Source: a virus. From it: DNA of 64,000 nucleotides. This document shows positions 1 to 64,000 of the stretch, one piece after another (positions within the stretch are counted from its first letter, which is position 1; each line of letters starts with the position of its first letter). Location: positions 1 to 64,000 of IMG/VR virus record IMGVR_UViG_3300005805_000055; one strand, written 5' to 3'. The notes below the pieces were generated by a model, which was given only the letters and a program-made list of their open reading frames with translations, searched no databases and was not told the DNA's origin. The translations under genes were made by a program, and so were the position numbers.

Positions 1-2
1 CA

Positions 3-63
3 TGTGGATAACCTGTGGATAGTCGATTTCGGGGGTCGAGGGGGGTCATACCCCTGTGGATAA
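3..63 (-). promoter_or_regulatory. Cluster of three DnaA boxes (TTATCCACA on minus strand)
   Basis: TGTGGATAA at 3-11 and 55-63 (perfect) and TGTGGATAG at 14-22 (one mismatch), same orientation, in non-coding DNA. The cluster may continue left of the window. Confidence 0.7.
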
Positions 64-69
64 CCTGAC

Positions 70-83
70 CGAACACCTGTTCG
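70..83. promoter_or_regulatory. LexA (SOS) box, Gram-positive/actinobacterial type
   Basis: CGAAC-ACCT-GTTCG matches the CGAAC-N4-GTTCG consensus; flanking C/G extend the palindrome. Confidence 0.6.
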
Positions 84-189
84 GGGGTCACAAAACCCCA
101 GGTCAGAGCCCATAAGCCCCGCAAACTTTTTTGACCGCGTCAGAACCCCTGGGCGTCCCCACACAATATTTTTGATGCCCACGTTTCTC

Positions 190-205
190 GGATAAATTTA
201 TCTAA
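190..205. promoter_or_regulatory. Palindromic operator-like site, copy 1 (GGATAAATTTATCTAA)
   Basis: Perfect 12-bp palindrome GATAAATTTATC; the same 16-mer recurs at 2249-2264. Confidence 0.5.
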
Positions 206-644
206 ACCGGTCACCGGCCGGTCATCAGTGAAATAAATGCTGATGTGGTTTTTTCTGTTTTCTCAGCTGCGGCGGATCTTCAGCCGATAAATGCGATTTT
301 CGTATTTTTCGTTTTCCGCCGCGCCAGATCCTCGAGTGGATCGAAACGTAACGCGGGCGATATTCGCATTTTTGTTTTTTTTTGGGCGGATCGAGGAGCT
401 CGAGGGATTTGCGCGAATAATTCGCAGAACGTATTTTTCTGGGTTCACCAGGTATCCCCCTTTCCTGTCTCCCCCTGTGTCTACCCCTAGAGGTTGTTGT
501 TCCCCTCTATGTACGTATCTGTCTGCTCTATACCGAGACGAGACTCAGGAGCATTGAAGGATTAATGCGCGCCGTTTTCACTCTGGCATTTTTCACACGT
601 GCGCAACACAACACGGTGGTGGAAAGGGCTATCTGATGGCGCAG

Positions 645-1526
645 TCACCAGCGATTTGGGTTATTTTTGCTTCGACCATAACGGCTATTGGGTGAATTTC
701 TTCGATTTTCCCGCTGCTTAAATTGGTGATAGTTTTTGCGACGCTTCATTTCCATCTCATGGCGTTCCTGAAGTTGTTCCGCCGTAGGGCTTAGATCATA
801 CTTTTGACCAAGAGATTTAATAAAATTTATGTCGCTTTGTGATAATCGGAACCATTCGCTATTGATTCGTTTATTGCGATACATGTCGTGGAGCAATTTT
901 TCTGCATAACCGTGGTCCTCAAACCAGGCGCAGTGTATCGCCTCACACTTCATGGGCATTTGTCCAATAACGGTACGCACTCTCTTTTCTGGGGTTGTCG
1001 ATTTCCCAATTTTGTAAGTTCCGGTATCGTCACAAGCACGAATCACATAGACGTAACCTTCGTCTGATTTCATTACTTTTTTGGGCGAAAGTGTGATGAT
1101 CCCATTATTGTGCAAACTCACCATGTGTCTGTTTGAACCGGGGATCGAAGCATCAACAAATTTATCTGTACTTTTGTGCATGTTTGCAAAACTGTCATCA
1201 ATCTTTAGGGTAAAACGTTTTGCAATACCAAGCACGTTGGGGTATTCATCGACTGGACAGATCCAAGCCTTGATGGCTGGCTCCCAAACTCGCCTCTCCA
1301 TGCCCTTTATCGACTTAACTAGATTCTCATCATAGGATGATTTAATGATTATTTTATGACCATCGAAATAGATACCTGGTGCTTTCTGTATCCAAATGGC
1401 ATTTTCGGGCTTCGCCTGCTCTATGCCTATTTCTTTGGCACGCTGGATCTGACGTTCCAGTTCTGTTTTTTTACGTAGTTCCTCTTGGGCTAGCGCTTGT
1501 TTTTTCTTTTTTGATTGAAACCACAT
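645..1526 (-). CDS. GIY-YIG nuclease (T5orf172/MUG113-like) with N-terminal HARP-like domain
   Basis: GYVYVI...YKIGKS...KRV...AEKLLH...RINSEWFRL is the T5orf172-type pattern; SSYDENLVKSIKGMERRVWEPAIKAWICP resembles HARP. Confidence 0.75.
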   Translation of the reverse strand: MWFQSKKKKQALAQEELRKKTELERQIQRAKEIGIEQAKPENAIWIQKAPGIYFDGHKIIIKSSYDENLVKSIKGMERRVWEPAIKAWICPVDEYPNVLGIAKRFTLKIDDSFANMHKSTDKFVDASIPGSNRHMVSLHNNGIITLSPKKVMKSDEGYVYVIRACDDTGTYKIGKSTTPEKRVRTVIGQMPMKCEAIHCAWFEDHGYAEKLLHDMYRNKRINSEWFRLSQSDINFIKSLGQKYDLSPTAEQLQERHEMEMKRRKNYHQFKQRENRRNSPNSRYGRSKNNPNRW

Positions 1527-1550
1527 AACATCAACTCCAAGTGACTCATA

Positions 1551-1892
1551 TCAGTCTTCGATATAGGGGATGCCGATATATTCGGCGTATTCGTCGAGAA
1601 TGGCTTTATCGTCGACATTCATCTCGTCGATGCTGTTGGGAACAAACAGCCAATTCCACGTGCGGCGATCCCAGACGGCCATCTTGTGCACTTTATTGGT
1701 GCCTCTCCATGTTTCGAAGTACATCAGCCGCGACGCGCTTCCGAGTGAAAAGATCTGCCGCTTGATGAGTGGGTTCTTCACGTCGGTCTCCCTGATGCAA
1801 TCAAGACGCACAGCATTTGGATGCAATTGACCATCTACTAATAGTCTGGTCATGATGCTAGTTGTATACCCTTGGTAATCCGATGGGGTCAT
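1551..1892 (-). CDS. Hypothetical protein
   Basis: 113-aa ORF packed between WhiB and the GIY-YIG gene on the same strand. Confidence 0.6.
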   Translation of the reverse strand: MTPSDYQGYTTSIMTRLLVDGQLHPNAVRLDCIRETDVKNPLIKRQIFSLGSASRLMYFETWRGTNKVHKMAVWDRRTWNWLFVPNSIDEMNVDDKAILDEYAEYIGIPYIED

Positions 1893-2145
1893 CTAGTGTG
1901 AATCCGGCATTATGCCGCTCAAGCTCATTTTCTCCGCCCCAGAATCCATATTCGCGATTTTGGCGGGCATATTCCTGACACTGCTCACGAACTGGGCAAG
2001 CCAAACACAGCCGCGCTGCGATTTGCTCCCGTTTTGCTCGCGCCTGAGGTCTTTCGGCGAAATGGGGGAAGAACAATTCACTGCGCCCCCTGCAGATCGC
2101 TTGAGCCATCCAGGTAATAGAAAAAGCAAGCTCTCCAGTAGTCAT
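1858..2145 (-). CDS. whiB: WhiB-family Fe-S transcription regulator
   Basis: W..QAIC...LFFP...CLACPVREQC...YGFWGG...ER: four Cys plus the G[VF]WGG turn. Confidence 0.92.
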   Translation of the reverse strand: MTTGELAFSITWMAQAICRGRSELFFPHFAERPQARAKREQIAARLCLACPVREQCQEYARQNREYGFWGGENELERHNAGFTLDDPIGLPRVYN

Positions 2146-2248
2146 GGCGCCACGATAGGGGGTCCATGGGCAATTTCCAACACGGCCATAGGAGAAATTC
2201 CTGGCGGAGGTAGGGGGCCCAAAATTTTAATTCGTGTTTCGGTGGTTT

Positions 2249-2264
2249 GGATAAATTTATCTAA
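2249..2264. promoter_or_regulatory. Palindromic operator-like site, copy 2 (upstream of whiB)
   Basis: Identical to 190-205; about 100 bp upstream of the whiB start. Confidence 0.5.
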
Positions 2265-2475
2265 CGTTGGAGCTGAGGAGCGTGCAACAGACGACGGTGG
2301 TGGAAGAGCTCTGCGAAAAAAAATCGCTTTACGGCTTCGCCTTCTGTGTTGCTAGCTAGATGGCTAGTTGCGGCGCTCGAGGCGGAGTGCTGCTCAGTGG
2401 AAATAAATCGGGAAATGAATATTTTGCGTGCCGCCGGGTCGGATCTGGAAAAATGCTAAAACCTCGGAAATGCAA

Positions 2476-2516
2476 TTTCCCCCCAGGACTGGCTACCCGG
2501 CAGCACTGGGGGGAAA
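2476..2516 (-). terminator. Possible intrinsic terminator hairpin
   Basis: TTTCCCCCCAG...CTGGGGGGAAA inverted repeat just downstream of the minus-strand gene ending at 2554; weak U-tract. Confidence 0.4.
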
Positions 2517-2553
2517 GGCAATTCTGATTTTGCTCGAGAACTAAATCAGAAGA

Positions 2554-2727
2554 TTATTTTTTGACGAGGGCTGCCATCCAGATTTTGATCCACAGAGCTA
2601 CTGCAGCCAAAATTCCTGATTGATGCCATTCCAGGTCATTGTTGATGATGTTCGCGTCGAAGAGCACTCTGGCTGCTATCCAGATAGCGAGATCTAGGAT
2701 AAGCAGGGTGAGCGCCCACACAAACAT
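2554..2727 (-). CDS. Small membrane protein (two hydrophobic helices)
   Basis: MFVWALTLLILDLAIWIAA...GILAAVALWIKIWMAALVKK; start placed at the ATG that avoids overlap with the upstream gene (uncertain). Confidence 0.5.
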   Translation of the reverse strand: MFVWALTLLILDLAIWIAARVLFDANIINNDLEWHQSGILAAVALWIKIWMAALVKK

Positions 2728-2749
2728 GACTGGGCCGAGCCCAGCTTTA

Positions 2750-3124
2750 TCAGGCTGTGGTGAGTCGACGGACAATCTGGTGCACCCGCTGGCGGCTGAG
2801 GTTGTACTGATCAGCGATCTGGGCAAGAGACTTGCCGCTGTTGCGCATCTGGGCAATCTCGCTGTTGCGCTCGCGCTTGTCCTTGGGACCTGGCTTGAGC
2901 GGGCCCCAGTTCCAGCCGGTGATGGAATCGAGAGCTGACTTCTGAGCCTCAGAGAGCTTACCGGTCTTGTTGCGCTGGCGCATGTAGCCTACCCACGTGC
3001 CGAGATGGATAGAATCTCCACCGACAATTTCAATGTGGTTCGCTGGTACCAGTGCATTGCCCTCGCGGGTGATGTACTGTTGTAGAGCTGTGATGTATCT
3101 GTTGAAACGTGTGATGTTGTCCAT
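2750..3124 (-). CDS. Helicase-associated (HA) domain fused to a sigma70-region-4-like HTH
   Basis: ALQQY..REGNALVP...LGTWVGYMR...GKLS..Q..ALDSI.GWNW (HA pattern), then GKSLAQIADQYNLSRQRVHQIV (HTH). Confidence 0.8.
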   Translation of the reverse strand: MDNITRFNRYITALQQYITREGNALVPANHIEIVGGDSIHLGTWVGYMRQRNKTGKLSEAQKSALDSITGWNWGPLKPGPKDKRERNSEIAQMRNSGKSLAQIADQYNLSRQRVHQIVRRLTTA

Positions 3125-3212
3125 GACAACAACTGTACATAGTGAGGTTAGTTGTGTCGACTATTCTTAACCATTTGTTAAGCTATTGATCGACGGTGGT
3201 GGAAAGGACATT

Positions 3213-3674
3213 ATGGACTACGACGACCATGCGTTCGAATCACTCAATGAACTTGAGGTTTTCCTGGAAATACTCCGAGACATCCCGCTCGATCAGCGGC
3301 ACAAGCTGAAAGAAACCATCGACGCATTTTTGTTAGAGGTTACCAGCGAAAATGATCCAGATGGCGGCCCGCAAAAAGATTTACTATTCATCGGCTCATC
3401 AGGCACGCATGTCGTCAAATGCCTGCACTATCCTCGCGATGTTCTCGGAGGAGACGGACCGGTTTTGCTGCCGACGTCATCGAAATTTATTATTGCCGGA
3501 GCTTATTCGGATGAGCTTATTAATGATCGAGCTAACGAGATCCATGAGTCCTACGCAAGCACCAAGGACAAAAATGATGCCTGGGCACAGTTGATGAATG
3601 AGTATGCAGTTGATATTGTGCATGCATATGAAGAACAACCTCCTCCATCATTCGACGCGCTCATCATGGAATGA
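3213..3674 (+). CDS. Hypothetical acidic protein
   Basis: ATG at 3213 preceded by AAGGA; the repeat copy at 3193 abuts the RBS. Confidence 0.65.
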   Translation: MDYDDHAFESLNELEVFLEILRDIPLDQRHKLKETIDAFLLEVTSENDPDGGPQKDLLFIGSSGTHVVKCLHYPRDVLGGDGPVLLPTSSKFIIAGAYSDELINDRANEIHESYASTKDKNDAWAQLMNEYAVDIVHAYEEQPPPSFDALIME

Positions 3675-4212
3675 TCTCAGCTGGGAAAAAGCTGCAGAAA
3701 TTCAAATTAACAAAATTTTCGAGCTGCGGATCGAGGACTTCGAACATCTCGACGATCTTGCGCAGATGCGTAAGTATCTCGATGTCATGATCTCTGAGCT
3801 CCAGGAGGCACCCCCGGGAAAAATCGCGATGAATTTTATTGAACTTGGGCGGATCGCACGTGTCCTGGGAAAAAATTCAGGTTTTTTAAATTCGGAGTAT
3901 TTCCTCGAGCCGGAAAATCTCCTTTCGGTGATTATTCGCAAACAACGCGATTATGGTCATGAAAATATTGCGCGCTTTGGCCGCACCGGTCTTCTTGTGC
4001 GTCTGCATGACAAAGTTGCGCGGCTGGAAAATCTTCTCGGATCAGGCAGTACTCCCAACAACGAATCCATCGAAGACAACATTGGTGACGTAATTGGCTA
4101 CTGTACTATCGGAGCAATGTGGGAAGAGGGAACATTTCTTCGCGCGTTGCAAGGCAACACGGTGGTGGAAAGCGCGTACGTAGTCGAGAATATTGAAAAA
4201 CTCTCGATGTGA
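3598..4212 (+). CDS. Nucleotide modification-associated domain 1 (DUF1599/Nmad1-like) protein
   Basis: RKQRDYG..NIARFG..GLLVRLHDKVARLENL...ESIEDNIGDVIGY; true start may lie downstream. Confidence 0.75.
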   Translation: MSMQLILCMHMKNNLLHHSTRSSWNDLSWEKAAEIQINKIFELRIEDFEHLDDLAQMRKYLDVMISELQEAPPGKIAMNFIELGRIARVLGKNSGFLNSEYFLEPENLLSVIIRKQRDYGHENIARFGRTGLLVRLHDKVARLENLLGSGSTPNNESIEDNIGDVIGYCTIGAMWEEGTFLRALQGNTVVESAYVVENIEKLSM

Positions 4213-4288
4213 TTTATTTTCTCGAGTAATCCGAGCTCGAGTCGCTTTTCGAAAGATGCATTACGGAAAATTTCTGTAATTTATAATT

Positions 4289-4377
4289 GTGAGGGAGCGG
4301 TCCCGGAGTCGTCCACACCTCCGGGCCCGCTCGACCTCACTGTTAGGACGGGGAAAGGGGGAAACCCGCCTAACAGT
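4289..4377. ncRNA. Candidate structured small RNA (two adjacent GC-rich stem-loops)
   Basis: Stem 1: GTGAGG/CCTCAC, GAGCGG/CCGCTC, CCCGGAG/CTCCGGG. Stem 2: ACTGTTAGG/CCTAACAGT, CGGG/CCCG. Intergenic. Confidence 0.45.
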
Positions 4378-4850
4378 CAGCAGCCTAAGCATTGAATGCG
4401 TAGCTCAAGTGTTAATTCTTGTTCTAATTTTCTTTCGTGAACTTTTTGTTCATGTGGTTTGAATTCATCGTCCGACGGTGTACTGTGTTCTCACAACTTC
4501 AGGGGCCCCACAGCACCTCGAGTGGCATCGACACGAAAATCGAATGCCCACTTTGTGCTGCCCCAAAACCCGTGGAGCAGAAAAAAAGGTTCCCCCTGGA
4601 ACCCCCTCCAAAGTGGTTTACATCTCCCTTGTGAATTTTCTCATCGTAGAGAAATTCATTGTGAGGTAAGTAAATCCAATTACTCTCTGTAACGAGATTC
4701 GTTAAACAGAGAAAGACTCTTCTCGATACCGCGCGCGCACGCGAGGAATAATATTTGCTTTTGTGATTTTTTATCCCCTTGACGTTGGAGTTTCAGTATT
4801 TGCTCGCTATCGTGTTGTTCATGAGGACGACATCACGCAGACGAGTTATC

Positions 4851-5300
4851 ATGAAACGAATGGCAAATATTCCCGACCCTGATCAGCAGTCATTATTCCC
4901 TAGCGAAGAAGCTACGCCTGCTCCTATTGAGCCAGAGAAAAAGCCTCGCAGGGAGACTGCACATACGCGCCAGAAGAAGAGTAAAGCCTCTACGGTGGCG
5001 GATGAACTAGCACAGCAGGTCTACGAGTACTGGTGTGCAGTTATGCGACCAGGACGTACACGTGTTCCTCAGCTGGATATCAAGCGGATGACTGCAGTGA
5101 AGTCGGCAATTCACGATTTCGGGATCGAGGACTGCATGCGTGCCATCGATGGATGTGCAAAATCGGATTTTCACATGGGGCGCAACAAGCAGAATAAGCG
5201 CTACGACGATATTGAACTCATCTTGCGAGATCAGGAGCATGTCGAGCGATTTATCGGTTACTGCAATAAGGCAGATGGCGAACAAGGTGGAGATTGGTGA
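4851..5300 (+). CDS. Phage replication initiator/organizer-like protein
   Basis: C-terminal R...VKSAI..FG...C.RAI.G...SDFHMG.N....YDDIELILR resembles initiator C-termini; sits upstream of a helicase-loader-like gene. Start uncertain (4821/4851/4860). Confidence 0.5.
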   Translation: MKRMANIPDPDQQSLFPSEEATPAPIEPEKKPRRETAHTRQKKSKASTVADELAQQVYEYWCAVMRPGRTRVPQLDIKRMTAVKSAIHDFGIEDCMRAIDGCAKSDFHMGRNKQNKRYDDIELILRDQEHVERFIGYCNKADGEQGGDW

Positions 5301-5785
5301 CAAAGGAAAAGGTTGAGTCGAGTCAACTCAAGGCTGATTTCGAAGAATTTGTTAAACAGGTTTTTGCAACATATAACCAGACGCTGTTCGAGGTAGACCG
5401 GCGGTCTATTTTGCGTGCATGGTGGTCGCTGCTCAAAGACATCAACCTAGATGATTTGTACATAGCGCTGCATGAAATCTCATTGACAGCCAAGTTCATG
5501 CCGACCCCTGGGATGATCCGCCGCCATGTCAAGGATTCACAGATCTCCGATATGCCGCCGTCGCCCCAGGAGGCTTGGGTTGTTCTTCAGGCGTTAATTC
5601 GGCAGGTTTCCTCGGGAATCCAGCCGTCATCTACACCTCAACATCCCACGGTGGTGGAAACGATTAAATCTTTGGGAGATACGGCTTTGTCGCTGTCGAC
5701 GAACGGTGACAGGGAGTACTTTATGGAGGTGTACGAGCGCAACAGGATGCGCTTTTTGACCGAGGCATACAAGGTGGAGTCATGA
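5294..5785 (+). CDS. Replicative helicase loader/inhibitor (G39P-like)
   Basis: AWWSLLKDI...LYIALHEI...KFMPTPGMIR...EAW pattern. Confidence 0.6.
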   Translation: MVTKEKVESSQLKADFEEFVKQVFATYNQTLFEVDRRSILRAWWSLLKDINLDDLYIALHEISLTAKFMPTPGMIRRHVKDSQISDMPPSPQEAWVVLQALIRQVSSGIQPSSTPQHPTVVETIKSLGDTALSLSTNGDREYFMEVYERNRMRFLTEAYKVES

Positions 5786-5952
5786 AAAAGAACACTGGGC
5801 GGCCGCCCACCATTCCGACTAAAGAAAACACAACAATTACAATGAAAATCCCTTCGAGCCTGAAGATGTCAATCTTGCAGCAGTCTCAGGCCTACGACAT
5901 GACGATCACGGAATATATTCGCATGCTTGTTGAAAGAGATGTTTCCAGTTAA
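5782..5952 (+). CDS. Ribbon-helix-helix DNA-binding protein (56 aa, not in the ORF track)
   Basis: My translation: MKKNTGRPPTIPTKENTTITMKIPSSLKMSILQQSQAYDMTITEYIRMLVERDVSS; ATGA overlap with the upstream stop. Confidence 0.75.
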   Translation: MKKNTGRPPTIPTKENTTITMKIPSSLKMSILQQSQAYDMTITEYIRMLVERDVSS

Positions 5953-6000
5953 TCCACTACAGTGGTCTTTCGTGCGATAATGTAAGAACGGAGGTCGTAC

Positions 6001-9000
6001 GTGGCTGATTCTCTTTTCGACAAGATTTTAAATGGCGATATCTCATTTACCGTTGCCAAGGATTCAGATGCCCAAGAGCAGGGCACTGAACTCCCTGGGG
6101 TAGCGAAGAAGGCCGTAGGAAACCCCCTAGGTGGACGTCGTGCGCTAGGTGACGTCATTGGTGGTGGATTGCGTAAGCCGCCCACTGGGATGGTCTACGT
6201 TGACATTACGGGCGCCATCGATGGTGACGAAGACGGCATTGTCTTTGAAGGTACGCCATTCAAGCGGCCAATTATCCCTCGCGCCGTCATCCCCAAGAAT
6301 GTAGCCCAGGCTCAGTCGGAAGATTCTCTACAGCGTGCCCTGAATAATGAGTCCAAGCGGCGCGGCACGGACAAGCCACGTGGTGAGATGACGGATCGTG
6401 ATGTCGCTGATCTATATCGAAGGCGCTCACAGCCAGAGGCTGCTGGTTCTCGATCACGCACGGATAGATACTCTATTGCCGAGCGTCCACTGGAAGATAT
6501 TTTGACTGACTTGGAGATGAGTGAGGATGAGAAAAACATTGCTAGACGGCAGTTACGCAGGGGTCTTGAGGATGTAAAGACGTTCATAAGGCTGTTAGAA
6601 GAGGCGGATCTTCCGGACACATTTCATCCTGGCATAACTAGAAAACAGGCAATCGATCTTCTGAAATCAATCCAAATTGGCGTTAGCTCAAATGGTGTAC
6701 CGGTTATCTCCTTCGACCCACATCCATTGTTTTCTGGCTATGCGGATAGGGAGAGAAACTGGCTTTCTATCGAAGCGCCAAGTGTCGACAAAATTCGGGA
6801 GTTTATTGATTTCTTGAGACCATATATTTCAGTGAGACCATATATTTCAGATAGAAAACAACCGTACAAGAAGCCCGGTGGAGCACCTACGGCGCAAGAT
6901 GTATTTTTATCTCGTACACTCGATGGCCTTGCTGGAGGTCTTATAGATGAAGATAAGATGCCAGCAATTGATGGTGATGAACTTTATGAACTAAATAATA
7001 AGTTTGCTACTGATTTGCAGAATGATAAAAATTTCCCATCAGAACTGTCAGACGCTTTATTGGATATTTTGCGAAAATCTCAGAAAACACCCACTTCGGT
7101 ACCTGACTTAATTTTAAGTTCAATAATAAATCCAAATAAATTAATCTTACACGATGGCGTTGATCACATGTCTACTGGTCGTGGATTTGACAGACATGGT
7201 GAGTGGGCGGCACTTATAGCTGGAATGAAAACAAATGTTGATTATGTAAATGACACATATGACGAAAAACTTAGCGATAATGATGTGCGTTTACTTAACA
7301 TAGATTATTTCCGACTACGTGGTGGGCTCTCCATACTACAAATGCAAATAGATCCAGAAAAACTCAAATTATTCTCGGAGTATCGAGATCTGGATAAGCA
7401 ATCAAGCGAGATGTCATATGAGGATGCCATTAGACGCATGCAATCAGGTGACGATGAGTTGGATAAGAAAATGCGTGAAATACAGGGGAAGATTAAAGAT
7501 TTAGATAACTTACTTGATGATATAAATCTATTTTTAGATGATACAAACGCTGGTTATGTTGTTTCGGCGTTGGAAGATCGTGGTGTCGAGTCACCGATGG
7601 ACATACTTGATCCAAGAGATGAATCAGGTAATTTTATAAATGGCAGCAAATCTACAACTGCTAGATACATAAATATTAATAATACAAAGACCGAATTGTT
7701 CAATGCTGCCGCCGAAGAGCAATCTAGGTCAACTATGCATGGGTCTAAATCACGCACAGATAGATACTCCATTGTCGAACGTCCCCTGGACGACATTTTG
7801 ACTGACTTGGAAATGAGTCAGGGGGAGCGTGAGGTGGCCAGGGATGTACTAGAGCGCTCACAGGATAAGTTACGCAAACTTCGTGAACTTCTTGCGGATG
7901 AAGACGTTCCCGCATTCATGCACCCTGGAATGACTCGTGAAGAAGCACTAGCATTCATAGATTCAATAAAGCTGTCTGTGTCGTCCAATGGTGTCCCAGT
8001 TATAACATTCGATAGGTTACCGTATATAAAATCGATACTTGGAGACATTGACCCAATCGGTGATGATAGAAACTGGGAAACCGTTGAAGCATTAAATATT
8101 CCGCAGTTAAGAAATTTGATTCAAGTAATAATGTCTTCACCAGAACTTGATCCAGAAATAGTTGACTCCCTGGATCCCGATATTCTTGATAGTTTGCCCG
8201 AGGGAGAAGCATTCGCTGCACGCGACGAACTAACAATAGAAGCACTTATAAAAACTAGGCAATCCGCAGCTGATGAACTTGGCATATCTCATGATGCAGT
8301 ACGCGGAATATCTTTCTATGGAATAGCATTGAGTCAAGGTGCCTATATTCAAGAAAAACTTGGGATACGTAGAGTTGACCTTATTGGTAGTGGTGGTGCT
8401 GATGTTATCACTGAGTTAATGTCGCATTTACTCGATATTGGATCAGCGTTTGATTCATATCATGACACCATGGAACATTTTGGCCAAGGTCGTGGCTTTG
8501 ACAGACATGGGGAATGGGTTGCATTTCTTGCTGGCATGCTTCACGCCGACGCATGGATAAAGCGTGAGGCCGAAAGAATTGGCGAAGAATCATCGGCAGA
8601 ACTTGATGCTGTTAGAAAAACACTTATTCAAAAATATTTGTTTGATCAAGGTCTTCAACAATTGTTGAGACAGATTGAAACAAACAAATTGCAGGAAATA
8701 ATAAATTTTGCCAGAGAAAATTATGACAACGCCAATAGAGAACAGCGGCTAACTGAAGCGGTAACTAATTTACTAAAGGCATATGTTGATGTAGTTAATC
8801 GTATACGTAAAGAAAGAAATATTCAATCAGGACAGCTTAATTTTGAAGAACTATCGAAAGGTATGATTAAATTTGACGATGGGCAATATGGAAACATAGT
8901 AAAACGCATTGTCGACAGCATAGACAATTGGAGATTTTCGAATCTAGATAATTTGCCAGCAGGGGCAATCGTAGAATTTCTTAATTTCCAAGCAACAAAT

Positions 9001-12000
9001 CTTTCTGGAAATATTAAAAAAATTCGAGAGATGATGCGAAACACGGAGCCAAACGATTTATACGAAGAAATGTTTTTTAATATATTCGGAAGATTCGGTA
9101 GGGAGGGCTTTACGAAACTAGCAGATTTATTTATGCCAGATTTTCGCCCTCAAAACGATGTAACTATATATTCTTTGGATGAAGCTATTAGGCGTTTTCC
9201 ATATTCATCACTTACCGCTGATGAAATTATTGAATTACTTGACCCACGTGATTCTGAAGGGAAGCCAATAAACGGAAGTAAGTCCACTACACGAAATGCT
9301 ACTTCATTCCTGAATTCCTCAACTGATGACATTCAGGCTATTGTGGATGAAACCACGCCCCACCACATAGCCGGGTCAAAATCAAGAACCGATAGGTACC
9401 CAATTGGTGAACCTGGGCCAGGTGGACGGGAACGAAGCTTGGAGGATATTGCAACAGATCTTCGACTTACGGATACCGAGCTGGCAATTGCTGAAGAAGC
9501 CATCATGCTGGCCATAGAGGAAGTGCAGGATATTTTAGCAAATCCAGATAATCAAAACTTTGATCCCATAATAGGAAAAGAACAAGCTTTGGATCTACTC
9601 AGGGCACTTACTTTATCTGTTTCATCAAATGGCATACCAATGATAATTGGCAAACCACATCCCCTGATTTCTCAATTTATACCATCAGAACGTGAATGGG
9701 ACTTGATTGAGTTGCCAACGCCAGACGGACTGCAAAAAATATTTGACCTACTATCGGTTGGCGTCGATAAGTTAGAATCAACGCCACAAGGTGAACGTTC
9801 ACAAATATCAGATAATATTCTCGATATTTTTCAATTGGTGGAAAAACTAGATTCACGTGCGAATATGAGTCGCCGCATGGCGTCCTTGCTTAGGAGATAC
9901 AACGATGTAATTCTTGGCCAAATAGCACGTAGCGTGTTTGAGTCAATTTATGGAACTTCACCAAATGATGCGATATCTAGGTTGGAGTTGCGTGATATTG
10001 AATATGACTCCGGCAACTGGATTGAATCATATATTGCCGGACTAAGAAATATGGTTATTTATTTAATGGGAAATAATCAAGATATTACAGACATAGATGC
10101 AGATGACAGAGATACAGATTGGCATGATTTCTTTGGTCATTATGGTATCGGAAGAGCATTTGATCGACATGGTGAGTGGGCAAACTATCTCGCAATAGAT
10201 TCCATTATTGCTACAGATGAAAGATTTGGCGAAGACAAACAGCTACGAAATCTTTTGCGTCTCAGTGCTTTTTTTGAATATGGATGGCCGTTGATATTGG
10301 TTGACAGTTTGGATAGACAAACCGACCGTCTAGATAGGGATTCTACGAAAGCATTTGCCTTTAGTAAAGTCATGCAGGATCTTGTAAGTCTATTCAATAT
10401 GTACCCCGTTCGATTCCGCGATATTGACGCAGATGAACTAATTGACTTAATAGATCAAGATCACAGAGACAGAATTAACTCTGGAAGCAAGTCGTCAACG
10501 CAGACAAATAGACAAAATCTTGAAGACATCGACGAGCTGGATAGGATAACCAAGGCTCAATTGGTTGATGAGTTTGTGCGTCATGAAAATAGAAAAAATG
10601 GCATAGCGGATAGAAGAGATGAACTCGTTTCTGGATCGCGAAGCAGAACATCGGGCGAGTATCGCATGTTGACCGACGTCTATAAAGAGCTTAATGATAT
10701 GCCATCGCTGAAGAGGGAATTGCAAAAAACAAAGTGGAAAGGAAAAAAACTTACATTAGAAGAGATAGATAGCGAACTTGCTAATGATTTTCCTGATTTC
10801 AGTGGTGCAATTATAGATATTCCAAATATGGCAATATTTGATTTCAGTAGTCGACGACGTATGGCTAATCGGAGAATGAATTTTGAACGAGCCTTTATCG
10901 GCCCTGACGTTAGGTTTGCAAATATCGATCTCCGTGGATCAAATTTTGAAAACTCATTCCTATCATCACCGCGTTTCAGTGATGTGGATGCGTCGGAAAC
11001 ATCATTCGCTAATGCAATAGGCGCCATAAAAGCCGGAAACTCAAACTTTAGTGCTGCAGATTTTACTGGTTTCCAGAATACAAGACATGATGAAGGCGAT
11101 TCATCGTCAATTTTTATTGACTCTGATCTTTCTGAAGTTCGTTTTACTAATAGCAATATACACATGAGTGTGATTCGCCCACGATCTATGCAAAATGCGT
11201 ATTTTGTGGGGGCAAGCTTGAGGTATTTGAACATTGATGGTAGTAACTCAGAAAAAGAGCTGACATCAATGCTTTCTGGCAATATTGATGAACCGTCATT
11301 CATTAACTTTGATGAATCTAATATTGGAATTCTTAATATCAAGGGCATTAACCTTAGTGGATCATCGTTCAGGAGAGCTCGAACATTCCATAACATCAGC
11401 GAAATCACAGACTTTGGTGATGGCAACATGGTTGACAGAATGATGGAAGCACTACGGGATCCGAGTTCCATGTCAATATCCGTAGATCAAATGATTGATG
11501 TTGATTTTTCCGGCGCAAAATTAACATTTCCAAGATTTGGCATAGCATCCATAGACGCAAGGACGGCTGCTTTTGTCAATTTCGAAAATGCAGTTTTGGC
11601 CCGCATGAATATCGGTATTAGGTCCACAGCAATCAGTGAAGATGCCTTCTATAAAGCCTACGGCGATTTTGTTCGTGGCAACGATAAGGAGGTATTTTTC
11701 AGAGCAATGGGTCCAGATAGTGCTGGAATCAATATTTCTGGTGCGCGTCTATATAACGTTGGATTCGGAGACCAGACACAATCTGGTGAACGCAGCAGAA
11801 TAAACTCATTGGCAATCGATGAACGTACGCGTGTAACCATGGGCACTGAATCGATTAGGGCGATTATTGATCTTGACTTTCCAGATGATGAGGTCGATCC
11901 TCCTTTTGTTTTTGCTGAATTTGCTGAAGAAGATTTTGATAGTCCAAATGGTCGGCTTATTGCAGATAAGTTAAAGGATTCCGGAGCAAGATTTATTTCT

Positions 12001-15000
12001 GGATCCAAATCAACAACATCTGGGAGTGGAAAAGAACTAGGAGTATGGTCTCCACCAGAGGACCCAGATTTCTTCAATAAAATTGTTAGTGATTTGTATG
12101 ATCGATTTTCGAATCGGGAAATAGAAGCTCGACAATATCCGAGAGTACGAAAATTCACACTTGATGAAATTTTAAGTGATCCACTTGCACTTACACAATC
12201 AATAGATGCATATTTAAATCGCCCAATGATGTATGCGCCAGAAAAGGGAATGGATTCCCTTTTTGAGCGTGAGAGTTTAGCGCTTGCTTTCCAGTCTTTC
12301 ATAAAGAAGTTGTTTGAACCTTTAGTAGAAAATGAAGAATTTCAGCCAATGGTCGATACATTGGCAAACTATTTAATTGGAAAGCATGGAAAAGCAGAGG
12401 CTTTCAAGCTCATCAAAAAGGCTGCAGCCAGAGGTGATTTTGCCAAATTGTTAGCGGAGCAGTTTATGACCGATATAGCTATGGGAATGATTTCGATGAG
12501 AGCTGGCGGTCAAATACCATTAAGTGACCGTGAAAATTTGCGTTCACAAATAGATAAATATATAAGCAAAGTTGGCATACTTAGTAGTGAGGATAAGTGG
12601 TTCACACCTAGTGGGTCGAAACAAGTACGCAGGGAGGCATTTAGATTCCAGGAAGTAGCTAAAAGTATTGTTGCTGCAACGGAATTTGAAAAAAAACCTG
12701 CTCGTCGACCACGTATAGATGAAAAACTTAAAGTTGAAATTGACGACCTATTGCCGGATATAAAACGCCTTGACGCGGATATGACCAAAGAAATTCGTCG
12801 GGAAAGAAAGATTGTTGAGTTGGAAAAAGACTTTTCTGATGGCGAGGTTGCACTTGACGCAGTTATAGAAGCTGGGTCGAGGATATTGGAACGTGTCATA
12901 TTGGAAACAGAACGACGTACTTCAGAATTGGCTAGCAAGGAATTTGCTCTACTAAAAGACATTAGTGATGGAAAAGAAAAACTCTTTAATGAGATGTGGA
13001 AGAAAAACATTGAATTGAGGGAAATAGAAAAGGAGGCCCTCGCATCAACATTAATGGATATTAAGGGAAAGTTGTTAAAAAATAATGATCCCGGTAGAAA
13101 GAATTTAGATGATGCTGCGTTAAGAGTTGTTGACGACATTATAAAATTGATTCAGTCTGCTGAACCCCGCGACCCTGATAGTGGCAACAAGAGTTTCGTT
13201 ACTTCAAAAATCAATTCGATTGATCTTCCTTTTAATTATGCTACTACCGACAACATAATCAAAGAATCAAGAAAGGGGGCAGATATTGGAGAGCTCATGT
13301 ATAAACTTCTCCAAACGCTTGTTCCTGGCTTACCTGGACACGAACGTGGATCAATGCAGAAAGAGCGTTTCTTTTTAAACGAAGAGGTTAAAAGGTGGAG
13401 TGAACGTTCTGGCACATCCGGTGGATACATCAGAAATGCAGCTTATGACGCCGCTTTGAAAAAAGCCGTATCCGATATAGTAAATGTTCCTGAGCTTATG
13501 TACCTAACGTATTTAGTTGGATTATCAGCCGACGATAGAGAAGAGTTTCGTATCCTACTGAGTAAGCCAGAACATGATCAGTTAGATGGGTTAATTGAAC
13601 AATGGCATAAGTCTCTGAGAAAGCCTGCTTCTTTTCAGCAGTCAGAAACAATGGCATTTTTTGGTAAACCGCAACCATTTGTTTTTTTACACTCTAGAAA
13701 TTCTGAGTATTATGTCATTGATCTTCCAGATATAAAAGGAGGTATGTATTACTTTGAAACTCCTGGATTTGAGGATGAAGTGAAACAGGCGAAGTCGAAT
13801 TTCTATACTAGTTATAGCTCACAATCCGAAAATGATGAAATGCTCGAAGAAATTAATACATCATTCGGCTTGGGAATTGATATGGAGATTTTGAGGAAAC
13901 TTCACAAAGTGAGAAAATGGGATGTAGTGAAGGATGCGATTATCAAAAAACACGCTCAATTTCTTCCTAACAATAGAAACATTCCAGAACAAGTAATAGA
14001 TCGGTTCAATAGTATCAATGAAGAAATACGCAAAATTAATGAAGAAATAGAAGTATTGAATAAGGGTGATCTAAATGAACGGGAACTTATTCCATCTGCT
14101 GTTTCCTACTTTGGAAAAATTATTGATCAAGGTGAAATCGATGCCTCTAAAAAAGATTTAGATAGTGTTCTTTCTATCCTTAAACAAGTTCTTCCACCGA
14201 AAGTGTTTGAGATAGCGCAACAATCAATTGTCGGACATTATAAAAAAGATGATACACCGTATAGATCTCCACGTCAAACTCCACGTGGAATTCGCAAAGG
14301 ACAATCGTATAGTTCTGGTACATTGAAAATTTTTACGGATAATAAATATATTTCGTTTATATTGGGCGAATACACTCCCAGCGGTCGCTATTCAGGCACC
14401 GATAGCCCCCGAGATCTTACTGACTTATGGCCCGATATTGGACCGAGTGGCGTGAATGAGAGTTTGGAAGATTTGAGGGATGCTGTCGTGAAAGCCCTAG
14501 ACGAGTCAGAACTGTCACTTTATGTGGAGCCAATGATGGCCAAAATGTTGACGCGAAGAGAAATAGAGATATTGCGAGCTCAGCAGTTGGTGGAAATTGC
14601 GAAACAGCAGGAAAAACAAAATCAATACGAAGCATTAATAGACGTTCTTGGCAGTACACGTAAAGGTTTTGGATACTCCCCCAATAGCTTCCAGAGGTAT
14701 ATTTCGAATATCCATGGTCGGGAGGGGCATAAGCATGGTGATGTCAGGTTCTGGCTTGAATCATTCCGTACGATTGTGCCAGAAGAATGGATTGATGCTT
14801 TACTAAAAAGAAAACAAAGAATGAAGTGGCTGACAAGAGGTTACTTCTCGGATGGTGGACGTGAAATTGCCCTCGACAGAAGGGGAAATACAGTTTTGGT
14901 ACATGAAATTGGACACGCTATTGAGCGCGCATTCCCAGAACTGGTTGGATTTGAGGCTCTTCTATTTAGATACATTGCAAAAAAACAAGGTTTATCCGAC

Positions 15001-15234
15001 AATACGGTGAAAACAATTAAAATACCGGGGGATAGAGAACGAGCTTGGCCCCTGGGGCTCATACCTGGCATCGATGAGTTAAGAAGTGATTACGCGGCAA
15101 AAGTTTATGGTGATCATCATGCCTGGGAATTGTTCACTATGATTTTCCAGGGTTTATTAGCAGATAAGAATCTTTTATCTGACTATGATGAGGACTATGT
15201 GAAATGGTTCCTGGGAGTGATGGCGACGCTATGA
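6001..15234 (+). CDS. Giant polyvalent protein A (3077 aa): DxDxDG motif, three HD-x3-H/DRHG modules, pentapeptide-like repeats, C-terminal HEIGH zincin; 8 GS[KR]S[STR]T sites
   Basis: GGAGG RBS before the GTG start; internal repeats and motifs are visible in the translation. Confidence 0.85.
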   Translation: MADSLFDKILNGDISFTVAKDSDAQEQGTELPGVAKKAVGNPLGGRRALGDVIGGGLRKPPTGMVYVDITGAIDGDEDGIVFEGTPFKRPIIPRAVIPKNVAQAQSEDSLQRALNNESKRRGTDKPRGEMTDRDVADLYRRRSQPEAAGSRSRTDRYSIAERPLEDILTDLEMSEDEKNIARRQLRRGLEDVKTFIRLLEEADLPDTFHPGITRKQAIDLLKSIQIGVSSNGVPVISFDPHPLFSGYADRERNWLSIEAPSVDKIREFIDFLRPYISVRPYISDRKQPYKKPGGAPTAQDVFLSRTLDGLAGGLIDEDKMPAIDGDELYELNNKFATDLQNDKNFPSELSDALLDILRKSQKTPTSVPDLILSSIINPNKLILHDGVDHMSTGRGFDRHGEWAALIAGMKTNVDYVNDTYDEKLSDNDVRLLNIDYFRLRGGLSILQMQIDPEKLKLFSEYRDLDKQSSEMSYEDAIRRMQSGDDELDKKMREIQGKIKDLDNLLDDINLFLDDTNAGYVVSALEDRGVESPMDILDPRDESGNFINGSKSTTARYININNTKTELFNAAAEEQSRSTMHGSKSRTDRYSIVERPLDDILTDLEMSQGEREVARDVLERSQDKLRKLRELLADEDVPAFMHPGMTREEALAFIDSIKLSVSSNGVPVITFDRLPYIKSILGDIDPIGDDRNWETVEALNIPQLRNLIQVIMSSPELDPEIVDSLDPDILDSLPEGEAFAARDELTIEALIKTRQSAADELGISHDAVRGISFYGIALSQGAYIQEKLGIRRVDLIGSGGADVITELMSHLLDIGSAFDSYHDTMEHFGQGRGFDRHGEWVAFLAGMLHADAWIKREAERIGEESSAELDAVRKTLIQKYLFDQGLQQLLRQIETNKLQEIINFARENYDNANREQRLTEAVTNLLKAYVDVVNRIRKERNIQSGQLNFEELSKGMIKFDDGQYGNIVKRIVDSIDNWRFSNLDNLPAGAIVEFLNFQATNLSGNIKKIREMMRNTEPNDLYEEMFFNIFGRFGREGFTKLADLFMPDFRPQNDVTIYSLDEAIRRFPYSSLTADEIIELLDPRDSEGKPINGSKSTTRNATSFLNSSTDDIQAIVDETTPHHIAGSKSRTDRYPIGEPGPGGRERSLEDIATDLRLTDTELAIAEEAIMLAIEEVQDILANPDNQNFDPIIGKEQALDLLRALTLSVSSNGIPMIIGKPHPLISQFIPSEREWDLIELPTPDGLQKIFDLLSVGVDKLESTPQGERSQISDNILDIFQLVEKLDSRANMSRRMASLLRRYNDVILGQIARSVFESIYGTSPNDAISRLELRDIEYDSGNWIESYIAGLRNMVIYLMGNNQDITDIDADDRDTDWHDFFGHYGIGRAFDRHGEWANYLAIDSIIATDERFGEDKQLRNLLRLSAFFEYGWPLILVDSLDRQTDRLDRDSTKAFAFSKVMQDLVSLFNMYPVRFRDIDADELIDLIDQDHRDRINSGSKSSTQTNRQNLEDIDELDRITKAQLVDEFVRHENRKNGIADRRDELVSGSRSRTSGEYRMLTDVYKELNDMPSLKRELQKTKWKGKKLTLEEIDSELANDFPDFSGAIIDIPNMAIFDFSSRRRMANRRMNFERAFIGPDVRFANIDLRGSNFENSFLSSPRFSDVDASETSFANAIGAIKAGNSNFSAADFTGFQNTRHDEGDSSSIFIDSDLSEVRFTNSNIHMSVIRPRSMQNAYFVGASLRYLNIDGSNSEKELTSMLSGNIDEPSFINFDESNIGILNIKGINLSGSSFRRARTFHNISEITDFGDGNMVDRMMEALRDPSSMSISVDQMIDVDFSGAKLTFPRFGIASIDARTAAFVNFENAVLARMNIGIRSTAISEDAFYKAYGDFVRGNDKEVFFRAMGPDSAGINISGARLYNVGFGDQTQSGERSRINSLAIDERTRVTMGTESIRAIIDLDFPDDEVDPPFVFAEFAEEDFDSPNGRLIADKLKDSGARFISGSKSTTSGSGKELGVWSPPEDPDFFNKIVSDLYDRFSNREIEARQYPRVRKFTLDEILSDPLALTQSIDAYLNRPMMYAPEKGMDSLFERESLALAFQSFIKKLFEPLVENEEFQPMVDTLANYLIGKHGKAEAFKLIKKAAARGDFAKLLAEQFMTDIAMGMISMRAGGQIPLSDRENLRSQIDKYISKVGILSSEDKWFTPSGSKQVRREAFRFQEVAKSIVAATEFEKKPARRPRIDEKLKVEIDDLLPDIKRLDADMTKEIRRERKIVELEKDFSDGEVALDAVIEAGSRILERVILETERRTSELASKEFALLKDISDGKEKLFNEMWKKNIELREIEKEALASTLMDIKGKLLKNNDPGRKNLDDAALRVVDDIIKLIQSAEPRDPDSGNKSFVTSKINSIDLPFNYATTDNIIKESRKGADIGELMYKLLQTLVPGLPGHERGSMQKERFFLNEEVKRWSERSGTSGGYIRNAAYDAALKKAVSDIVNVPELMYLTYLVGLSADDREEFRILLSKPEHDQLDGLIEQWHKSLRKPASFQQSETMAFFGKPQPFVFLHSRNSEYYVIDLPDIKGGMYYFETPGFEDEVKQAKSNFYTSYSSQSENDEMLEEINTSFGLGIDMEILRKLHKVRKWDVVKDAIIKKHAQFLPNNRNIPEQVIDRFNSINEEIRKINEEIEVLNKGDLNERELIPSAVSYFGKIIDQGEIDASKKDLDSVLSILKQVLPPKVFEIAQQSIVGHYKKDDTPYRSPRQTPRGIRKGQSYSSGTLKIFTDNKYISFILGEYTPSGRYSGTDSPRDLTDLWPDIGPSGVNESLEDLRDAVVKALDESELSLYVEPMMAKMLTRREIEILRAQQLVEIAKQQEKQNQYEALIDVLGSTRKGFGYSPNSFQRYISNIHGREGHKHGDVRFWLESFRTIVPEEWIDALLKRKQRMKWLTRGYFSDGGREIALDRRGNTVLVHEIGHAIERAFPELVGFEALLFRYIAKKQGLSDNTVKTIKIPGDRERAWPLGLIPGIDELRSDYAAKVYGDHHAWELFTMIFQGLLADKNLLSDYDEDYVKWFLGVMATL

Positions 15235-15548
15235 GTATGTGGATTATTGATGATGATGGGATATTGGTGGATAGCAGCGATGATGGGCTAACTTCCTGGA
15301 GGACACCACTGGTTGACTCATGGTTGGCCGAAACTGACGGATATATTAGAATCACTCCCACATTTGGCATACAGTATGATCCACAAAACCCATCTCTGGT
15401 TTTGTTGGCGCACCTCCTGTACGCAAACCAGTTCACCGATGCGAGAAAAATAAAAATTGTTGAGTCGGACGTAGATCCATATGAGGCAATTGATGCGGCA
15501 ACGGGGGATAACGATAATAATGAAATAGGGCTTGAATTCAATAGGTGA
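15231..15548 (+). CDS. Small acidic protein coupled to polyprotein A (possible immunity/partner)
   Basis: ATGA overlap at 15231-15234; D/E-rich, 105 aa. Confidence 0.6.
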   Translation: MSMWIIDDDGILVDSSDDGLTSWRTPLVDSWLAETDGYIRITPTFGIQYDPQNPSLVLLAHLLYANQFTDARKIKIVESDVDPYEAIDAATGDNDNNEIGLEFNR

Positions 15549-16330
15549 TAGCCGTGGCCCCAATATCCCTTCATACTTCACCACGAGAAATTTACAACAT
15601 CGGTGATAAGGTTAAGACTCCAGCGAACCTGCATGAATTCGATAGCAATTTGACACAATCTATCGATTCCTATTTACTGGAATTTGCTTCCAGCTACGGG
15701 TATCCAGTTGGCTACGTGCAGGAACAGCACGGATCATTGGTTCAGAATCTATTCCCAATTAAGGGAAATGAAACAGAGCAAATTTCATCATCATCCAAGG
15801 TACAGCTTGAATTACATACGGAAACTGCTTTTCATCCATGGAAGCCGGATGTACTTATCTTATTCTGCTTGAAGGGTGACCGAAGGGCCGAAACAACCCT
15901 ATCAATACTGTCTGATATTCTTCCTAAATTGAGCAATGATACTATCAATATATTGAAGCAAGAAAGATTCCTAACGTCAATAGACGCAAGTTTTCGTAAT
16001 GCTAAGCAGCCAAATCGTCAAATACAGATGTCCATACTTAGTGATGACTGCTTATCAATGACATTTGACCAATACCTTATGAAGGGAATCGATGTTGAGT
16101 CACGCGAAGCACTTGAGCAATTTAGACAAGCTGTGATTAGTAGGATGATGGGCCTTGCGCTTACTCAGGGTGATATTTTGGTGATCGATAATCACAAAGT
16201 CATACACGGTCGAACTGCATTTACTCCAAGGCATGACGGAACTGATAGATGGCTCAAGCGAGTCATGGTGAGAAGGGAATTGCCGCCACTAGATCAAATG
16301 TCTGGATCCGTGATTACGACTATTCTTTGA
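15545..16330 (+). CDS. Clavaminate-synthase-like (TauD/TfdA family) 2OG-Fe(II) oxygenase
   Basis: LELHTETAFHP..PD...LFCL, IDN..VIHGRTAF.PRHDGTDRWLKR: H-x-E...H triad typical of AsnO/VioC/CAS. Confidence 0.85.
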   Translation: MIAVAPISLHTSPREIYNIGDKVKTPANLHEFDSNLTQSIDSYLLEFASSYGYPVGYVQEQHGSLVQNLFPIKGNETEQISSSSKVQLELHTETAFHPWKPDVLILFCLKGDRRAETTLSILSDILPKLSNDTINILKQERFLTSIDASFRNAKQPNRQIQMSILSDDCLSMTFDQYLMKGIDVESREALEQFRQAVISRMMGLALTQGDILVIDNHKVIHGRTAFTPRHDGTDRWLKRVMVRRELPPLDQMSGSVITTIL

Positions 16331-16958
16331 TTAAGAATCCATTCGGATTAGAAATATTGTTTTCCCCAAATAAGTCACATAGTCGTGCCATGACGCTGAA
16401 CTTTTCTTCAGCTAAGTGCATTACTTCATCGTGACATTGCTCAATAGATGTGGACATAGTGGCAATCACATCACCTTGACGCATTGATGAATTAAATACC
16501 TCAAACTCAACAGCTAGTTCGCTCCATGTATTGTGAATGATCAGCATGGGGCCATTGTTTTCGTTGGCTTGATTTAAATGTTCGAGTATCTCATCATGAG
16601 ATAGGTGGTAACCCATAGCCACAAATGTTGCCATATCTACTGACATTCTTGATGATGGATCAACAACTACGTCATAAGCAAATATATTAGCCTTATATCC
16701 AAACAACTTTATTGTGTCGCTGATATATGCGGTCAATCCACCCTCAAGCGCGCCAATTTCAATTACTGTAGTCGGGCGTATTGAATCGACCACTAGGCGA
16801 ACTGCATTCAAGTAGTTGGGCTCAAATGGAAGCGTTCGTCCCATATAACGATTTCTGACGGCCCCACTTTTGACCATGAGTGCGTGTTCGTTCTCAACGT
16901 ACGGTCCAGAAAACGTACGTTCTGAAGGCTTTTTTAGGTATTCCGCTTCAGTGAACAT
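16320..16958 (-). CDS. CmcI (cephalosporin hydroxylase)-like methyltransferase-fold protein
   Basis: YMG...IRPTTVIEIGALEGG...DLFGEN...NPNGFL. Confidence 0.6.
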   Translation of the reverse strand: MFTEAEYLKKPSERTFSGPYVENEHALMVKSGAVRNRYMGRTLPFEPNYLNAVRLVVDSIRPTTVIEIGALEGGLTAYISDTIKLFGYKANIFAYDVVVDPSSRMSVDMATFVAMGYHLSHDEILEHLNQANENNGPMLIIHNTWSELAVEFEVFNSSMRQGDVIATMSTSIEQCHDEVMHLAEEKFSVMARLCDLFGENNISNPNGFLIKE

Positions 16959-17014
16959 TCATCAATTATAGTGCCTAAAATGGAGGTTCGCGTGTTGTAG
17001 AAGTGTAAATACAT

Positions 17015-17088
17015 GCCCCAGTAACTCAATCGGATAGAGTACCGGCCTTCTAAGCCGTTAGTTGTAGGTTCGAGTCCTGCCTGGGGCG
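17015..17088 (+). tRNA. tRNA-Arg (anticodon TCT, reads AGA)
   Basis: Acceptor GCCCCAG/CTGGGGC, anticodon loop CTTCTAA, T-loop GTTCGAG; CCA not encoded. Confidence 0.92.
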
Positions 17089-17093
17089 CAAAT

Positions 17094-17165
17094 GCCCTCG
17101 TAGCTCAGTGGATAGAGCAACGGTTTCCTAAACCGTGTGCGCAGGTTCGATCCCTGCCGGGGGTA
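17094..17165 (+). tRNA. tRNA-Arg (anticodon CCT, reads AGG)
   Basis: Acceptor GCCCTCG/CGGGGGT, anticodon arm ACGGT-TTCCTAA-ACCGT, T arm GCAGG-TTCGATC-CCTGC; CCA not encoded. Confidence 0.93.
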
Positions 17166-17167
17166 CT

Positions 17168-17722
17168 TCAGTCAAAGAAAAACACCTGGAATAGTCGTCC
17201 ATTGTTCATGTCTGTCCCGAAGTATTCAGAGGCACCGTGAATGTTACGTGCGTCAAAAATGATTAGCCGATTGAAGACGTTGCCAATTGTATCCACTAAA
17301 TCAAACTTTGATTTGTCATAAAATCCGATATCGCCAAAAACATCTTGGCCATTGAAATCATTAGCATTTCTCAGGCCGGTTGCTCGATGTGCAAATAGTG
17401 ATGTTCCTGATGAGTATGGGGCATCTGGTGTTAGATACAGTACGCCTGCCCAAGTCTGAAAATCACAGTGATAAACAAGCTTATCTTCTGCGGTGCAATA
17501 CTGAAATTTTGAGCACGCGCCATAAGTTTCCGTCCATCGTGTTATGGGGAATCCCATAATTCTCTCAAATTTTTCACGCAGTCCAGGGAAATCATATTGC
17601 TTAACAGTGCGCTTACCTTTGTGGTAATTGCTATCTTCGTAGAATTCTTCGCCCAGGATCAGGTTGCGAACAGAAGTCGGGTCATCGTAGAAATCATCGA
17701 CAACGATAATTCGTTTTTTCAT
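17168..17722 (-). CDS. 2OG-Fe(II) oxygenase (DUF6445-like)
   Basis: IIVVDDFYDDP..VR, H-C-D, WAGVLYLTP, GTS, FNRLIIFD...HG. Confidence 0.75.
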   Translation of the reverse strand: MKKRIIVVDDFYDDPTSVRNLILGEEFYEDSNYHKGKRTVKQYDFPGLREKFERIMGFPITRWTETYGACSKFQYCTAEDKLVYHCDFQTWAGVLYLTPDAPYSSGTSLFAHRATGLRNANDFNGQDVFGDIGFYDKSKFDLVDTIGNVFNRLIIFDARNIHGASEYFGTDMNNGRLFQVFFFD

Positions 17723-17740
17723 ATGTCGAACTATAGCGTC

Positions 17741-18145
17741 TTATTTGGTTTTGAATTCATCCCAAGTTTTATCGCCTATGCCAAAATATTCCCTTGCATA
17801 ACCGGCTGAAATAATATCCTTATTCAGACAAGCTGTAGATGAATTATTAATATCACCCGATGAATAAAGTTCCGCAAGCACCCTGCCATACTTCTCATTC
17901 TTGTCCACAATAGTCTTAATAAATACCGTCTTATGGTTGGTAAGCCAGTCTTTGGTGAATTCCTTGGCTTTTAGTCCCATTTCTTTTTCGGCGGCATCCT
18001 TTGTGCGGGATTCTGGAGTATTCACCCCATAGAGGCGTACTCGAATCTTGTGGTGAATGCTAAAACCAAGGTCGATCATTAGATCAACAGTATCACCGTC
18101 TATGACATTAAGCACTGTACCCGTATACCAATATGGATTAATCAT
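17741..18145 (-). CDS. Thermonuclease (SNase-like)
   Basis: VIDGDTV...RVRLYGVNTPE...KYGRVLA. Confidence 0.9.
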   Translation of the reverse strand: MINPYWYTGTVLNVIDGDTVDLMIDLGFSIHHKIRVRLYGVNTPESRTKDAAEKEMGLKAKEFTKDWLTNHKTVFIKTIVDKNEKYGRVLAELYSSGDINNSSTACLNKDIISAGYAREYFGIGDKTWDEFKTK

Positions 18146-18155
18146 ATGCTACCAA

Positions 18156-20618
18156 TCAGTCTCCAAGTTGCCAGGTGTTATCCCCGCCACTATCAGATGG
18201 AGCAATGATGGAGATTTGGCGCTTGGGTTTTGTTGCTCTGTCACGATTCTTATTGGGCACAACAGTCCCATCTGATGACATTTGGGTTCTACGTCTATTT
18301 TGCGGTGTAGCCCTATCGCGATTTTTATTAGGAACTACGTCTCCACTTGAAGTTGTTGTTGGTTTTGGGCTAGCGGTCGGTACCTTAGACCTACGCCTTT
18401 CTTCAACATCGGCAGAACCACTAGCAATAGATGAACTCTGTGGTGGTGTGGCCCTATCGCGATTCTTGTCTGGAATAACAGTACCATCAGACGTTGTACG
18501 TGGTCTGGCATTGCTGTTTGGTGTAGCCCTATCACGATTCTTATCTGGAACAACGGTTCCATCAGCGGTCATCCGTGGTTCTTGTGGTTTATTCTCACGA
18601 CGATTTCTGTAGAAATCACTCATTCGCTTGTCATCTTCTCGAACCATATCTGCTGGAATGTAGTCACCAGTTGCTGAGATCTTTCCTCCACCTGGAAGAC
18701 GTCCTGGATTCCAGTTCGTGTCCTCGCCAGTCTCGAGATTTTCCTCAGCTTCAGCCATGAGGTTGCCAAATCTGCGTCCATCAAATCCACGACGCGTAAG
18801 GTCTTCGCGTATTGCTCCTCTTTCGCGAGTATCTGCAGAGCCAGAATCGGTCATCCATCGCTTGGGTTGTCCTTCTGCTCTTCTTTCTTGCATATCGGCG
18901 GAGCCATCGCGACCCACACGACCCTGTGGTAAGGATCTTCTGTCACGATTCTTGTCTGGTCGAATATCTCCTTCTGCGGTTTCGTTTTGTGCTCGATCAG
19001 CAGCACCCGAACGAGTTCCTTGAGTATTTGTTCTTCTGTCCCTATTCTTATTCGGAATAACATCACCTTCGCGCGTAATTCTGGTACGACGTGCACGTTC
19101 ACGTGCTTCGCGACGGCGGCGATAATAGTCGCTCATGCGCTTATCATCCTCGCGAACCATGTCGGGTGGTATGTATGTGCCATCAGCTGCAATCTTTCCG
19201 CCATTAGGCAACCGCCCTGGATTCCAGTTTGTTTTATCTCCTGGCTTCAAATTGGCGATTTGATCTCGCATGAGGCGACCAAATGCATTCCAGTCAATTC
19301 CAGAATCATCGAGAGTATTGCGGATAGCGTTCCGTTCTCTCGCATCAGCTGAACCCACATCGGTACTGCGACGTTTCTTTTTATCTTTGTCTTGTGTTGG
19401 CCGAGCGTAATCGGTGCCCTCTTGGATGGTTCCATCGCCATCCCTGTCCACTGCATTGGGGTCATAGTTTGATTGTGTCGATGTTGACCCACCACCACTA
19501 TTTGGTTCCTGTTGTTGTTGTGGTCTACTGCCAATTGTTCCAGCAGAACCAGCAACTGGCTTACCAAGTTGCTTAACCATGTGTTCGCCTGCGCTTAAAA
19601 GATCTTTCTTCTTCTCCGCATTCTTTAGGCGACGATACTTATCCAAGAGACGGCGACCCTTAATGCCAAGCTTCAGGGCGGCTGCACGTGTTTGAGGAAC
19701 TGGCTCGCCCCATGCTGCAGCTGATAATGCTAGACGTGTTGGTCTCCCCTTTTCGTCCTGCATTGGTCCTCTTGGATTAGAGAAGAACCTGACGAGGAAA
19801 GATCCCTTGCGACGCATTTTCTCAGGAGTATCGGCTGGACCCTTCACTCCAGGTTTAAGATTAGATCCTTCAGTTCTGGCAAAATATTTACGACCAGCTG
19901 CTGTTAATCCGCCCTTGGGATCACGCAGGATTGGCTTCTTCGCTGCCTTCTCTTCGATTGCGTTGCTGTCCTTGCGACCACGACGACGCTTCTTTCCTGT
20001 TAGTGACCTACGGAGATACGCTCCGGCAGTATCAAAGAGCCACTTTGCCTCATTGATTGTTTCATCGGAGTCGTCAGGGAACATGATGTCGAATTCTTCA
20101 TTACTTAGTGAATTAATGAACTCAGAAGCATCCATTTCTTTTTGGTCAATATCGAGGAAAGGATACGTCTTTTCTTCTTTTTCCTCAGTAATTGGACCGC
20201 CAACAATCCATGCATCACATGTTCTTGACGCAGCGCATTTGAAGTCAAATGCCTCGCAGTAACCAAGATCTCCAGCCTCAATAACATCCCACGCAGAGTT
20301 TCCTTCTTCGTTTCCGAGGCCATCCTCGATGCATTCCATAATGCGTGGAGTTTTAATGAATGCAGCGCAATTACCACAAAGCTGTTTCTTCGACTCGCCT
20401 ATGGTGACTTTCCAGCGGTCAGATTTTGCTTTCCAAAACGTTTCATTAGCCATCTTTGGATTGAGTGGGCCGTATCCAGCTGTATCAATACAATTCTGAC
20501 GATTCTTGAGATTCTCTGCTATGTCACGAGTTGCGAGTGGGCATCGTCCACCCTCAGCCTTGATATCTACATCGGGGTTCTCAAGAACACGTATTTCCTT
20601 GATACTGAAGATATCCAT
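18156..20618 (-). CDS. Multidomain head-associated protein: Cys-rich domain, DUF6321-like domain, DxDGDG motif, R/D-rich repeats
   Basis: CGNC...GYC...FKC...TCDAW; PKGGLTAAGRKYF...SFL.RF...PTRLALS; YDPNAVDRDGDGTIQEGT; repeated PxKNRDR. Confidence 0.7.
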   Translation of the reverse strand: MDIFSIKEIRVLENPDVDIKAEGGRCPLATRDIAENLKNRQNCIDTAGYGPLNPKMANETFWKAKSDRWKVTIGESKKQLCGNCAAFIKTPRIMECIEDGLGNEEGNSAWDVIEAGDLGYCEAFDFKCAASRTCDAWIVGGPITEEKEEKTYPFLDIDQKEMDASEFINSLSNEEFDIMFPDDSDETINEAKWLFDTAGAYLRRSLTGKKRRRGRKDSNAIEEKAAKKPILRDPKGGLTAAGRKYFARTEGSNLKPGVKGPADTPEKMRRKGSFLVRFFSNPRGPMQDEKGRPTRLALSAAAWGEPVPQTRAAALKLGIKGRRLLDKYRRLKNAEKKKDLLSAGEHMVKQLGKPVAGSAGTIGSRPQQQQEPNSGGGSTSTQSNYDPNAVDRDGDGTIQEGTDYARPTQDKDKKKRRSTDVGSADARERNAIRNTLDDSGIDWNAFGRLMRDQIANLKPGDKTNWNPGRLPNGGKIAADGTYIPPDMVREDDKRMSDYYRRRREARERARRTRITREGDVIPNKNRDRRTNTQGTRSGAADRAQNETAEGDIRPDKNRDRRSLPQGRVGRDGSADMQERRAEGQPKRWMTDSGSADTRERGAIREDLTRRGFDGRRFGNLMAEAEENLETGEDTNWNPGRLPGGGKISATGDYIPADMVREDDKRMSDFYRNRRENKPQEPRMTADGTVVPDKNRDRATPNSNARPRTTSDGTVIPDKNRDRATPPQSSSIASGSADVEERRRSKVPTASPKPTTTSSGDVVPNKNRDRATPQNRRRTQMSSDGTVVPNKNRDRATKPKRQISIIAPSDSGGDNTWQLGD

Positions 20619-20809
20619 TATCCCTCGCTGTCATAAAATTTGCCAGGCCTGCGTTTTTTCTTTTTCACAGGGACATTGTCAATAATGATTTCTTCAAGCT
20701 CATCAGCAGAGCCCCTAAAGTTTCTGGTTATTTTTTCCAGTTCACCAAGATCGAAATCATCATCATCGTCTGGGTATTGTTTTCTAGCCATACCTATTCC
20801 ATTGTACAA
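20618..20809 (-). CDS. Hypothetical small protein
   Basis: 63-aa ORF whose stop overlaps the next start (TAATG). Confidence 0.55.
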   Translation of the reverse strand: MYNGIGMARKQYPDDDDDFDLGELEKITRNFRGSADELEEIIIDNVPVKKKKRRPGKFYDSEG

Positions 20810-20812
20810 ATG

Positions 20813-20858
20813 AAAAGGCCCCTCCGTTGAACAGCCTTAGCCATTCTTCAGAGGGGCC
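20813..20858 (-). terminator. Intrinsic terminator after the capsid gene
   Basis: GGCCCCTC...GAGGGGCC stem followed by TTTT on the minus strand. Confidence 0.6.
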
Positions 20859-20897
20859 ATTTCACATTACGTGTACCTCTGTTTCGACGACTCCCTA

Positions 20898-22211
20898 TCA
20901 GGCGGGAGCGCCGTCGAAGTCCACCTTCACGAACGCCTCGGGGCGCTTCACGGCGAGAGCGAGACGCTGTTCGGCCAACACCACGATGGCGTTACGGACG
21001 AAGAAGTCGCTGTGCTGCTCGCTGATGCGGATCGAAGCCTGCTCGCGGTCGTACAACTGAGCGCCAGTTCCGAATGCGCCGACAAGAGCGGTTCCTTCGG
21101 GGATGGCGGGGGTCTCAACGACGGGGATGCGCCACAACCTGGGCTCGCCACCGAGAGCTACAGACACTGCAACGAGGTACTGACCGTTGGTGTCCTTGGC
21201 AAGCTCAATGTCTTCCCAATCGTTGGGGTGCATTACGACGCCGGTTGGCTCGTAGTAGGCAAGGAAGGCCAAGGTAGCGGCGCGACGGATCGCGTCAGCC
21301 TTGGTGTCCGCCACTGGTTCGGTAGCGCCATCGGACCAGGCATATTCCTGGATGCCGGTGGTGCTGAGTACGCCAGTGAGGTTCTCGCCAGTGCCATCGC
21401 CGCTCAGAATCTGAGCGTCTTCCTGGAGGCGCAGACCGTACATCAACTCGTTGTCGATGATGCTACGGAGCTGTGGCTCGTCGGCCAACACATTGCGGTG
21501 TGCAGCTTCCCAGTGGGCGATGGTGCGCACTGGAGCCTGCTCACCAACGAAGGTGAAGGATGACTGTGGCTTGACACCGAAGTTGGTGTTGTCGTTGTTG
21601 CGGTCAGCAACGGCGCCAGCAGCGTTGGTGAATCCGGTCATACGGAAGTACTCAATCACAGCAGCGCTTGTGGTGCGTACTGGGAAGAGGTCACGAACAC
21701 GCTTGGTGCGCATTGGGGGAACAACGATGGGGTCACGCTGGATGGTGCCGAACGAACCGGGGGTTCCGGTGGGGAGGGCAGAGTAAACGTCCTTGACGTT
21801 GTAGGCGCCAGCGGTAAGGGTCTTGGCGGTGATGAATGGAGCAGGCATGTTTGCACCATTGCGGCCACCGTTCAGGCTCTTGAACTCGGTGGAGTTGATG
21901 AACTCATCACCGATTGACTTGAAGCTTGTAGCCTGTGCAAAGTTTGCACCAGCAGCTGCAGCGGCTGCAACTGAGTGACCTGCAGGCTCGCCGCCCCAGC
22001 TCTCGACTTCGCGAAGACCTTCGATGCCCTCGATGAGGCCCTTGATCTCCTTGATGTCGCGCATATTCTTATCGAATGCTGACTTCTGGTCGGTGCTGAC
22101 TACTACGGTGCCGTTCTCTACCCTAAAGGAGTCGGCAATGGCCTTGTTATCGGCCATCTTTTGACGAAGTGCGCTTTGCAGTTCGTTCAGGCGGGAAGTG
22201 TCTTCTGACAT
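20898..22211 (-). CDS. Major capsid protein, HK97 fold
   Basis: N-terminal coiled-coil delta domain; KPQS...VRTIAHW...LAD.PQL.SII...ED.QIL.GDG; VMHPNDW..I...KD.NGQY; LWRIPVV; F.RN...LAEQRLALAVKRPEAF; GAGG RBS. Confidence 0.95.
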   Translation of the reverse strand: MSEDTSRLNELQSALRQKMADNKAIADSFRVENGTVVVSTDQKSAFDKNMRDIKEIKGLIEGIEGLREVESWGGEPAGHSVAAAAAAGANFAQATSFKSIGDEFINSTEFKSLNGGRNGANMPAPFITAKTLTAGAYNVKDVYSALPTGTPGSFGTIQRDPIVVPPMRTKRVRDLFPVRTTSAAVIEYFRMTGFTNAAGAVADRNNDNTNFGVKPQSSFTFVGEQAPVRTIAHWEAAHRNVLADEPQLRSIIDNELMYGLRLQEDAQILSGDGTGENLTGVLSTTGIQEYAWSDGATEPVADTKADAIRRAATLAFLAYYEPTGVVMHPNDWEDIELAKDTNGQYLVAVSVALGGEPRLWRIPVVETPAIPEGTALVGAFGTGAQLYDREQASIRISEQHSDFFVRNAIVVLAEQRLALAVKRPEAFVKVDFDGAPA

Positions 22212-22550
22212 TTTTTACCTCGTTTGAGTTGGTTGGATTGGTTGGATTTGTTTTGCGGCTTAGGTCAGCACCCAGTCCTGATTAATAACATACAGCAATA
22301 GACTGGTTGTTTACTGCAACAATTACTACTTTTGTCTAATTTTCAAATATTTCTTTCATTATTGTAGACATCTCAATCGATGGTTCTTGTGGCACGGAAA
22401 ATACATAATACGACCTATTGACATCCGAGTCGCCAGCGATAGTTCGTCGTTCTCCAAATCGTGCATTGTTCTTGGGCGTTGATGAAGGCGTAAGGTTGCT
22501 GACCATCACTAAGTTTGATTGTAATGTATTGACCTTTTTTTTGGATATTT

Positions 22551-23630
22551 TCATTTCGATGCACCAAACATGCTCATGTACGAATCACGCCCCCTAATGG
22601 TTGGCTTGTCCTGCAGATCACCAATAGTGGATTCTTCTGGTTTGTTATTCCTGATAGCGCGTGCATCTATGTAGCGTTTCTTGCTGGGAGGAGTGTCCGT
22701 GTCGTCTTCAATTTCCATAAATGTCGTCGACATATTGCCGACATCCCCATCCTTTAATATGGACATATAACGTTCCGCTGCTTGCGGATCACCAAATTTT
22801 CCTAAATGCCAATTTGAGGTGAGGTATTTTTCGATAGCTTGGCTATCGCTAAGCAATTCACCAGTTTCGGTAATTGTTGGTATCACGACATTCATTTCAT
22901 TATGCTCAAACATTATTGGCTTGACAATTGCCGTTGAATTATCAGGAAGCTTTACTGGTTGAAGTGATGAAATCAAAATCGTTGGTTTTTCAAACGATAG
23001 TCGCATTTCATTATTGACATCCATGGCCGTCTTGGTTGATGGCGATGAATACAATGCACTTTTTCTCTTTCTAATTTTTTTGGATGCGGCTTCAGCCCGT
23101 TCCGTATTTGGAACAAACTGCTTGCCAACCTTATCTCCTGCAAGTTTTTTAGCAATAGTTGCGCGACGTTGTGCTGGGGTCAGCCTCTGCCATGCCTTGG
23201 CTGGCAAATATCTGCTCATCTTCCCCCTACGCAGTGCTGGTTTTCCGTCTACAGTGGTCCAGCGCTCCTTTGTCCATTTTTTCAATGATTGTTGAGACTT
23301 TCCTGGCTTTCCCCTATAACCACCACCGGCCTTTCTATAGGCAAGTGCAAGTAATTGCGCTTTTCGTGCCGACCACTGACCAGGGCGCCCCCCTTTGCTC
23401 CCCGACATAATCTGCTTTTTAAGCCTCTCACGCAGCTCTGGCTTCGTATATTTGAGACTCTTGAGATGATTCCTTGATGGCAAATTTTCAAGAAAGTCTT
23501 TTGTTGACTTCTCAACCCATTCTGGTGTTTTCCCATATGTAGGACGACGTTCTGGAACAATGATCGCAGAACGCCTGATGGGTGTGCGTCTATCATTATC
23601 CCCAGCGGAATCGTCTCCTGCATTCGACAT
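22551..23630 (-). CDS. DUF5872-like basic protein
   Basis: YTKPELRERLK...GGRPGQWSARKAQLL...Y...GGGY...SLKKWTKERW...RYLPAKAW...GKQFV. Confidence 0.7.
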   Translation of the reverse strand: MSNAGDDSAGDNDRRTPIRRSAIIVPERRPTYGKTPEWVEKSTKDFLENLPSRNHLKSLKYTKPELRERLKKQIMSGSKGGRPGQWSARKAQLLALAYRKAGGGYRGKPGKSQQSLKKWTKERWTTVDGKPALRRGKMSRYLPAKAWQRLTPAQRRATIAKKLAGDKVGKQFVPNTERAEAASKKIRKRKSALYSSPSTKTAMDVNNEMRLSFEKPTILISSLQPVKLPDNSTAIVKPIMFEHNEMNVVIPTITETGELLSDSQAIEKYLTSNWHLGKFGDPQAAERYMSILKDGDVGNMSTTFMEIEDDTDTPPSKKRYIDARAIRNNKPEESTIGDLQDKPTIRGRDSYMSMFGASK

Positions 23631-23634
23631 GAAA

Positions 23635-23988
23635 TTACTTCTTTTTTACTATCCCATTGGGAATGACGGCGAAACGACATTTGCCTTCAGCCTCAACTGG
23701 GAGTGCAATGATCTTGCATGATGATCCACCCTCCCACAGAACACAGTTTGAGCATTTAACGCCAATATCCTTTTTGTTATTTTCTGCTGCTGGTTTATAG
23801 CCAGCCCAAACGCCATCACCATCTTGGTCAAATTTTCCAAATTTTTGGGTATTTTCAACAAGATAATTAGCAAGTTCGCGTTCCTGTGCATCCAAAACTG
23901 GAACACTTTCAGTTGGCGCAGCAACAATAATCAGTGAAGCATCACCTGCAATTAGTTTCATAAATGGGGTGGTTTTTTCTTCCATCAT
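23635..23988 (-). CDS. Small Cys-rich protein (CxxC...C...C)
   Basis: GVKCSNCVLW...CKII..PV..EGKCRFAVIP. Confidence 0.65.
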   Translation of the reverse strand: MMEEKTTPFMKLIAGDASLIIVAAPTESVPVLDAQERELANYLVENTQKFGKFDQDGDGVWAGYKPAAENNKKDIGVKCSNCVLWEGGSSCKIIALPVEAEGKCRFAVIPNGIVKKK

Positions 23989-24145
23989 TCACCAGACTCT
24001 TTCCGTATCGACTGGATTTTGTTAATTATTTTACGAATTTTACCACCTTGATTTACGGACTCAGCCATATTTATCAAAGCATACTCAGCGGCAGTAATAC
24101 GCTGTTCACTAGTGTACCTGCCAGTTTTTGGATTTGGCACTTGTC

Positions 24146-25042
24146 TCATGATTTTCCTTTTTTGGTTATGAAATTTGAGTCACAGGAAGAACATAGTGTT
24201 CCAGATGATTTGATGTATTTTTTACTTTTTCTCACTCCGTCGCCCCAAATGCACTTCTCCTTGCCTGCAGATTTTACTTTCTCCTGAAGTGATTCTATGT
24301 AATCTGCCGTATCGGGGTAAAAGAATCTTATCTGTTCGAGTTCATCTGGTCGAGCAAAGCAACCACATAGGCATTCGCCACTGATATGGAGATTTGCCGA
24401 GACCGGATTTACTGGCAGGCCATATTTCTCTCGATACCTTGCCATATTTTCATTGCTCCAGTGAGCCAATGGTGCCACCCACACGGCGCTCCCATTTTTC
24501 ATAATGTCGTCTGTTGTTTTTGCTCGTCGTGATGATTCGGAATATCTAACCCCCGAAAAAAACTGGACAATATCTGTACGGGGTCTGAGAACATGCTCTT
24601 TTTGTACTTGCCGTAATGCCCGTTCTTTTAATCTGTTGTACATTAGATAGTGCATATTGGGTCCTGGGAAACCCATTTCCAAGATAAGCTCTTCGTATGT
24701 AGAACCTGATGGTGGGCACTTTTCTATCAGATTCTTATTATGCTTACTGCATAGGTCTCTAACAAATTGTCTAGTAGCTTCAATGCCTATTCCGGTATTT
24801 ATGTGTACGACATCATCTACCCGATCCTTGACAACAAAAAATAATGTAGTGCTGTCATTGCCTCCGGACAATAAGCAGAATCGTTTAACCGTCTGCGGGT
24901 AGAGGGATGAGGACAAATCAATGATCTTATTTGTGATTTCGATACATTCATCTAGCGAAAGTGAATCTATCTCGCCTGGCTGAACAAAAACAAATTTTTT
25001 CCTCTGCTTCTCAGCTTCCCTATCGCGAACTCGTTCCGTCAC
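24146..25042 (-). CDS. PAPS-reductase-family (PP-loop) protein
   Basis: SGGNDS, HINTG, LKER, GVR.SES.RR, SGECLCG. Confidence 0.85.
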   Translation of the reverse strand: MTERVRDREAEKQRKKFVFVQPGEIDSLSLDECIEITNKIIDLSSSLYPQTVKRFCLLSGGNDSTTLFFVVKDRVDDVVHINTGIGIEATRQFVRDLCSKHNKNLIEKCPPSGSTYEELILEMGFPGPNMHYLMYNRLKERALRQVQKEHVLRPRTDIVQFFSGVRYSESSRRAKTTDDIMKNGSAVWVAPLAHWSNENMARYREKYGLPVNPVSANLHISGECLCGCFARPDELEQIRFFYPDTADYIESLQEKVKSAGKEKCIWGDGVRKSKKYIKSSGTLCSSCDSNFITKKGKS

Positions 25043-25317
25043 TATTCGGTATCCATTTCCTTCTCGGCTTCATCAACGACGCCATCCACCATTCCGTCAC
25101 TAGCATCGTTCTTTCGAACTGGCGACCAGTCGTCCATGGCCAAATCTAATAGTTCTAGTTTTTCGCTAAGAATCTTTAGCTCATCTGGCGAAAATCCAGG
25201 AATACTGACAGATGGATTAACCCGAGCCTGTTCCCCAGTGGTTCTCTTCTGTTCGGGATCAATTACCCTCTTTCGCCTTTTGGTACCACGAGTACGTTGG
25301 TTCTCATTCATTTTCAA
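25042..25317 (-). CDS. Hypothetical protein
   Basis: Overlaps both neighbours in the operon. Confidence 0.6.
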   Translation of the reverse strand: MKMNENQRTRGTKRRKRVIDPEQKRTTGEQARVNPSVSIPGFSPDELKILSEKLELLDLAMDDWSPVRKNDASDGMVDGVVDEAEKEMDTE

Positions 25318-25508
25318 TCATCCTCACTCGGTAGATCGTTGTCGTTCGACGCATTGACTTCATCATTTTCGTATTCATCAGTCCATGGAATGCCATGCTT
25401 TTCAAAGAGTTGCCGAGTCGTCAACCCCCCACTTGGGTTGATATTTCCAGATATTCCGGTTACTGTGCGTCGCTTAATTTGATCTTTCATTGCTTCCTCA
25501 TCACTCAA
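25314..25508 (-). CDS. Hypothetical small acidic protein
   Basis: 4-bp overlap with the stop of the 1163-aa ORF. Confidence 0.55.
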   Translation of the reverse strand: MSDEEAMKDQIKRRTVTGISGNINPSGGLTTRQLFEKHGIPWTDEYENDEVNASNDNDLPSEDD

Positions 25509-28500
25509 TTAAGGCTAAACCACTTCTCGACTTTATCCCACTCAGTTGGCGGAACCTTGTTTTCTGTTTTCCATGTCGTTCTGCCGACTTCCCACAAAAA
25601 TGCCTGAAGTCCGGCAGGTGTAATTTTTCCTAAATCTGGGAAATCACCACCAAACTCATCCGCTAGTTCCCTGATAACTTGGGCGAAAATTGGATATACG
25701 CCGACACTCTTTATACCCTGAATGTCTCCAGACTGGAATAGTGATTGTGCAGAAAAATCGTCTTTCAGATCAGTTTCCAACTGGCGAAGCGTTCCAGTGT
25801 ATGTCTTTCCCTTTATGTTCACAGAAAATATTTTATCCTCTGGAATCATCGCACGATACATCCATGTATCGATTGTGACATTTTGACCAGCGGGATTTAC
25901 AAAGTTCAAATAAAAGCTACGAACTTTCATCCCACGCAATATATTGTCAATACTATCCACCCTATTGGCAATCATCATTGCCTTAATTACGTTTGTTATA
26001 CCCGCAGGACCTTTACTAGCAAAAAGAACTGGATGTATTCTAGCAAGAGCGGCATGTGCTATTCCAAGTGAATCATCACCAAAATCCTTAACAAATCTAT
26101 CGATAAATGACGAAGGGGTGAAATCCATATTTGCTTTGTTGCGTATCCAGGACATCACATCCTTGGGCAAGCCCTTAATGCCACCACTAGGGATTGTGAT
26201 TTGGAATGATTCGTCGCGAGCAAGAACTGAGGCAATAACATTTACCCTTTTTACGTTGCTCGCCACCCTTTCCATTGGAGACAGTGCTGCCATCATTGCA
26301 AATATTTCTTCCTTTGCGAACTTTCGTCTCCCTCGCATCGATTCGAGTTCATTCAATTCCTTGGTTAGGGAAATTAGGCCTTTCCGAACACGGGGATACC
26401 ATCGCAAGGCATCCTTCATGTCTCTCTTGAATTTTTTCTGACCAGATTTACTCAACTGGTCCAGTAGTACTTGGCGCGCATATGCCTTCAGTCCATCATA
26501 ATCAAGACCAAGTTTGTTCAATTTTTCCAACATTTTGCGCCTGGCCTCAATGTCTTTTTTATCACTACTATTTAATTCTATAAATAAAGAGTCATCGAGG
26601 AATCGTTCATTTATTGAGTATCGTGTTGATGATTTCGAACCAGATGGCGATACTCGTTCGCCAAATGAAATGGCATCTCCAAAATCACTAAATTGATATG
26701 CGGCAATAACGGTGCTCTGTGCTGATATTCCAACATTTTTCGATGCATTATTTTTGTAATTAGATACAACCAATGGTGCTGGCTCTATTTCGAACAAGTA
26801 TTTTCCAGCAACCTGAATGTCTGACTGCAATTCGCCCAAATCACTAACATCTGAATCACTAATAACATTTGGACCCAATAAAACTGCTGGCGAAAGTGAG
26901 TCATTGTGAATTATCGATGAACTGGGGGTAATTTTTCCATCTGTAGAAAAATAGAAAAATGGATTATTGTCGTTTTTTGTTTCGTCGATAGTCTTTAGTG
27001 TTGCGATAGTAATGCCATTTTGTTCTTTGATTGATGATATTGCAAATCTTCCACGAATTACTGCTTCCTTTGGTCCAGCCAGCCATTGCTCCATGTCAGT
27101 TGCGCTGTCATCGTAAATTACACCCCTGGCATTTTTGGGAATCGCAAAAACGATTCTTTTTGTAGGCGAATTTAATCGTTGATTGCCCAACATGCCAGAT
27201 GCCCTATCAGCATTATCTAGTGCATCCCCAATGGAGAAAGATACTGGTGCAGCGCGTAGCACAACGCTCTGACCTGCTTTTAATCTTTTTGCTGGCTCAA
27301 ATGATTCCCAGTAATCAAAGGACCTAAACATCGTAGATACATCTATACTCGGAGCAATATCGAGAATTTTGTCAAGAGCGTTCAACGGCTTTTCGTAGTC
27401 GTCCATTTCCTGATCGGTACCAAGTTTTGTTAGGTCGCCCATCATCCATCTAACAGCACGTCCGTTTAGTGATGGGTACTTTCTTAGGAACTTCATTGCC
27501 TCAAGTGACATATTAAATGTCTGCTGGTCGATGAATGGCACTGGCGACATTCTCTGGGGGCCAATAATTGGGGAAGAAGTCATCCATTTTCCGTGTTTAA
27601 GCGTCGGAAATTCTGGTGTGGAGATATTGATTCGTGGTGGTATAAAGTGTGGTTTTGTAGTTGACTTACTGCCCGATGGATTTTTTAGATTTGATATCCC
27701 AAAAGAGAAAAGAAGATCACGGAAAAATTTATCTCTTGATGGGAAAAGGTCTCCAAATGTATAGGTTCCATTATCGCCGGTTTTACGTCGACCAAGTATT
27801 CCCATCATCTCCGAAAGCATAAATAACCCAAATGACTCTGCAAAATCTTCCTGCATTCCGATTATTTGATTACCTATACTGTCTGCGTAGTCGGTTACTC
27901 GCGTTGATTCCGGGGTTACTGTATTGAGTAGATATTGATCAATATCCGAACTATTTATCCTCCTGGCCTGATTACGCAAAAAGTCATCCATTGTGGCCTT
28001 TCTGTATGAATCAGAAAGACTAAATCGCGTAGGTATTTTATCTTGACCGAGGAGTGATCTCCATTGTTCATAACTAGACTCGTAACCGCTTGGTATTACA
28101 TCAACTAGGTGGCCGATTTCATGACCTAGAACATGGAGCCGTGTGTGTATTTTTGCGGCGTCGGGATTGTTCCAAAATGCGATACTTCGGGCAAGGGATA
28201 TAGCCGTAGCTGCGGTATTTTCGTCATTTTCATGAAGGTCATCAATAAATGAAATAGCCAAAGGAATTGAATGTCTCGGAAAGTTAAGAGACATTACCTG
28301 TTGTACCAAATCGGCAAAACTTGTTTTATATCCTGGCATTGCGGTATGGTCAAATGCCATTCTTGAATCGACCGTATCGAGTTTCCGTTCAGAGATGCCG
28401 CGAGCTTTTTCAATAAGAGATTTTCTTTTTTTACCTACAGCCAATACTGATTGCGCTAGGTCGTTTGGTATGTGTGTGATAAATACTGACGCAGATTCAC

Positions 28501-28996
28501 CATTCCCTACCGACATTAAAGAAACAATTGCCGAAGACTCTTTTTTATTTTTACCAGCTATTTTGATTCCAGTAATAAGCGAATATTCGGGGAATGATGA
28601 TAGTCCAGAAATTGTTGCTATTTCTACGCCATTTAGATCTTTTCGTCTTGCATCTGCTATCCCCATTCTGGAATAAGCCTCAAGTATTTTTGTAATTAGC
28701 TCAGGTTGATCGATATTAGATATATCAAGATGTGAATTTATGCGCCTACCGTCAATAATCACAGGAAGTTCGAAATCGATAATTCCATCTTTAATTATTT
28801 CTGGTTCGTTTATAGTTGCATCCCCATCCGTAATGGCCGAACTAGACGAAACAACTCCAGCAGATGGTGAAATGGCACCAATAAATACCGGTCGCTCCCA
28901 TGGAGTAGAATCCTGAATAATTCCATCCCCGTCGCCATCTTCTGCATTTGGGTCATACCGCAAATTTGTAATCCTTGCCATAATTACTTCCTCCAT
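25505..28996 (-). CDS. Polyvalent protein B (1163 aa): DxDGDG motif, zincin, ART-like domain, DUF7178-like helical domain; 2 GSKS[ST]T sites
   Basis: HEIGH...VTDYA...EDFAESF; MFRS...VSFS...KEAVI; WY...AALSP...KVRSFY.N...VTIDTWM...LQAFLW. Confidence 0.8.
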   Translation of the reverse strand: MEEVIMARITNLRYDPNAEDGDGDGIIQDSTPWERPVFIGAISPSAGVVSSSSAITDGDATINEPEIIKDGIIDFELPVIIDGRRINSHLDISNIDQPELITKILEAYSRMGIADARRKDLNGVEIATISGLSSFPEYSLITGIKIAGKNKKESSAIVSLMSVGNGESASVFITHIPNDLAQSVLAVGKKRKSLIEKARGISERKLDTVDSRMAFDHTAMPGYKTSFADLVQQVMSLNFPRHSIPLAISFIDDLHENDENTAATAISLARSIAFWNNPDAAKIHTRLHVLGHEIGHLVDVIPSGYESSYEQWRSLLGQDKIPTRFSLSDSYRKATMDDFLRNQARRINSSDIDQYLLNTVTPESTRVTDYADSIGNQIIGMQEDFAESFGLFMLSEMMGILGRRKTGDNGTYTFGDLFPSRDKFFRDLLFSFGISNLKNPSGSKSTTKPHFIPPRINISTPEFPTLKHGKWMTSSPIIGPQRMSPVPFIDQQTFNMSLEAMKFLRKYPSLNGRAVRWMMGDLTKLGTDQEMDDYEKPLNALDKILDIAPSIDVSTMFRSFDYWESFEPAKRLKAGQSVVLRAAPVSFSIGDALDNADRASGMLGNQRLNSPTKRIVFAIPKNARGVIYDDSATDMEQWLAGPKEAVIRGRFAISSIKEQNGITIATLKTIDETKNDNNPFFYFSTDGKITPSSSIIHNDSLSPAVLLGPNVISDSDVSDLGELQSDIQVAGKYLFEIEPAPLVVSNYKNNASKNVGISAQSTVIAAYQFSDFGDAISFGERVSPSGSKSSTRYSINERFLDDSLFIELNSSDKKDIEARRKMLEKLNKLGLDYDGLKAYARQVLLDQLSKSGQKKFKRDMKDALRWYPRVRKGLISLTKELNELESMRGRRKFAKEEIFAMMAALSPMERVASNVKRVNVIASVLARDESFQITIPSGGIKGLPKDVMSWIRNKANMDFTPSSFIDRFVKDFGDDSLGIAHAALARIHPVLFASKGPAGITNVIKAMMIANRVDSIDNILRGMKVRSFYLNFVNPAGQNVTIDTWMYRAMIPEDKIFSVNIKGKTYTGTLRQLETDLKDDFSAQSLFQSGDIQGIKSVGVYPIFAQVIRELADEFGGDFPDLGKITPAGLQAFLWEVGRTTWKTENKVPPTEWDKVEKWFSLN

Positions 28997-31900
28997 TTCT
29001 GGAGTGGGCCATGGTAATTATTGGAACTAGTCGCAATATTTACCTGATCATCGAGACCTGCAGTTATGGATGATAAAAATCTACCCAAATTGTCAATGCC
29101 TGATATGTATTTGTGCTCATCGCCAGAGAAGTTGCGCATTGGATCAAGTCCACCAATTGAGTAAAACATTATTGGCACATCGCCATTTACAAGTATAGTT
29201 CGTATTGCGCTAATCTGTGCTGCATTAAGTTTACGCGTTCCGGTATCGACAATCAAACTATGTGCTGGACGTCGCGAAGACCCCCAGTCATATCCTAAAT
29301 CTATACGCACAAGTCCGGAATCCATTGCATCTATAAAGAATGAATCATAATAATTACTCAAAACTAACTCTTCATCTTCCGGTATGGCTAATTCAATATG
29401 CATCTGAACGGGAAGTAGTGTCCCGTCTGGGTAAAGCCATGCTTTTGTAGATTTAGGCATTGAGTCAACATATTCCGTGGCAGTAATTCTTTTGCCACTG
29501 CGTAATGAATCCGTATATGCGGTTGAAGATTTTGAACCCTGAATTCTGTCTTGACCATCGACTGCTCTTGGATTTTCCGGATATCCAAATAATTCAGGCG
29601 GGATATCTAGCCACAATGGGATATTGAGTGGCTCAGCAAGATTTTCTGGGTCATCACGTCCTTTGTCAAAACGTGATACTGGTGGTGTTCCTGGTCGATG
29701 CCTAAACTGTCTTTCCTGGATCCTATTGAAATGATTGCTCAATATCCATCCGCCGGGCGAATAGTTGTGCAACATCCATATTCCATAGTTTGCGGCAAAG
29801 TCTCCATGACGAGTAGCACCCATGCCCATCATTATGTGCCCGACCTCATGCTCCCAACCACCAGGTGTTGTGGCGGGATCTAGCCATCTGAATACCTCAT
29901 CTACATGGGGGGAACCGAATGCTTCGACCAGACCCGGAACTATGTTCATAGCTATACCTTTAATAACTGAGCCATTTTCCATATTATCGAATAAAGCATC
30001 AAATAATATTTGATCCCTTTCGACCTCTTCGGCAAAGTTGGTTATCTCAATATCCAAAACTTCAACAGCATCACGTTTATCTATAAATTGATTATAAATT
30101 CGAACAAAGTCTTCAAGCATTTTGTATGATCTATCTATTGCGTCTTTGGAATTTTTGAGTGTTTCTTTAACAAACTCAGATCCTTCTGCATTACCGAAAG
30201 TAAATATTTCGTCAATATCTTGCGATATCATTCTACGAATCGGAGTACTGCTGTCATCTATTGGCAGACCTTCAATTATTTCTTCTGGATAGTCTTGAAA
30301 TCTTTCATAATTATATGCGTCAATAAACTTTTTCAGTAAAAGAGTAAATGAACCATCCCCATATGGATCCAAAAATACCCTGGTCAAATTATTCTCATTG
30401 AGGCCAATTCTCTGACCTTCGTATGGCAGGATGCCATCGTCATAGAATTCATCTGTGTCACCCCAATCAGGTTCTAGGTCCCATGATTGTAGACTTTCTG
30501 CATCATTGATAGAGAAGATGAGATCTCCATTTGAGTCAAAAAAAGATATTATAGCTTTTCCGAAATCATTACGTTCAATTACGTATTCCCACCCATCGAG
30601 CAGTCTGTCCATTTTTGCCCGCTGTGTTTGGACATACTCATTGAGTTTTATCCGTTGCTCTGGTGATATGTATTCTATTTGTTTTAAGAATTTTATGTCG
30701 TCACTACTTATTCCCAGTGGTTCAACCAATTCTTTAATGTAGCCGTAGCTAAGCACCGGGATTCCGGGATGATTTATGCTGTCACGTATCTCCATGTCGC
30801 GCAAAATCCTTAGCGCAAGAGCTTTTTGCTCTGGCCAGAGTCCGGCAACTGGGTCTGGGGAGATATTAAGCTTCAGCATTCTTGGCATAGATTTTACATA
30901 TAAGGCCATATCCCTAATTGGCAACGACTTTACGGGTGGATTGATTGTTGACGATTTTGAACCGCCGGTAAAGTCACCTAGATGTACTGTATCAACAACT
31001 GATACTGACTCTGGATCAGCCAATACTTCGCTCTCACCACGACGTGTCAAGAATGCATGAATTTCATCTTTCTTGACTTTTGCAGTCGTTACATAGGGTG
31101 TCGAACCTTCGATTTTGGCAAATCGGTCAGCAAACCATGATGCAATATTTGGATCCGTAGTCCATGACCATCCGTCATCACGTTCCTCAGTGTGTCCCTG
31201 ATAGATTGTCACTATGTCTGGTAGCGAATCATATTCAATGCGCTCATCATCTCTCATCATTGAGAGCCGACCAGGGCGTGGGGATGCCAGGAGTTCATCC
31301 CAGTAATCGCGCATTTCAGGAATGTTTTCTGAATCTGTCCAGATGTCAGCCAGGAGTGACCAGAACTCATCATCTGTCAACTCATCCTGGATTTCCATAA
31401 ATGCATCAAGTCGGTATGGCCTCTCGTGCAAGAATATAAAGGAATCCCAGTCTTTATTTGACCGAGCAGAATTTGCTGCGGCTTGCTTGGCGCGTACTTG
31501 TTCGTTGTATCGGCCATTCATTGTCGGTATATAAATACCATGAACGAACTTATGTCTTATGAAAGAGAAGCCGGTTCCATCGCCACTCACTGCCGAACTT
31601 AATTCCGGAATCAGATCTTCGTCAGAGCCGGTAATAAAACTAGAAAAACGCTTTTTGAGATCATCTGATAGATCATTCCAATCAAATGGTTCATTTGGTT
31701 TATTAGTGGAAGACTTGGATCCAGTCCTTCCTGGTGGTAATCCCCAAATTTCGTCAGGCAGTTCAGCCCAGAGTGGAACGCGAATGATCGGAAGTCGTTC
31801 GCGACGATTTCTATTAACTACATTTCCTGGAATTCTAGCTTCAACATCAACTGGTTCATCTAGTTGCCACTCTGGGATAATCATCGACTGGAATGAATTG

Positions 31901-34900
31901 CGGTCATTGAGGGCAAAGTGTGCAGGTCCATCGCCACCAAGAGCTAGGAATGTCGCATAGTTTGATGCGTAATCGCCATGTCGATCTATGCCGAGCCCAA
32001 GGACCATATGGCCCAATTCATGCATAAATCCATCTCCCGACATTTCCTCCATACCGTCACCGAGGACATATTGAAGTCTGTCAGTATAAAACTTTAGTAG
32101 TTCTTCTATCCTCTGAGGCGAGACATTTTGATTCATGGCCCAGATGGCATCTCTCAAATTATCATTATTAAATTCAATATTGTCAAAAATACGTAGACCA
32201 ACCGAACTTCGTAGAGAATCACGAAGCTTCATGGCAGCTGACTTTATTCTAAGACCTGAAGCAATGGACTCCGAAACTTTCAGGAATTGTTCCTTATACC
32301 AGCTGCCAGTTTTGTTATCAGAAAAATTGATAAAGTCATCAAGATCGGGCATAATGCCATCATTAATCATGTCCTGAAGCGATTTACCAGAAATATCCTG
32401 TTCTAAATATTGATTTACAATTTCTGGATTGATAAAAATACGAAAACATATTGCTTTCCAGGAGTCCATCATAGAAGAAAGAACATCTACTTTGTCTGAT
32501 TCATCCACAGATGTTCCGTAGAAATTTCTAGCGAATGACATCAATTGATATGAAGGTTCTGATGGTAGGTCATCCACGAATTTGAGGATTGGTTTGCCTT
32601 TGCGGTCGACCAACTCAACCCCCGTGGAGAACAGTCGTCCCACTTGTGACGAACCATCGAACCTTACATTTATATACGATACTACTGGATTGTCGTCAAA
32701 GTTAAGCTGCTTGCCAGTTGTCTGAACTAGTTTTGGCAATTTTACTTTTTTGCCATCACGCATAAATGATGTACCAAATACCATTGAAGAGAAGTCTTGA
32801 AGCATCGACTCAACATATCGTGCAAGCTCAATTCGCTCATCTTTTGTTAAGTAAGCAACACTTTCAATTCTTTCAATATCAGCATTTGTTAGATTTAGCG
32901 CCCCCATTATTGGGCCAATTCTTGGCAATCGCATTAGTGGAACTTGAGAATTTCCATCAACCCATTCAACTAGTGTCTCTTTAATACTTCTCAAGATATA
33001 TGAGTTGGTGTCTGCAAGTGAATCACGCAAATCATCAATATTGTGAGTAGTTTGGGGAACTCTCTTTGTTGACGACTTGGAGCCAATCAAGCCGGATGGA
33101 GCGGGAATAGCTTCATCAACTATTTCAACAGGTGAGAGTTCTTGCTGCTCGTCATCGAGTTCTAGATATCGTGAATTTACGAATAGGGCATCAATAAGTT
33201 TTTGTGTATTCGAAATTGCTCTAAGCCTATTGCCACGACGTGACAGGTCATTCTTTCGGAACTCAAGATCATTCATGAAGGACTTAACCTCCATTGCTCG
33301 AGTCCACAGGAGAGTTGGATTAGACGACTCAAAGAGTGAACTATTTGTTTTTGCCCTATCCACAATGAAGTCAACCAATCTGGCAGGGCTATTGAATTCA
33401 GTAAACTCCAACAAATTAACTGTTGATTTATCCGGAAGCACAAATGTCTTTAGCGCTTCTATCTCTGAATTCAGAAGAGAATTAACTTTTGACCAATTTG
33501 CTACATCTTGATTATGGTCAATAAGGGCCCCATCTACCGCGTAGAGTCTATTAAGCCACTCCGAAGCGTTAAGTCCTCGATAATTTAAATTATATTTGCG
33601 TTCATTAATTACTTCTGCAAAAAAATCATATAGTGAGTCGAGTGATGTCCCATTAAACTCATCGAATGTATTCCTACCGCTTTTATTATCGATCTTTACG
33701 GTTGGCTGTCCAGAAAAATACTTAGGAAAGTGCCGTTGTGAGGAAAAGATCGCACCATCAAGATTTGTTTCATCATCACTTATTGCCTCTGATAAATCAG
33801 TTCCAGAAAAATCTACTCTGCGTGCATCAGACCCGCTGATATTGATGAAATGAGCGCTCTGTAAGTTTCTGAAATTTGATCCTCTTAGTATTGAACCGCT
33901 CACATCTAATGGCCCAGTGATATCTACATTGTCAAAAACTGAATCACGTAAATCATTACCACTAAGCATTACATTATTCATGCGGCTAAGGGTGAAATCA
34001 GAGCCACGCATAGATGAATTAGAAATAGATGTATCATCAATTTCTGACATCATGAAATATGAATTATCCATATTCATATTAGTGAAAGTGCTTTGCATTA
34101 TCGCTGAACTTATAAAGTTTCGATTCCTAATATCCGCCCCATCAACGTCGCCATTGGTTACCGCCAGGTGGCCATCAATGATTAGTCCATCAAATTGGAC
34201 AGAATCCTTATTCATTGTATCTATTATGCTGGGAAGAATTGGAGCCCTAGTTTGGCCATATCCCTTGCGTATCTGTGGTGTAATGGAAATTCCAGAAGGG
34301 AGTGTTGTTGACTCATCAATATTGGCATTTGCTAGCTGCGCTGCCGACACTATTGATCCCTGGAGATTGGCCCCACTCAGCTGGGCATTATCAAGATTAG
34401 CCATCATCAAATTTGCACCAGTAAAATTTGCACCCTTGAGATTTGCTGAAAATAAATTTGCTCCGCGCATTATGGAATTACTAAAGTCTGCTCCGGCGAA
34501 ATTGCCATTTGACATATCTGCATATCTAAGGTCAGTTTGCTTTCCTCTAATTCCATTTGCCTTGAGTGCTGGCAAATATGCATTTCTTAATGATGATGCC
34601 AGAAGTTTTGATCCCGAGATATCAGCACCCATGCCACTGACCTGCTGAAAGTTTGCGTAAGAAAAATCAATATCCGACATATCAATATCGTCGGCAATAT
34701 ATTGACCCATCATGTCAATCCCAACAGTATTGAGTTCAGCAAATACATCGCTATTCAGTTTGTTGTCTTTAGAAAATCCTCTTATGCGAGTATTTGTTGT
34801 TCCGTTTATCGATGTAATCTTGGAGACACGCTTCTTTGGTGTTCCCTTCATATTCGCCAATGCAGAAGTTTCGAGGGTTTTGCGTATTAGATCTGAGTCT

Positions 34901-37545
34901 TTGCCAAATATTGTATTAAATGCTCTACCGTCGCGAATTTTGAACATTCCGATTTCATCATGTCCTGCTATTAGTTTTGCCCCACGACTAGATGAGTTAT
35001 CCCAAATATTTAACTTGTCGAATAGCCCAGAAAGAATCTGTTGTTTTACATTATTTATGTAATTTTTGTTCGTTAGTCGCGCAAATGCTGCTCCAAGTAT
35101 TGGACCAGTCTGTTTCTCTCGTTCATTAATCCTTGCTTCTAGTTCTCTTTCTGGAACATAAAACATGTGTCCGATTCGTGAGTAGGAATTATCCGGTAGC
35201 AACTTCAATAAATTGCTTGTGTTACCATAGTCGTCTATCACAATATTCAGCGACTCATTGATTCCCGCCAATAGTGCCTTCTCCTGAGCATAACGTGCGG
35301 CAGCATGGATGCGAGCTGAACCAATCCCGTCATCGTATCCATTTAACTTTTCTTTAATTGGGTCAATCCCAATGTGCATAGATTGTGTTTTATCTGGAAC
35401 ATCAATTATTCCAGAAGAAATAGACGAGGATTTTCCACTACCACTTGGACCCATAACAAAATGCGCTGTTGGATTCTGAAGGTTTTTATACTCATCATCG
35501 ATGTCATCAATTATTGACTCGATCATTTTTTGACCGCCAGAACCAATAACTTTATTGGAATTTGAACCATTGATCCAGAAGGAACGTGCTGCATCATCTC
35601 TGAGCAATCTTGCTCGATTTAGCGTATCTGGGGATAGCTGCCCAATCATTTGTACAGGCAATTCATGCACGAGGCCAGGATTAGCTGAAACAACGTCTAA
35701 GAGTTGCTGGTCTTTTTTACTTAAAGTTGTGGATTTTGATCCACCAATAATTGCGCGTGAATCAATAAGATTTATGACGTTGGGTATATCACGCTCGCGA
35801 CCAGCCATATCAAGTAGTTCCGCAATTGTAATATCAAGTGTTTCTGCTGCGTGCCGTATCGCCGTGCCATCAACCCTGCCCTTCCCAAGTGGCGTGGATG
35901 GATCAAATAGTGCATCTATTGTTTCGGCAAAATATTCATCTCGACTAAATGTAGCATAATCAGAAATTTTACGTGCTGAGTTAAATTCATCACGACTTCC
36001 CCATATCGACTTATTTAGGTCACCTATATAGCGTCGTCTGAAACTTCGTTCAGCCCTACCGGCACGGCGCAAGCGTCTTGATTCGCGAAGAATGTCATCG
36101 GCAAAAAAATTAATACGACGATCAAGGAGTTTTTTGTTTCCAACCATTGCCATATCTGAGAATGCATGACCAAGCTCGTGTCTAATTATTGAAAGTTTTC
36201 GTGCATCAGTCATGTCCTTAAAGACATCGATCCCATTATTGGAAATCGCATCATCGTTAATCCCGATGAATCCACGAGAGTCATACATCCCACTAATAAG
36301 GCCCCACTTTCCACTCTTAAATAGTGGTCTATGAGGTATGTCTAGTGTTGGAATAATGACCGGCATTCCGAATTTGGTAATCAAATTTCGTATGCCACTT
36401 GGTTTCGTTGGGTCAGCAATAGATGAGAGCAGTAGTCTACGTAATTTTTTTGCTGATTCCCAATTTGGTTTAGAGCGCATTATTGCTGAAAAAACTGTAT
36501 CTGCATTCATTCGTGAATATGGGCTTGCCGCAATTGAATGCATCAATTCTTCTGGCGATATTGGTGTTGCAAGTGTGACTATTCTACCAATTGTCTTAGA
36601 GGAAAAATAATCTCCAGATTCGCTCAGATTCAACCTTGCACCGATACGCAGCTTTGCAAGCGTCGTCGCCCTACGCTCCTCCATGCTTCCAAGTGGCTTA
36701 CTGGTGCTATCTCTAGTCATGGAAACCGCAGATGCCTGTTGTTGTGGTGAAAGATTCGACACCTCGCCATTTGTTCCAACAACAGCAACTGGAATAATTG
36801 GACGACGCTTCATTATGTTATTGTCAAAAACTATTCCATCTCCATCACCGTCAAGCGCACCACTAATATCCTGAAATATTTGGTTTGGGCGACTTCTTGC
36901 CGATAGTGGTTCACCAATTTGCTTTATCTCAATTTCCGCATTTATTGTTTTGGAGTTAAGTTCTTGATTTGTTTTGGAGTTAAGTTCTTGATGTAGTGAA
37001 ACCTTTCTGGTTCGTTTCTGGACCTGGCGAATTTCATCACGAATAATTTTGCGTATTGCTTCGCGCTGGTGCCTCCTACCCAATGGCGTGGAACCTGTCA
37101 GGCGATTGAAGTCTGACATATTCGTACACGGCATCCACACGGTTTTCCCAGTTTTAGAAATTCTCCTACTTACGCCTATGCAGCCCAACTGTCTTGCACG
37201 TTGACGTGCTGACTCAATATCGGTAAATACATCGGGGTCATTATCTCGTGGCTGATATGTGATGTCGGCCTTCACGCTCATTCCAGATACAAGACCACCG
37301 CCAGCGAGAGTATCAATTGATACGATTCCATTTTCGCCAAGATTTTCCCACTGGCGTCGCAATTTATTTACACCACGTACTCGCCGTCCAGCCGAACGTG
37401 GCTTATCACCCATGAGCGAAGATAATTCCGTGGCTGACGAACATGGCTTCAATGCTCCAGAAGAATCAATATGCGCACCCGAGCAACCAAGTCGTTGTGC
37501 CTGACGCAATACTAATGCTCTGTCCTTGGCTGATGTTGTTCGCAT
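28984..37545 (-). CDS. Giant polyvalent protein C (2853 aa): two DUF3721-like motifs, DxDGDG motif, zincin, zeta-toxin-like P-loop kinase, pentapeptide repeats, two HExxH/RHG modules, ART-like domain; 5 GSKS[ST]T sites
   Basis: A..LGC.G...[KM]PC twice; HELGH...SDYA...EYFAE; MGPSGSGKSS; A[ND][LF]xx repeats; IYQG...WSWT...GESEV. Confidence 0.85.
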   Translation of the reverse strand: MRTTSAKDRALVLRQAQRLGCSGAHIDSSGALKPCSSATELSSLMGDKPRSAGRRVRGVNKLRRQWENLGENGIVSIDTLAGGGLVSGMSVKADITYQPRDNDPDVFTDIESARQRARQLGCIGVSRRISKTGKTVWMPCTNMSDFNRLTGSTPLGRRHQREAIRKIIRDEIRQVQKRTRKVSLHQELNSKTNQELNSKTINAEIEIKQIGEPLSARSRPNQIFQDISGALDGDGDGIVFDNNIMKRRPIIPVAVVGTNGEVSNLSPQQQASAVSMTRDSTSKPLGSMEERRATTLAKLRIGARLNLSESGDYFSSKTIGRIVTLATPISPEELMHSIAASPYSRMNADTVFSAIMRSKPNWESAKKLRRLLLSSIADPTKPSGIRNLITKFGMPVIIPTLDIPHRPLFKSGKWGLISGMYDSRGFIGINDDAISNNGIDVFKDMTDARKLSIIRHELGHAFSDMAMVGNKKLLDRRINFFADDILRESRRLRRAGRAERSFRRRYIGDLNKSIWGSRDEFNSARKISDYATFSRDEYFAETIDALFDPSTPLGKGRVDGTAIRHAAETLDITIAELLDMAGRERDIPNVINLIDSRAIIGGSKSTTLSKKDQQLLDVVSANPGLVHELPVQMIGQLSPDTLNRARLLRDDAARSFWINGSNSNKVIGSGGQKMIESIIDDIDDEYKNLQNPTAHFVMGPSGSGKSSSISSGIIDVPDKTQSMHIGIDPIKEKLNGYDDGIGSARIHAAARYAQEKALLAGINESLNIVIDDYGNTSNLLKLLPDNSYSRIGHMFYVPERELEARINEREKQTGPILGAAFARLTNKNYINNVKQQILSGLFDKLNIWDNSSSRGAKLIAGHDEIGMFKIRDGRAFNTIFGKDSDLIRKTLETSALANMKGTPKKRVSKITSINGTTNTRIRGFSKDNKLNSDVFAELNTVGIDMMGQYIADDIDMSDIDFSYANFQQVSGMGADISGSKLLASSLRNAYLPALKANGIRGKQTDLRYADMSNGNFAGADFSNSIMRGANLFSANLKGANFTGANLMMANLDNAQLSGANLQGSIVSAAQLANANIDESTTLPSGISITPQIRKGYGQTRAPILPSIIDTMNKDSVQFDGLIIDGHLAVTNGDVDGADIRNRNFISSAIMQSTFTNMNMDNSYFMMSEIDDTSISNSSMRGSDFTLSRMNNVMLSGNDLRDSVFDNVDITGPLDVSGSILRGSNFRNLQSAHFINISGSDARRVDFSGTDLSEAISDDETNLDGAIFSSQRHFPKYFSGQPTVKIDNKSGRNTFDEFNGTSLDSLYDFFAEVINERKYNLNYRGLNASEWLNRLYAVDGALIDHNQDVANWSKVNSLLNSEIEALKTFVLPDKSTVNLLEFTEFNSPARLVDFIVDRAKTNSSLFESSNPTLLWTRAMEVKSFMNDLEFRKNDLSRRGNRLRAISNTQKLIDALFVNSRYLELDDEQQELSPVEIVDEAIPAPSGLIGSKSSTKRVPQTTHNIDDLRDSLADTNSYILRSIKETLVEWVDGNSQVPLMRLPRIGPIMGALNLTNADIERIESVAYLTKDERIELARYVESMLQDFSSMVFGTSFMRDGKKVKLPKLVQTTGKQLNFDDNPVVSYINVRFDGSSQVGRLFSTGVELVDRKGKPILKFVDDLPSEPSYQLMSFARNFYGTSVDESDKVDVLSSMMDSWKAICFRIFINPEIVNQYLEQDISGKSLQDMINDGIMPDLDDFINFSDNKTGSWYKEQFLKVSESIASGLRIKSAAMKLRDSLRSSVGLRIFDNIEFNNDNLRDAIWAMNQNVSPQRIEELLKFYTDRLQYVLGDGMEEMSGDGFMHELGHMVLGLGIDRHGDYASNYATFLALGGDGPAHFALNDRNSFQSMIIPEWQLDEPVDVEARIPGNVVNRNRRERLPIIRVPLWAELPDEIWGLPPGRTGSKSSTNKPNEPFDWNDLSDDLKKRFSSFITGSDEDLIPELSSAVSGDGTGFSFIRHKFVHGIYIPTMNGRYNEQVRAKQAAANSARSNKDWDSFIFLHERPYRLDAFMEIQDELTDDEFWSLLADIWTDSENIPEMRDYWDELLASPRPGRLSMMRDDERIEYDSLPDIVTIYQGHTEERDDGWSWTTDPNIASWFADRFAKIEGSTPYVTTAKVKKDEIHAFLTRRGESEVLADPESVSVVDTVHLGDFTGGSKSSTINPPVKSLPIRDMALYVKSMPRMLKLNISPDPVAGLWPEQKALALRILRDMEIRDSINHPGIPVLSYGYIKELVEPLGISSDDIKFLKQIEYISPEQRIKLNEYVQTQRAKMDRLLDGWEYVIERNDFGKAIISFFDSNGDLIFSINDAESLQSWDLEPDWGDTDEFYDDGILPYEGQRIGLNENNLTRVFLDPYGDGSFTLLLKKFIDAYNYERFQDYPEEIIEGLPIDDSSTPIRRMISQDIDEIFTFGNAEGSEFVKETLKNSKDAIDRSYKMLEDFVRIYNQFIDKRDAVEVLDIEITNFAEEVERDQILFDALFDNMENGSVIKGIAMNIVPGLVEAFGSPHVDEVFRWLDPATTPGGWEHEVGHIMMGMGATRHGDFAANYGIWMLHNYSPGGWILSNHFNRIQERQFRHRPGTPPVSRFDKGRDDPENLAEPLNIPLWLDIPPELFGYPENPRAVDGQDRIQGSKSSTAYTDSLRSGKRITATEYVDSMPKSTKAWLYPDGTLLPVQMHIELAIPEDEELVLSNYYDSFFIDAMDSGLVRIDLGYDWGSSRRPAHSLIVDTGTRKLNAAQISAIRTILVNGDVPIMFYSIGGLDPMRNFSGDEHKYISGIDNLGRFLSSITAGLDDQVNIATSSNNYHGPLQKWRK
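36945..36992. repeat. Exact 24-bp tandem duplication inside polyprotein C
   Basis: TTGTTTTGGAGTTAAGTTCTTGAT twice, giving QELNSKT-N-QELNSKT. Confidence 0.9.
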
Positions 37546-37569
37546 ATTGACCGATATTCGGATTGCTGT

Positions 37570-39216
37570 TTACTTTTTCTTTGGTCGTGGATTGAGGAGT
37601 CTATTAATGAGTTTTCTTGACCCAGTATCTATTGCTCTCGCAAGGCGATCATCTGTTGTGGATGCGGCTTGGCCTTCTCCTGGTTTTCTCGTATTTGCAG
37701 AAATTGGTGAACCTTTTTCATATCCACCAACACGGAGAAATGCAGTTGACTCTGATGTTATTGACTTTTGCTTTGGTGAAACTGAAGTTTTTGCTCCATC
37801 TGACCGCTTCTCATCGTCAAAAAGAAATTTCTTTCCTGATGGATGTAGGTGCTCGATAAATTCATATGGATCGCTATCCTTCATTGTCCGCATATTATAC
37901 AATGCGAGCAACTCATCATAGAATCTATGAACCTCAAGCCGTGCCTTTTCTGGTATTGACTGCTTGTTTGCATATTCCTCAACCCAAGACTGCATTTCTT
38001 CTAATAGATCCTTGGTGGGTCCATCCAGCTTCTCACCCTTGGCTTCAGCCGCCCTTTGTGTTGCTAGAAATCTTTTTCTAAAAGGCATATTTGCTCCACC
38101 TGGAGTTACGCCAGTCAATTGGTAAAACCGCTGATCCTCCAGTGCCCTTGCGCGGCGAGCAACGGTTGCACGCTCTTCTGGTGTTAGCTTTGACCAAATT
38201 TTTCCATCTTCCGGTGATGCTCTATCTATGCCAGGATTACCGACATAATTTTTTCTTGTAGTTGACTTTGATCCACTTAGCTGTGCTGGCAGCGACCGCG
38301 CGCGACTTGTTCTATCAATATTTGCACTACGCGCACGTGATGGTGAAGTACCGAAGGATATTGATCCCGATGAACGCTGCGTCGTCTTGCCAACTTCCTT
38401 GGGTTTTGAGTCCCCGGACATTCCACGTCTACCCATAATAAAGGAGCGAGCAGCGCCAACCCGACCCTGCTGATTTGGCATTTGTGGCCTAGCTGGGCGC
38501 TGGAAGGGTGTTCCTTCTTGAATGAGCATGTCACCATCTGCATCGATTGCATTTGGGTCAAACCGTTGTGAAATCGACCTACTCATGCGTCTGAATGCAC
38601 CTTTTTCGCTTACTGCTGGCTGCAGAGGGTATTGCTTGCCGTCATATTTAGAAGTTTTCTGATTCAGTACAGAAATTGCATCATTTCTGACCAATCCTGG
38701 CTGGTAATTGCCGTACATGTGGTCGCTTTCCTCTTGCATACCCAATGATGGAGGGCCAACGATTGTTCCAGTAAGTGGGTTATAACTCAAACCCTTCATA
38801 CGGAACTGTGCAAGAATTGATGCACTTTCAGCATCTGAAGAAAACGCGCGTGCTTTGTAGTTAATCACAAGATCTCGCGAATCTGGAGATATTCCAACTA
38901 GTTGAGCTGACCTTATTTGTGGAAGAATGGATTTCGTACTTTCAATGTGCGATGCAAGCAACCTAACTACAGGTATTGATTTAGTAAGCTCACGAATATC
39001 GTCACCATTCAGTACCTCATGGATTTCGACATATGGTGGAAGCGTTGATTCAATATCTAATGATTTTGATGAATTTAGCCAGTTTGCCCACTCTATCCCC
39101 CTGGAAGAGAATCCATTTGCCACATAGGAGCCATCCCCTGCTTGATATACATTGGCAAATATTTCATTGGATTCAGTTAAGAATATGTCGAATTTATGTT
39201 TCATTTCATCCACCAA
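37570..39216 (-). CDS. Protein D (548 aa) with DxDGD motif and one GSKSTT site
   Basis: FDPNAIDADGDMLIQEGTPFQRP; LSGSKSTTRK. Confidence 0.8.
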   Translation of the reverse strand: MVDEMKHKFDIFLTESNEIFANVYQAGDGSYVANGFSSRGIEWANWLNSSKSLDIESTLPPYVEIHEVLNGDDIRELTKSIPVVRLLASHIESTKSILPQIRSAQLVGISPDSRDLVINYKARAFSSDAESASILAQFRMKGLSYNPLTGTIVGPPSLGMQEESDHMYGNYQPGLVRNDAISVLNQKTSKYDGKQYPLQPAVSEKGAFRRMSRSISQRFDPNAIDADGDMLIQEGTPFQRPARPQMPNQQGRVGAARSFIMGRRGMSGDSKPKEVGKTTQRSSGSISFGTSPSRARSANIDRTSRARSLPAQLSGSKSTTRKNYVGNPGIDRASPEDGKIWSKLTPEERATVARRARALEDQRFYQLTGVTPGGANMPFRKRFLATQRAAEAKGEKLDGPTKDLLEEMQSWVEEYANKQSIPEKARLEVHRFYDELLALYNMRTMKDSDPYEFIEHLHPSGKKFLFDDEKRSDGAKTSVSPKQKSITSESTAFLRVGGYEKGSPISANTRKPGEGQAASTTDDRLARAIDTGSRKLINRLLNPRPKKK

Positions 39217-41218
39217 GCAAATCTCTCATCCGGTCCATTGATTGATCAAGGATTTCTACTCGTTGCTTAAAGATCGTATTAACGATATTTAGGTGCTGTT
39301 TTTCTGCGCTAGTTAATGAACCATCAGAGGCCAGTCTTTCTCTGAAATTGACAAAATTGAAAGCCCTAGCTTTTTGTATTAGCTTTTCAATTTGGGCAAG
39401 AAATTGTCGACGTTGTGCTGCCTTTAGCTGCTTATAATAGTCACCATACATATTGGCACCAGACATAAATGAATCAAGTGTCTGCTTTGCATTTTTGCGC
39501 ACCTTAATTTCTGCAAGGGGCGTAAGCGATGACTCAAATGCATTGACAACAGGCTTATACTCATTGCCAACTGGAATTAGGTCAACTGTTCCTGGTGATC
39601 GATTTTCTACGCCGGTAACAAAGTCAGAAACAAATAGTGCTGCAGCATCCTTGGGCGATACATCATTGAATGACTTTTCTCGATTGGGATTAGTTCCTGG
39701 ATATACAATATCTGGAGTTTGGTAAACGTACCTGCGCTTATCACCTTCACCAACGGGGAAAACATCAGGTGATTCCAGACCGAGATTTTGTTGCATATCT
39801 GAAATAAATCGAGCATTAACAGCATCGAATTTGTTTATCGGCTCGCGTTCCCAGTAGGAATGATTCTCTGGTCCCATGAGTCTTGAAACACCACGACGTG
39901 ATTCAATACGCCTAAAGAGATTTACCTGACGCAACGCCTCCGCAAGTATATTTGCCGGAATACTAGAGAGCGAACCTCCGTTACTGATATGCTGTGCCGC
40001 CTCTGAAACTGAATTGATTTCTGATCCAATTCCAGCATTTGATGCCGATGCACGCTCTGGGGCCTTTGCTTTTGCCCTGCGCCCAAATATTTCCTTAACC
40101 CATTTTGGTGTTGACTTACCATTACGACCCATAACTATTTCGTTAGGGTTATCAATACCGACAAACTTTTCTGTGTACTTCATTCCATCGCCAGTCTCGG
40201 TTGCTACATTCATGAGTCTGGCAACTGGATTTGTAGAATTATCAATTGATGCTGAGGCATTGACGGTACGTCCTAGTTTTCGTCTTTCGCCAACAGTCAG
40301 GGGACGAACTTTTTCAAGAGTAAGAGATGATCCACCTGGGAGTACGTATACAAGTTTTGAGACTCCAGTATTTGAAAGAAGACCAAGCTCCTGGCCACCA
40401 AGAGATTCAACATCATTGGCGGTCATAATGAATGTTGCGTCTTCCATGTCTCTGTTGTCTGGGATAGTTCTAAGGACCCTGGGTGTAACGACTGGCTCCA
40501 AGACGAAACCATCTCGACGTACCATGCGCATGGCAGAAATATTTGGTCCACCCATATCTGTAACCAATTTGGCTACTTCCTTTGCCCTGGATACCCTATT
40601 TGTCTCCCCAACCCTCGGAATCTGTGGTCGACGTCCCTCTAGAATATCGTTATATTCACCAGCAGTGACTGGGCGCCCCTCAATGCCACCCGTCAGGGCC
40701 CTCATCTCTCGTTGCGCCAATCGACGAAGAGCACCTATTGCTGCACCCAAAGGTCCTGGCAGGTCAAACAATTTTGCACCACAGTTAGAGAATTCATTAT
40801 CAGCAAAACGTCCTCCATACTGGTATCCCTCAGGGCACCTGGCGGTACGTTCGCGCCTATTTATTCCGCCACCACCAAAACCTGGAATGCCTGGTGTGAG
40901 TGCTCCAAAAACAGTAGACCGTACCGGACTTCTAAGTGGGGAAATGTTGCCAGGAAGTGCATATGAGCCTATTGATTGAATAGCCTGACCGATTGGCGAG
41001 CTAGAGCCTAGTAGACCAACCCGTTTCACATTGTATTTCCCGCGAACATCATATTTATAGGCAAGCGCTTTGTACTCAGCTGCCTCCGGCGATGATGCCG
41101 TCGTGGAAAAAATAATACTAGAGCTACTGGGGCTGGGAATGTCTGCCGTCTTGCGACGAACAATTACAGTCATGTCTGGACAGCACTTGCTCACCTTTTC
41201 AACAATTTGTATTTTCAC
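39206..41218 (-). CDS. Putative virion protein (670 aa) with RCPxG motif and a degenerate HipA/PI3K-like C-terminus
   Basis: RCPEGYQYGGRFADNEFSNC; NLGLESPDV...SDFVTGVENRSPGT. The ORF is clear; the function is tentative. Confidence 0.6.
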   Translation of the reverse strand: MKIQIVEKVSKCCPDMTVIVRRKTADIPSPSSSSIIFSTTASSPEAAEYKALAYKYDVRGKYNVKRVGLLGSSSPIGQAIQSIGSYALPGNISPLRSPVRSTVFGALTPGIPGFGGGGINRRERTARCPEGYQYGGRFADNEFSNCGAKLFDLPGPLGAAIGALRRLAQREMRALTGGIEGRPVTAGEYNDILEGRRPQIPRVGETNRVSRAKEVAKLVTDMGGPNISAMRMVRRDGFVLEPVVTPRVLRTIPDNRDMEDATFIMTANDVESLGGQELGLLSNTGVSKLVYVLPGGSSLTLEKVRPLTVGERRKLGRTVNASASIDNSTNPVARLMNVATETGDGMKYTEKFVGIDNPNEIVMGRNGKSTPKWVKEIFGRRAKAKAPERASASNAGIGSEINSVSEAAQHISNGGSLSSIPANILAEALRQVNLFRRIESRRGVSRLMGPENHSYWEREPINKFDAVNARFISDMQQNLGLESPDVFPVGEGDKRRYVYQTPDIVYPGTNPNREKSFNDVSPKDAAALFVSDFVTGVENRSPGTVDLIPVGNEYKPVVNAFESSLTPLAEIKVRKNAKQTLDSFMSGANMYGDYYKQLKAAQRRQFLAQIEKLIQKARAFNFVNFRERLASDGSLTSAEKQHLNIVNTIFKQRVEILDQSMDRMRDLLGG

Positions 41219-41871
41219 TCGTCACACCCACAATCTTTATCGAGTGGTACAACTGACTTCATTGAATTACCAAAATGATCATCACCAACCATTTCCCAGT
41301 TATTATTATCCCTCAAAAATGTGACAAATTTTGGTTCCATTTCGCAGAAGTCTCGAAGAACAACAATTGCATGCTTTAGGTCATCAGTAGTTACTACGTA
41401 GTTCTCTGAATCGCTATACTGTTCCGCGCCTTTAGTATACCAAGTTTCATCAAAAAAGATATCCTCATTAATAGACTTCTTTTTGCCAAATCGTTGACTC
41501 ATCCTACGATTCCAGTCTTTATCTGACCATATTGAGCCATTGAAGATTTTCTTTATTTTTCTGCGGCAATTCTTCATCGTTGGATGATGGCATCCTTCAT
41601 TTGGCCAAAGGCCAGTTGTTTCATGATGGAGCCATGCGCAAATATTGTTGAGTGGGTATAGCTCGGGGTGATCTGCCAGAATTACACGACAACGTCGAAA
41701 ACCGCCTGGTTTACGCATGATTGGGCGCCAATAGCGTAGCAAGCGCTCAAGATTCCCGCGACGCGGACCGTATCCCCGGAGAATATCTCCAGTAATTGCC
41801 TCCTGGGGTAGGTCTAGAATTGCATCCTGTGGCGCCTTTATGCTCATGTCATCCATTGGTATTGTCTCCAT
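41215..41871 (-). CDS. Hypothetical head-module protein with Cys/His motif
   Basis: LLRYW...GGFRRC...CAWLHHETTGLWP. Confidence 0.65.
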   Translation of the reverse strand: METIPMDDMSIKAPQDAILDLPQEAITGDILRGYGPRRGNLERLLRYWRPIMRKPGGFRRCRVILADHPELYPLNNICAWLHHETTGLWPNEGCHHPTMKNCRRKIKKIFNGSIWSDKDWNRRMSQRFGKKKSINEDIFFDETWYTKGAEQYSDSENYVVTTDDLKHAIVVLRDFCEMEPKFVTFLRDNNNWEMVGDDHFGNSMKSVVPLDKDCGCDE

Positions 41872-42370
41872 TTTCTGCCCAGACGCTACGCCAGTCTACA
41901 CTATTTTTATTATGTAAGTTGTTTCCAGAAGTACGCACTGGTTTATAGATTTTACGATTTGCCGAAATACCACTCATGTATTCCATTTGACTAGAAGCAT
42001 TTAACGACTTAAATTCCATTGCCCGATTATCAAAATAATGTTTTGACTTAATCTTGGGACTAATCGTTGTTTCTATTTTAACATCCTTGAGGAGTTCTGA
42101 GTTAACTGGTTGGGTTTTGTAGATAAATGTGCGCATCCAGCGCTCCAAATCCTCGCCAGTTTTTCGTCCCCAGAGGAATTTATGAAAATCAGTATGCTTG
42201 TATTCACTCAGGAATGGTTCAGTCAGTATGTATGCGCCAAAATCTATTAGTTCAACATCTCCATCGGGAGAAATAATAGCGCCATCTTTATCGGAATTAG
42301 CAACATCGTCAAGTAAATAATATACCTTATTATCCCCATTTGTTGCTACAAGTATTCCACGTGGATTCAT
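41849..42370 (-). CDS. Hypothetical protein
   Basis: 173 aa, ATGA overlap with polyprotein E. Confidence 0.65.
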   Translation of the reverse strand: MNPRGILVATNGDNKVYYLLDDVANSDKDGAIISPDGDVELIDFGAYILTEPFLSEYKHTDFHKFLWGRKTGEDLERWMRTFIYKTQPVNSELLKDVKIETTISPKIKSKHYFDNRAMEFKSLNASSQMEYMSGISANRKIYKPVRTSGNNLHNKNSVDWRSVWAENGDNTNG

Positions 42371-45300
42371 TTTGTTTCCTTACCAGTGTCAATGCCAACA
42401 TTTGGAATTCCGATCATATTTTCAAAAAGGGCAGTGAATAGCCTCTCAACCTCGGCAGTGTCAATACTATCACTAGCAGCCTTCTTGCCAAATTTGAATA
42501 TTGCCAATAACTTACCCATGATTTTGTCAATATTTGCACTAGAATTATCTATGCCGAGCAGTTTGCCAATCTTGATTAGGTCCGACTTCTTCATTCCACC
42601 AAGTAATGGGATTTCGCCAGCCTTATTGGATGATTTTCCACTCAATGCTTCTATAATTTCGAAAGCACTGGCGATGTTCTCTGGATCAAACATTTTCTTA
42701 ACAACATCACCATAATTATCGAGTTGACGACTGCCGGGTAGATTTGTTTTTGAATAAATTCCAGTCAGTAGCGTTGCTAGTGTCGCTCCATATTTAGCCC
42801 TTTCGGCTGGCGACATATTTCTCAATACACTCTTCATTTGCTCCATTCTGGATACATATTCCTCTGGAACTATGGTTTGTAGTTTTCTCATTTCTTCAAC
42901 TGGATCACCTATCGATTCAGCAAAAACCGACAATGGACTAGTTCTCGACAAGCTGCCTCGGACAAATTCTGCGTCTGGTGACGAATCAAAATCATCCTCA
43001 GCGTTTGTGATGGGGGGTGTGGGGTCGTCGTCGGTCCCTGTTTCATATTGTCCTTGACGGAAAAATCTTTGTCTCGCGCCATCACTCATGGCCCAATATC
43101 GTGCATATTCGGTCTCAGTAATTCTCGTAATTGCCCTACCGGGAACATCCATAAAGATAGTAGTCATTTCACCATTATTTGAACCTGTCATGTGGTGAAG
43201 TCCACTATCAACACCGCCCTCATATTCTGGATATTCTGCCGGAATATCTTCTATGGCTAGGGCATCCATGCGGATGTCGTGGTCCCTAGAGAAGGCTCCA
43301 TATTCACCACCTGGAGTCATCTTCACTTCATATTCCTCTGAATTATTATGGCTTCTACCCACTTCGGCAAGGGCTTGACCTGAAATACGCCGAACCTCGG
43401 CGTCGTGTGCTCTTGATGCGTCGGCACGACGCTGTTTATATTCTGTAGTATCATCATTAAATATTGCTTGGCCATCCCTGAATAGTGTTCCGGCTTCTAT
43501 GGTATAGCCTCTGTCTATGAATTCCTGATCCAGTTCATCGATATACTCAGCAAACCCCGGTATTTCGACAACTTGACCAGATTTGAGAGGAATTTTCAAC
43601 CCCTCTCCTATTGGGGGAGAAAACCACGTATCTACAACTAGTAGATTCTCAAGAGCTCCAGGATTTGCGTCAAGCACATCGCGCAGAGGAACAATTATTG
43701 CATAGGTTTTTCCTGATGGCGTAGGCCTCGCGCCATGTCCGGAAACAACGGCATTCGTTGCAAAGTGAATAGTTGAGCGATCATAATGAGGATTAATCCC
43801 ACTCTGATCTTCGGATGGTTTGTCTTGTTCTAGGTGATTTTGCTCAAAGTCCCCAGTTGGTCGCAGTACAGTATTTCCATCTTCGTCAATTTCTGGTTCA
43901 TAACTCGTTTGATGGACAATGAAGATGTCATCAATACCCATGGGACGTCTTATCGGTAAACCGTTTTCGTCTTTGCCAACCCGTACCATAACATCAGGCT
44001 TTTGAGTCCAATCAATTGAACTAGGCTCACCGCCAATATTGCGAACAGTTTCTTGCCTGAATTTGGCCTGAGTTTCTGCCATAAGTTCGTCACCACGCTG
44101 TGCGAGTCTCTCAAGTTCACGCCTTGCCTCATCGTCACCACGAGACGCAGCATACAGAAGCGCTGGAACTAGTCCAGAATTACCTTCTGATGCACGCCCT
44201 TCTTTATCTGACAACCATTCATTATGTCCAATGACTGCTGAGAAAAAAAGTAATGCCATTTCTTTGCCTTCTGGAGACAGAGGGTCAAGACCTGTTATTG
44301 CATATGGATCAACTGGGATTACCTCAACATCATCATCAAAATTTAACTCGGTTCTTCCCCATGTTCGTGGGCCAAACATAATTTTTTTACCATTTATTTC
44401 ATAAACTGGCCTATGGAGTTGCCTTGTGCCGAAACTCTCATCTGGGTATCCGAAGCCGGGAAGGGTTGGGTTGTCGTTTGGTCGGCCGAATACTGGTGTT
44501 TTTGTATATGCGACTGGCTTACTACTTACCGAACCAATACGTGTCGTTGATTTTGAACCAACTACCGCTGAATCTGTAGCAAATGGATCAAATGGCATTT
44601 CAAACGGGTCATTTGCCGCCCCAGTGAACGGATCACTGACAGGCATAGTGAATGGGTCGTCCGGCATAGTTGCGAATGGGTCGTCTGATGACGCTGATTC
44701 AACTAAATCGGTGTCCCTAGTAGTTGAATCCCTGCCAGCACGACGACGTTGCAGCCTCTCGCGCACTGAGCCACCAACCTCACGCGCGCGTTGTGCTACG
44801 CCCTGTATGCGCTCATTGTCTTCAATGAACTCGCGTGCTGCAGTGGCAACTTCACGTGCCCTTTCTCTTGTCTCGTCGCTGGTAGCAAGTTTTGCGCCTT
44901 TTTCGATGGCTTCAGTAAGTCTTTCAGGCAATCCTTCTGGCGCAACTCTGTCAAGTAGCTGTTGCTCAACTCGCCTAGCTTGATCCGGAGATAGCCAGCC
45001 ACGATCAAGAGCTTCACGCAAGCCAAGATCAGCAATATCCCGTCCAGCTCTACGTGCAAATACTGTAGCAAGTCCAGCTGGGCCTCCCGCCGCAAAAGCT
45101 GCAGCTAGCTCACCAACAAACTGTGTAGCTTCGGCATTTTCCTCAGAAAGACCTGCTCGCTCGAGAAGTTTCTGAACCCTATTGGATCCTATGACTCTGG
45201 AAACTGTTCCAGCTCTTCTTCTTGCTTTGCTTGCTGAATCACCACCAGGGCCACGTGTTGTTGACTTGCTGCCCATTATGAGTGACTCATTCACCGAAGC

Positions 45301-48300
45301 TCTTGGTGTGGCGCGCTTCTTCCGCGATCCTGGCGATGCTAATGCTTCTTTGATTTTGGAAACATTTTGTGCAATTTCTACTGCTGCACGATACGCAAGT
45401 GCATCGTCAGCAGAAGACGCTGATGGTGCTCCAGGAAAATTACTGAAGCCATTTTCATCCATAATGTTTATGCCATCTTCACGAGTGAAGACGAGAGATG
45501 TGGATTTCCCATGTTTATTTTCGAAATCACGACGTAGCTGTGCGGCACCCCTGCGCTGCCTAATTATTTCGGCACTAGGAACGATGTCGGACAAACGACC
45601 ATCATCGACCATCTCGACTATCGCGCTTTGTTCATCGACTGAAAAACCATTTTCATTAAGTGCCGATTTCACATTTTGATTTGAGTCAAGAACTGATTTA
45701 AATGAGTAGCTTTCATCAGCGTTTACTAGCTTGGCAGGTACACGTATTTGCTCAATTTCAGTGAAGTCAATACCACCAGGGATAAGTGTTTCAAAATTAT
45801 CACGTGACTCAGATTTACTTGATGGCTTGAGTAGGTCTGATACAACATTTCTCTGAGTTGAAGCAATTGCCCTGGTTATGAATTCATTACGTTGTTCACG
45901 CGTTGATGTAGTAAAGTCAAACATGGCAAGCGTTATGTCATCCCTATCTTGTGACAAAATAGGGGACATCGAATCTCTGTTTTTAATTGCTGCACCCCGT
46001 GAATACGATGAGCGTTGAGAAACTTCTGGTAGAGCAACTATTTCAATTTTTTCACGACCCCCAACTACGCGCGATGCATATTGATTGGTGCCAATAAATC
46101 CATTTCGGGTACGCTCTGCTATTTCTGCATCAAGAATTGCTTGTTCTGACCTATGGACCAGTCGCCCACTAATTGTTCTTTCGCTTGGATCAATGTCTGG
46201 AGAGAAACCGACAGATGTCTCAAAAGCTTCTCGCACCTGAGAAGCACTAGAATTTGGTTTAATTTCTGATGGCGTACGAATACGACCGTTTTCCATTAGG
46301 TCGCGTAGGCCACTGTCGTCCATATCCACACGAATGCGTTCATCGAAGCTATTGTGAAGATTCAATAGTGCATTAGACACCATGTCAGTTATCTCTTCCG
46401 GAGTCGACGATGCAATGAGATCTTGTATTTGCTGAGTCATATAATCCGGGAGTGGCTCGCGCATATCTGTGTCGCGAGCATCAATTAGTTGCTTTATCTC
46501 CATGACAGACTCAAGCATTGAATCCGTATTGAGTCTCTTTACCTGAGAGCGTGATGCTGGCGGGAAAAGCGTGCTAACTGACTCTGGGTCCTCAATTGAT
46601 GCCTGGTTTATGTTTTCGACAAAATCATTATCTACATCAAATGGACGACTTGATGATTCAGAATATGACTTAGATAGCTCAACATTGCGAGAACGTCCAC
46701 GTTTGGCTGCTCCGATCTCACCGCTTACACCTCTTGTTGTTGACTTTGATCCAATGGGACCATTAAATTCCGAAATTTCCTGATTTGATTTTGCTATTTC
46801 AGCATTTAGAGTTTCGCGGATACGCCTTGCTTCATCGGCATCCCCGCCGGTTAGTGTCTGAGTTGCTTCATCTAGATCGTCAACCATTCTTGAAAGCGTG
46901 TCGACCGATGTTTCTTGACGATGTGGAATTATTGTTATCGTTCCATCTTCATCAATATCTGTGATAACAAACTCTCCAGGTGGAAGTATTAGGTCTGAAG
47001 TTTCGCCATCTGTGTAATTTTTTTCAGTTAAACCACGGCTTCCAGACGGAGCAATAACCCTGATGCGTCGTGTTGCCGTCAACTCACTGGATCCCATCAC
47101 CTCTGAGTCGGCATGGGAAATCATTCGCCCGCGTATCATTTCGGTTGAATCTATTATTTCGCCTTGTCCAAGACCATCGAAGACTTCGCTCTCTGGTACA
47201 CCAAATGTCGCCTCAACGTCTTGGTCAAGCATTGACTTGTCTAATGCGCGGAGTGTTGGTGCGATAGATCTAGTAATTTCACTATCAAGTAATGGTGATT
47301 CAACATCTGGACTCGCTTCAGCTAGTGTTTCACCGCTAATTTCAGCATCACGACGTGCCTTTGCTGACGCTTTAACTGCATCAGACATAGCTTCTGGACC
47401 ATCCATTGCTCTTGCTGACTGACGCTCATTTATTGCTACTGCACCAGAAATTGCCTTACTCTCATCCTCTTTTAGTTTTGCATCAGTAGCCTCTCTCGTT
47501 CTCTTCCCGTATGAAGATGGATCGGTAGCTGCATTAGGGCGTACTTTTCTTGCCTTTCCATCAACTGTCTTGTCAGCAGGGGTGTCGGTTACAACGTGTG
47601 ACTCAGCCTCTATTGCTCTTCCCGGCTGATATTCATTCCCAGATACTGACCATCCATCCTTGCCAGTGGTCGAACGTCCAGCATGCTTGGCAATGGTGCG
47701 CTGATAATGGATTAGTTCATCCTCATCAACTTCAACAACGTCACCTTCTCTTTGTGTGCGTGCTTTTTCTAAAGAACGCCTGCGCATTGATGTTGCAGTT
47801 TTTGATGACAAAACACTACTTGTACCTTCCTGCTTGGATAGATACTTTCCTGGCCGCTGATCCGGCTGTCTCTTTGAAGCGGCAACAGCTGCTCGCCGTT
47901 CATCGGTATACTGAGCGCGTTCCTGATTCTCACGAATGACTTGTCGCATGGCCTTCATACCTAGCCATATTTTTGCCTGCTCATCTTTTGTAAGCTGCCT
48001 ACTTCTAGACTGCTCAATAAGATCATCAACTTGTGTTTTTATCTTTTCAAATCTGGCATCAAGTTGATCAGGCGTCATTGACTTATATGCCTGTGTTGAA
48101 CCAAATGGATCAGCAACTGAATCACCGGCTCCACCAACGGACGTATCATCAGCAGTAAGCCCAAATACCTCATCTATGAATGTTTTTTGCTGGCTTCGGT
48201 CATTTCCTGGTCGGAGCCCCTTGGCCGTTGGTGCAACCTTCCACTCGGTTGCTCCGTCCTCAGCAATGTAGCCATTTATTCTGCGCCACAAATCCCTGGA

Positions 48301-51300
48301 TGCCTTGTCTTGCCTTGTTTCTGGTGTCTTCGGAGTTTCTGGAGTTTCTGGTGCTTCTCCGTCTGGAGTTGGTTTAGTCTTTTTTGTTGGAGTCTTTTTT
48401 GTTGACTTTTTCTTCTTCGGCTTTGATGCTTTTGGCGTTTCAAGATAAATATTGACCGTTACATTTATTGGCGTATCTCCATCTATTTCTTCTCCATTGA
48501 TAATTATTGGTCCAACAATAATATCTCCAGTATTGACGATTATATTTCCATCACCGTTGACGTTAATATTTGTTGTGCCACTATTATTTACAACAGTATC
48601 ACCGACAGTAACGGTGACCTTCTTTCCACTACCCCCACCGTCACCGGGCGTTTTGCCATCGGGCGTTTTGCCATCAGGAGTTCCGCCATCGGGTGTTCCG
48701 GGTGTTCCTGGCGGCAAGGCGGGCGGCTCGTCTGGCGTAACGTCGGGAGTTTCTTCTGGAGTTGGTCTCGGTCCAAAATACCTAGATGTGCCAGCACCTG
48801 ATGGAATGACCTTGTCCATATATTCAAGTTGGCGGTCAATTTCCGGACCACTTATTACACCAGTTTTACGCAAAGCATTCAGCTCTACATGAGCTTCGGT
48901 GAGGGCAACTTGAAGCTCTGGACTCAGATTGCTACCCATTTGCCACGCACCAACTTTGTCCTGGTAGTAATTTCCGCTTATTAGGTGCAACATATTGTCT
49001 TCTAGTTCACCAACACCCGTAGGTGGGAAACCTGAAAGGAATTGGGGGTTAGAAATAACACCCTTTGAAAGAGCATCCATCCATTCTTTTGATGTCCATT
49101 TCGATGTATCACCTGGCAGCACTCTTGTAACACGCCCATTTTCGAAAATTGGATAACCACCATTTTCGGCAGCAAAACGTTTTATAAAATTTTCAGCTGC
49201 TTTGTATTGAAGCACATGCCCGAATTCATGATATGCGTCATGGCGTGCACGAGCCTTAAAAATTGCAGCAAATAAATCCCCATTCAGTGCATAGTGGCGC
49301 GCGGCACTCATATCAGCGCCATACATTGCACCACGACTAAATTTAGTCCATGCCGCATCTATTACTTCTGTGCCAACACCAAGACGTTTAGCAATATTTT
49401 CTTTAAGAATGGTCAGATCTGCGCCAGAAGGCATCTTGAAACCTCGTAAACCATATTGACTGAGAATTTCGCTTATTCTCCTAGGATCCGCTTCTCGTAA
49501 TTCAGTCATGAGTCGTTGCACTTCAGCTTCTATCGCATTTTCAGGAGATGCTTTTATTGATCTGGCATACGTATCCGCATCCATACTTTCAGTAAGAAGT
49601 TCTTCCATTGCAGTTAGTTTCTGCATCTCATTCATAAACATTGATTCCACGGCTTCGAAATCTAGACTTACAGAAATTCCATAAGGATGTTTTTGTGTAA
49701 GTTCTTGGGCAATTGTTGTTATTGCCTCAGACTCCAATAATGGCTTAAGGACGCGGCTCCAAGAGTTTGAGAACCAGTCGATCTTTGCGGTTCCAGTAGG
49801 ATCATCTGGAAGTGGAGCAACCATTCCTTGCGTATGCATAAAGTCGTAAGCTATGTTTTTTTTCTCACGCGGATCTGGTGTATATGCTCGCAATTCCGTA
49901 ATTCCAGCAAACGCATCAGGATTATCGTTGCGTGAATCAATTAGTGCTTCGAGGTTCCCTTGTCGAACATCCGTATTTGCGCGAATCATAAAATTACGCA
50001 AACCCTCGTATCGCTGAAATAAATCAGGGCGCTTTGCTAAAATTTCATCACGTATACGTTTATCCTTTATGTCAGAAACATAAACGTTCGTCTGTCTTCC
50101 GTTGCCAAAATCATGCGTTCCGAGTAATTGATCTGCCATGAGCGCATCAGTGGAGTCGCCAATAGCTTGATGGTAGGCGGCAATATTATCCTTAAAGGAC
50201 ATATTTCCATCCCACGTGAATGGCTTATATGACCAGTTTCCTGTTTGTTTATCAACCTCAACTATCATCATGTCTTCGACTAGTCCGCGCCACTCTGGAC
50301 CTTCACCCTTTTCGCGCAGTATTTCTAAACCCATCAAATGACGAAGATTCGTCCTTTTTATTATTTCCTGATCATCGGGATTATTGAGATCGAAACCCTC
50401 TGCAGCTATGCGCTCATCTATCGAGAGCCCATTAGCATCACGCAAATCACGAAGAAATTCTTCGTTAAGCATGTCGACTTCATCTTGACGTTTTTTTGAT
50501 TTTTCATGTGTATTAATGTTTTTGCGTGCTTCATCAAAGCGCGACTGAGCTGATCCAGTAATTTCACGTATACGTTCTTCGCTTCTAATCTGGTCTGCGC
50601 GTGCATTTATATTATTCATCCAGCTTCTAACACGACCAACTGCCTGTGCTGGATCTATGGCCATGCAATTGCTCATATCGATATCCGTGAACTGGTTGGC
50701 ATTGGGCGTGCCTGGTGGACACCGCATTTTTCCGTTGGCATCGATTACTAGCCCACGAGCGACAGCACGCTGCAGGCTGAGCCTTTGACTAGGTAGCAAT
50801 TCGCTAATTGTTTTCCCTAGTTTCTTTTCATTTACCGGAAAGAGCTGTGTTGTAGCGATAATTCCATTTAGGACATTCCTCGTGATGATGGAAAAGTCAT
50901 CACTTTTGGATTCCAAATTCCCTTTTTCTACAAGATCGGGCCTATCTGTCATTCCGTATGGAGTGACCTCCATCGCCTTGACAATCTGCTTTGTCGGTTG
51001 TCCATCGGGTCCATTTGCGTAGAAGTAGACAATGGGCTTGGGGCGCTTCTTGTATTCGTCTATGAAGGCTGTCCAGCCAGCAGCTTTTTCTTCGTCAGTA
51101 AGTTTCCGAACCGGATCAACCCAGCCCCATTTCGCACCTTCATCGGAAGTCATTTCGCGGAAGTTGGTGTGTAGTTTTAATACCTGACCAGGTTTTCTGC
51201 GAGCACGAGGATTCCAGTCAAGCTTCAACTCTGGAACATAATTATCAGAGTTCTCTCCAGCTTCGCGAGTTCCCTTTTTGGATCCACTCGACTTCAGTCC

Positions 51301-51474
51301 CTCGTCAAGCGCCTTGACGATCATGTCCGTATCTAGATATGCGAACCTCGTCAATACATCTTGTCGTGCCCGAAACTTAACAGCGGCTAAATCTGTTTTA
51401 GACAGAGATGAACTAATTAAGTCGTGATTTGAGTATCTACGAGGGATACCTTTACCCGCCATCGCAGGCTCCAA
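42367..51474 (-). CDS. Giant polyvalent protein E (3035 aa): RCPxG motif, zincin, degenerate ART-like domains, hydrophobic hairpin, DPF repeats; 3 GSKSTT sites
   Basis: RCPPGTPNANQFTDIDMSNC; YHEFGH...TEAHVE; IAPSGSRGL...LILPPG; start may be the ATG at 51462. Confidence 0.85.
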   Translation of the reverse strand: MEPAMAGKGIPRRYSNHDLISSSLSKTDLAAVKFRARQDVLTRFAYLDTDMIVKALDEGLKSSGSKKGTREAGENSDNYVPELKLDWNPRARRKPGQVLKLHTNFREMTSDEGAKWGWVDPVRKLTDEEKAAGWTAFIDEYKKRPKPIVYFYANGPDGQPTKQIVKAMEVTPYGMTDRPDLVEKGNLESKSDDFSIITRNVLNGIIATTQLFPVNEKKLGKTISELLPSQRLSLQRAVARGLVIDANGKMRCPPGTPNANQFTDIDMSNCMAIDPAQAVGRVRSWMNNINARADQIRSEERIREITGSAQSRFDEARKNINTHEKSKKRQDEVDMLNEEFLRDLRDANGLSIDERIAAEGFDLNNPDDQEIIKRTNLRHLMGLEILREKGEGPEWRGLVEDMMIVEVDKQTGNWSYKPFTWDGNMSFKDNIAAYHQAIGDSTDALMADQLLGTHDFGNGRQTNVYVSDIKDKRIRDEILAKRPDLFQRYEGLRNFMIRANTDVRQGNLEALIDSRNDNPDAFAGITELRAYTPDPREKKNIAYDFMHTQGMVAPLPDDPTGTAKIDWFSNSWSRVLKPLLESEAITTIAQELTQKHPYGISVSLDFEAVESMFMNEMQKLTAMEELLTESMDADTYARSIKASPENAIEAEVQRLMTELREADPRRISEILSQYGLRGFKMPSGADLTILKENIAKRLGVGTEVIDAAWTKFSRGAMYGADMSAARHYALNGDLFAAIFKARARHDAYHEFGHVLQYKAAENFIKRFAAENGGYPIFENGRVTRVLPGDTSKWTSKEWMDALSKGVISNPQFLSGFPPTGVGELEDNMLHLISGNYYQDKVGAWQMGSNLSPELQVALTEAHVELNALRKTGVISGPEIDRQLEYMDKVIPSGAGTSRYFGPRPTPEETPDVTPDEPPALPPGTPGTPDGGTPDGKTPDGKTPGDGGGSGKKVTVTVGDTVVNNSGTTNINVNGDGNIIVNTGDIIVGPIIINGEEIDGDTPINVTVNIYLETPKASKPKKKKSTKKTPTKKTKPTPDGEAPETPETPKTPETRQDKASRDLWRRINGYIAEDGATEWKVAPTAKGLRPGNDRSQQKTFIDEVFGLTADDTSVGGAGDSVADPFGSTQAYKSMTPDQLDARFEKIKTQVDDLIEQSRSRQLTKDEQAKIWLGMKAMRQVIRENQERAQYTDERRAAVAASKRQPDQRPGKYLSKQEGTSSVLSSKTATSMRRRSLEKARTQREGDVVEVDEDELIHYQRTIAKHAGRSTTGKDGWSVSGNEYQPGRAIEAESHVVTDTPADKTVDGKARKVRPNAATDPSSYGKRTREATDAKLKEDESKAISGAVAINERQSARAMDGPEAMSDAVKASAKARRDAEISGETLAEASPDVESPLLDSEITRSIAPTLRALDKSMLDQDVEATFGVPESEVFDGLGQGEIIDSTEMIRGRMISHADSEVMGSSELTATRRIRVIAPSGSRGLTEKNYTDGETSDLILPPGEFVITDIDEDGTITIIPHRQETSVDTLSRMVDDLDEATQTLTGGDADEARRIRETLNAEIAKSNQEISEFNGPIGSKSTTRGVSGEIGAAKRGRSRNVELSKSYSESSSRPFDVDNDFVENINQASIEDPESVSTLFPPASRSQVKRLNTDSMLESVMEIKQLIDARDTDMREPLPDYMTQQIQDLIASSTPEEITDMVSNALLNLHNSFDERIRVDMDDSGLRDLMENGRIRTPSEIKPNSSASQVREAFETSVGFSPDIDPSERTISGRLVHRSEQAILDAEIAERTRNGFIGTNQYASRVVGGREKIEIVALPEVSQRSSYSRGAAIKNRDSMSPILSQDRDDITLAMFDFTTSTREQRNEFITRAIASTQRNVVSDLLKPSSKSESRDNFETLIPGGIDFTEIEQIRVPAKLVNADESYSFKSVLDSNQNVKSALNENGFSVDEQSAIVEMVDDGRLSDIVPSAEIIRQRRGAAQLRRDFENKHGKSTSLVFTREDGINIMDENGFSNFPGAPSASSADDALAYRAAVEIAQNVSKIKEALASPGSRKKRATPRASVNESLIMGSKSTTRGPGGDSASKARRRAGTVSRVIGSNRVQKLLERAGLSEENAEATQFVGELAAAFAAGGPAGLATVFARRAGRDIADLGLREALDRGWLSPDQARRVEQQLLDRVAPEGLPERLTEAIEKGAKLATSDETRERAREVATAAREFIEDNERIQGVAQRAREVGGSVRERLQRRRAGRDSTTRDTDLVESASSDDPFATMPDDPFTMPVSDPFTGAANDPFEMPFDPFATDSAVVGSKSTTRIGSVSSKPVAYTKTPVFGRPNDNPTLPGFGYPDESFGTRQLHRPVYEINGKKIMFGPRTWGRTELNFDDDVEVIPVDPYAITGLDPLSPEGKEMALLFFSAVIGHNEWLSDKEGRASEGNSGLVPALLYAASRGDDEARRELERLAQRGDELMAETQAKFRQETVRNIGGEPSSIDWTQKPDVMVRVGKDENGLPIRRPMGIDDIFIVHQTSYEPEIDEDGNTVLRPTGDFEQNHLEQDKPSEDQSGINPHYDRSTIHFATNAVVSGHGARPTPSGKTYAIIVPLRDVLDANPGALENLLVVDTWFSPPIGEGLKIPLKSGQVVEIPGFAEYIDELDQEFIDRGYTIEAGTLFRDGQAIFNDDTTEYKQRRADASRAHDAEVRRISGQALAEVGRSHNNSEEYEVKMTPGGEYGAFSRDHDIRMDALAIEDIPAEYPEYEGGVDSGLHHMTGSNNGEMTTIFMDVPGRAITRITETEYARYWAMSDGARQRFFRQGQYETGTDDDPTPPITNAEDDFDSSPDAEFVRGSLSRTSPLSVFAESIGDPVEEMRKLQTIVPEEYVSRMEQMKSVLRNMSPAERAKYGATLATLLTGIYSKTNLPGSRQLDNYGDVVKKMFDPENIASAFEIIEALSGKSSNKAGEIPLLGGMKKSDLIKIGKLLGIDNSSANIDKIMGKLLAIFKFGKKAASDSIDTAEVERLFTALFENMIGIPNVGIDTGKETK

Positions 51475-51494
51475 TCCCTGTTGCTTTTCTTTTT

Positions 51495-53324
51495 TCAGCT
51501 ATCCAGATCAACTTCTGAAGACATGAGTTCGAATTCGACTAGCGTCTTGAGGAAATCATCAGTTCCAGACTCATCACCCTCGGTAACAAGATTCTTTTTT
51601 CCGGCAAGCCATTCTGCTGGGATCATTGATTCCATACCCATATCTTTTGCGCGCTTCATGATGTGGCGCTTAGCAGCATCAACATCCTTAGCGCGCCCAT
51701 GAGCCATTATTGCATTCTTTAGATCTTCTTCAGAAGCAATTGGAAATGAGCCATCCGACATTGCTGTTCCCTCTTCGGCCATTCTCGTTCTTGTTTCATC
51801 GGAGAATGCGCGCTTCAGTGCAATTTCGGCAGCCTCTGCCTCAATGTCATCAGTCTCATCATTGGTTAGGTATTCGTCATAGCCAAGAACATGACCATCT
51901 AGAGAGACGAATGCATCGTAGGCCTTGCCATCAAATCCATCAATCTCTACCTGGTAGGCATCATGACCCTCGAAGATTGAAGGCTCAACGGCAACGACTG
52001 TTCCTGGAAGTGACTTTACGGCAATTTCTGCAGCCTCATTGAAGTCAATGAGTTCAATTTCATCCAGAATTGACTTTTGCTCGAATGCGCTGTCATCGAG
52101 TCTATGGAAACCAAGAACTTCAGCAGTTGTTCCATCGATATAGACCTCATTGACATGACCAGACTTTACCTGAACATCAACAACGAACATGTCTGCAACG
52201 GCAGAATACCCAGAGTCAATGACGTCGGCGCCCTTGAACATCGATTCCGCAAGTCCTTCAACATGCAGCAGGCCAGGCATTCCTTTTTCCGAAACGCACC
52301 CACCTGGACAATCGTCACAAATCTGCTGTCCACCTGGGTAAACCTTGCGGTCAATTGCGCACATGTAGCCATTTACTCCAATATCGGCAGACTTTGTGCC
52401 CAGCTTTCTAAGGCGAGCCATGCGCATTGCTTCCAGGTCTGGACTCATCATGTCCTCGTCCTCGCCAGCACCCATATACATGCCACCCTTGGTGGGTTGC
52501 ATTGGTGTTCCGATATCGAGAACTTCTTCGTCCTCGTCCTCTTCATCCATGGGGTCCATGCCATCATCCATCATGGACCCATCTTCTTCGTCCATCATTT
52601 CTGGCTTGCGCATTCCCATTCCCTTGACAGGGCGCTTTTTCATCATTCCATACATCTTTTCGGATGCCATGTCTTCTGACTCTTCGTCATCTTCCATCTC
52701 GGTCATCTCGTCATCTTCGGATTCAGATGGGTCTTGTTCCATGGAAGCATCGTCTTCCATTGACATCTCATCATCCTCCTCGTCCTCTTCGTATTCTTCT
52801 TCCATGCCGGGCATCATTGGCTTCATGTTTTTGCGCTTACGCCAACCCATGCCATAACCCTTTTCTGAGTCCATGCCATCTTCGCTGTCGTCAAGTTCGG
52901 GGATGCCTTCCATTTCGGCTGCAGCATCGTCCCTATTGAAGCCATTGGCCATGTCCATTGCCTTACGACGACGCATCATCATTTTGAGCTCGTCTTCGGT
53001 CGGAAGTTCTTCTTCTGCCATGTCGTCCATTGCGGCAACATCAACGGGCACCATCTTTACTTCAACAGCCATGGCACCACACTTTCCGCAGACAGTAGCT
53101 CCGGACTTGTAGCCGCATTCTCCGCCGCCAAGGCCCTTGGCGCACTTGACGACTCCACCGTCGCCATCGATTTTTACTACGGCCTTTTCGTCATAGTTCA
53201 TGTCCATTGACTCCTTATAGTGCATTGACTTGAGTAGGCATCCGTTGTGATATGTACACCCACTGCAAGGCATCATAGCCTTTCGCTGTTCAACCTGGCA
53301 GAAGTATTTTTCCTCGATTTTCAT
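51495..53324 (-). CDS. Acidic Met-rich scaffold/maturation-like protein with Cys clusters, two PepSY-like domains and a DGSFPI head-maturation-type C-terminal domain
   Basis: E/D/M low-complexity core; IDFNEAAEIAVKSLPGTVVAVE...YQVEI...DAFVSLDGHVLG; MSDGSFPI...DLKNAI.AHGRA...KRHI.KRA...IP.EW. Confidence 0.65.
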   Translation of the reverse strand: MKIEEKYFCQVEQRKAMMPCSGCTYHNGCLLKSMHYKESMDMNYDEKAVVKIDGDGGVVKCAKGLGGGECGYKSGATVCGKCGAMAVEVKMVPVDVAAMDDMAEEELPTEDELKMMMRRRKAMDMANGFNRDDAAAEMEGIPELDDSEDGMDSEKGYGMGWRKRKNMKPMMPGMEEEYEEDEEDDEMSMEDDASMEQDPSESEDDEMTEMEDDEESEDMASEKMYGMMKKRPVKGMGMRKPEMMDEEDGSMMDDGMDPMDEEDEDEEVLDIGTPMQPTKGGMYMGAGEDEDMMSPDLEAMRMARLRKLGTKSADIGVNGYMCAIDRKVYPGGQQICDDCPGGCVSEKGMPGLLHVEGLAESMFKGADVIDSGYSAVADMFVVDVQVKSGHVNEVYIDGTTAEVLGFHRLDDSAFEQKSILDEIELIDFNEAAEIAVKSLPGTVVAVEPSIFEGHDAYQVEIDGFDGKAYDAFVSLDGHVLGYDEYLTNDETDDIEAEAAEIALKRAFSDETRTRMAEEGTAMSDGSFPIASEEDLKNAIMAHGRAKDVDAAKRHIMKRAKDMGMESMIPAEWLAGKKNLVTEGDESGTDDFLKTLVEFELMSSEVDLDS

Positions 53325-53411
53325 CTATCGCACCTTATAGTATACCCAGAATACTACAACTACATGGAATGATTAAATCAATTCGTAACAAATTATGATA
53401 ATCCATACTGA

Positions 53412-56400
53412 TTATTCTTCTTCTTCTTCCGTATTATCTTGTCCCGTAACTATGTCAACAATTTTCTGTATTATCTCAAGGTCTTCTTCAAATAATGCAG
53501 CTATATCGCTAGCGGAGTACCCACTTTCGATTAATGACTTAAATATGCGCCCACTCGAACTATCTGTCCATATGGGAATTTTTCCCAATAGGAATATTGA
53601 CTTTCCATAGGTGCTACGTTCTTTTATCAATCTCGCAACACCAGACTCGGATAAGCCAGTTATTCGTGCAATTTCTTCAATTGTCATGTCAGAATGAAGA
53701 AACGTTGCAAGTAAATTACGCGCATTGTTCTCCATTAGTGTCATGAGTTGTGTTTGTGCTTGCATATCAGGACTGCTGACATATTCACGATTACCTGGTG
53801 GCATGAATCCATCTCGTAGGGTGTCAATTAGTTGAGATCTATCTAGGCCAAGTAGGCTTTCCATAAAGTCGAGTGGCGATTCATTGGATGATCCACCACC
53901 CATCTCTACAAAGTCCCTAAAAAATGCAAGTATTGATTCAGCTCTAGAAAAATCCTTTTGTCCCTCCGCTGGGACCAATTCATCATCAGCAAATAGTCCA
54001 GCAACAACATTTCTGGCATCTACTAGTTCTTCCTCATTTAGACGAGAAAGTGTTACGAGTGTTTTGCGCACGGCAGTCATGTAAGCATTTCGCAGTTCTG
54101 GAGTTGGTACAAAATCCGAAGATTCATCATCTATTGGAGTCGTTAAAGATGGATGCCCAGACCAAATTAACTTTGTATAAGCTTGTGTTAATCCATGAAG
54201 ATATCGTTCTATGAACATCCGCTCGTATCTTGGATTATTGGATACATTTTTACCAGCAATATACTCATCATATGAAACAAAATTAATATTTTCTGGGTCT
54301 AATGACCTTGTTCTGGATTCAGGATCATCTCCTGAATTTTCTTCATTAGCAGCTTCTTCAATCAATTTATCAAAATACTCCCAATCACCTCTCTTCACTG
54401 CTTGACTATCCATATAGTCTAAATCTTCATCTGTAAGACGTTTCGGCCATAGGTATTCATGTGTTGACCCAAGAAGATCTGGAATAATGGCGCCATCGGT
54501 AATCAACCTAAGAATTTGATCAATCGCAGAATCATCAATTACGCCATCGGTGCTCAATCTAAAATTATCAAAGATATCCTCAAGTCTGGCTCCTGACCTA
54601 AACATGGCTTGAGCATCTTGTCGAACTTGATCCAAGATATCGTTTACTAGCCCGTTACGAATACCCAACTCTTCGAGAAAGTCAAATAATGAGCCACCGC
54701 GCGATGGATCGTATCCACCGACCAAGGCAAATTGTCGAATTAGTTTTGCAATATCACTTGCTGCATTATCTTCATCATTCATTGATTGAAGATATTGGTC
54801 GATAAATTGGAGCCCAGCTCTTCTTTTAAAGCTTTGTGTCAATTCAGCAACATCAGCATCAAGTACAAATTGTATTCTCGCTATTTCTTTTCTTAATTCC
54901 TTATCAAAATAATCATTTACCTCACTAATATAATTGTCTAAATCGGATTTTGCTTCATCAATAATTTCTTTGCGATTAATGGAGTCTTCGGACCGCAATT
55001 CATTTTCAAGATCTTTAAAATCCTGCTTGGCCTTATCTATTCTGCGTTTTCTTTCTGCATAATTGTCGAACATCCTACTTCGTATTAAATCCTCTGAATC
55101 TTGACGGATTTTTGCAATCCTCTCAGAAAGTATTTCTAGTATTTGATCGTATTCTTCGATAAAACGCACATCAATATCGTCATGTCCATTAATACGGGCG
55201 AGATCACCTACCGGAAGAGCAGATGACCAGTTGGATCTAATTATATCGATGTCTTCATTTGTCAATCCATATTTTTTCTTAAGAGATTCCTCTGAGCCAA
55301 TTCCATTCACTATTTCCTCAAAATCACTACCAGTTAGGCCAAATTCGAGCTTGTAGAACTCCATTTTGCGCCGTCCATCAGATGTGGTGCTCTTGGAACC
55401 AGTAATTTGTGGTGACTGACCACGCAACGCACGTCGTTCTGCTTCTATTTGACGCAATTCCCTAATCCCACTTGTGGAAATGACAACACGACCAGTGCGA
55501 CGAGACTGTGGAGCATTGGAGCCGGACGGGACCGTCCCACCAGTATTGATGACGGTATTATTATCCCCAGTAACATTAATATTTGTTGTTCCAGTATTAT
55601 TTACAACAACACTTCCCGGCTTTGTTTGTTGTCTTGGTTTTCTTTCTGCTTTTGCACGTTGAGCGTCCTTGTTTCCATGCTTTCTCTTAAGTAGGAGTGC
55701 CTTACGCCTATTCAGCTCGCGGCGTCGTTCGTTGTATTCCTCACGTGAAATTGTCTTTGCATTTGCTCGACGTCTAAGATCTTCAAGTTCATCCCTTATG
55801 TTTAATAGTTCAGCGTTTACCTCATCATCTGACATTTCGTCAATATCAGAATTGTCTATAAGATCAGATAACTTATCTTCATTTACTTCAACATCATCTG
55901 ATTCAATAATTTCTTGTACAACGTCTACTGGTGTAATATTCCTCTCACCATCTGGATCAACGCGGTCTTCTGGTTTGGCCGTCTGATCAACAGTAGAGGT
56001 CCAACGACCACTTCTGCGGCGACCGAGTTGCTCGTTTGTAGCTTCACCATTAGCCACGACATACCATCTTGGAGCATTTGACGTAGGGTCCTCGTTGCCA
56101 TAGACAAAGTAGCCACGTGACTCAAGCTCGTTTATGATGTCGTCAATTTTATACTTCTGCTCATTAACGCCCATTCGAGAAGAACCGATTTGACCAGAAC
56201 CCATACGTGGTCTCCGCTGATCACGCTCTTCCTGTATTTTTTCCAGCGCCATAATTAGAGCATTACGTTCTGAATCGGTACGTAGTGCTGCAAGAATCTG
56301 CTTTAGTTCACTATCGGTAAGCGAAGAAAGATCCGGGCGCTGCCTACTGGTGTTCATCCAATTTGGGCGCGTACGGGTATATCTGATTTTTTTATTTCCT

Positions 56401-59400
56401 CTTCCACCCATTGGAATATCAATGAATTTTTCACCCCTTGATCCAGGTATAAACATGTCAATATCAAGTCGTGGCTCATCTCTTGGTGGCATTATGTGGA
56501 TTCCGTCAACGACGGTAGTCTTCATATCGTCCGGCAATCCCTTGAAGTCGTCATATACGGGTATATTTACACCGAAAAGAACAGCTTGTGGGCCATCAGA
56601 CTCACGACGCCTAATCTTACCAATTATTGAAGGTGGCGGTGATTTCGGGAAAGACAAAATGTCTGGCCAGGGTCCGACATAATGATAAACGGGCTGACCC
56701 CAGTCGTCGGTAAAGCGCCAATTTCTCGGATCTTTTACCACCTTATCGGCATAAGCATCAGTGCCATACTCGTATTCTGGACGCGTCCATTCGAACATTG
56801 GCGAAGCGGTTGTTGACTTTGAACCAGCGATTCCATCACCTTCGTCGTCAATTATTTCGTCATCATCCTCTTCTGATTCTACTGCGTCAAGAGAATTCCT
56901 AATAACATCTTCCCATTGTTTTGCCATAGCTATACTGCGGCGCGCCTCGCTGCTTGGTCCACCAGACCCACGGTCTGGATCCATTGCATCAAAAATTGAA
57001 GATTGGTATTCATTAAGCAGATTAGCAATATCATCTAGTACGACTTCTGGGATAAGGATACCCTCTTCACTAATAAGTGCATCAAGTAGCGAAAGTGCGG
57101 ATTCCCACACGGAAGTATGTTTTTGCTCATCTCCTTCATTTGATCCATCCAGTGCGCCAAGTCGCGTCTGTGCAGCTCGACGCAATTTCTTAATTAGTTC
57201 TGGTACTGAGTATGAGGTCTTTGTTTTGCGCTTATCTTCCTTTTCCTTGAGACTATCGGATATAACCCTAAGTCTTTCGGCCTCCTCTTTGCGGGCGATC
57301 CACTCATCTTTAGTAAAGCCAAGGAATCTTTCAGCACGTTCCCGTTCCTCGTCATTGTCACCTAGAAGCATTTCCATATATTTGTCGATTACGGCCTTGC
57401 GTCGTTGTTCACGCATTTTGGCAAATCCCTCATACCAAGCTTCCTCATCAAACTCTTCACCACGCCTTACAGCATCGGCCATTGCGTCGCGTAAAGCCTG
57501 CTCCTCCTGCATCGCTTCAAGTGCTTGATGTTGAATATCGAGTTCTCTTATGCGAGACTCGAACTCAGCTTGGTTAATTCCATTTTTATTCTTTGGTGTT
57601 GCTATTCCAACTTCAAAGAGTGCATCAATTTGTTCCTCTGGAGAGAGTCCATCAAGTCTGTCTCCGAAAATTTCCCTTATCGATTTGCCCTCTGGCATCT
57701 TTGTCTTTTTCTTTTGACCAGATACCGCTTGGTCGCCATCTATTTTTGCAAGGTCATCTGGAGTTGGTTCATCTGATGAACTAGGCACCGGCAATGTTGT
57801 TGACTTGGATGAGTTTATTGGTCCGGAGTTGTAACGACCATTTCTACGTCTTTGTGAATTATCGTGATATTCAGCCAGACGCCGCCACTCTGATACAGTC
57901 AGGAACCCGCCATTATTATCAAAACGCTGTACCAAATTTTGTACAACACGGAATGAGCGTTGATTCCTCGCCCATCCAATTATGTTCTCTGGGCTAAATC
58001 CAGATGGAGCACCCATATTGTATGGTCGGCCACGGAATCCGCCACCAGAATCAATTCTTGGTGAATCATATTTCCCGCTAAAGGCGGCAAGATTAAGTAT
58101 CGACTCACCAATACTATGCCTAAATTTCGAATTTGTTTCTTTATTTAACGCTTTTGCAAATAGACGATCATAGGCAATAATGTACTTCTCGTGATCGGCA
58201 CGATTTAGCGTTACTGGAGAACCAGCATCTTGTGCCTCTTTTATTTTTGCTGCGAAATCAGCAAGTAGGGAAATCTTGCTATCATCGGCATTTTCTCTAA
58301 GTATTTCTTTTATTTCTTGTCTAATCTCGCCTAGCTCATCTGGATTAAGCCGGAGGATTGTTTTATCTTTCAGTGGCATCCTATTTCTCGTAGATGCACG
58401 ACCAGCGAGCCCACTAGATCTAAAGTCATCAATTGCATTAATTAATTGAAGTAGGTGGTCTGCGGCGGAATGCTCTCCACTAATTTGACTCAAATTTGCT
58501 GCAGTTGCCCACATGCGCAGAGAAACATTGTCAAGGTAGCCAGCGTCCATATTGGCGAGTTGTGTCCCACCATTTTCAAGATCACGCGCAATTGATCTAA
58601 TCTCATCAATCATATGACCAGTGAATTCGGAGTATGAACTGAGGCGTTCTATATCAGAATTAAGGAGTTGCCTCAACGAAGGTGGCTCCCCTTCGGTTTC
58701 ACCATTCGGCTTAATAATATACGAATATTCACCATTTCTAATTAGTGAGTTTATATCCCTACCAATACCGAATGATCTCTCAAGTTTGTCGGCCACACCC
58801 ATTGGTATTCCGCCGTATATATATTCACCATCACTTCCCGAAAACCTAACGACTAATTCTTGTCTGCCGCCATCGTAGTAGACGGAATCAACAGCTTGGC
58901 TTTCATTTTGCCCACCAGGTGTTGGGTGAAGTAGACGTGAGTCACCAAGGCCTCGCCCATTAACATACGAGGCATTGTTTGTCCGCGACTTGCTTCCACC
59001 AAGCGGATTCCCAAGTAATAATGGCCTATATCCAGATACGGATTCACCGGTATCTACATCTTCAAGGATGCTTTTTCTTGTCTTTGAGCGTTGTGCACGA
59101 ATTGCATATTTTTGTGCATCGAGTGCTGTTCTTGCAGCACGCATGATTTCTTCAGTTGGAGAATCAATAAGACGAAGTACATCTTCTTCTGTTAATTGAT
59201 CTTCTCTATCTAGTTTGCTATCAAACAAATCTGGCCAATTCAACTCACGCAAAATAGAAAGTGCTTGAGCAAGGCGACCAGTAATATGGGCTGAAGTTAT
59301 TTCACCGTATAGATTTTCTGCATTATCTGAAAGCGCATCTATCATTCTTGCTACTTCGTCCTGGCTAAATGTCGAAGAACCGTCACGAACCTCATCTGCC

Positions 59401-62400
59401 AATAACTTTCTCGCTACTGCAACGGCAGCTTTCCTGGTGCGCCACTGACGGTGCCTAGATGCAAGATCAAATATCGCATCGGCTACAGATGCAGTCACTA
59501 GGTCATGTATTTTCATAGCCCGCTCAAGATCCGACACAACACCATCGTCGGGATTATCTTTCGCAAGTTCGTCTTCTAGCTGCTTCAATAATGAGCGACT
59601 TCTTTCATTTACTATTGAAAGTTGTTCAATAAAATTATCAAATCGTGCAGCAGAAGTTTCAGAATCATCAGCAAGAACAATATTTTCAGCAATTGCATAT
59701 GAATCATAATAAATACGCTGACCAGTATGTGACTTTGAGCCACTTGCTCCAAGCAATTTACTGAATACTCTGTCACCAACCAAAAGATCTTTTGTTGTCT
59801 TGTCTACGAGATAAGACTCATCAAGACCTTCCGGAAGCCTAGTTCTTCTTGCTATTGAATTCATTACCCATGCATGGTATGGGTATGGAGAAACCTCTGA
59901 AAGTGCATAGGATACGGCAGCTTCCCGTGTAGGGAAGTCGACCTTGATTTCTGACAAATCGGCAGAACGTCCATCAATTGCTTCTCCCATAAGGCGGTAT
60001 GAAGTAGTTCCATCTGGATTTGGAACCTCATATATATCAATTTGTACAAGCGTCATAGCTGAATCTGACCCAAATGCAGGCATTCTATTTTCATCGAGGT
60101 CAATAGAAATTTGCCAAGTTAGACGATCTTTTAATCGCGGATCTAGTGGTGGAACTCTAATCCATCCATCAACTGGGCCAGATGCGTTTGTTGGTGGCAT
60201 TGCTGTGTAAGGAATAAGATCATAAAGATAATCTGGCCGTGCACTCAGGATTCCTCTAGTTTTTTCAAATCTTTCCTGAACAATTTTTGAACCAATATAT
60301 GTAGGAATATAATTACTATCATCCCTGCCTGGGGATAATGACACGCCAACAGCTTTCAAACTCACAATATGCCCAGCTTCATCAACGAGCCAGAGGGCAT
60401 GGTGACCACTAGTACTATCCATTCTAAATCCAAGAACATGTGGCCCATATTGTTTCTGTACTTTGCGAATTCCTGAGTCATACCTGCTTGGAAGGCCCTG
60501 GAGATTAGGAGAGATTCCCCTGGTGCCTATAGTATTACTTGACAATGACCTGAGAACAGTTTCTTCGAATGTCTTCCTTGTTGCAAATTCCGGATACCTG
60601 CCATCAGGTCCAGACTCAACCAAGTATGACTGACCGGTATTTGGTGCAAAAAATAGAATTCCCATTTTCCCAAGATTGTAGGCCTCTATTGTTTTTCTAT
60701 TATTGGAAAGAAGCGCAGCTAGCATAAATCTCCACTTGTCTCGCGACATCGGAATTCCCTTATGGAGATTATTATCTTCTGAAACAATGTCAGTAATACC
60801 GTCGATTGTTAATGGCATGATTCTGGATGTCAGAATTATCCTCTGAGCAATGCGTGGATCATATGCTTCAGATTCTTGCGTATCCTCCATGAGTGGCTGC
60901 GTAAAGTCACTCCTCCAGAATCCACCGTCACTAGAACTACCATCCACCAAGACCCCGCTTGGTGGAATTGGGCGTAAATCATTACGCGTGGTTGACTTTG
61001 ATCCAACTACTGCTGCAGGGTAAGAAACTGGATATGGGTTGCGGCCAGTTATTTTTCCGCGACGACGCAATATGTCATTGAGTCGCCTATATCCGTCGCC
61101 AGTGTATGTTCCTTCAATCAGATCGTTAATAACATTTATGTCAAGATTTTCGACAATTCCAGTGTGGGCGATGTCTCGACGTAGTTCACGAATCAGCTTC
61201 ACCGCATCACTAGCTTGAAACTTGAGATCCCGTTGTGCCTTATTGGCAATAAATTGCATTGAATCCTCAACAGAATCAATTGTATGCCTATTTGTTGCGC
61301 GACTCAACTTCTGCGTTTCTTCGCTCCTGAAATCTCCACGATTAAATAAGTTTGGATTGAACGGGGATACCCTACGCGGTAAACCATCATCGAATAGGGA
61401 GAATTCAGTTGCCTCCAATGATGCATTTCTGCGATAAGTGACATCAGGGCTGTTCCAGTTTTTTAATTTACCATTTTGCGTAAATTTTGCAACTGAATCA
61501 ACCTGAGTGCCAGGACGTTTATCACGCGTTGCACGTAGTGGCAATCCACGCGTTACATTTGGAATAAGTGAACCTTTGTCAAATATAATGTCGATGTCTT
61601 CCTGCTCACCGCGCATATCTCCAAGAACAACAGAAACTGTTCCATCTATATTTGGAATTACGGAGCGAACGCTCCATCGCGGTTCGCCGAGTGGGAAATT
61701 AGGAGCATCCCAATTATCTGGGAAAACATCACCGACAGAGACTCTAGATATATCTACATGTGTAGCTTCTTTTCTTTGTTGTGAATTTACCGAGCGCCTT
61801 GATGCGCTTGATCCCCACCTACGAGTAGTAGAACGTGATCCTGGTGTATAGAATTCCAGGGCAACACCATCATCTGGAGCACTTCTGGTAGTTGATTTTG
61901 AAGCTCCAGACTGAGATGCCATCCACTCATCTTTGTTTTTATTAAATTCTTCAATGTCTCTTTCAAACTTGATTCGCTTAGCTTCTTCTTTTTGGCGTCT
62001 CTTTTCTGGGTCAAGCGCATCTGTCGGCCATCCCTTTTCAATAGCACCCTCGACTATTCGTGTTAATACTTCACCAGTTGCAGCGGCATCATAGTCCGCA
62101 GTATGGTGCTTATCGCCAAGAGATACTCCAAGATATTTTGTTATGTCAGCAAGACTATTAGATGGGCGCTTTTCCCCTGTTGCCTTATCTATCTTAAATG
62201 GGGCATCTTCATTTTCTGGTGACCACTTAGGCAGCGTGGCATCTGCAATTTCCTTAGTATCGATGATTCCATCTGGTTCCCAATCTATTCCAGATTCTCG
62301 TAGTGCATCAGTAAGTACTTCATTATCGAATACGGCATTCTGCATTCCAAGAATGACACCCTCGCCAGCCCATTCAATAAACCTCCGGTGAGCTTCTGCT

Positions 62401-63998
62401 ACCGATGGTTGACCATCCAGAAATTCTTGCGTTATTAGATTTCCATCCTCGTCCTTCAGGTTGTCACGCGACCATTGCTCCCACTCTGAATGTGGAATTC
62501 CTGGGTTAATGTATACGTTGAATCGTTCAATAACTCTTCCATTACGCATCCTGACTGCGCCGATTTGTGTTGGGAGACCATTGCTTGATGGCTCATTAAA
62601 TTCATCGAATACAAGACCAGTGGTTTCGTAGTCAATAAAGACAATTTCTTCATCGCCCATTCTTTCCCAGAACTCATCCCAGGTTTTTACGCCTTTGATT
62701 AACTCTGCGGCACGACCAGAAAATGCTGGTGCTGGTGGCTTTCGTGGATATTGTGGCTTTGTTGTACTCTTTGATCCAGCGATGCCAAAATTATCGTAAT
62801 CCCAGCTATTCGATGAATCCTGTGGCGTAGGCGTTTCTGAGACTTTTTCGGAGCCATCAGCGAGTCGCCCTTCTCGTATGCGCCATCTCCTATCAGGGGA
62901 TGTGTCTGGAGTTTCGGGAATATCAGGTATACCGATATCACCATCGCCCTCGTCGTCTGTGCCATCCCCAATCGGGGGATAGTAGTCATCAAAAAGTGCT
63001 TTCAGTGTGGGTGAGTTTGCAATCAACCAGTCAATTGCTTTTTGGGCTGCCGCAGCTGCTTGCGAGACCTGGGATGGGTCATCCTTTAAGGCTTTCAGCC
63101 AGCTTGCTATATAGGCAACGTGTTGATCGTCTGGACGTTCTTCTAGACCAAGAACAGCCATCAACATTGATGAGCCGATTTCGGCAATTAGTTCTTCATA
63201 CGCGTATTCCGGCGACCCGAATCTATTCATTTTGGGGCGATCAAGGCGACCAGGATTTCCCGTCCAGTGAACTATCTCATGCATTAGGGTTGCATAAAAT
63301 GCTTCTGGCGAATCAAATGATGCGAATGGTGGCATTTGAATGCGATCATCCGTTGGGCTGTTGTATGCACGATCTCCGCCCTCAGCCCAGGAAACACCAA
63401 GTTCTTCAACTATTTTCTGTATTGTCTCAATGCGTAATTCTTCCGAGAGAACCTTTGGCTCCGGGAACCTTGATGGATCGATACCGTCTATTTGGTCAAT
63501 ATTGAATACAGTAAAGAACGAAGACATCCACCTTTGCCGCTCTTCTGTTTCTCCATCAGGACCAGCAACTTCAAAGGTGCTTCGCTTCCAGAAGGCCAAC
63601 ATGGTGCCCTTTTCGCCTTTGCGAACTTGTCCACCAAGCTCCTGTGCCTGCTTGTAGGTCAGCCACTCTGGCCTGCTGTAGCCCTTCAATTCGGCAATGA
63701 TTGCAAGAATTGCCTGATTGCTCCCCTTGTATGGTTTTCCAGTTTTGCCATTTCTGTATAAACCAAAATCTTTCCAAGGTCTCTTCCACTTTCCGCCTTC
63801 TGAATTTTCCAGTGCAGCGATCAGTGCCTCTGATAAGAGTTTTGTCAGTTCATCGAGTTTTTCATCTTTTGATTTTTTGGGGTATGTTTTTCCACCACGA
63901 CCACGTGTTGATGATTTCGATCCCACTGGTGGGTATATGTCAAGGTAGTCATCTACAATCTTTGCTAATTTTGGATTATCAATTGCAGCCTGAGAAAT
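53412..63998 (-). CDS. Giant polyvalent protein F (>3500 aa, 5'-truncated by the window): ArdC-like antirestriction module, DEDDh exonuclease, KTSC domain; 10 GSKSTT-type sites
   Basis: The frame stays open from 63926 to the window edge (ISQAAIDNPKLAKIVDDYLDIYPPVGSKSST). WKRPW...WLTYKQA...VRKGEKG...HEIVHWTG...YAYEELIAE; DYETTG...NAVFD...HTADYD; AVDSVYYD...LVVRF...YIY. Confidence 0.88.
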   Translation of the reverse strand: MSQAAIDNPKLAKIVDDYLDIYPPVGSKSSTRGRGGKTYPKKSKDEKLDELTKLLSEALIAALENSEGGKWKRPWKDFGLYRNGKTGKPYKGSNQAILAIIAELKGYSRPEWLTYKQAQELGGQVRKGEKGTMLAFWKRSTFEVAGPDGETEERQRWMSSFFTVFNIDQIDGIDPSRFPEPKVLSEELRIETIQKIVEELGVSWAEGGDRAYNSPTDDRIQMPPFASFDSPEAFYATLMHEIVHWTGNPGRLDRPKMNRFGSPEYAYEELIAEIGSSMLMAVLGLEERPDDQHVAYIASWLKALKDDPSQVSQAAAAAQKAIDWLIANSPTLKALFDDYYPPIGDGTDDEGDGDIGIPDIPETPDTSPDRRWRIREGRLADGSEKVSETPTPQDSSNSWDYDNFGIAGSKSTTKPQYPRKPPAPAFSGRAAELIKGVKTWDEFWERMGDEEIVFIDYETTGLVFDEFNEPSSNGLPTQIGAVRMRNGRVIERFNVYINPGIPHSEWEQWSRDNLKDEDGNLITQEFLDGQPSVAEAHRRFIEWAGEGVILGMQNAVFDNEVLTDALRESGIDWEPDGIIDTKEIADATLPKWSPENEDAPFKIDKATGEKRPSNSLADITKYLGVSLGDKHHTADYDAAATGEVLTRIVEGAIEKGWPTDALDPEKRRQKEEAKRIKFERDIEEFNKNKDEWMASQSGASKSTTRSAPDDGVALEFYTPGSRSTTRRWGSSASRRSVNSQQRKEATHVDISRVSVGDVFPDNWDAPNFPLGEPRWSVRSVIPNIDGTVSVVLGDMRGEQEDIDIIFDKGSLIPNVTRGLPLRATRDKRPGTQVDSVAKFTQNGKLKNWNSPDVTYRRNASLEATEFSLFDDGLPRRVSPFNPNLFNRGDFRSEETQKLSRATNRHTIDSVEDSMQFIANKAQRDLKFQASDAVKLIRELRRDIAHTGIVENLDINVINDLIEGTYTGDGYRRLNDILRRRGKITGRNPYPVSYPAAVVGSKSTTRNDLRPIPPSGVLVDGSSSDGGFWRSDFTQPLMEDTQESEAYDPRIAQRIILTSRIMPLTIDGITDIVSEDNNLHKGIPMSRDKWRFMLAALLSNNRKTIEAYNLGKMGILFFAPNTGQSYLVESGPDGRYPEFATRKTFEETVLRSLSSNTIGTRGISPNLQGLPSRYDSGIRKVQKQYGPHVLGFRMDSTSGHHALWLVDEAGHIVSLKAVGVSLSPGRDDSNYIPTYIGSKIVQERFEKTRGILSARPDYLYDLIPYTAMPPTNASGPVDGWIRVPPLDPRLKDRLTWQISIDLDENRMPAFGSDSAMTLVQIDIYEVPNPDGTTSYRLMGEAIDGRSADLSEIKVDFPTREAAVSYALSEVSPYPYHAWVMNSIARRTRLPEGLDESYLVDKTTKDLLVGDRVFSKLLGASGSKSHTGQRIYYDSYAIAENIVLADDSETSAARFDNFIEQLSIVNERSRSLLKQLEDELAKDNPDDGVVSDLERAMKIHDLVTASVADAIFDLASRHRQWRTRKAAVAVARKLLADEVRDGSSTFSQDEVARMIDALSDNAENLYGEITSAHITGRLAQALSILRELNWPDLFDSKLDREDQLTEEDVLRLIDSPTEEIMRAARTALDAQKYAIRAQRSKTRKSILEDVDTGESVSGYRPLLLGNPLGGSKSRTNNASYVNGRGLGDSRLLHPTPGGQNESQAVDSVYYDGGRQELVVRFSGSDGEYIYGGIPMGVADKLERSFGIGRDINSLIRNGEYSYIIKPNGETEGEPPSLRQLLNSDIERLSSYSEFTGHMIDEIRSIARDLENGGTQLANMDAGYLDNVSLRMWATAANLSQISGEHSAADHLLQLINAIDDFRSSGLAGRASTRNRMPLKDKTILRLNPDELGEIRQEIKEILRENADDSKISLLADFAAKIKEAQDAGSPVTLNRADHEKYIIAYDRLFAKALNKETNSKFRHSIGESILNLAAFSGKYDSPRIDSGGGFRGRPYNMGAPSGFSPENIIGWARNQRSFRVVQNLVQRFDNNGGFLTVSEWRRLAEYHDNSQRRRNGRYNSGPINSSKSTTLPVPSSSDEPTPDDLAKIDGDQAVSGQKKKTKMPEGKSIREIFGDRLDGLSPEEQIDALFEVGIATPKNKNGINQAEFESRIRELDIQHQALEAMQEEQALRDAMADAVRRGEEFDEEAWYEGFAKMREQRRKAVIDKYMEMLLGDNDEERERAERFLGFTKDEWIARKEEAERLRVISDSLKEKEDKRKTKTSYSVPELIKKLRRAAQTRLGALDGSNEGDEQKHTSVWESALSLLDALISEEGILIPEVVLDDIANLLNEYQSSIFDAMDPDRGSGGPSSEARRSIAMAKQWEDVIRNSLDAVESEEDDDEIIDDEGDGIAGSKSTTASPMFEWTRPEYEYGTDAYADKVVKDPRNWRFTDDWGQPVYHYVGPWPDILSFPKSPPPSIIGKIRRRESDGPQAVLFGVNIPVYDDFKGLPDDMKTTVVDGIHIMPPRDEPRLDIDMFIPGSRGEKFIDIPMGGRGNKKIRYTRTRPNWMNTSRQRPDLSSLTDSELKQILAALRTDSERNALIMALEKIQEERDQRRPRMGSGQIGSSRMGVNEQKYKIDDIINELESRGYFVYGNEDPTSNAPRWYVVANGEATNEQLGRRRSGRWTSTVDQTAKPEDRVDPDGERNITPVDVVQEIIESDDVEVNEDKLSDLIDNSDIDEMSDDEVNAELLNIRDELEDLRRRANAKTISREEYNERRRELNRRKALLLKRKHGNKDAQRAKAERKPRQQTKPGSVVVNNTGTTNINVTGDNNTVINTGGTVPSGSNAPQSRRTGRVVISTSGIRELRQIEAERRALRGQSPQITGSKSTTSDGRRKMEFYKLEFGLTGSDFEEIVNGIGSEESLKKKYGLTNEDIDIIRSNWSSALPVGDLARINGHDDIDVRFIEEYDQILEILSERIAKIRQDSEDLIRSRMFDNYAERKRRIDKAKQDFKDLENELRSEDSINRKEIIDEAKSDLDNYISEVNDYFDKELRKEIARIQFVLDADVAELTQSFKRRAGLQFIDQYLQSMNDEDNAASDIAKLIRQFALVGGYDPSRGGSLFDFLEELGIRNGLVNDILDQVRQDAQAMFRSGARLEDIFDNFRLSTDGVIDDSAIDQILRLITDGAIIPDLLGSTHEYLWPKRLTDEDLDYMDSQAVKRGDWEYFDKLIEEAANEENSGDDPESRTRSLDPENINFVSYDEYIAGKNVSNNPRYERMFIERYLHGLTQAYTKLIWSGHPSLTTPIDDESSDFVPTPELRNAYMTAVRKTLVTLSRLNEEELVDARNVVAGLFADDELVPAEGQKDFSRAESILAFFRDFVEMGGGSSNESPLDFMESLLGLDRSQLIDTLRDGFMPPGNREYVSSPDMQAQTQLMTLMENNARNLLATFLHSDMTIEEIARITGLSESGVARLIKERSTYGKSIFLLGKIPIWTDSSSGRIFKSLIESGYSASDIAALFEEDLEIIQKIVDIVTGQDNTEEEEE

Positions 63999-64000
63999 GG

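Follow-up and report, generated by a model that had tools for sequence, protein, structure and literature searches.

A lineage-specific junction peptide in the giant proteins of a phage and its possible role as a cleavage site

Six giant ORFs, A to F, occupy 46% of the 93.8 kb contig of the phage studied here (G000), and a GSKSTT-type hexapeptide recurs along them. What does this peptide do, and what reads it? A preliminary description suggested that it is a protease site, not described before, at which precursors are split into effector modules. We have analysed the first 64,000 nt of the contig (the window) and have compared G000 with 20 related genomes, giving a set of 21 genomes (15 ingroup and 6 outgroup).

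The junction peptide and the proteins that carry it

There are 29 in-frame copies of [GAS]S[KR]S[STRH]T in the window, distributed across ORFs A to F, and every copy of the preliminary description is present at its lowest coordinate and in the coding frame. The whole contig has 31 copies; of the two additional ones, one is in F and straddles the end of the window (63999-64016) and the other is in a tape-measure-like protein. Residue shuffling (14,204 residues, 2000 rounds) gave 0.04 copies on average and never more than 2, as against the 29 observed. A six-frame search yielded a single further match, SSRSST at 46868, which reads antisense to E and is a chance hit. Ser codons are of both the TCN and the AGY type, and the Gly, Lys and Thr codons also differ between copies, so conservation is at the peptide level, as had been claimed. 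The wider consensus of the sites is [ILV]-x-G-S-K-S-T-T-[RK], Pro is enriched 1.8-fold in the flanks, and the sites are often paired as doublets with a spacing of 21-50 aa. Degenerate copies are GSLSRT at 42940 in E, which the preliminary description had also given, and GSKSAT in the tape-measure-like protein.

Most of the giants are located between the capsid gene and the gene for a prohead protease of the HK97 type (S78), with A lying outside this head module. Giant A (6001..15234, + strand; 3077 aa, no Cys) is by type a polyvalent cargo protein. It has eight sites on the + strand between 6445 and 12018 (GSRSRT, 6445; GSKSTT, 7642; GSKSRT, 7741; GSKSTT, 9274; GSKSRT, 9373; GSKSST, 10483; GSRSRT, 10633; and GSKSTT, 12001) and a module that is repeated three times (aa 152-550, 584-972 and 1128-1425). 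Upstream of the first site, at aa 149, there is an N-proximal tag, DxDGDxDG...TPFxRP (aa 58-104; 6172..6312, + strand; tag HMM E=1.5e-20). Giant B (25505..28996, − strand; 1163 aa, no Cys) has the tag at aa 6-50 (28847-28981) and sites at aa 442 (27656) and aa 786 (26624). The layout proposed for B was a zincin, an ART and a DUF7178-like domain with sites between them. There is an HEIGH in segment 1 and a DUF7178 (Pfam) in segment 3, but the ART-like call for segment 2 is a language-model lead with no Pfam hit. An AlphaFold2 model of B made without an alignment had a mean pLDDT of 32 and its domain boundaries were not readable.

Giant C (28984..37545, − strand; 2853 aa) has its tag at aa 218-263 (36757-36894), sites at 35725, 33067, 31705, 30946 and 29521, and, by Pfam, pentapeptide repeats (aa 1005-1210) and DUF3721; segment 1 has homologues in all 20 relatives. 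Protein D (37570..39216, − strand; 548 aa) has a tag at aa 210-255 (38452-38589) and one site at 38257 (aa 315). Giant E (42367..51474, − strand; 3035 aa) has sites at 46735, 45256 and 44542 in addition to the degenerate copy. The first 1577 aa of E form a block without a site, and 15-20 of the 20 relatives have homologues of parts of it. There is an AGRSTT at 47665, which is probably not a true site because the relatives align non-motif sequence there. The block also holds a zincin-like module, E1 (48775..49677, − strand; E aa 600-900), with an HEFGH at about aa 749-753. Giant F (53412..64493, − strand; 3693 aa, no Cys) starts beyond the window, at 64493, and its tag (aa 36-81) is likewise outside it. 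Ten of its 11 sites are in the window (63906, 62760, 61887, 61824, 60987, 59724, 58980, 57795, 56808 and 55383). The order site-ArdC-site-DEDDh-site that had been read in F agrees with Pfam, by which ArdC-N, MPTase-PolyVal (139.6 bits), RNase_T/DEDDh and KTSC each lie between sites.

A, B, C, D and F all have the tag ahead of their first site, as do proteins of the relatives (tag HMM). The copies were thought to fall between domains and never inside them; when the giants were scanned with Pfam, no copy was found within any detected domain. Pfam searches at E up to 1 gave no usable family for E1 or for segments C1, A2, B1 and B2. The ends of HSPs were compared with the positions of the sites, and the association is clear in F, where 44% of ends are within 25 aa of a site as compared with 13% for random sites, and weak in the other giants.

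Three further proteins are without a site. An 820-aa protein (18156..20618, − strand) has DUF6321 and the tag at aa 378-420 (19359-19487; E=3.9e-19). A 670-aa conserved protein of the head module (39206..41218, − strand) has neither tag nor site and no Pfam hit; there are syntenic homologues of about 650-690 aa in all relatives, with C-termini ending ...ILGG/LG. A 609-aa acidic, Met-rich protein with 12 Cys (51495..53324, − strand), again with neither tag nor site, is conserved in every relative, flanked by giants of the F and E types, and has C-termini of the form ...EFE[LM]L...

Across the whole 93.8 kb contig the capsid, portal, protease, terminase and sheath have no copy of the motif, and neither has any small ORF. 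The earlier restriction of the motif to the six giants thus holds for the capsid, the enzymes and the small ORFs, but the tape-measure-like protein carries a copy, at aa 616. The ORF (contig 85069-89679; 1536 aa) lies after the sheath gene (82076-83800) and two small ORFs. It has no Pfam or PHROG hit and no tblastn match among 50,697 phage records, and because it resembles no known tape measure family we call it only 'tape-measure-like'. Its counterparts in nine relatives each have the motif of their own phage at about the same place, at aa 574-624 in eight and at aa 681 in G013. A tape measure is not a head protein, yet it bears the motif.

Lineage-specific motifs at homologous junctions

The related phages have motifs of their own, which differ by lineage: GMRSRS, SSRSKR, STRSSR, GLAST, GMASR, GF[AS]S, RLSSG and [IV]SG[RA]M. 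They share the register [G/R/S]-[hydrophobic or S/T]-[K/R/A/S]-S-x, in which one Ser is nearly invariant; in the [IV]SG[RA]M lineages Gly replaces this central Ser. The type of motif follows the portal tree, and the users of GSKSTT, STRSSR, SSRSKR and GMRSRS have capsids that are 84-89% identical.

These motifs are located at the same junctions. In alignments that span G000 sites, the relative's own motif is at most 10 aligned residues away in 26 of 46 cases (57%), as compared with 62 of 3136 (2%) at control positions. The site at aa 149 of A aligns with GLASRT (G004) and STRSRT (G006), the site in D with GMRSRK (G010) and GLRSRK (G011), and that at aa 1575 of E with GMRSRS (G001) and SSRSQR (G002). 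Modules are extensively shuffled among the genomes, and a megablast search of the phage collection found no near relative of F. In IMG/VR the protease has 308 matches and the capsid 395, so the relatives number several hundred; those compared here derive from IMG lake samples such as 3300020204 and 3300020220.

In 17 genomes the local motif is almost confined to the ORFs between protease and capsid, one extra giant and the tape-measure-like protein. The remaining proteins (11,000-40,000 residues per genome) have no copies in 12 of these 17 genomes, or in 14 if one lone stray copy each in G003 and G010 is disregarded. An exception is seen in G019, where a 2205-aa ORF has two copies and two small ORFs have one each. 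Four of the 21 genomes have either a weak motif (G016 and G020) or no clear one (G012 and G015). Among the 17 genomes the motif is not equally frequent in other proteins, and in G000 it is not found inside Pfam domains; the opposite result in either case would have counted against the preliminary description. Judged from the alignments, GSKSTT is the G000 version of a lineage-specific junction peptide found at module boundaries. The presence of lineage motifs at the same joints and in the tape measure suggests that there is one phage-specific reader, most likely an endopeptidase.

The prohead protease and other candidate readers

Taken together, the data suggest that an endopeptidase encoded by the phage recognizes GSKSTT and cuts there, and we put the probability of this reading at roughly 0.6. 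The S78 prohead protease is the leading candidate for the enzyme. A specific, phage-encoded reader of the motif very likely exists and it is probably a protease, but the assignment to S78 in particular is tentative. The S78 gene (contig 64517-65923) encodes a PF04586 domain (aa 20-173; 49 bits as compared with a cut-off of 21) and matches the PHROG 'head maturation protease' (E=2.9e-30). It sits between the portal gene (contig 66030-68108) and the giants, 23 nt upstream of F, and in G000 the protease has a 280-aa C-terminal extension. In all relatives examined but G006 and G007 the protease is fused to the first giant, at 35 of 35 loci tested and in 11 of the 20 relative genomes, and in these fusions the first site is 30-100 aa beyond the protease and tag. 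Residues H63 (in VVWGHNW) and S127 (in EWSIGYK) are invariant in 24 homologues and are the putative S78 catalytic pair. HK97 gp5 is cut at Lys|Ser (K103|S104), and herpesvirus assemblin, which has the same fold, cuts at Ala|Ser; by analogy, both would be compatible with a cut at [K/R/A/S]|S.

The proposed link to the prohead protease is equivocal: an S78 gene is in place and, in relatives, fused to giants, but the capsid has no motif, the catalytic domain hardly changes where the motif does, and the motif also occurs outside the head proteins, in the tape-measure-like protein. Across lineages with differing motifs the S78 catalytic domain has a median identity of 74% with long invariant runs, while the motifs of those lineages differ at all positions but one. 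A search for alignment columns that follow the switch of P2 to S/T (G000, G002 and G006, a small sample) turned up no meaningful column in any of four proteins, namely protease, portal, capsid and tape measure. The major capsid protein (20898..22211, − strand; 437 aa) has the HK97 fold (PF05065, E=3.7e-48) and a delta-domain, and its variable N-terminal 98 aa precede a conserved core. There is a candidate maturation site, S-F-K|S-I-G (21909-21926; aa 96-101), where capsid alignments to other phages start, and this boundary shares with the motif only the P1 Lys and the P1' Ser. When the cargo sites of each genome were made into a PWM, the capsid delta-domain tail of that genome scored below zero in 14 of 17 cases (−12.6 in G000). 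Own PWMs compared with foreign ones on capsid tails gave partial matches only, in the GLR/GMR lineages (G-[LF]-R-E) and the RLSSG lineages (Q-L-[ST]-S-R).

The protease has no sequence match in the PDB. An AlphaFold2 model of a natural fusion of protease, tag and first site (L053; 24-row alignment) did not dock the site in the protease. Mean pLDDT was 53, with 57-73 for the protease core, about 80-90 for two small C-terminal domains and below 50 for the tag and first site. A Foldseek search of this model against the PDB returned nothing significant (T4 gp21 was at rank 24, E=0.46). As a separate point, a protease that is confined to the prohead should not reach the tape measure.

The main rival to the prohead protease is a cargo metalloprotease, either the E1 module or another HExxH module. 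It would cut the sites in the cytoplasm while virions are still to be assembled, or else in the new host once the proteins have been ejected, and would thereby reach cargo and tape measure alike. Peptidases embedded in polyvalent proteins have already been proposed to process them (PMC5512222), and there is at least one HExxH in the cargo of every genome. By jackhmmer, the E1 module is present with its HExxH intact in 15 of 15 ingroup genomes; it evolves fast (median identity 25%), leaving room for a change of specificity, and no site interrupts the 1577-aa block around it. However, E1 is found in 0 of 6 outgroup genomes (jackhmmer), four of which have a recurring junction peptide, and it belongs to no Pfam peptidase family, the sole functional lead being a weak language-model hit (0.80). 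The cargo HExxH modules may instead be host-directed effectors. The one clear zincin, MPTase-PolyVal, was considered as a universal reader and rejected: three relatives that keep strong motifs and are 98-100% complete (G010, G011 and G014) lack PF18818, so the ArdC-linked zincin is not the general enzyme. We consider a cargo metalloprotease unlikely.

If the reader does not cut, the peptide might be modified on Ser/Thr (by phosphate, sugar or ADP-ribose) or might be a docking or pause signal in packaging or ejection. The motifs are rich in Ser/Thr with one Ser nearly invariant, the cargo has an ART-like lead, and the motif is confined to proteins expected to be ejected, the tape measure included. 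However, neither modification nor docking explains the placement at junctions only, the doublets of 21-50 aa or the first site after a shared N-terminal tag, which recalls known propeptide systems. Moreover, the change of the central Ser to Gly in the [IV]SG[RA]M lineages counts against a hydroxyl acceptor there, and no universal kinase or glycosyltransferase was seen. A signal of this kind therefore appears quite improbable. All the carriers are also expected to enter the host, which would be in keeping with a host protease that cuts after ejection and a motif that varies with the host; this would cover the tape-measure site and the missing co-variation with the S78 catalytic domain. It is very improbable in view of the four motifs (GSKSTT, STRSSR, SSRSKR and GMRSRS) used by phages whose capsids are 84-89% identical, and we know of no such sharp differences in specificity between the housekeeping proteases of related hosts. 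Finally, a passive linker or recombination by-product without any reader could be retained for promoting domain shuffling, which is extensive between the genomes, but we find this scarcely credible. The codons vary freely, so DNA homology is not the conserved thing, a passive linker needs no invariant hexapeptide, and replacement at homologous junctions is concerted within each lineage and extends to the unrelated tape-measure gene.

Predicted processing and known systems

How might a phage endopeptidase, possibly S78, act on these proteins? We infer a route of packaging, ejection and cleavage in which the DxDGDG...TPFxRP tag, being N-proximal, would draw the precursor into the prohead in the manner of the T4 capsid-targeting propeptide. 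All junctions of the precursor would be cut, whether inside the prohead or once ejection has taken place, and the motif-bearing proteins (the six cargo giants and the tape-measure-like protein) would leave the virion at infection. The near-absence of Cys suits an unfolded passage through the tail. The endopeptidase would dice the precursors into about 35 pieces, some 30 of them domain-sized (150-1600 aa) and five of them spacers of 21-50 aa. The termini of the cargo ORFs have no partial or cut-like motif and therefore give no hint on the scissile bond, for which GSK|STT is the candidate of the preliminary description. The preliminary description held that the sites split giants into effector modules, and the finding that relatives have their own motifs at the same junctions argues for this, while cleavage stays a prediction. 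It may be added that motifs rich in Ser/Thr are equally suited to modification.

A broader reading, which we offer as speculative, is that a private protease-and-site code, co-evolving with the phage, cuts the cargo polyproteins of this whole group. The group would be a large one, of uncultured, probably actinobacterial, freshwater phages with genomes of 137-160 kb and nearly half of their coding capacity given to polyproteins. A change of reader would be accompanied by concerted rewriting of the whole set of sites, tape measure included, and at least some of the processing would occur elsewhere than in the prohead, perhaps in the cell that has just been infected. It would be for bacteriophages what the polyprotein strategy is for eukaryotic RNA viruses.

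If the peptide is a cleavage code, it provides a sequence rule that divides thousands of unannotated phage residues into functional units, among them about 30 candidate injected effectors in this phage, with anti-restriction, nuclease and ART-like modules in their number. Whether polyvalent proteins are processed, as has long been proposed, would become directly testable. Since close relatives would differ by a concerted change at 30-50 sites per genome, they would offer a striking natural case of protease-substrate co-evolution, and the lineages would be a source of orthogonal protease-site pairs. The site in the tape measure raises the question of where and when phage-delivered proteins mature.

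A literature search of incomplete coverage found no published junction motif and no S78-polyprotein fusion. The motif may be new, as had been supposed, but both polyvalent processing (PMC5512222) and motif codes of prohead proteases (PMC10052503) precede it. The prohead proteases of SPN3US, phiKZ and T4 cut ejection proteins at short motifs with Ser preferred at P1' (PMC10052503). In T4 (gp21), phiKZ (gp175) and SPN3US (gp245) the capsid-interior proteins share one short consensus site and the protease gene is in the head module; here, too, the protease gene is in the head module and a motif is common to several proteins (30 copies in six proteins, namely giant A and those of the head module). 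Their targeting N-terminal propeptides are removed; here the tag lies before the first site, and both its targeting role and its removal are predicted. In contrast, those enzymes are of the gp21 family and cut after Glu (A/S/G-x-E or L/I-x-E), their capsids are matured at the same motif, and their substrates are of ordinary size and lose a propeptide, whereas the protease here is of the HK97-type S78 family, the capsid has no motif, and the substrates would be polyproteins of 500-3700 aa with up to 11 internal sites. Unlike in those phages, the motif here also changes by lineage and reaches the tape-measure-like protein.

The enzyme of HK97 gp4/gp5 is of the same family (Pfam), and the capsid here has a delta-domain of about 100 aa with a boundary of the Lys|Ser type, F-K|S-I-G. 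However, HK97 gp4 is small, stands alone and has no known cargo substrates, while the protease here has its 280-aa extension and is usually fused to a polyprotein of several thousand residues.

Domain release by proteolysis, with an analogy to RNA virus polyproteins, was proposed for polyvalent proteins by Iyer, Burroughs, Anand, de Souza and Aravind in 2017 (PMC5512222). As in that system, unrelated conflict-type domains (ArdC-N, MPTase, nuclease and ART-like) are joined here in one polypeptide, and the giants have a virion neighbourhood, lying between the portal/protease and capsid genes of a myovirus-type contig. That study took the embedded MPTase zincin as the processing enzyme and gave no cleavage motif, whereas here the junction peptide is defined and the MPTase is dispensable. 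Fusion of the S78 protease to the first polyprotein is a feature beyond that system. Finally, the Dar proteins of phage P1 (DarA, DarB, DdrB and Hdf) are large anti-restriction proteins that are packaged in the head by means of a capsid localization signal, and some of them are proteolytically processed (PMC9024508, PMC5512222). They are encoded by separate genes and lack a recurring junction peptide, in contrast with the joined modules found here, which have one.

The junction peptide in the giant ORFs

The preliminary description listed 29 copies of [GAS]S[KR]S[STRH]T, typified by GSKSTT, in six giant ORFs (A to F), and a scan of the six translated ORFs recovered all 29, each where it had been placed. 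A six-frame scan of the window restricts the motif to the reading frames in which these six ORFs are encoded, with a single unrelated match (SSRSST) in a frame antisense to E. An eleventh copy in F spans the window end, and only one more copy lies outside the giants in the whole contig, at aa 616 of a tape-measure-like protein that also carries a degenerate GSKSAT at aa 672. The proposed enrichment was borne out, as 2000 shuffles of the 14,204 residues gave a mean of 0.04 copies and a maximum of 2. The codons differ between copies (Ser is encoded by both TCN and AGY, and the Gly, Lys and Thr codons also vary) and therefore selection acts on the peptide. There is a weaker preference in the flanks for Ile, Val or Leu at the second position ahead of the Gly and for Arg or Lys right after the second Thr.

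The copies had been described as falling between domains. The Pfam matches in the giants agree with this, as none contains a copy, and the order in F is site, ArdC-N and MPTase, site, DEDDh exonuclease and two sites. Successive sites delimit pieces of 150-1600 aa, and five short spacers (21-50 aa) separate paired sites. Pro is enriched 1.8-fold in the site flanks, which are slightly more hydrophilic than background (p=0.03). Structure prediction did not help to place the sites relative to domains. The ADP-ribosyltransferase (ART) suggested for segment 2 of B (aa 445-788; 26633-27664, minus strand) has no Pfam match and stands as a language-model lead, the closest clusters being ADP-ribosyltransferase families (score 0.91). 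A VIP2-like ART is found at the equivalent position in a cultured Gordonia myophage.

The phage genome (G000) is a single viral contig of 93,761 bp, estimated to be 63% complete, and the window covers its first 64 kb. Together the six giants account for 43,125 nt (46%) of the contig. On the minus strand, the portal (66030-68108) and the S78 (HK97-type) prohead protease (64517-65923; PF04586) are followed by F (3693 aa, with its true start at 64493), a 609-aa acidic protein, E, two small ORFs, a 670-aa protein, D, C, B, a PAPS-reductase-like gene, a 359-aa protein and the HK97-fold capsid protein (20898-22211). The terminase, tail sheath and 1536-aa tape-measure-like ORF are downstream on the plus strand. 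The giants (6001-15234, 25505-39216, 42367-51474 and 53412-64000) contain seven Cys in approximately 14,400 aa, with none in A, B, D and F. Across the 21 genomes compared, Cys content is 0.28% in cargo ORFs and giants versus 1.27% in other proteins.

Lineage-specific peptides at the same junctions

Back-translated searches of IMG/VR yielded 308 protease relatives and 395 capsid relatives, and 20 related contigs of 84-160 kb (G001-G020) were assembled. Five are complete, three of them (G011, G014 and G018) as judged by direct terminal repeats and two (G016 and G019) by a CheckV rating of 100%. GSKSTT is present in none of the 20. De novo k-mer counting, which is swamped by collagen-like repeats when done naively, revealed that nearly every relative has its own recurring peptide in its giants: GMRSRS (51 sites in one genome), SSRSKR, STRSSR (35), GM[SR]SS (44), GLRS, G[MLF]RSR, GF[AS]S[RS]T, GLAS[TR], RGMASR, R[LF]SSG and, in the outgroup, [IVL][ST]G[RA]M. 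The RLSSG type was obtained for G009, G013, G018 and G019, G[ML]RS for G010 and G011, and [IV][ST]GxM for G014, G016, G017 and G020. The same counting gave no clear recurring peptide in G012 and G015. The lineage motifs all share one register, [G/R/S]-[M/L/F or S/T]-[K/R/A/S]-S-x, and the type of motif follows the portal tree.

In 17 genomes the own motif is almost confined to the ORFs lying between the protease gene and that of the capsid, one extra A-like giant and the tape-measure-like protein. Twelve of these have no stray copies elsewhere, G003 and G010 each have a single copy in one small ORF, and G019 has three stray ORFs, one of 2205 aa with two copies. The tape-measure-like protein contains the phage's own motif in nine relatives in addition to G000; in eight of these it lies at aa 574-624, and in G013 its position is aa 681. 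This protein (contig 85069-89679, plus strand, 1536 aa) has a conserved N-terminal region of approximately 550-600 aa, then a Gly-rich stretch with the junction peptide and a variable C-terminal region of approximately 900 aa; it has no match in Pfam, PHROG or cultured phages. Very long proteins of collagen-like G-x-T repeats, probably tail fibres, occur in G001, G002 and G004 (loci L089-L113), with 25-105 copies of GATG and GPTG per genome.

BLAST alignments of the giants across G000 sites place the relative's own motif at the aligned residues. Thus GSRSRT at A149 (giant and aa position) is aligned with GLASRT in G004 and STRSRT in G006, GSKSTT at E1575 with GMRSRS in G001 and SSRSQR in G002, GSKSTT at F573 with TLSSGK in G009 and G018 and RMSSGG in G013, ASKSTT at F864 with GMRSRT in G001, and D315 with GMRSRK in G010 and GLRSRK in G011. 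The own motif lies within 10 aligned residues in 26 of 46 site-spanning cases versus 62 of 3136 control positions taken from these alignments, counts that do not represent independent events. Even so, with each change of lineage the peptide has clearly been rewritten in place, at dozens of junctions as well as in a tail gene unrelated to the giants. This is what a single phage-encoded reader acting in trans would predict; a purely passive linker, or a recombination signal at the DNA level, would be hard to reconcile with it. The observation as a whole is real and stronger than originally stated. Processing at GSKSTT is the best available explanation, to which we give a probability of about 0.6, the argument being a comparative one.

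Candidate reader enzymes

The S78 protease is the one recognisable maturation protease and is found in every genome. In G000 it has a gene of its own (468 aa), which ends 23 nt ahead of F (gap at contig 64494-64516), and in G006 (460 aa) and G007 (494 aa) it is likewise split and directly upstream of a giant. In all the other relatives examined it forms part of a larger ORF, by fusion or extension, and this ORF is often a giant (1652-4736 aa). The fusion to the first giant is seen in 11 of the 20 relatives; the protease ORFs of the other nine, G006 and G007 among them, are 460-881 aa. In the fusions an N-proximal tag and the first site come straight after the protease. In this protease clan, the HK97 enzyme cuts a Lys|Ser bond and assemblin an Ala|Ser bond, and a junction in which Ser comes after a small or basic residue would fit such cleavage. 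Ser is also preferred at P1' by SPN3US gp245 (PMC10052503).

Against S78 as the reader, its catalytic domain is near-invariant (median 74% identity) across lineages with quite different motifs, and no column of the S78 alignment follows the motif change. Additionally, the capsid has only F-K|S-I-G at its delta-domain boundary and did not pass the test with each genome's own PWM, and an enzyme confined to the prohead should never meet the tape measure. Two regions are diverging fast enough to act as the specificity element, the 280-aa C-terminal region of the protease (31% identity) and E1, a zincin-like module of giant E with HEFGH (25% identity), and these are rival candidates. E1 retains an intact HExxH in all 15 ingroup genomes but was not detected in the outgroup. 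MPTase-PolyVal is excluded as the general enzyme because it is missing from three 98-100% complete genomes with strong motifs.

The N-proximal tag and related systems

An element of 30-45 aa, approximately FDPNAxDGDGDGxVQEGTPFxRP, is common to A (6172-6312, plus strand), B (28847-28981, minus), C (36757-36894, minus), D (38452-38589, minus), F (aa 36-81, outside the window) and an 820-aa protein (19359-19487, minus). It resembles a calcium-binding loop. An HMM built from it found 54 copies, spread over 17 of the 21 genomes. They occur in almost all cargo giants, where they precede the first junction peptide; a few of the proteins with the element, including the one of 820 aa, lack a site. The order of tag, first site and cargo is that of the capsid-targeting propeptides of T4 and SPN3US (PMC10052503), and by analogy the element is a candidate capsid-targeting tag.

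Polyvalent proteins were defined by Iyer et al. (2017), who proposed domain release by embedded MPTase peptidases and compared RNA-virus polyproteins, naming no cleavage site (PMC5512222). Prohead proteases of the T4, phiKZ and SPN3US type cut a short motif in many head and ejection proteins (PMC10052503), and the large Dar proteins of P1 are packaged via a localisation signal (PMC9024508). On comparative grounds the present system would belong with protease-processed virion cargo and polyvalent proteins. Our literature search turned up no paper on the junction peptide, on its replacement from lineage to lineage or on fusions of S78 with polyproteins. Judged by its capsid (47% identity), the closest cultured relative is the Gordonia myophage, in which an RNA ligase, the VIP2-like ART and other genes are separate ORFs in the portal-to-protease interval. 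This suggests that the host is actinobacterial and that the unfused state is ancestral.

Several other genes were noted. The 820-aa protein (18156-20618, minus) adjoins the capsid gene and has a Cys-rich N-terminus, DUF6321 and approximately seven tandem copies of a D-G-[TS]-V-[VI]-P-[ND]-K-N-R-D-R-[AR]-T repeat. The very acidic, Met-rich 609-aa protein (51495-53324, minus) and the 670-aa protein (39206-41218, minus) keep their synteny in all relatives, carry neither tag nor sites and might serve as scaffold or core proteins. There are also two PAPS-reductase-like genes and a ParB-like nuclease or partition protein (24146-25042, minus; contig 77291-78445 and 74595-75443, plus), and these may act together as a set for DNA modification or auxiliary metabolism. 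The interval that separates giant A from the capsid region (15545-17722) encodes a TauD-like dioxygenase, a CmcI-like methyltransferase and a DUF6445 protein (PHROG 'minor coat protein'). Finally, the protein at 645-1526 (minus) has a T5orf172/MUG113 (GIY-YIG-like) domain and is probably a homing endonuclease.

Follow-up and report, generated by a model that had tools for sequence, protein, structure and literature searches.

The locus studied here raises the question of why one short peptide recurs in proteins of a phage head operon that have little else in common, and whether it could mark them for packaging into the head, as a sequence-only reading of the DNA had proposed. We analysed a stretch of 64,000 nucleotides (the window) from the 93.7-kb record of an uncultured myovirus, and followed the operon into the adjoining part of the record.

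A shared motif in six proteins of the head operon

Portal, S78 prohead protease, major capsid protein (MCP), TerL and sheath were all identified nearby. The head operon runs on the minus strand in the order portal, S78 prohead protease, giant polyvalent proteins, MCP and E820, the E820 gene being the next one after the MCP gene. Its main reference points are:

20898-22211, minus strand: MCP of the HK97 fold, its N-terminal domain spanning ~98 aa (PF05065 3.7e-48; phrog_10 4.3e-67)
53412-64000, minus strand: in-window part of the polyvalent giant F (stop to stop 53415-64535 of the record)
64520-65992 of the record: S78 protease of the same operon (phrog_80 at 2.3e-30)

The motif is a 23-residue peptide with the consensus [FY]-x-P-x-A-x-D-x-D-G-D-G-x-[VI]-[QFY]-[DE]-G-T-x-x-x-R-P; a second subtype follows the pattern DITGAIDGDxDGIVFExTPxxRPIIP. 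A motif profile found exactly six copies in the 93.7-kb record (33-54 bits; runner-up score 3 bits), one in each of six head-operon proteins, and the protease of the operon carries none. Matches to the regular expression numbered five in the real window versus none in 200 trinucleotide shuffles. The five peptides reported before all translate as quoted, that of polyprotein A on the plus strand and the other four on the minus strand, and a sixth copy lies just beyond the window end:

6202-6279, plus strand: motif in polyprotein A (3077 aa, ORF 6001-15234), subtype 2, D1 at aa 74, 45.5 bits
19398-19466, minus strand: motif in E820 (820 aa, ORF 18156-20618), subtype 1, D1 at aa 391, profile match
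28889-28957, minus strand: motif in polyprotein B (1163 aa, ORF 25505-28996), subtype 1, D1 at aa 20
36790-36870, minus strand: motif in polyprotein C (2853 aa, ORF 28984-37545), subtype 2, D1 at aa 232
38494-38562, minus strand: motif in D (548 aa, ORF 37570-39216), subtype 1, D1 at aa 225, 54.4 bits
64272-64364 of the record (L012:4272-4364), minus strand: sixth motif copy with an FDEK/AIGG site in F, subtype 2, aa 66 (here and below a slash marks the predicted cut)

In D, M replaces the last G of DxDxDG. The E820 motif is nearly unaltered in the L004 orthologue, and the linker has diverged. The motif had been described as N-proximal, which before processing applies to A and B only, since D1 falls far into C (aa 232), D (aa 225) and E820 (aa 391). 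That its carriers are otherwise unrelated proved largely correct; with the motif masked, the only similarities left are ~80 aa flanking it in A and F, and pentapeptide repeats common to A and C. Like polyvalent proteins, the carriers combine unrelated conflict-type enzyme domains, including an MPTase/zincin, within a head-gene locus: F contains ArdC-N, MPTase-PolyVal, RNase_T and KTSC domains, C pentapeptide repeats and phrog_4776, and B DUF7178.

The motif precedes the GSKSTT sites

Four of the window proteins also contain GSKSTT, and the earlier observation that the motif lies upstream of the first such site was confirmed for each (A 74<548, B 20<442, C 232<602, D 225<315):

7642-7659, plus strand: first GSKSTT of A, aa 548
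27656-27673, minus strand: first GSKSTT of B, aa 442
35725-35742, minus strand: first GSKSTT of C, aa 602
38257-38274, minus strand: sole GSKSTT of D, aa 315

F obeys the same order (motif aa 66, GSKSTT aa 174), which brings the count to 5/5 polyproteins with both features; by simple arithmetic the joint chance of this order in the five is ~4e-4 if position is random in each protein. Wherever a protein of this phage has both features, the motif is thus invariably inside the first GSKSTT-delimited fragment. E820 has the motif and no GSKSTT, and a 3035-aa polyprotein has GSKSTT and no motif. A literature search retrieved nothing relevant on GSKSTT, nor on DGDGDG in phages, and we know of no publication or Pfam family that covers the motif.

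A lysine site upstream of the motif resembles the putative MCP junction

In four of the six copies of this phage a short lysine site (Lys site), K-[ASQ]-[ILV]-G, is found 24-42 residues before the motif; besides that of F, noted above, the sites and their counterpart in the MCP are:

6109-6120, plus strand: Lys site of A, KAVG, 37 residues before the motif
19563-19574, minus strand: Lys site of E820, KQLG, 42 residues before the motif (the L004 orthologue has KALG)
36913-36924, minus strand: Lys site of C, KQIG (EIEIK/QIG), 24 residues before the motif
38593-38604, minus strand: degenerate Lys site of D, KGAF (VSEK/GAFRR), 20 residues before the motif
21909-21920, minus strand: KSIG at MCP aa 98-101, inferred delta-domain/mature junction K98/S99

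The degenerate site of D matches EEKAIGRR and EVKAIGRR at homologous junctions elsewhere. Copy B is at the natural N-terminus of its protein (from aa 13) and has no Lys site. MCP homologues without the N-terminal domain start aligning at aa 98-99. The pattern K[ASQG][ILV]G occurs ten times in 20.7k aa of head proteins; four of these precede a motif by no more than 42 aa, and another is at the MCP junction. Among 126 internal motif copies elsewhere, a Lys site was present upstream in 31 and in the downstream control window in none (0/126); about three quarters of these internal copies have no strict Lys site. In a third subtype a Lys precedes the loop by just 3-8 residues. From this shared sequence we predict cleavage by the prohead protease at K/[ASQ][ILV]G, as at the putative MCP junction. 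Since the predicted site is upstream of the tag, the tag would remain on the processed product.

Distribution and partner domains

A profile of the motif, built and searched widely as had been proposed, showed that it is not private to this phage: 981 protein clusters matched at E<=1e-3 among 1.84 billion proteins. A DNA pattern matched at least 120 IMG/VR contigs, whereas 596 Gb of prokaryote genomes gave only 4 contigs, all of them short and from MAGs; the motif is nearly confined to viruses. Matches mainly in host surface proteins, which were to speak against a packaging tag, are clearly not what was found.

With the motif masked, the carriers split into at least 24 unrelated families. In family alignments the motif is the best-conserved block. 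It is placed at the termini or in linkers. The first copy falls within the first 70 aa in 38 of 64 large proteins, and the small proteins have it N-terminally (31), C-terminally (23), at both ends (8) or in the middle (5). Many small proteins begin, often with tandem copies, or end with the motif and have no Lys site near it. The genes of three small families are no more than 1.5 kb from an MCP or protease gene, and those of another sit amid CobS/peptidase genes. The largest small family (37 loci), which matches phrog_7924, immediately precedes the major tail protein gene. BLAST detected no head gene in the locus for 65 of 88 small carriers. The phrog_7924 profile (function unknown) joins an N-terminal domain to a C-terminal motif at positions 83-111, and small carriers match it, some over the motif end alone; the five window proteins gave no match to it at E<=1e-3.

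Elsewhere the motif is joined to ARTs, Zeta toxin/kinase, RNase_T, DUF7178, PI3/4-kinase, GmrSD_C and S78 domains, a set that, judged by sequence, is typical of injected polyvalent effectors. Natural fusions place it after portal-MuF (P0147, P0171; the start of P0171 is a portal-MuF fusion like gp46 of Streptomyces phage Gilgamesh) or after the S78 prohead protease (P0168, P0243, P0268, P0067, L134-L140). The protease of our phage shares 65-75% identity with the Peptidase_S78 domains of P0067 and P0168. Protease and F together align collinearly with L136 (58% identity), and the break falls immediately before the Lys site. Portal-fused and other polyproteins elsewhere hold 2-5 motif copies, about one per module, and the earlier rule of one address tag per precursor is therefore not general.

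Searches of 50,697 isolate phages by tblastn with 30-aa and 156-aa motif queries gave no match, which with a short query and the low-complexity filter on is not proof of absence; with a 100-aa carrier as query, its N-terminal domain alone matched, in Arthrobacter phages. The motif is absent from ~40 kb around the head genes in each of Gordonia phage ChisanaKitsune, Actinomycetia phage DSL-LC01 and Streptomyces phage Gilgamesh. All three are related isolates with giant ORFs between portal and MCP, so packaging can do without the motif.

Half of the motif resembles a calcium-binding loop

The first half of the motif resembles the EF-hand/DxDxDG calcium loop, with three invariant D, a nearly invariant G and V/I at position 8. 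The stretch A-x-D-x-D-G-D-G-x-[VI] agrees position by position with the loops of parvalbumin, calpain and calmodulin, a likeness that is not significant (E ~1). Loop position 12 is a nearly invariant Thr versus Glu in canonical EF-hands, and AF2 predicted no flanking helices. The invariant [QFY]-[DE]-G-T...R-P half has no counterpart in EF-hand, dockerin, Excalibur or thrombospondin type 3 loops. Pfam gave no match over the motif in the window proteins at E<=0.01, and the best PDB sequence matches (E 0.9-6) covered the loop half only.

In the AF2 model of a small family with two copies, the motif is coil (pLDDT ~55) next to a domain that folds at ~85; by this model the motif is disordered on its own. 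A fold search with the C-terminal domain of that family returned nothing above Z 4.5, the hits being L9-N-like and, at Z 3.8, lambda gpFI-C. For P0243, in which protease, site and motif are fused, the AF2 model showed no docking of the motif (pLDDT ~25-31 there), but this model is poor (mean pLDDT 46.5, 17-row alignment) and uninformative on docking.

Two other readings of the peptide were set aside. An Asp-Pro self-cleavage module like that of FrpC is out, as D-P lacks conservation: some copies have N-P or K-P instead, and subtype 2 has no such pair. A cleavage site between modules is less likely, given that the peptide is 23 residues long, that its invariant residues are of the kind that act as metal ligands and that a distinct Lys site precedes it.

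A proposed docking handle for injected cargo and its alternatives

We favour, at a probability of about one half, the reading that the motif is a docking handle which brings injected enzyme cargo into the head interior or holds it there, by means of a cut-and-tag junction. The precursor would join the assembling prohead through the tag, bound to a conserved inner component; our first guess for this receptor is the inner face or the delta domain of the MCP, and our second the portal. The prohead protease would then cut at the Lys site, leaving the tag ~20-40 residues from the new N-terminus, and the GSKSTT sites would split the remaining polyprotein into modules. Tagged proteins would thus be built into the procapsid interior and be delivered later along with the DNA. 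Such a junction would explain why relatives fuse or split protease and cargo genes exactly there. The earlier proposal of a head-packaging tag gains from a motif that is portable and restricted to viruses, from carriers in a head operon, from their effector domains, from the fusions with portal-MuF and protease and from the place of the motif in the first GSKSTT-delimited fragment; the position of the largest small family beside the major tail protein gene does not fit it. On this reading the tag itself would drive incorporation. Its retention in portal- and protease-fused proteins, where recruitment would be redundant, suggests that it does more than recruit.

The one-sided Lys site, upstream in 31/126 and downstream in 0/126 internal copies and present in 4/6 copies here, would also be expected of an exosite on which a processing enzyme, the S78 prohead protease or a different one, docks to direct the nearby Lys cut, the motif then being a processing signal and not an address. 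Site and motif follow directly on the protease in the protease fusions, and the Lys of subtype 3 is only 3-8 residues from the loop. However, many small carriers have a terminal and often tandem motif with no Lys site close by, copy B and about three quarters of the internal copies are without a strict site, and the fusion model, poor as it is, shows no docking; we consider an exosite unlikely. A signal for ejection or for the time after entry (a leader for the portal or tail channel, a calcium-sensitive cargo latch or a handle for a host factor) would account for the persistence of the motif in portal and protease fusions, which have no need to be recruited, for one copy per module in some polyproteins, for its closeness to the presumed new N-terminus of processed products and for the EF-hand-like first half. 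The small carriers beside MCP or protease genes point instead to assembly, C-terminal copies are ill-suited to an N-terminal leader, and a host-factor handle should occur in prophages and plasmids too, but cellular genomes are almost without the motif. We regard this group of explanations as unlikely.

An anchor on the outside, on decoration-type proteins of capsid, neck or tail, or a generic calcium linker would involve no cargo loading. E820 and the L114 and L120 families are encoded directly downstream of the MCP gene, the usual place of decoration genes, the carriers are built as globular domain, flexible linker and terminal motif, some have a PG_binding_1-like domain, and the largest small family adjoins the major tail protein gene. 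Yet intracellular enzymes such as the ARTs, kinases and nucleases of the large carriers would be useless outside, portal-MuF and internal-protease fusions do not fit an external position, Ig, fibre and lectin domains were not found among carriers, and a generic calcium linker would not be expected to be nearly confined to viruses; such a role seems very unlikely. Returning to the docking handle, an extended version would make it a calcium-gated latch that holds protease-released effectors to the inner capsid or the packed DNA and frees them in the low-calcium cytoplasm, as a general portable handle of a large group of uncultured aquatic phages. We hold this version to be improbable; were it true, any carrier of the motif could be read from sequence alone as virion-delivered.

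To our knowledge, the choice of head-loaded, injected proteins is understood in detail for very few model phages (T4, P1, HK97). As a docking handle, the motif would be a sequence-only marker of virion-delivered effectors, such as anti-defence enzymes, ARTs, kinases and nucleases. It is also a candidate for a portable tag with which to load capsids with foreign proteins.

Comparison with known systems

The polyvalent proteins of phages and conjugative elements have been predicted to be packaged in the head and injected (Iyer et al. 2017, PMC5512222). The giants of the window are similar, being multi-enzyme chains (ArdC-N, MPTase-PolyVal, RNase_T, ART/Zeta-like modules) encoded among portal and capsid genes. 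That paper makes no mention of calcium, and a term search of its text yields no shared tag or Lys-site junction; the motif is an extra feature of one subset of polyvalent proteins. MuF- and portal-fused toxins and the Dar proteins of P1 enter the head because they are fused to head proteins or depend on them, by whole domains or ordered protein-protein dependence, in contrast to a 23-residue motif here. Packaging of the Dar proteins is the subject of PMC9024508 and PMC12810830.

In HK97 the delta (scaffolding) domain of the MCP is cut at K103/S104 (PMC10275583). Our phage likewise has an S78-type protease and an MCP scaffolding domain of ~100 aa, and the inferred K98/S-I-G mirrors K103/S104. 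HK97, however, has neither polyvalent cargo nor a DxDGDG motif. The C-terminal tail of its protease is reportedly a portable encapsidation signal. Encapsulins use short, terminal cargo-loading peptides on flexible linkers to dock diverse cargo inside an HK97-fold shell, and the motif too is placed at termini or in linkers and predicted to be disordered. The consensus of the encapsulin peptides is hydrophobic and Gly-rich, whereas the motif is acidic. Encapsulins are not known to undergo a protease step, to contain DNA or to deliver their cargo to a second cell.

The capsid targeting sequence (CTS) of T4 is a short peptide that is portable in T4 and common to the diverse injected anti-host proteins IPI-III and Alt, which are processed by gp21 (PMC3012670). 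Like it, the motif is a short conserved peptide on diverse proteins and is linked to a (here putative) prohead-protease site. There is no sequence similarity between the two, and the protease here is of the S78/HK97 type, unlike gp21. The T4 protease cuts after E, versus the cut after K proposed here. The CTS forms the very N-terminus, ahead of the cut, and is lost on maturation, whereas the motif follows the predicted cut by 20-42 aa, would be retained, and is also found C-terminally, internally and in several copies. The cut-and-tag layout of Lys site, Gly/Arg-rich spacer and tag would in this respect differ from the T4 design.

Motif copies in the phage genome

Translation confirmed, at the stated coordinates, the five DxDxDG-bearing peptides described in the sequence-only reading, A on the + strand and the other four on the - strand, and a sixth copy of the 23-residue motif was found in the giant protein F. 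A, B, C, D and F are head-operon proteins with GSKSTT, the putative module-dividing site of polyproteins; E820 is an 820-aa carrier without it.

Motif-bearing proteins (ORF, strand, protein, position of the first Asp of DxDxDG, subtype)
6001-15234, + strand: protein A, 3077 aa, first Asp aa 74, subtype 2
18156-20618, - strand: E820, 820 aa, first Asp aa 391, subtype 1
25505-28996, - strand: protein B, 1163 aa, first Asp aa 20, subtype 1
28984-37545, - strand: protein C, 2853 aa, first Asp aa 232, subtype 2
37570-39216, - strand: protein D, 548 aa, first Asp aa 225, subtype 1
53415-64535, - strand, running past the window end: giant F, motif at about aa 66, first GSKSTT at aa 174, subtype 2

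The 93.7-kb IMG/VR virus record, of which the window is bases 1-64000, contains exactly six copies, scoring 33-54 bits with the motif profile; everything else scored at most 3 bits, and shuffled windows gave no motif matches. Subtype 1 reads [YF]DPNAxDxDGDGxIQ[ED]GTxxxRP and subtype 2, that of the giants, DI[TS]GA[IL]DGDxDGIVF[ED]...RPIIP; the two align to each other free of gaps. With the motif masked, the carriers are mostly unrelated, as had been proposed, apart from a flank of ~80 aa common to A and F and pentapeptide repeats common to A and C. All five proteins with both features have the motif ahead of the first GSKSTT, an order already pointed out for four of them, and the joint chance of this, computed from positions alone, is ~4e-4.

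The GSKSTT family, [GAS]SKS[STRH]T, comprises 28 copies in seven proteins (window 6001-15234, 25505-37545, 42367-51474 and 53412-64000, and a 1545-aa ORF beyond the window); its G-S-K-S hardly varies. It is absent from the portal, the protease, the major capsid protein (MCP), E820 and the 609-, 670- and 359-aa proteins. Downstream of the tail sheath gene, the 1545-aa ORF (record 85042-89676, + strand; L013:5042-9676) has a single GSKSTT, at aa 625, and K-A-[IL]-G twice, at aa 36 and aa 431. It gave no PHROG match and could be a tape-measure-like protein that undergoes processing.

Organisation of the head operon

The head genes are encoded on the - strand in the following order, with the TerL gene divergent and the tail sheath gene further along.

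Gene order of the head operon (- strand)
Record 66033-68114: portal
Record 64520-65992: S78-type prohead protease
F
609-aa protein
3035-aa polyprotein
173-, 218- and 670-aa proteins
D, C, B
PAPS-reductase-like protein
359-aa protein
20898-22211: HK97-fold MCP
E820

The closest isolate MCPs are those of actinophages of ~90 kb. In this phage and in L004 alike, the E820 gene directly follows that of the MCP. E820 itself has a Cys-rich N-terminal part containing DUF6321 and, past the motif, a C-terminal half (window 18156-19400, - strand) of two to three tandem repeats of ~170 aa each, whose unit GSADxRER ... NWNPGRLPxGGKI ... DMVREDDK is kept in the L004 orthologue.

Distribution and conservation of the motif

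A strict back-translated pattern matched eight IMG/VR contigs, with the motif at aa 47-66 of giant ORFs. A looser DNA pattern matched at least 120 IMG/VR contigs. Applied to 596 Gb of genomes from 185,579 prokaryote species, the same pattern matched only four contigs, all short and from MAGs, which makes the motif almost exclusive to viruses; its matches do not lie mainly in host surface proteins. Masking the motif leaves the IMG/VR carriers in at least 24 families with no relation to each other. Profile A1, of 31 columns and built from 58 copies, has invariant D, D, D, R and P and nearly invariant A, G, Q, G and T; searched against 1.84 billion representatives, it detected 981 clusters at E<=1e-3, 236 of them at E<=1e-10. 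Placement is strongly terminal: of 64 large proteins, 38 have their first copy no more than 70 residues from the N-terminus, and small carriers have the motif at the N-terminus (31), the C-terminus (23), both ends (8) or, rarely, internally (5). The motif is covered by no Pfam family and contained in no solved structure, and EF-hand loops resemble only its loop half (E ~1). No description of it was found in literature text searches; the polyvalent-protein paper PMC5512222 does not mention calcium, and a term search of its text gave no such tag. Among library profiles only phrog_7924, a family of unassigned function, shows a trace of it, at the C-terminal end.

A lysine site upstream of the motif

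The putative prohead-protease site K-[ASQG]-[ILV]-G (Lys site) has only ten occurrences across the 20.7k residues of the head-operon proteins. Four precede a motif by 24-42 residues (F35, A37, C208 and E820-349), and another lies at MCP aa 98, where homologues without the N-terminal domain start aligning. D has a degenerate site, SEK/GAFRR (the slash marks the presumed cut), matching junctions in other phages, and in B the motif stands at the natural N-terminus. Among 126 internal motif copies of other phages, 31 have a Lys site 5-50 residues upstream, with a peak at 25-34 residues, and none has one in an equal downstream window; in subtype 3, RDGDGDGFIYDGTPxxRP, the Lys is 3-8 residues ahead of the loop.

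The HK97 MCP is cut at K103/S104 (PMC10275583), from which we infer that the S78 protease would cut the Lys sites within the prohead, so that each product would have the motif close to its new N-terminus. The earlier description of the motif as N-proximal holds as it stands for A and B, and would hold for C, D and E820 after such processing. If cut after Lys, the GSKSTT site would have P1 Lys and P1' Ser in common with the MCP junction. The RCPxG...SNC motif, also noted previously, was located in the 3035-aa and 670-aa proteins; Lys-site-like sequences precede it by ~39 aa in the former (NEK/KLG before RCPPG; window 50710-50724, - strand) and by ~55 aa in the latter (NVK/RVG before RCPEG; window 40826-40840, - strand).

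Carriers and natural fusions

Large carriers contain DUF3626, RNase_T, DUF7178, Zeta toxin, ADP-ribosyltransferase, PI3/4-kinase, GmrSD_C and S78 protease domains, a set that is the repertoire of injected effectors. F combines ArdC-N, MPTase-PolyVal and RNase_T, which places it among the polyvalent proteins of PMC5512222, whose packaging and injection have been predicted. P0147 and P0171 open with a portal, or with a portal-MuF like that of Streptomyces phage Gilgamesh gp46, and run on into a long chain with four to five copies of subtype 3, and P0061 is arranged as portal, motif, GNAT, ART, motif and zincin. P0067, P0168, P0243, P0268 and a 23-member IMG/VR family begin with an S78 protease, followed by a Lys site and then the motif. 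Protease and F form one fused ORF in the close relatives L134, L136, L138 and L140, and two neighbouring ORFs in this phage (window 53412-64000 and record 64001-65992, L012:1-5992). The L136 ORF is collinear with both at 58% identity across 585 aa, and the split between them in this phage comes just ahead of FDEK/AIGG. P0149 (1804 aa), a homologue of the 670-aa protein, has a DGDGDG motif at its extreme C-terminus.

In small carriers, a flexible Pro/Glu/Lys-rich linker joins a globular domain to a motif at the terminus, in some cases a tandem one. Three such families are encoded no more than 1.5 kb from an MCP or protease gene. The largest of all the small-carrier families, the ~100-aa phrog_7924 family (L087:5664-5963 and 36 similar IMG/VR loci), has the motif at the extreme C-terminus and is always encoded directly upstream of the major tail protein gene, in a siphovirus-like module. 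Over its N-terminal 45 aa it matches Arthrobacter phage hypothetical proteins. A 55-aa motif protein (L075:11400-11564 and three similar loci) has a 717-aa phrog_459 'peptidase' on one side and a CobS-like ATPase on the other, which is an auxiliary-gene context and not a head module.

Possible function of the motif

Our preferred reading, with a probability of about one half, is a cut-and-tag junction: a docking peptide on head-interior cargo that follows a prohead-protease site, with the inner face or delta domain of the MCP, or the portal, as the probable receptor. The head-packaging tag proposed previously is right in kind and needs four corrections. A single tag per precursor is true of this phage only; other phages have two to five copies, about one per module. 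The tag would probably be kept on the processed product and not removed. It is still present in portal and protease fusions, which suggests a role in retention, organisation or release, and not in recruitment alone. Lastly, the largest small family adjoins the major tail protein gene.

The motif might instead be an exosite for the protease, in keeping with its position beside Lys sites, but we consider this unlikely; an AlphaFold2 (AF2) model of a protease-site-motif fusion was poor, showed no docking and was uninformative. An ejection or post-entry signal, a calcium latch included, seems quite improbable, and an external anchor or generic calcium linker the least probable of these readings. 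AF2 models of a two-copy small family show the motifs as coil (pLDDT ~55) beside a C-terminal domain (pLDDT 84-89), for which a fold search gave no clear match (Z at most 4.5).

Two related actinophage isolates, Streptomyces phage Gilgamesh (L147) and Actinomycetia phage DSL-LC01 (L146), have no DGDGDG motif in the ~40-kb regions analysed around their head genes. As in the window, giant hypothetical ORFs, of 4624 aa (31978-45852) and 3289 aa (52800-62669) respectively, separate their portal(-MuF) gene from the capsid genes. The motif is therefore not required for packaging and is one lineage's solution.
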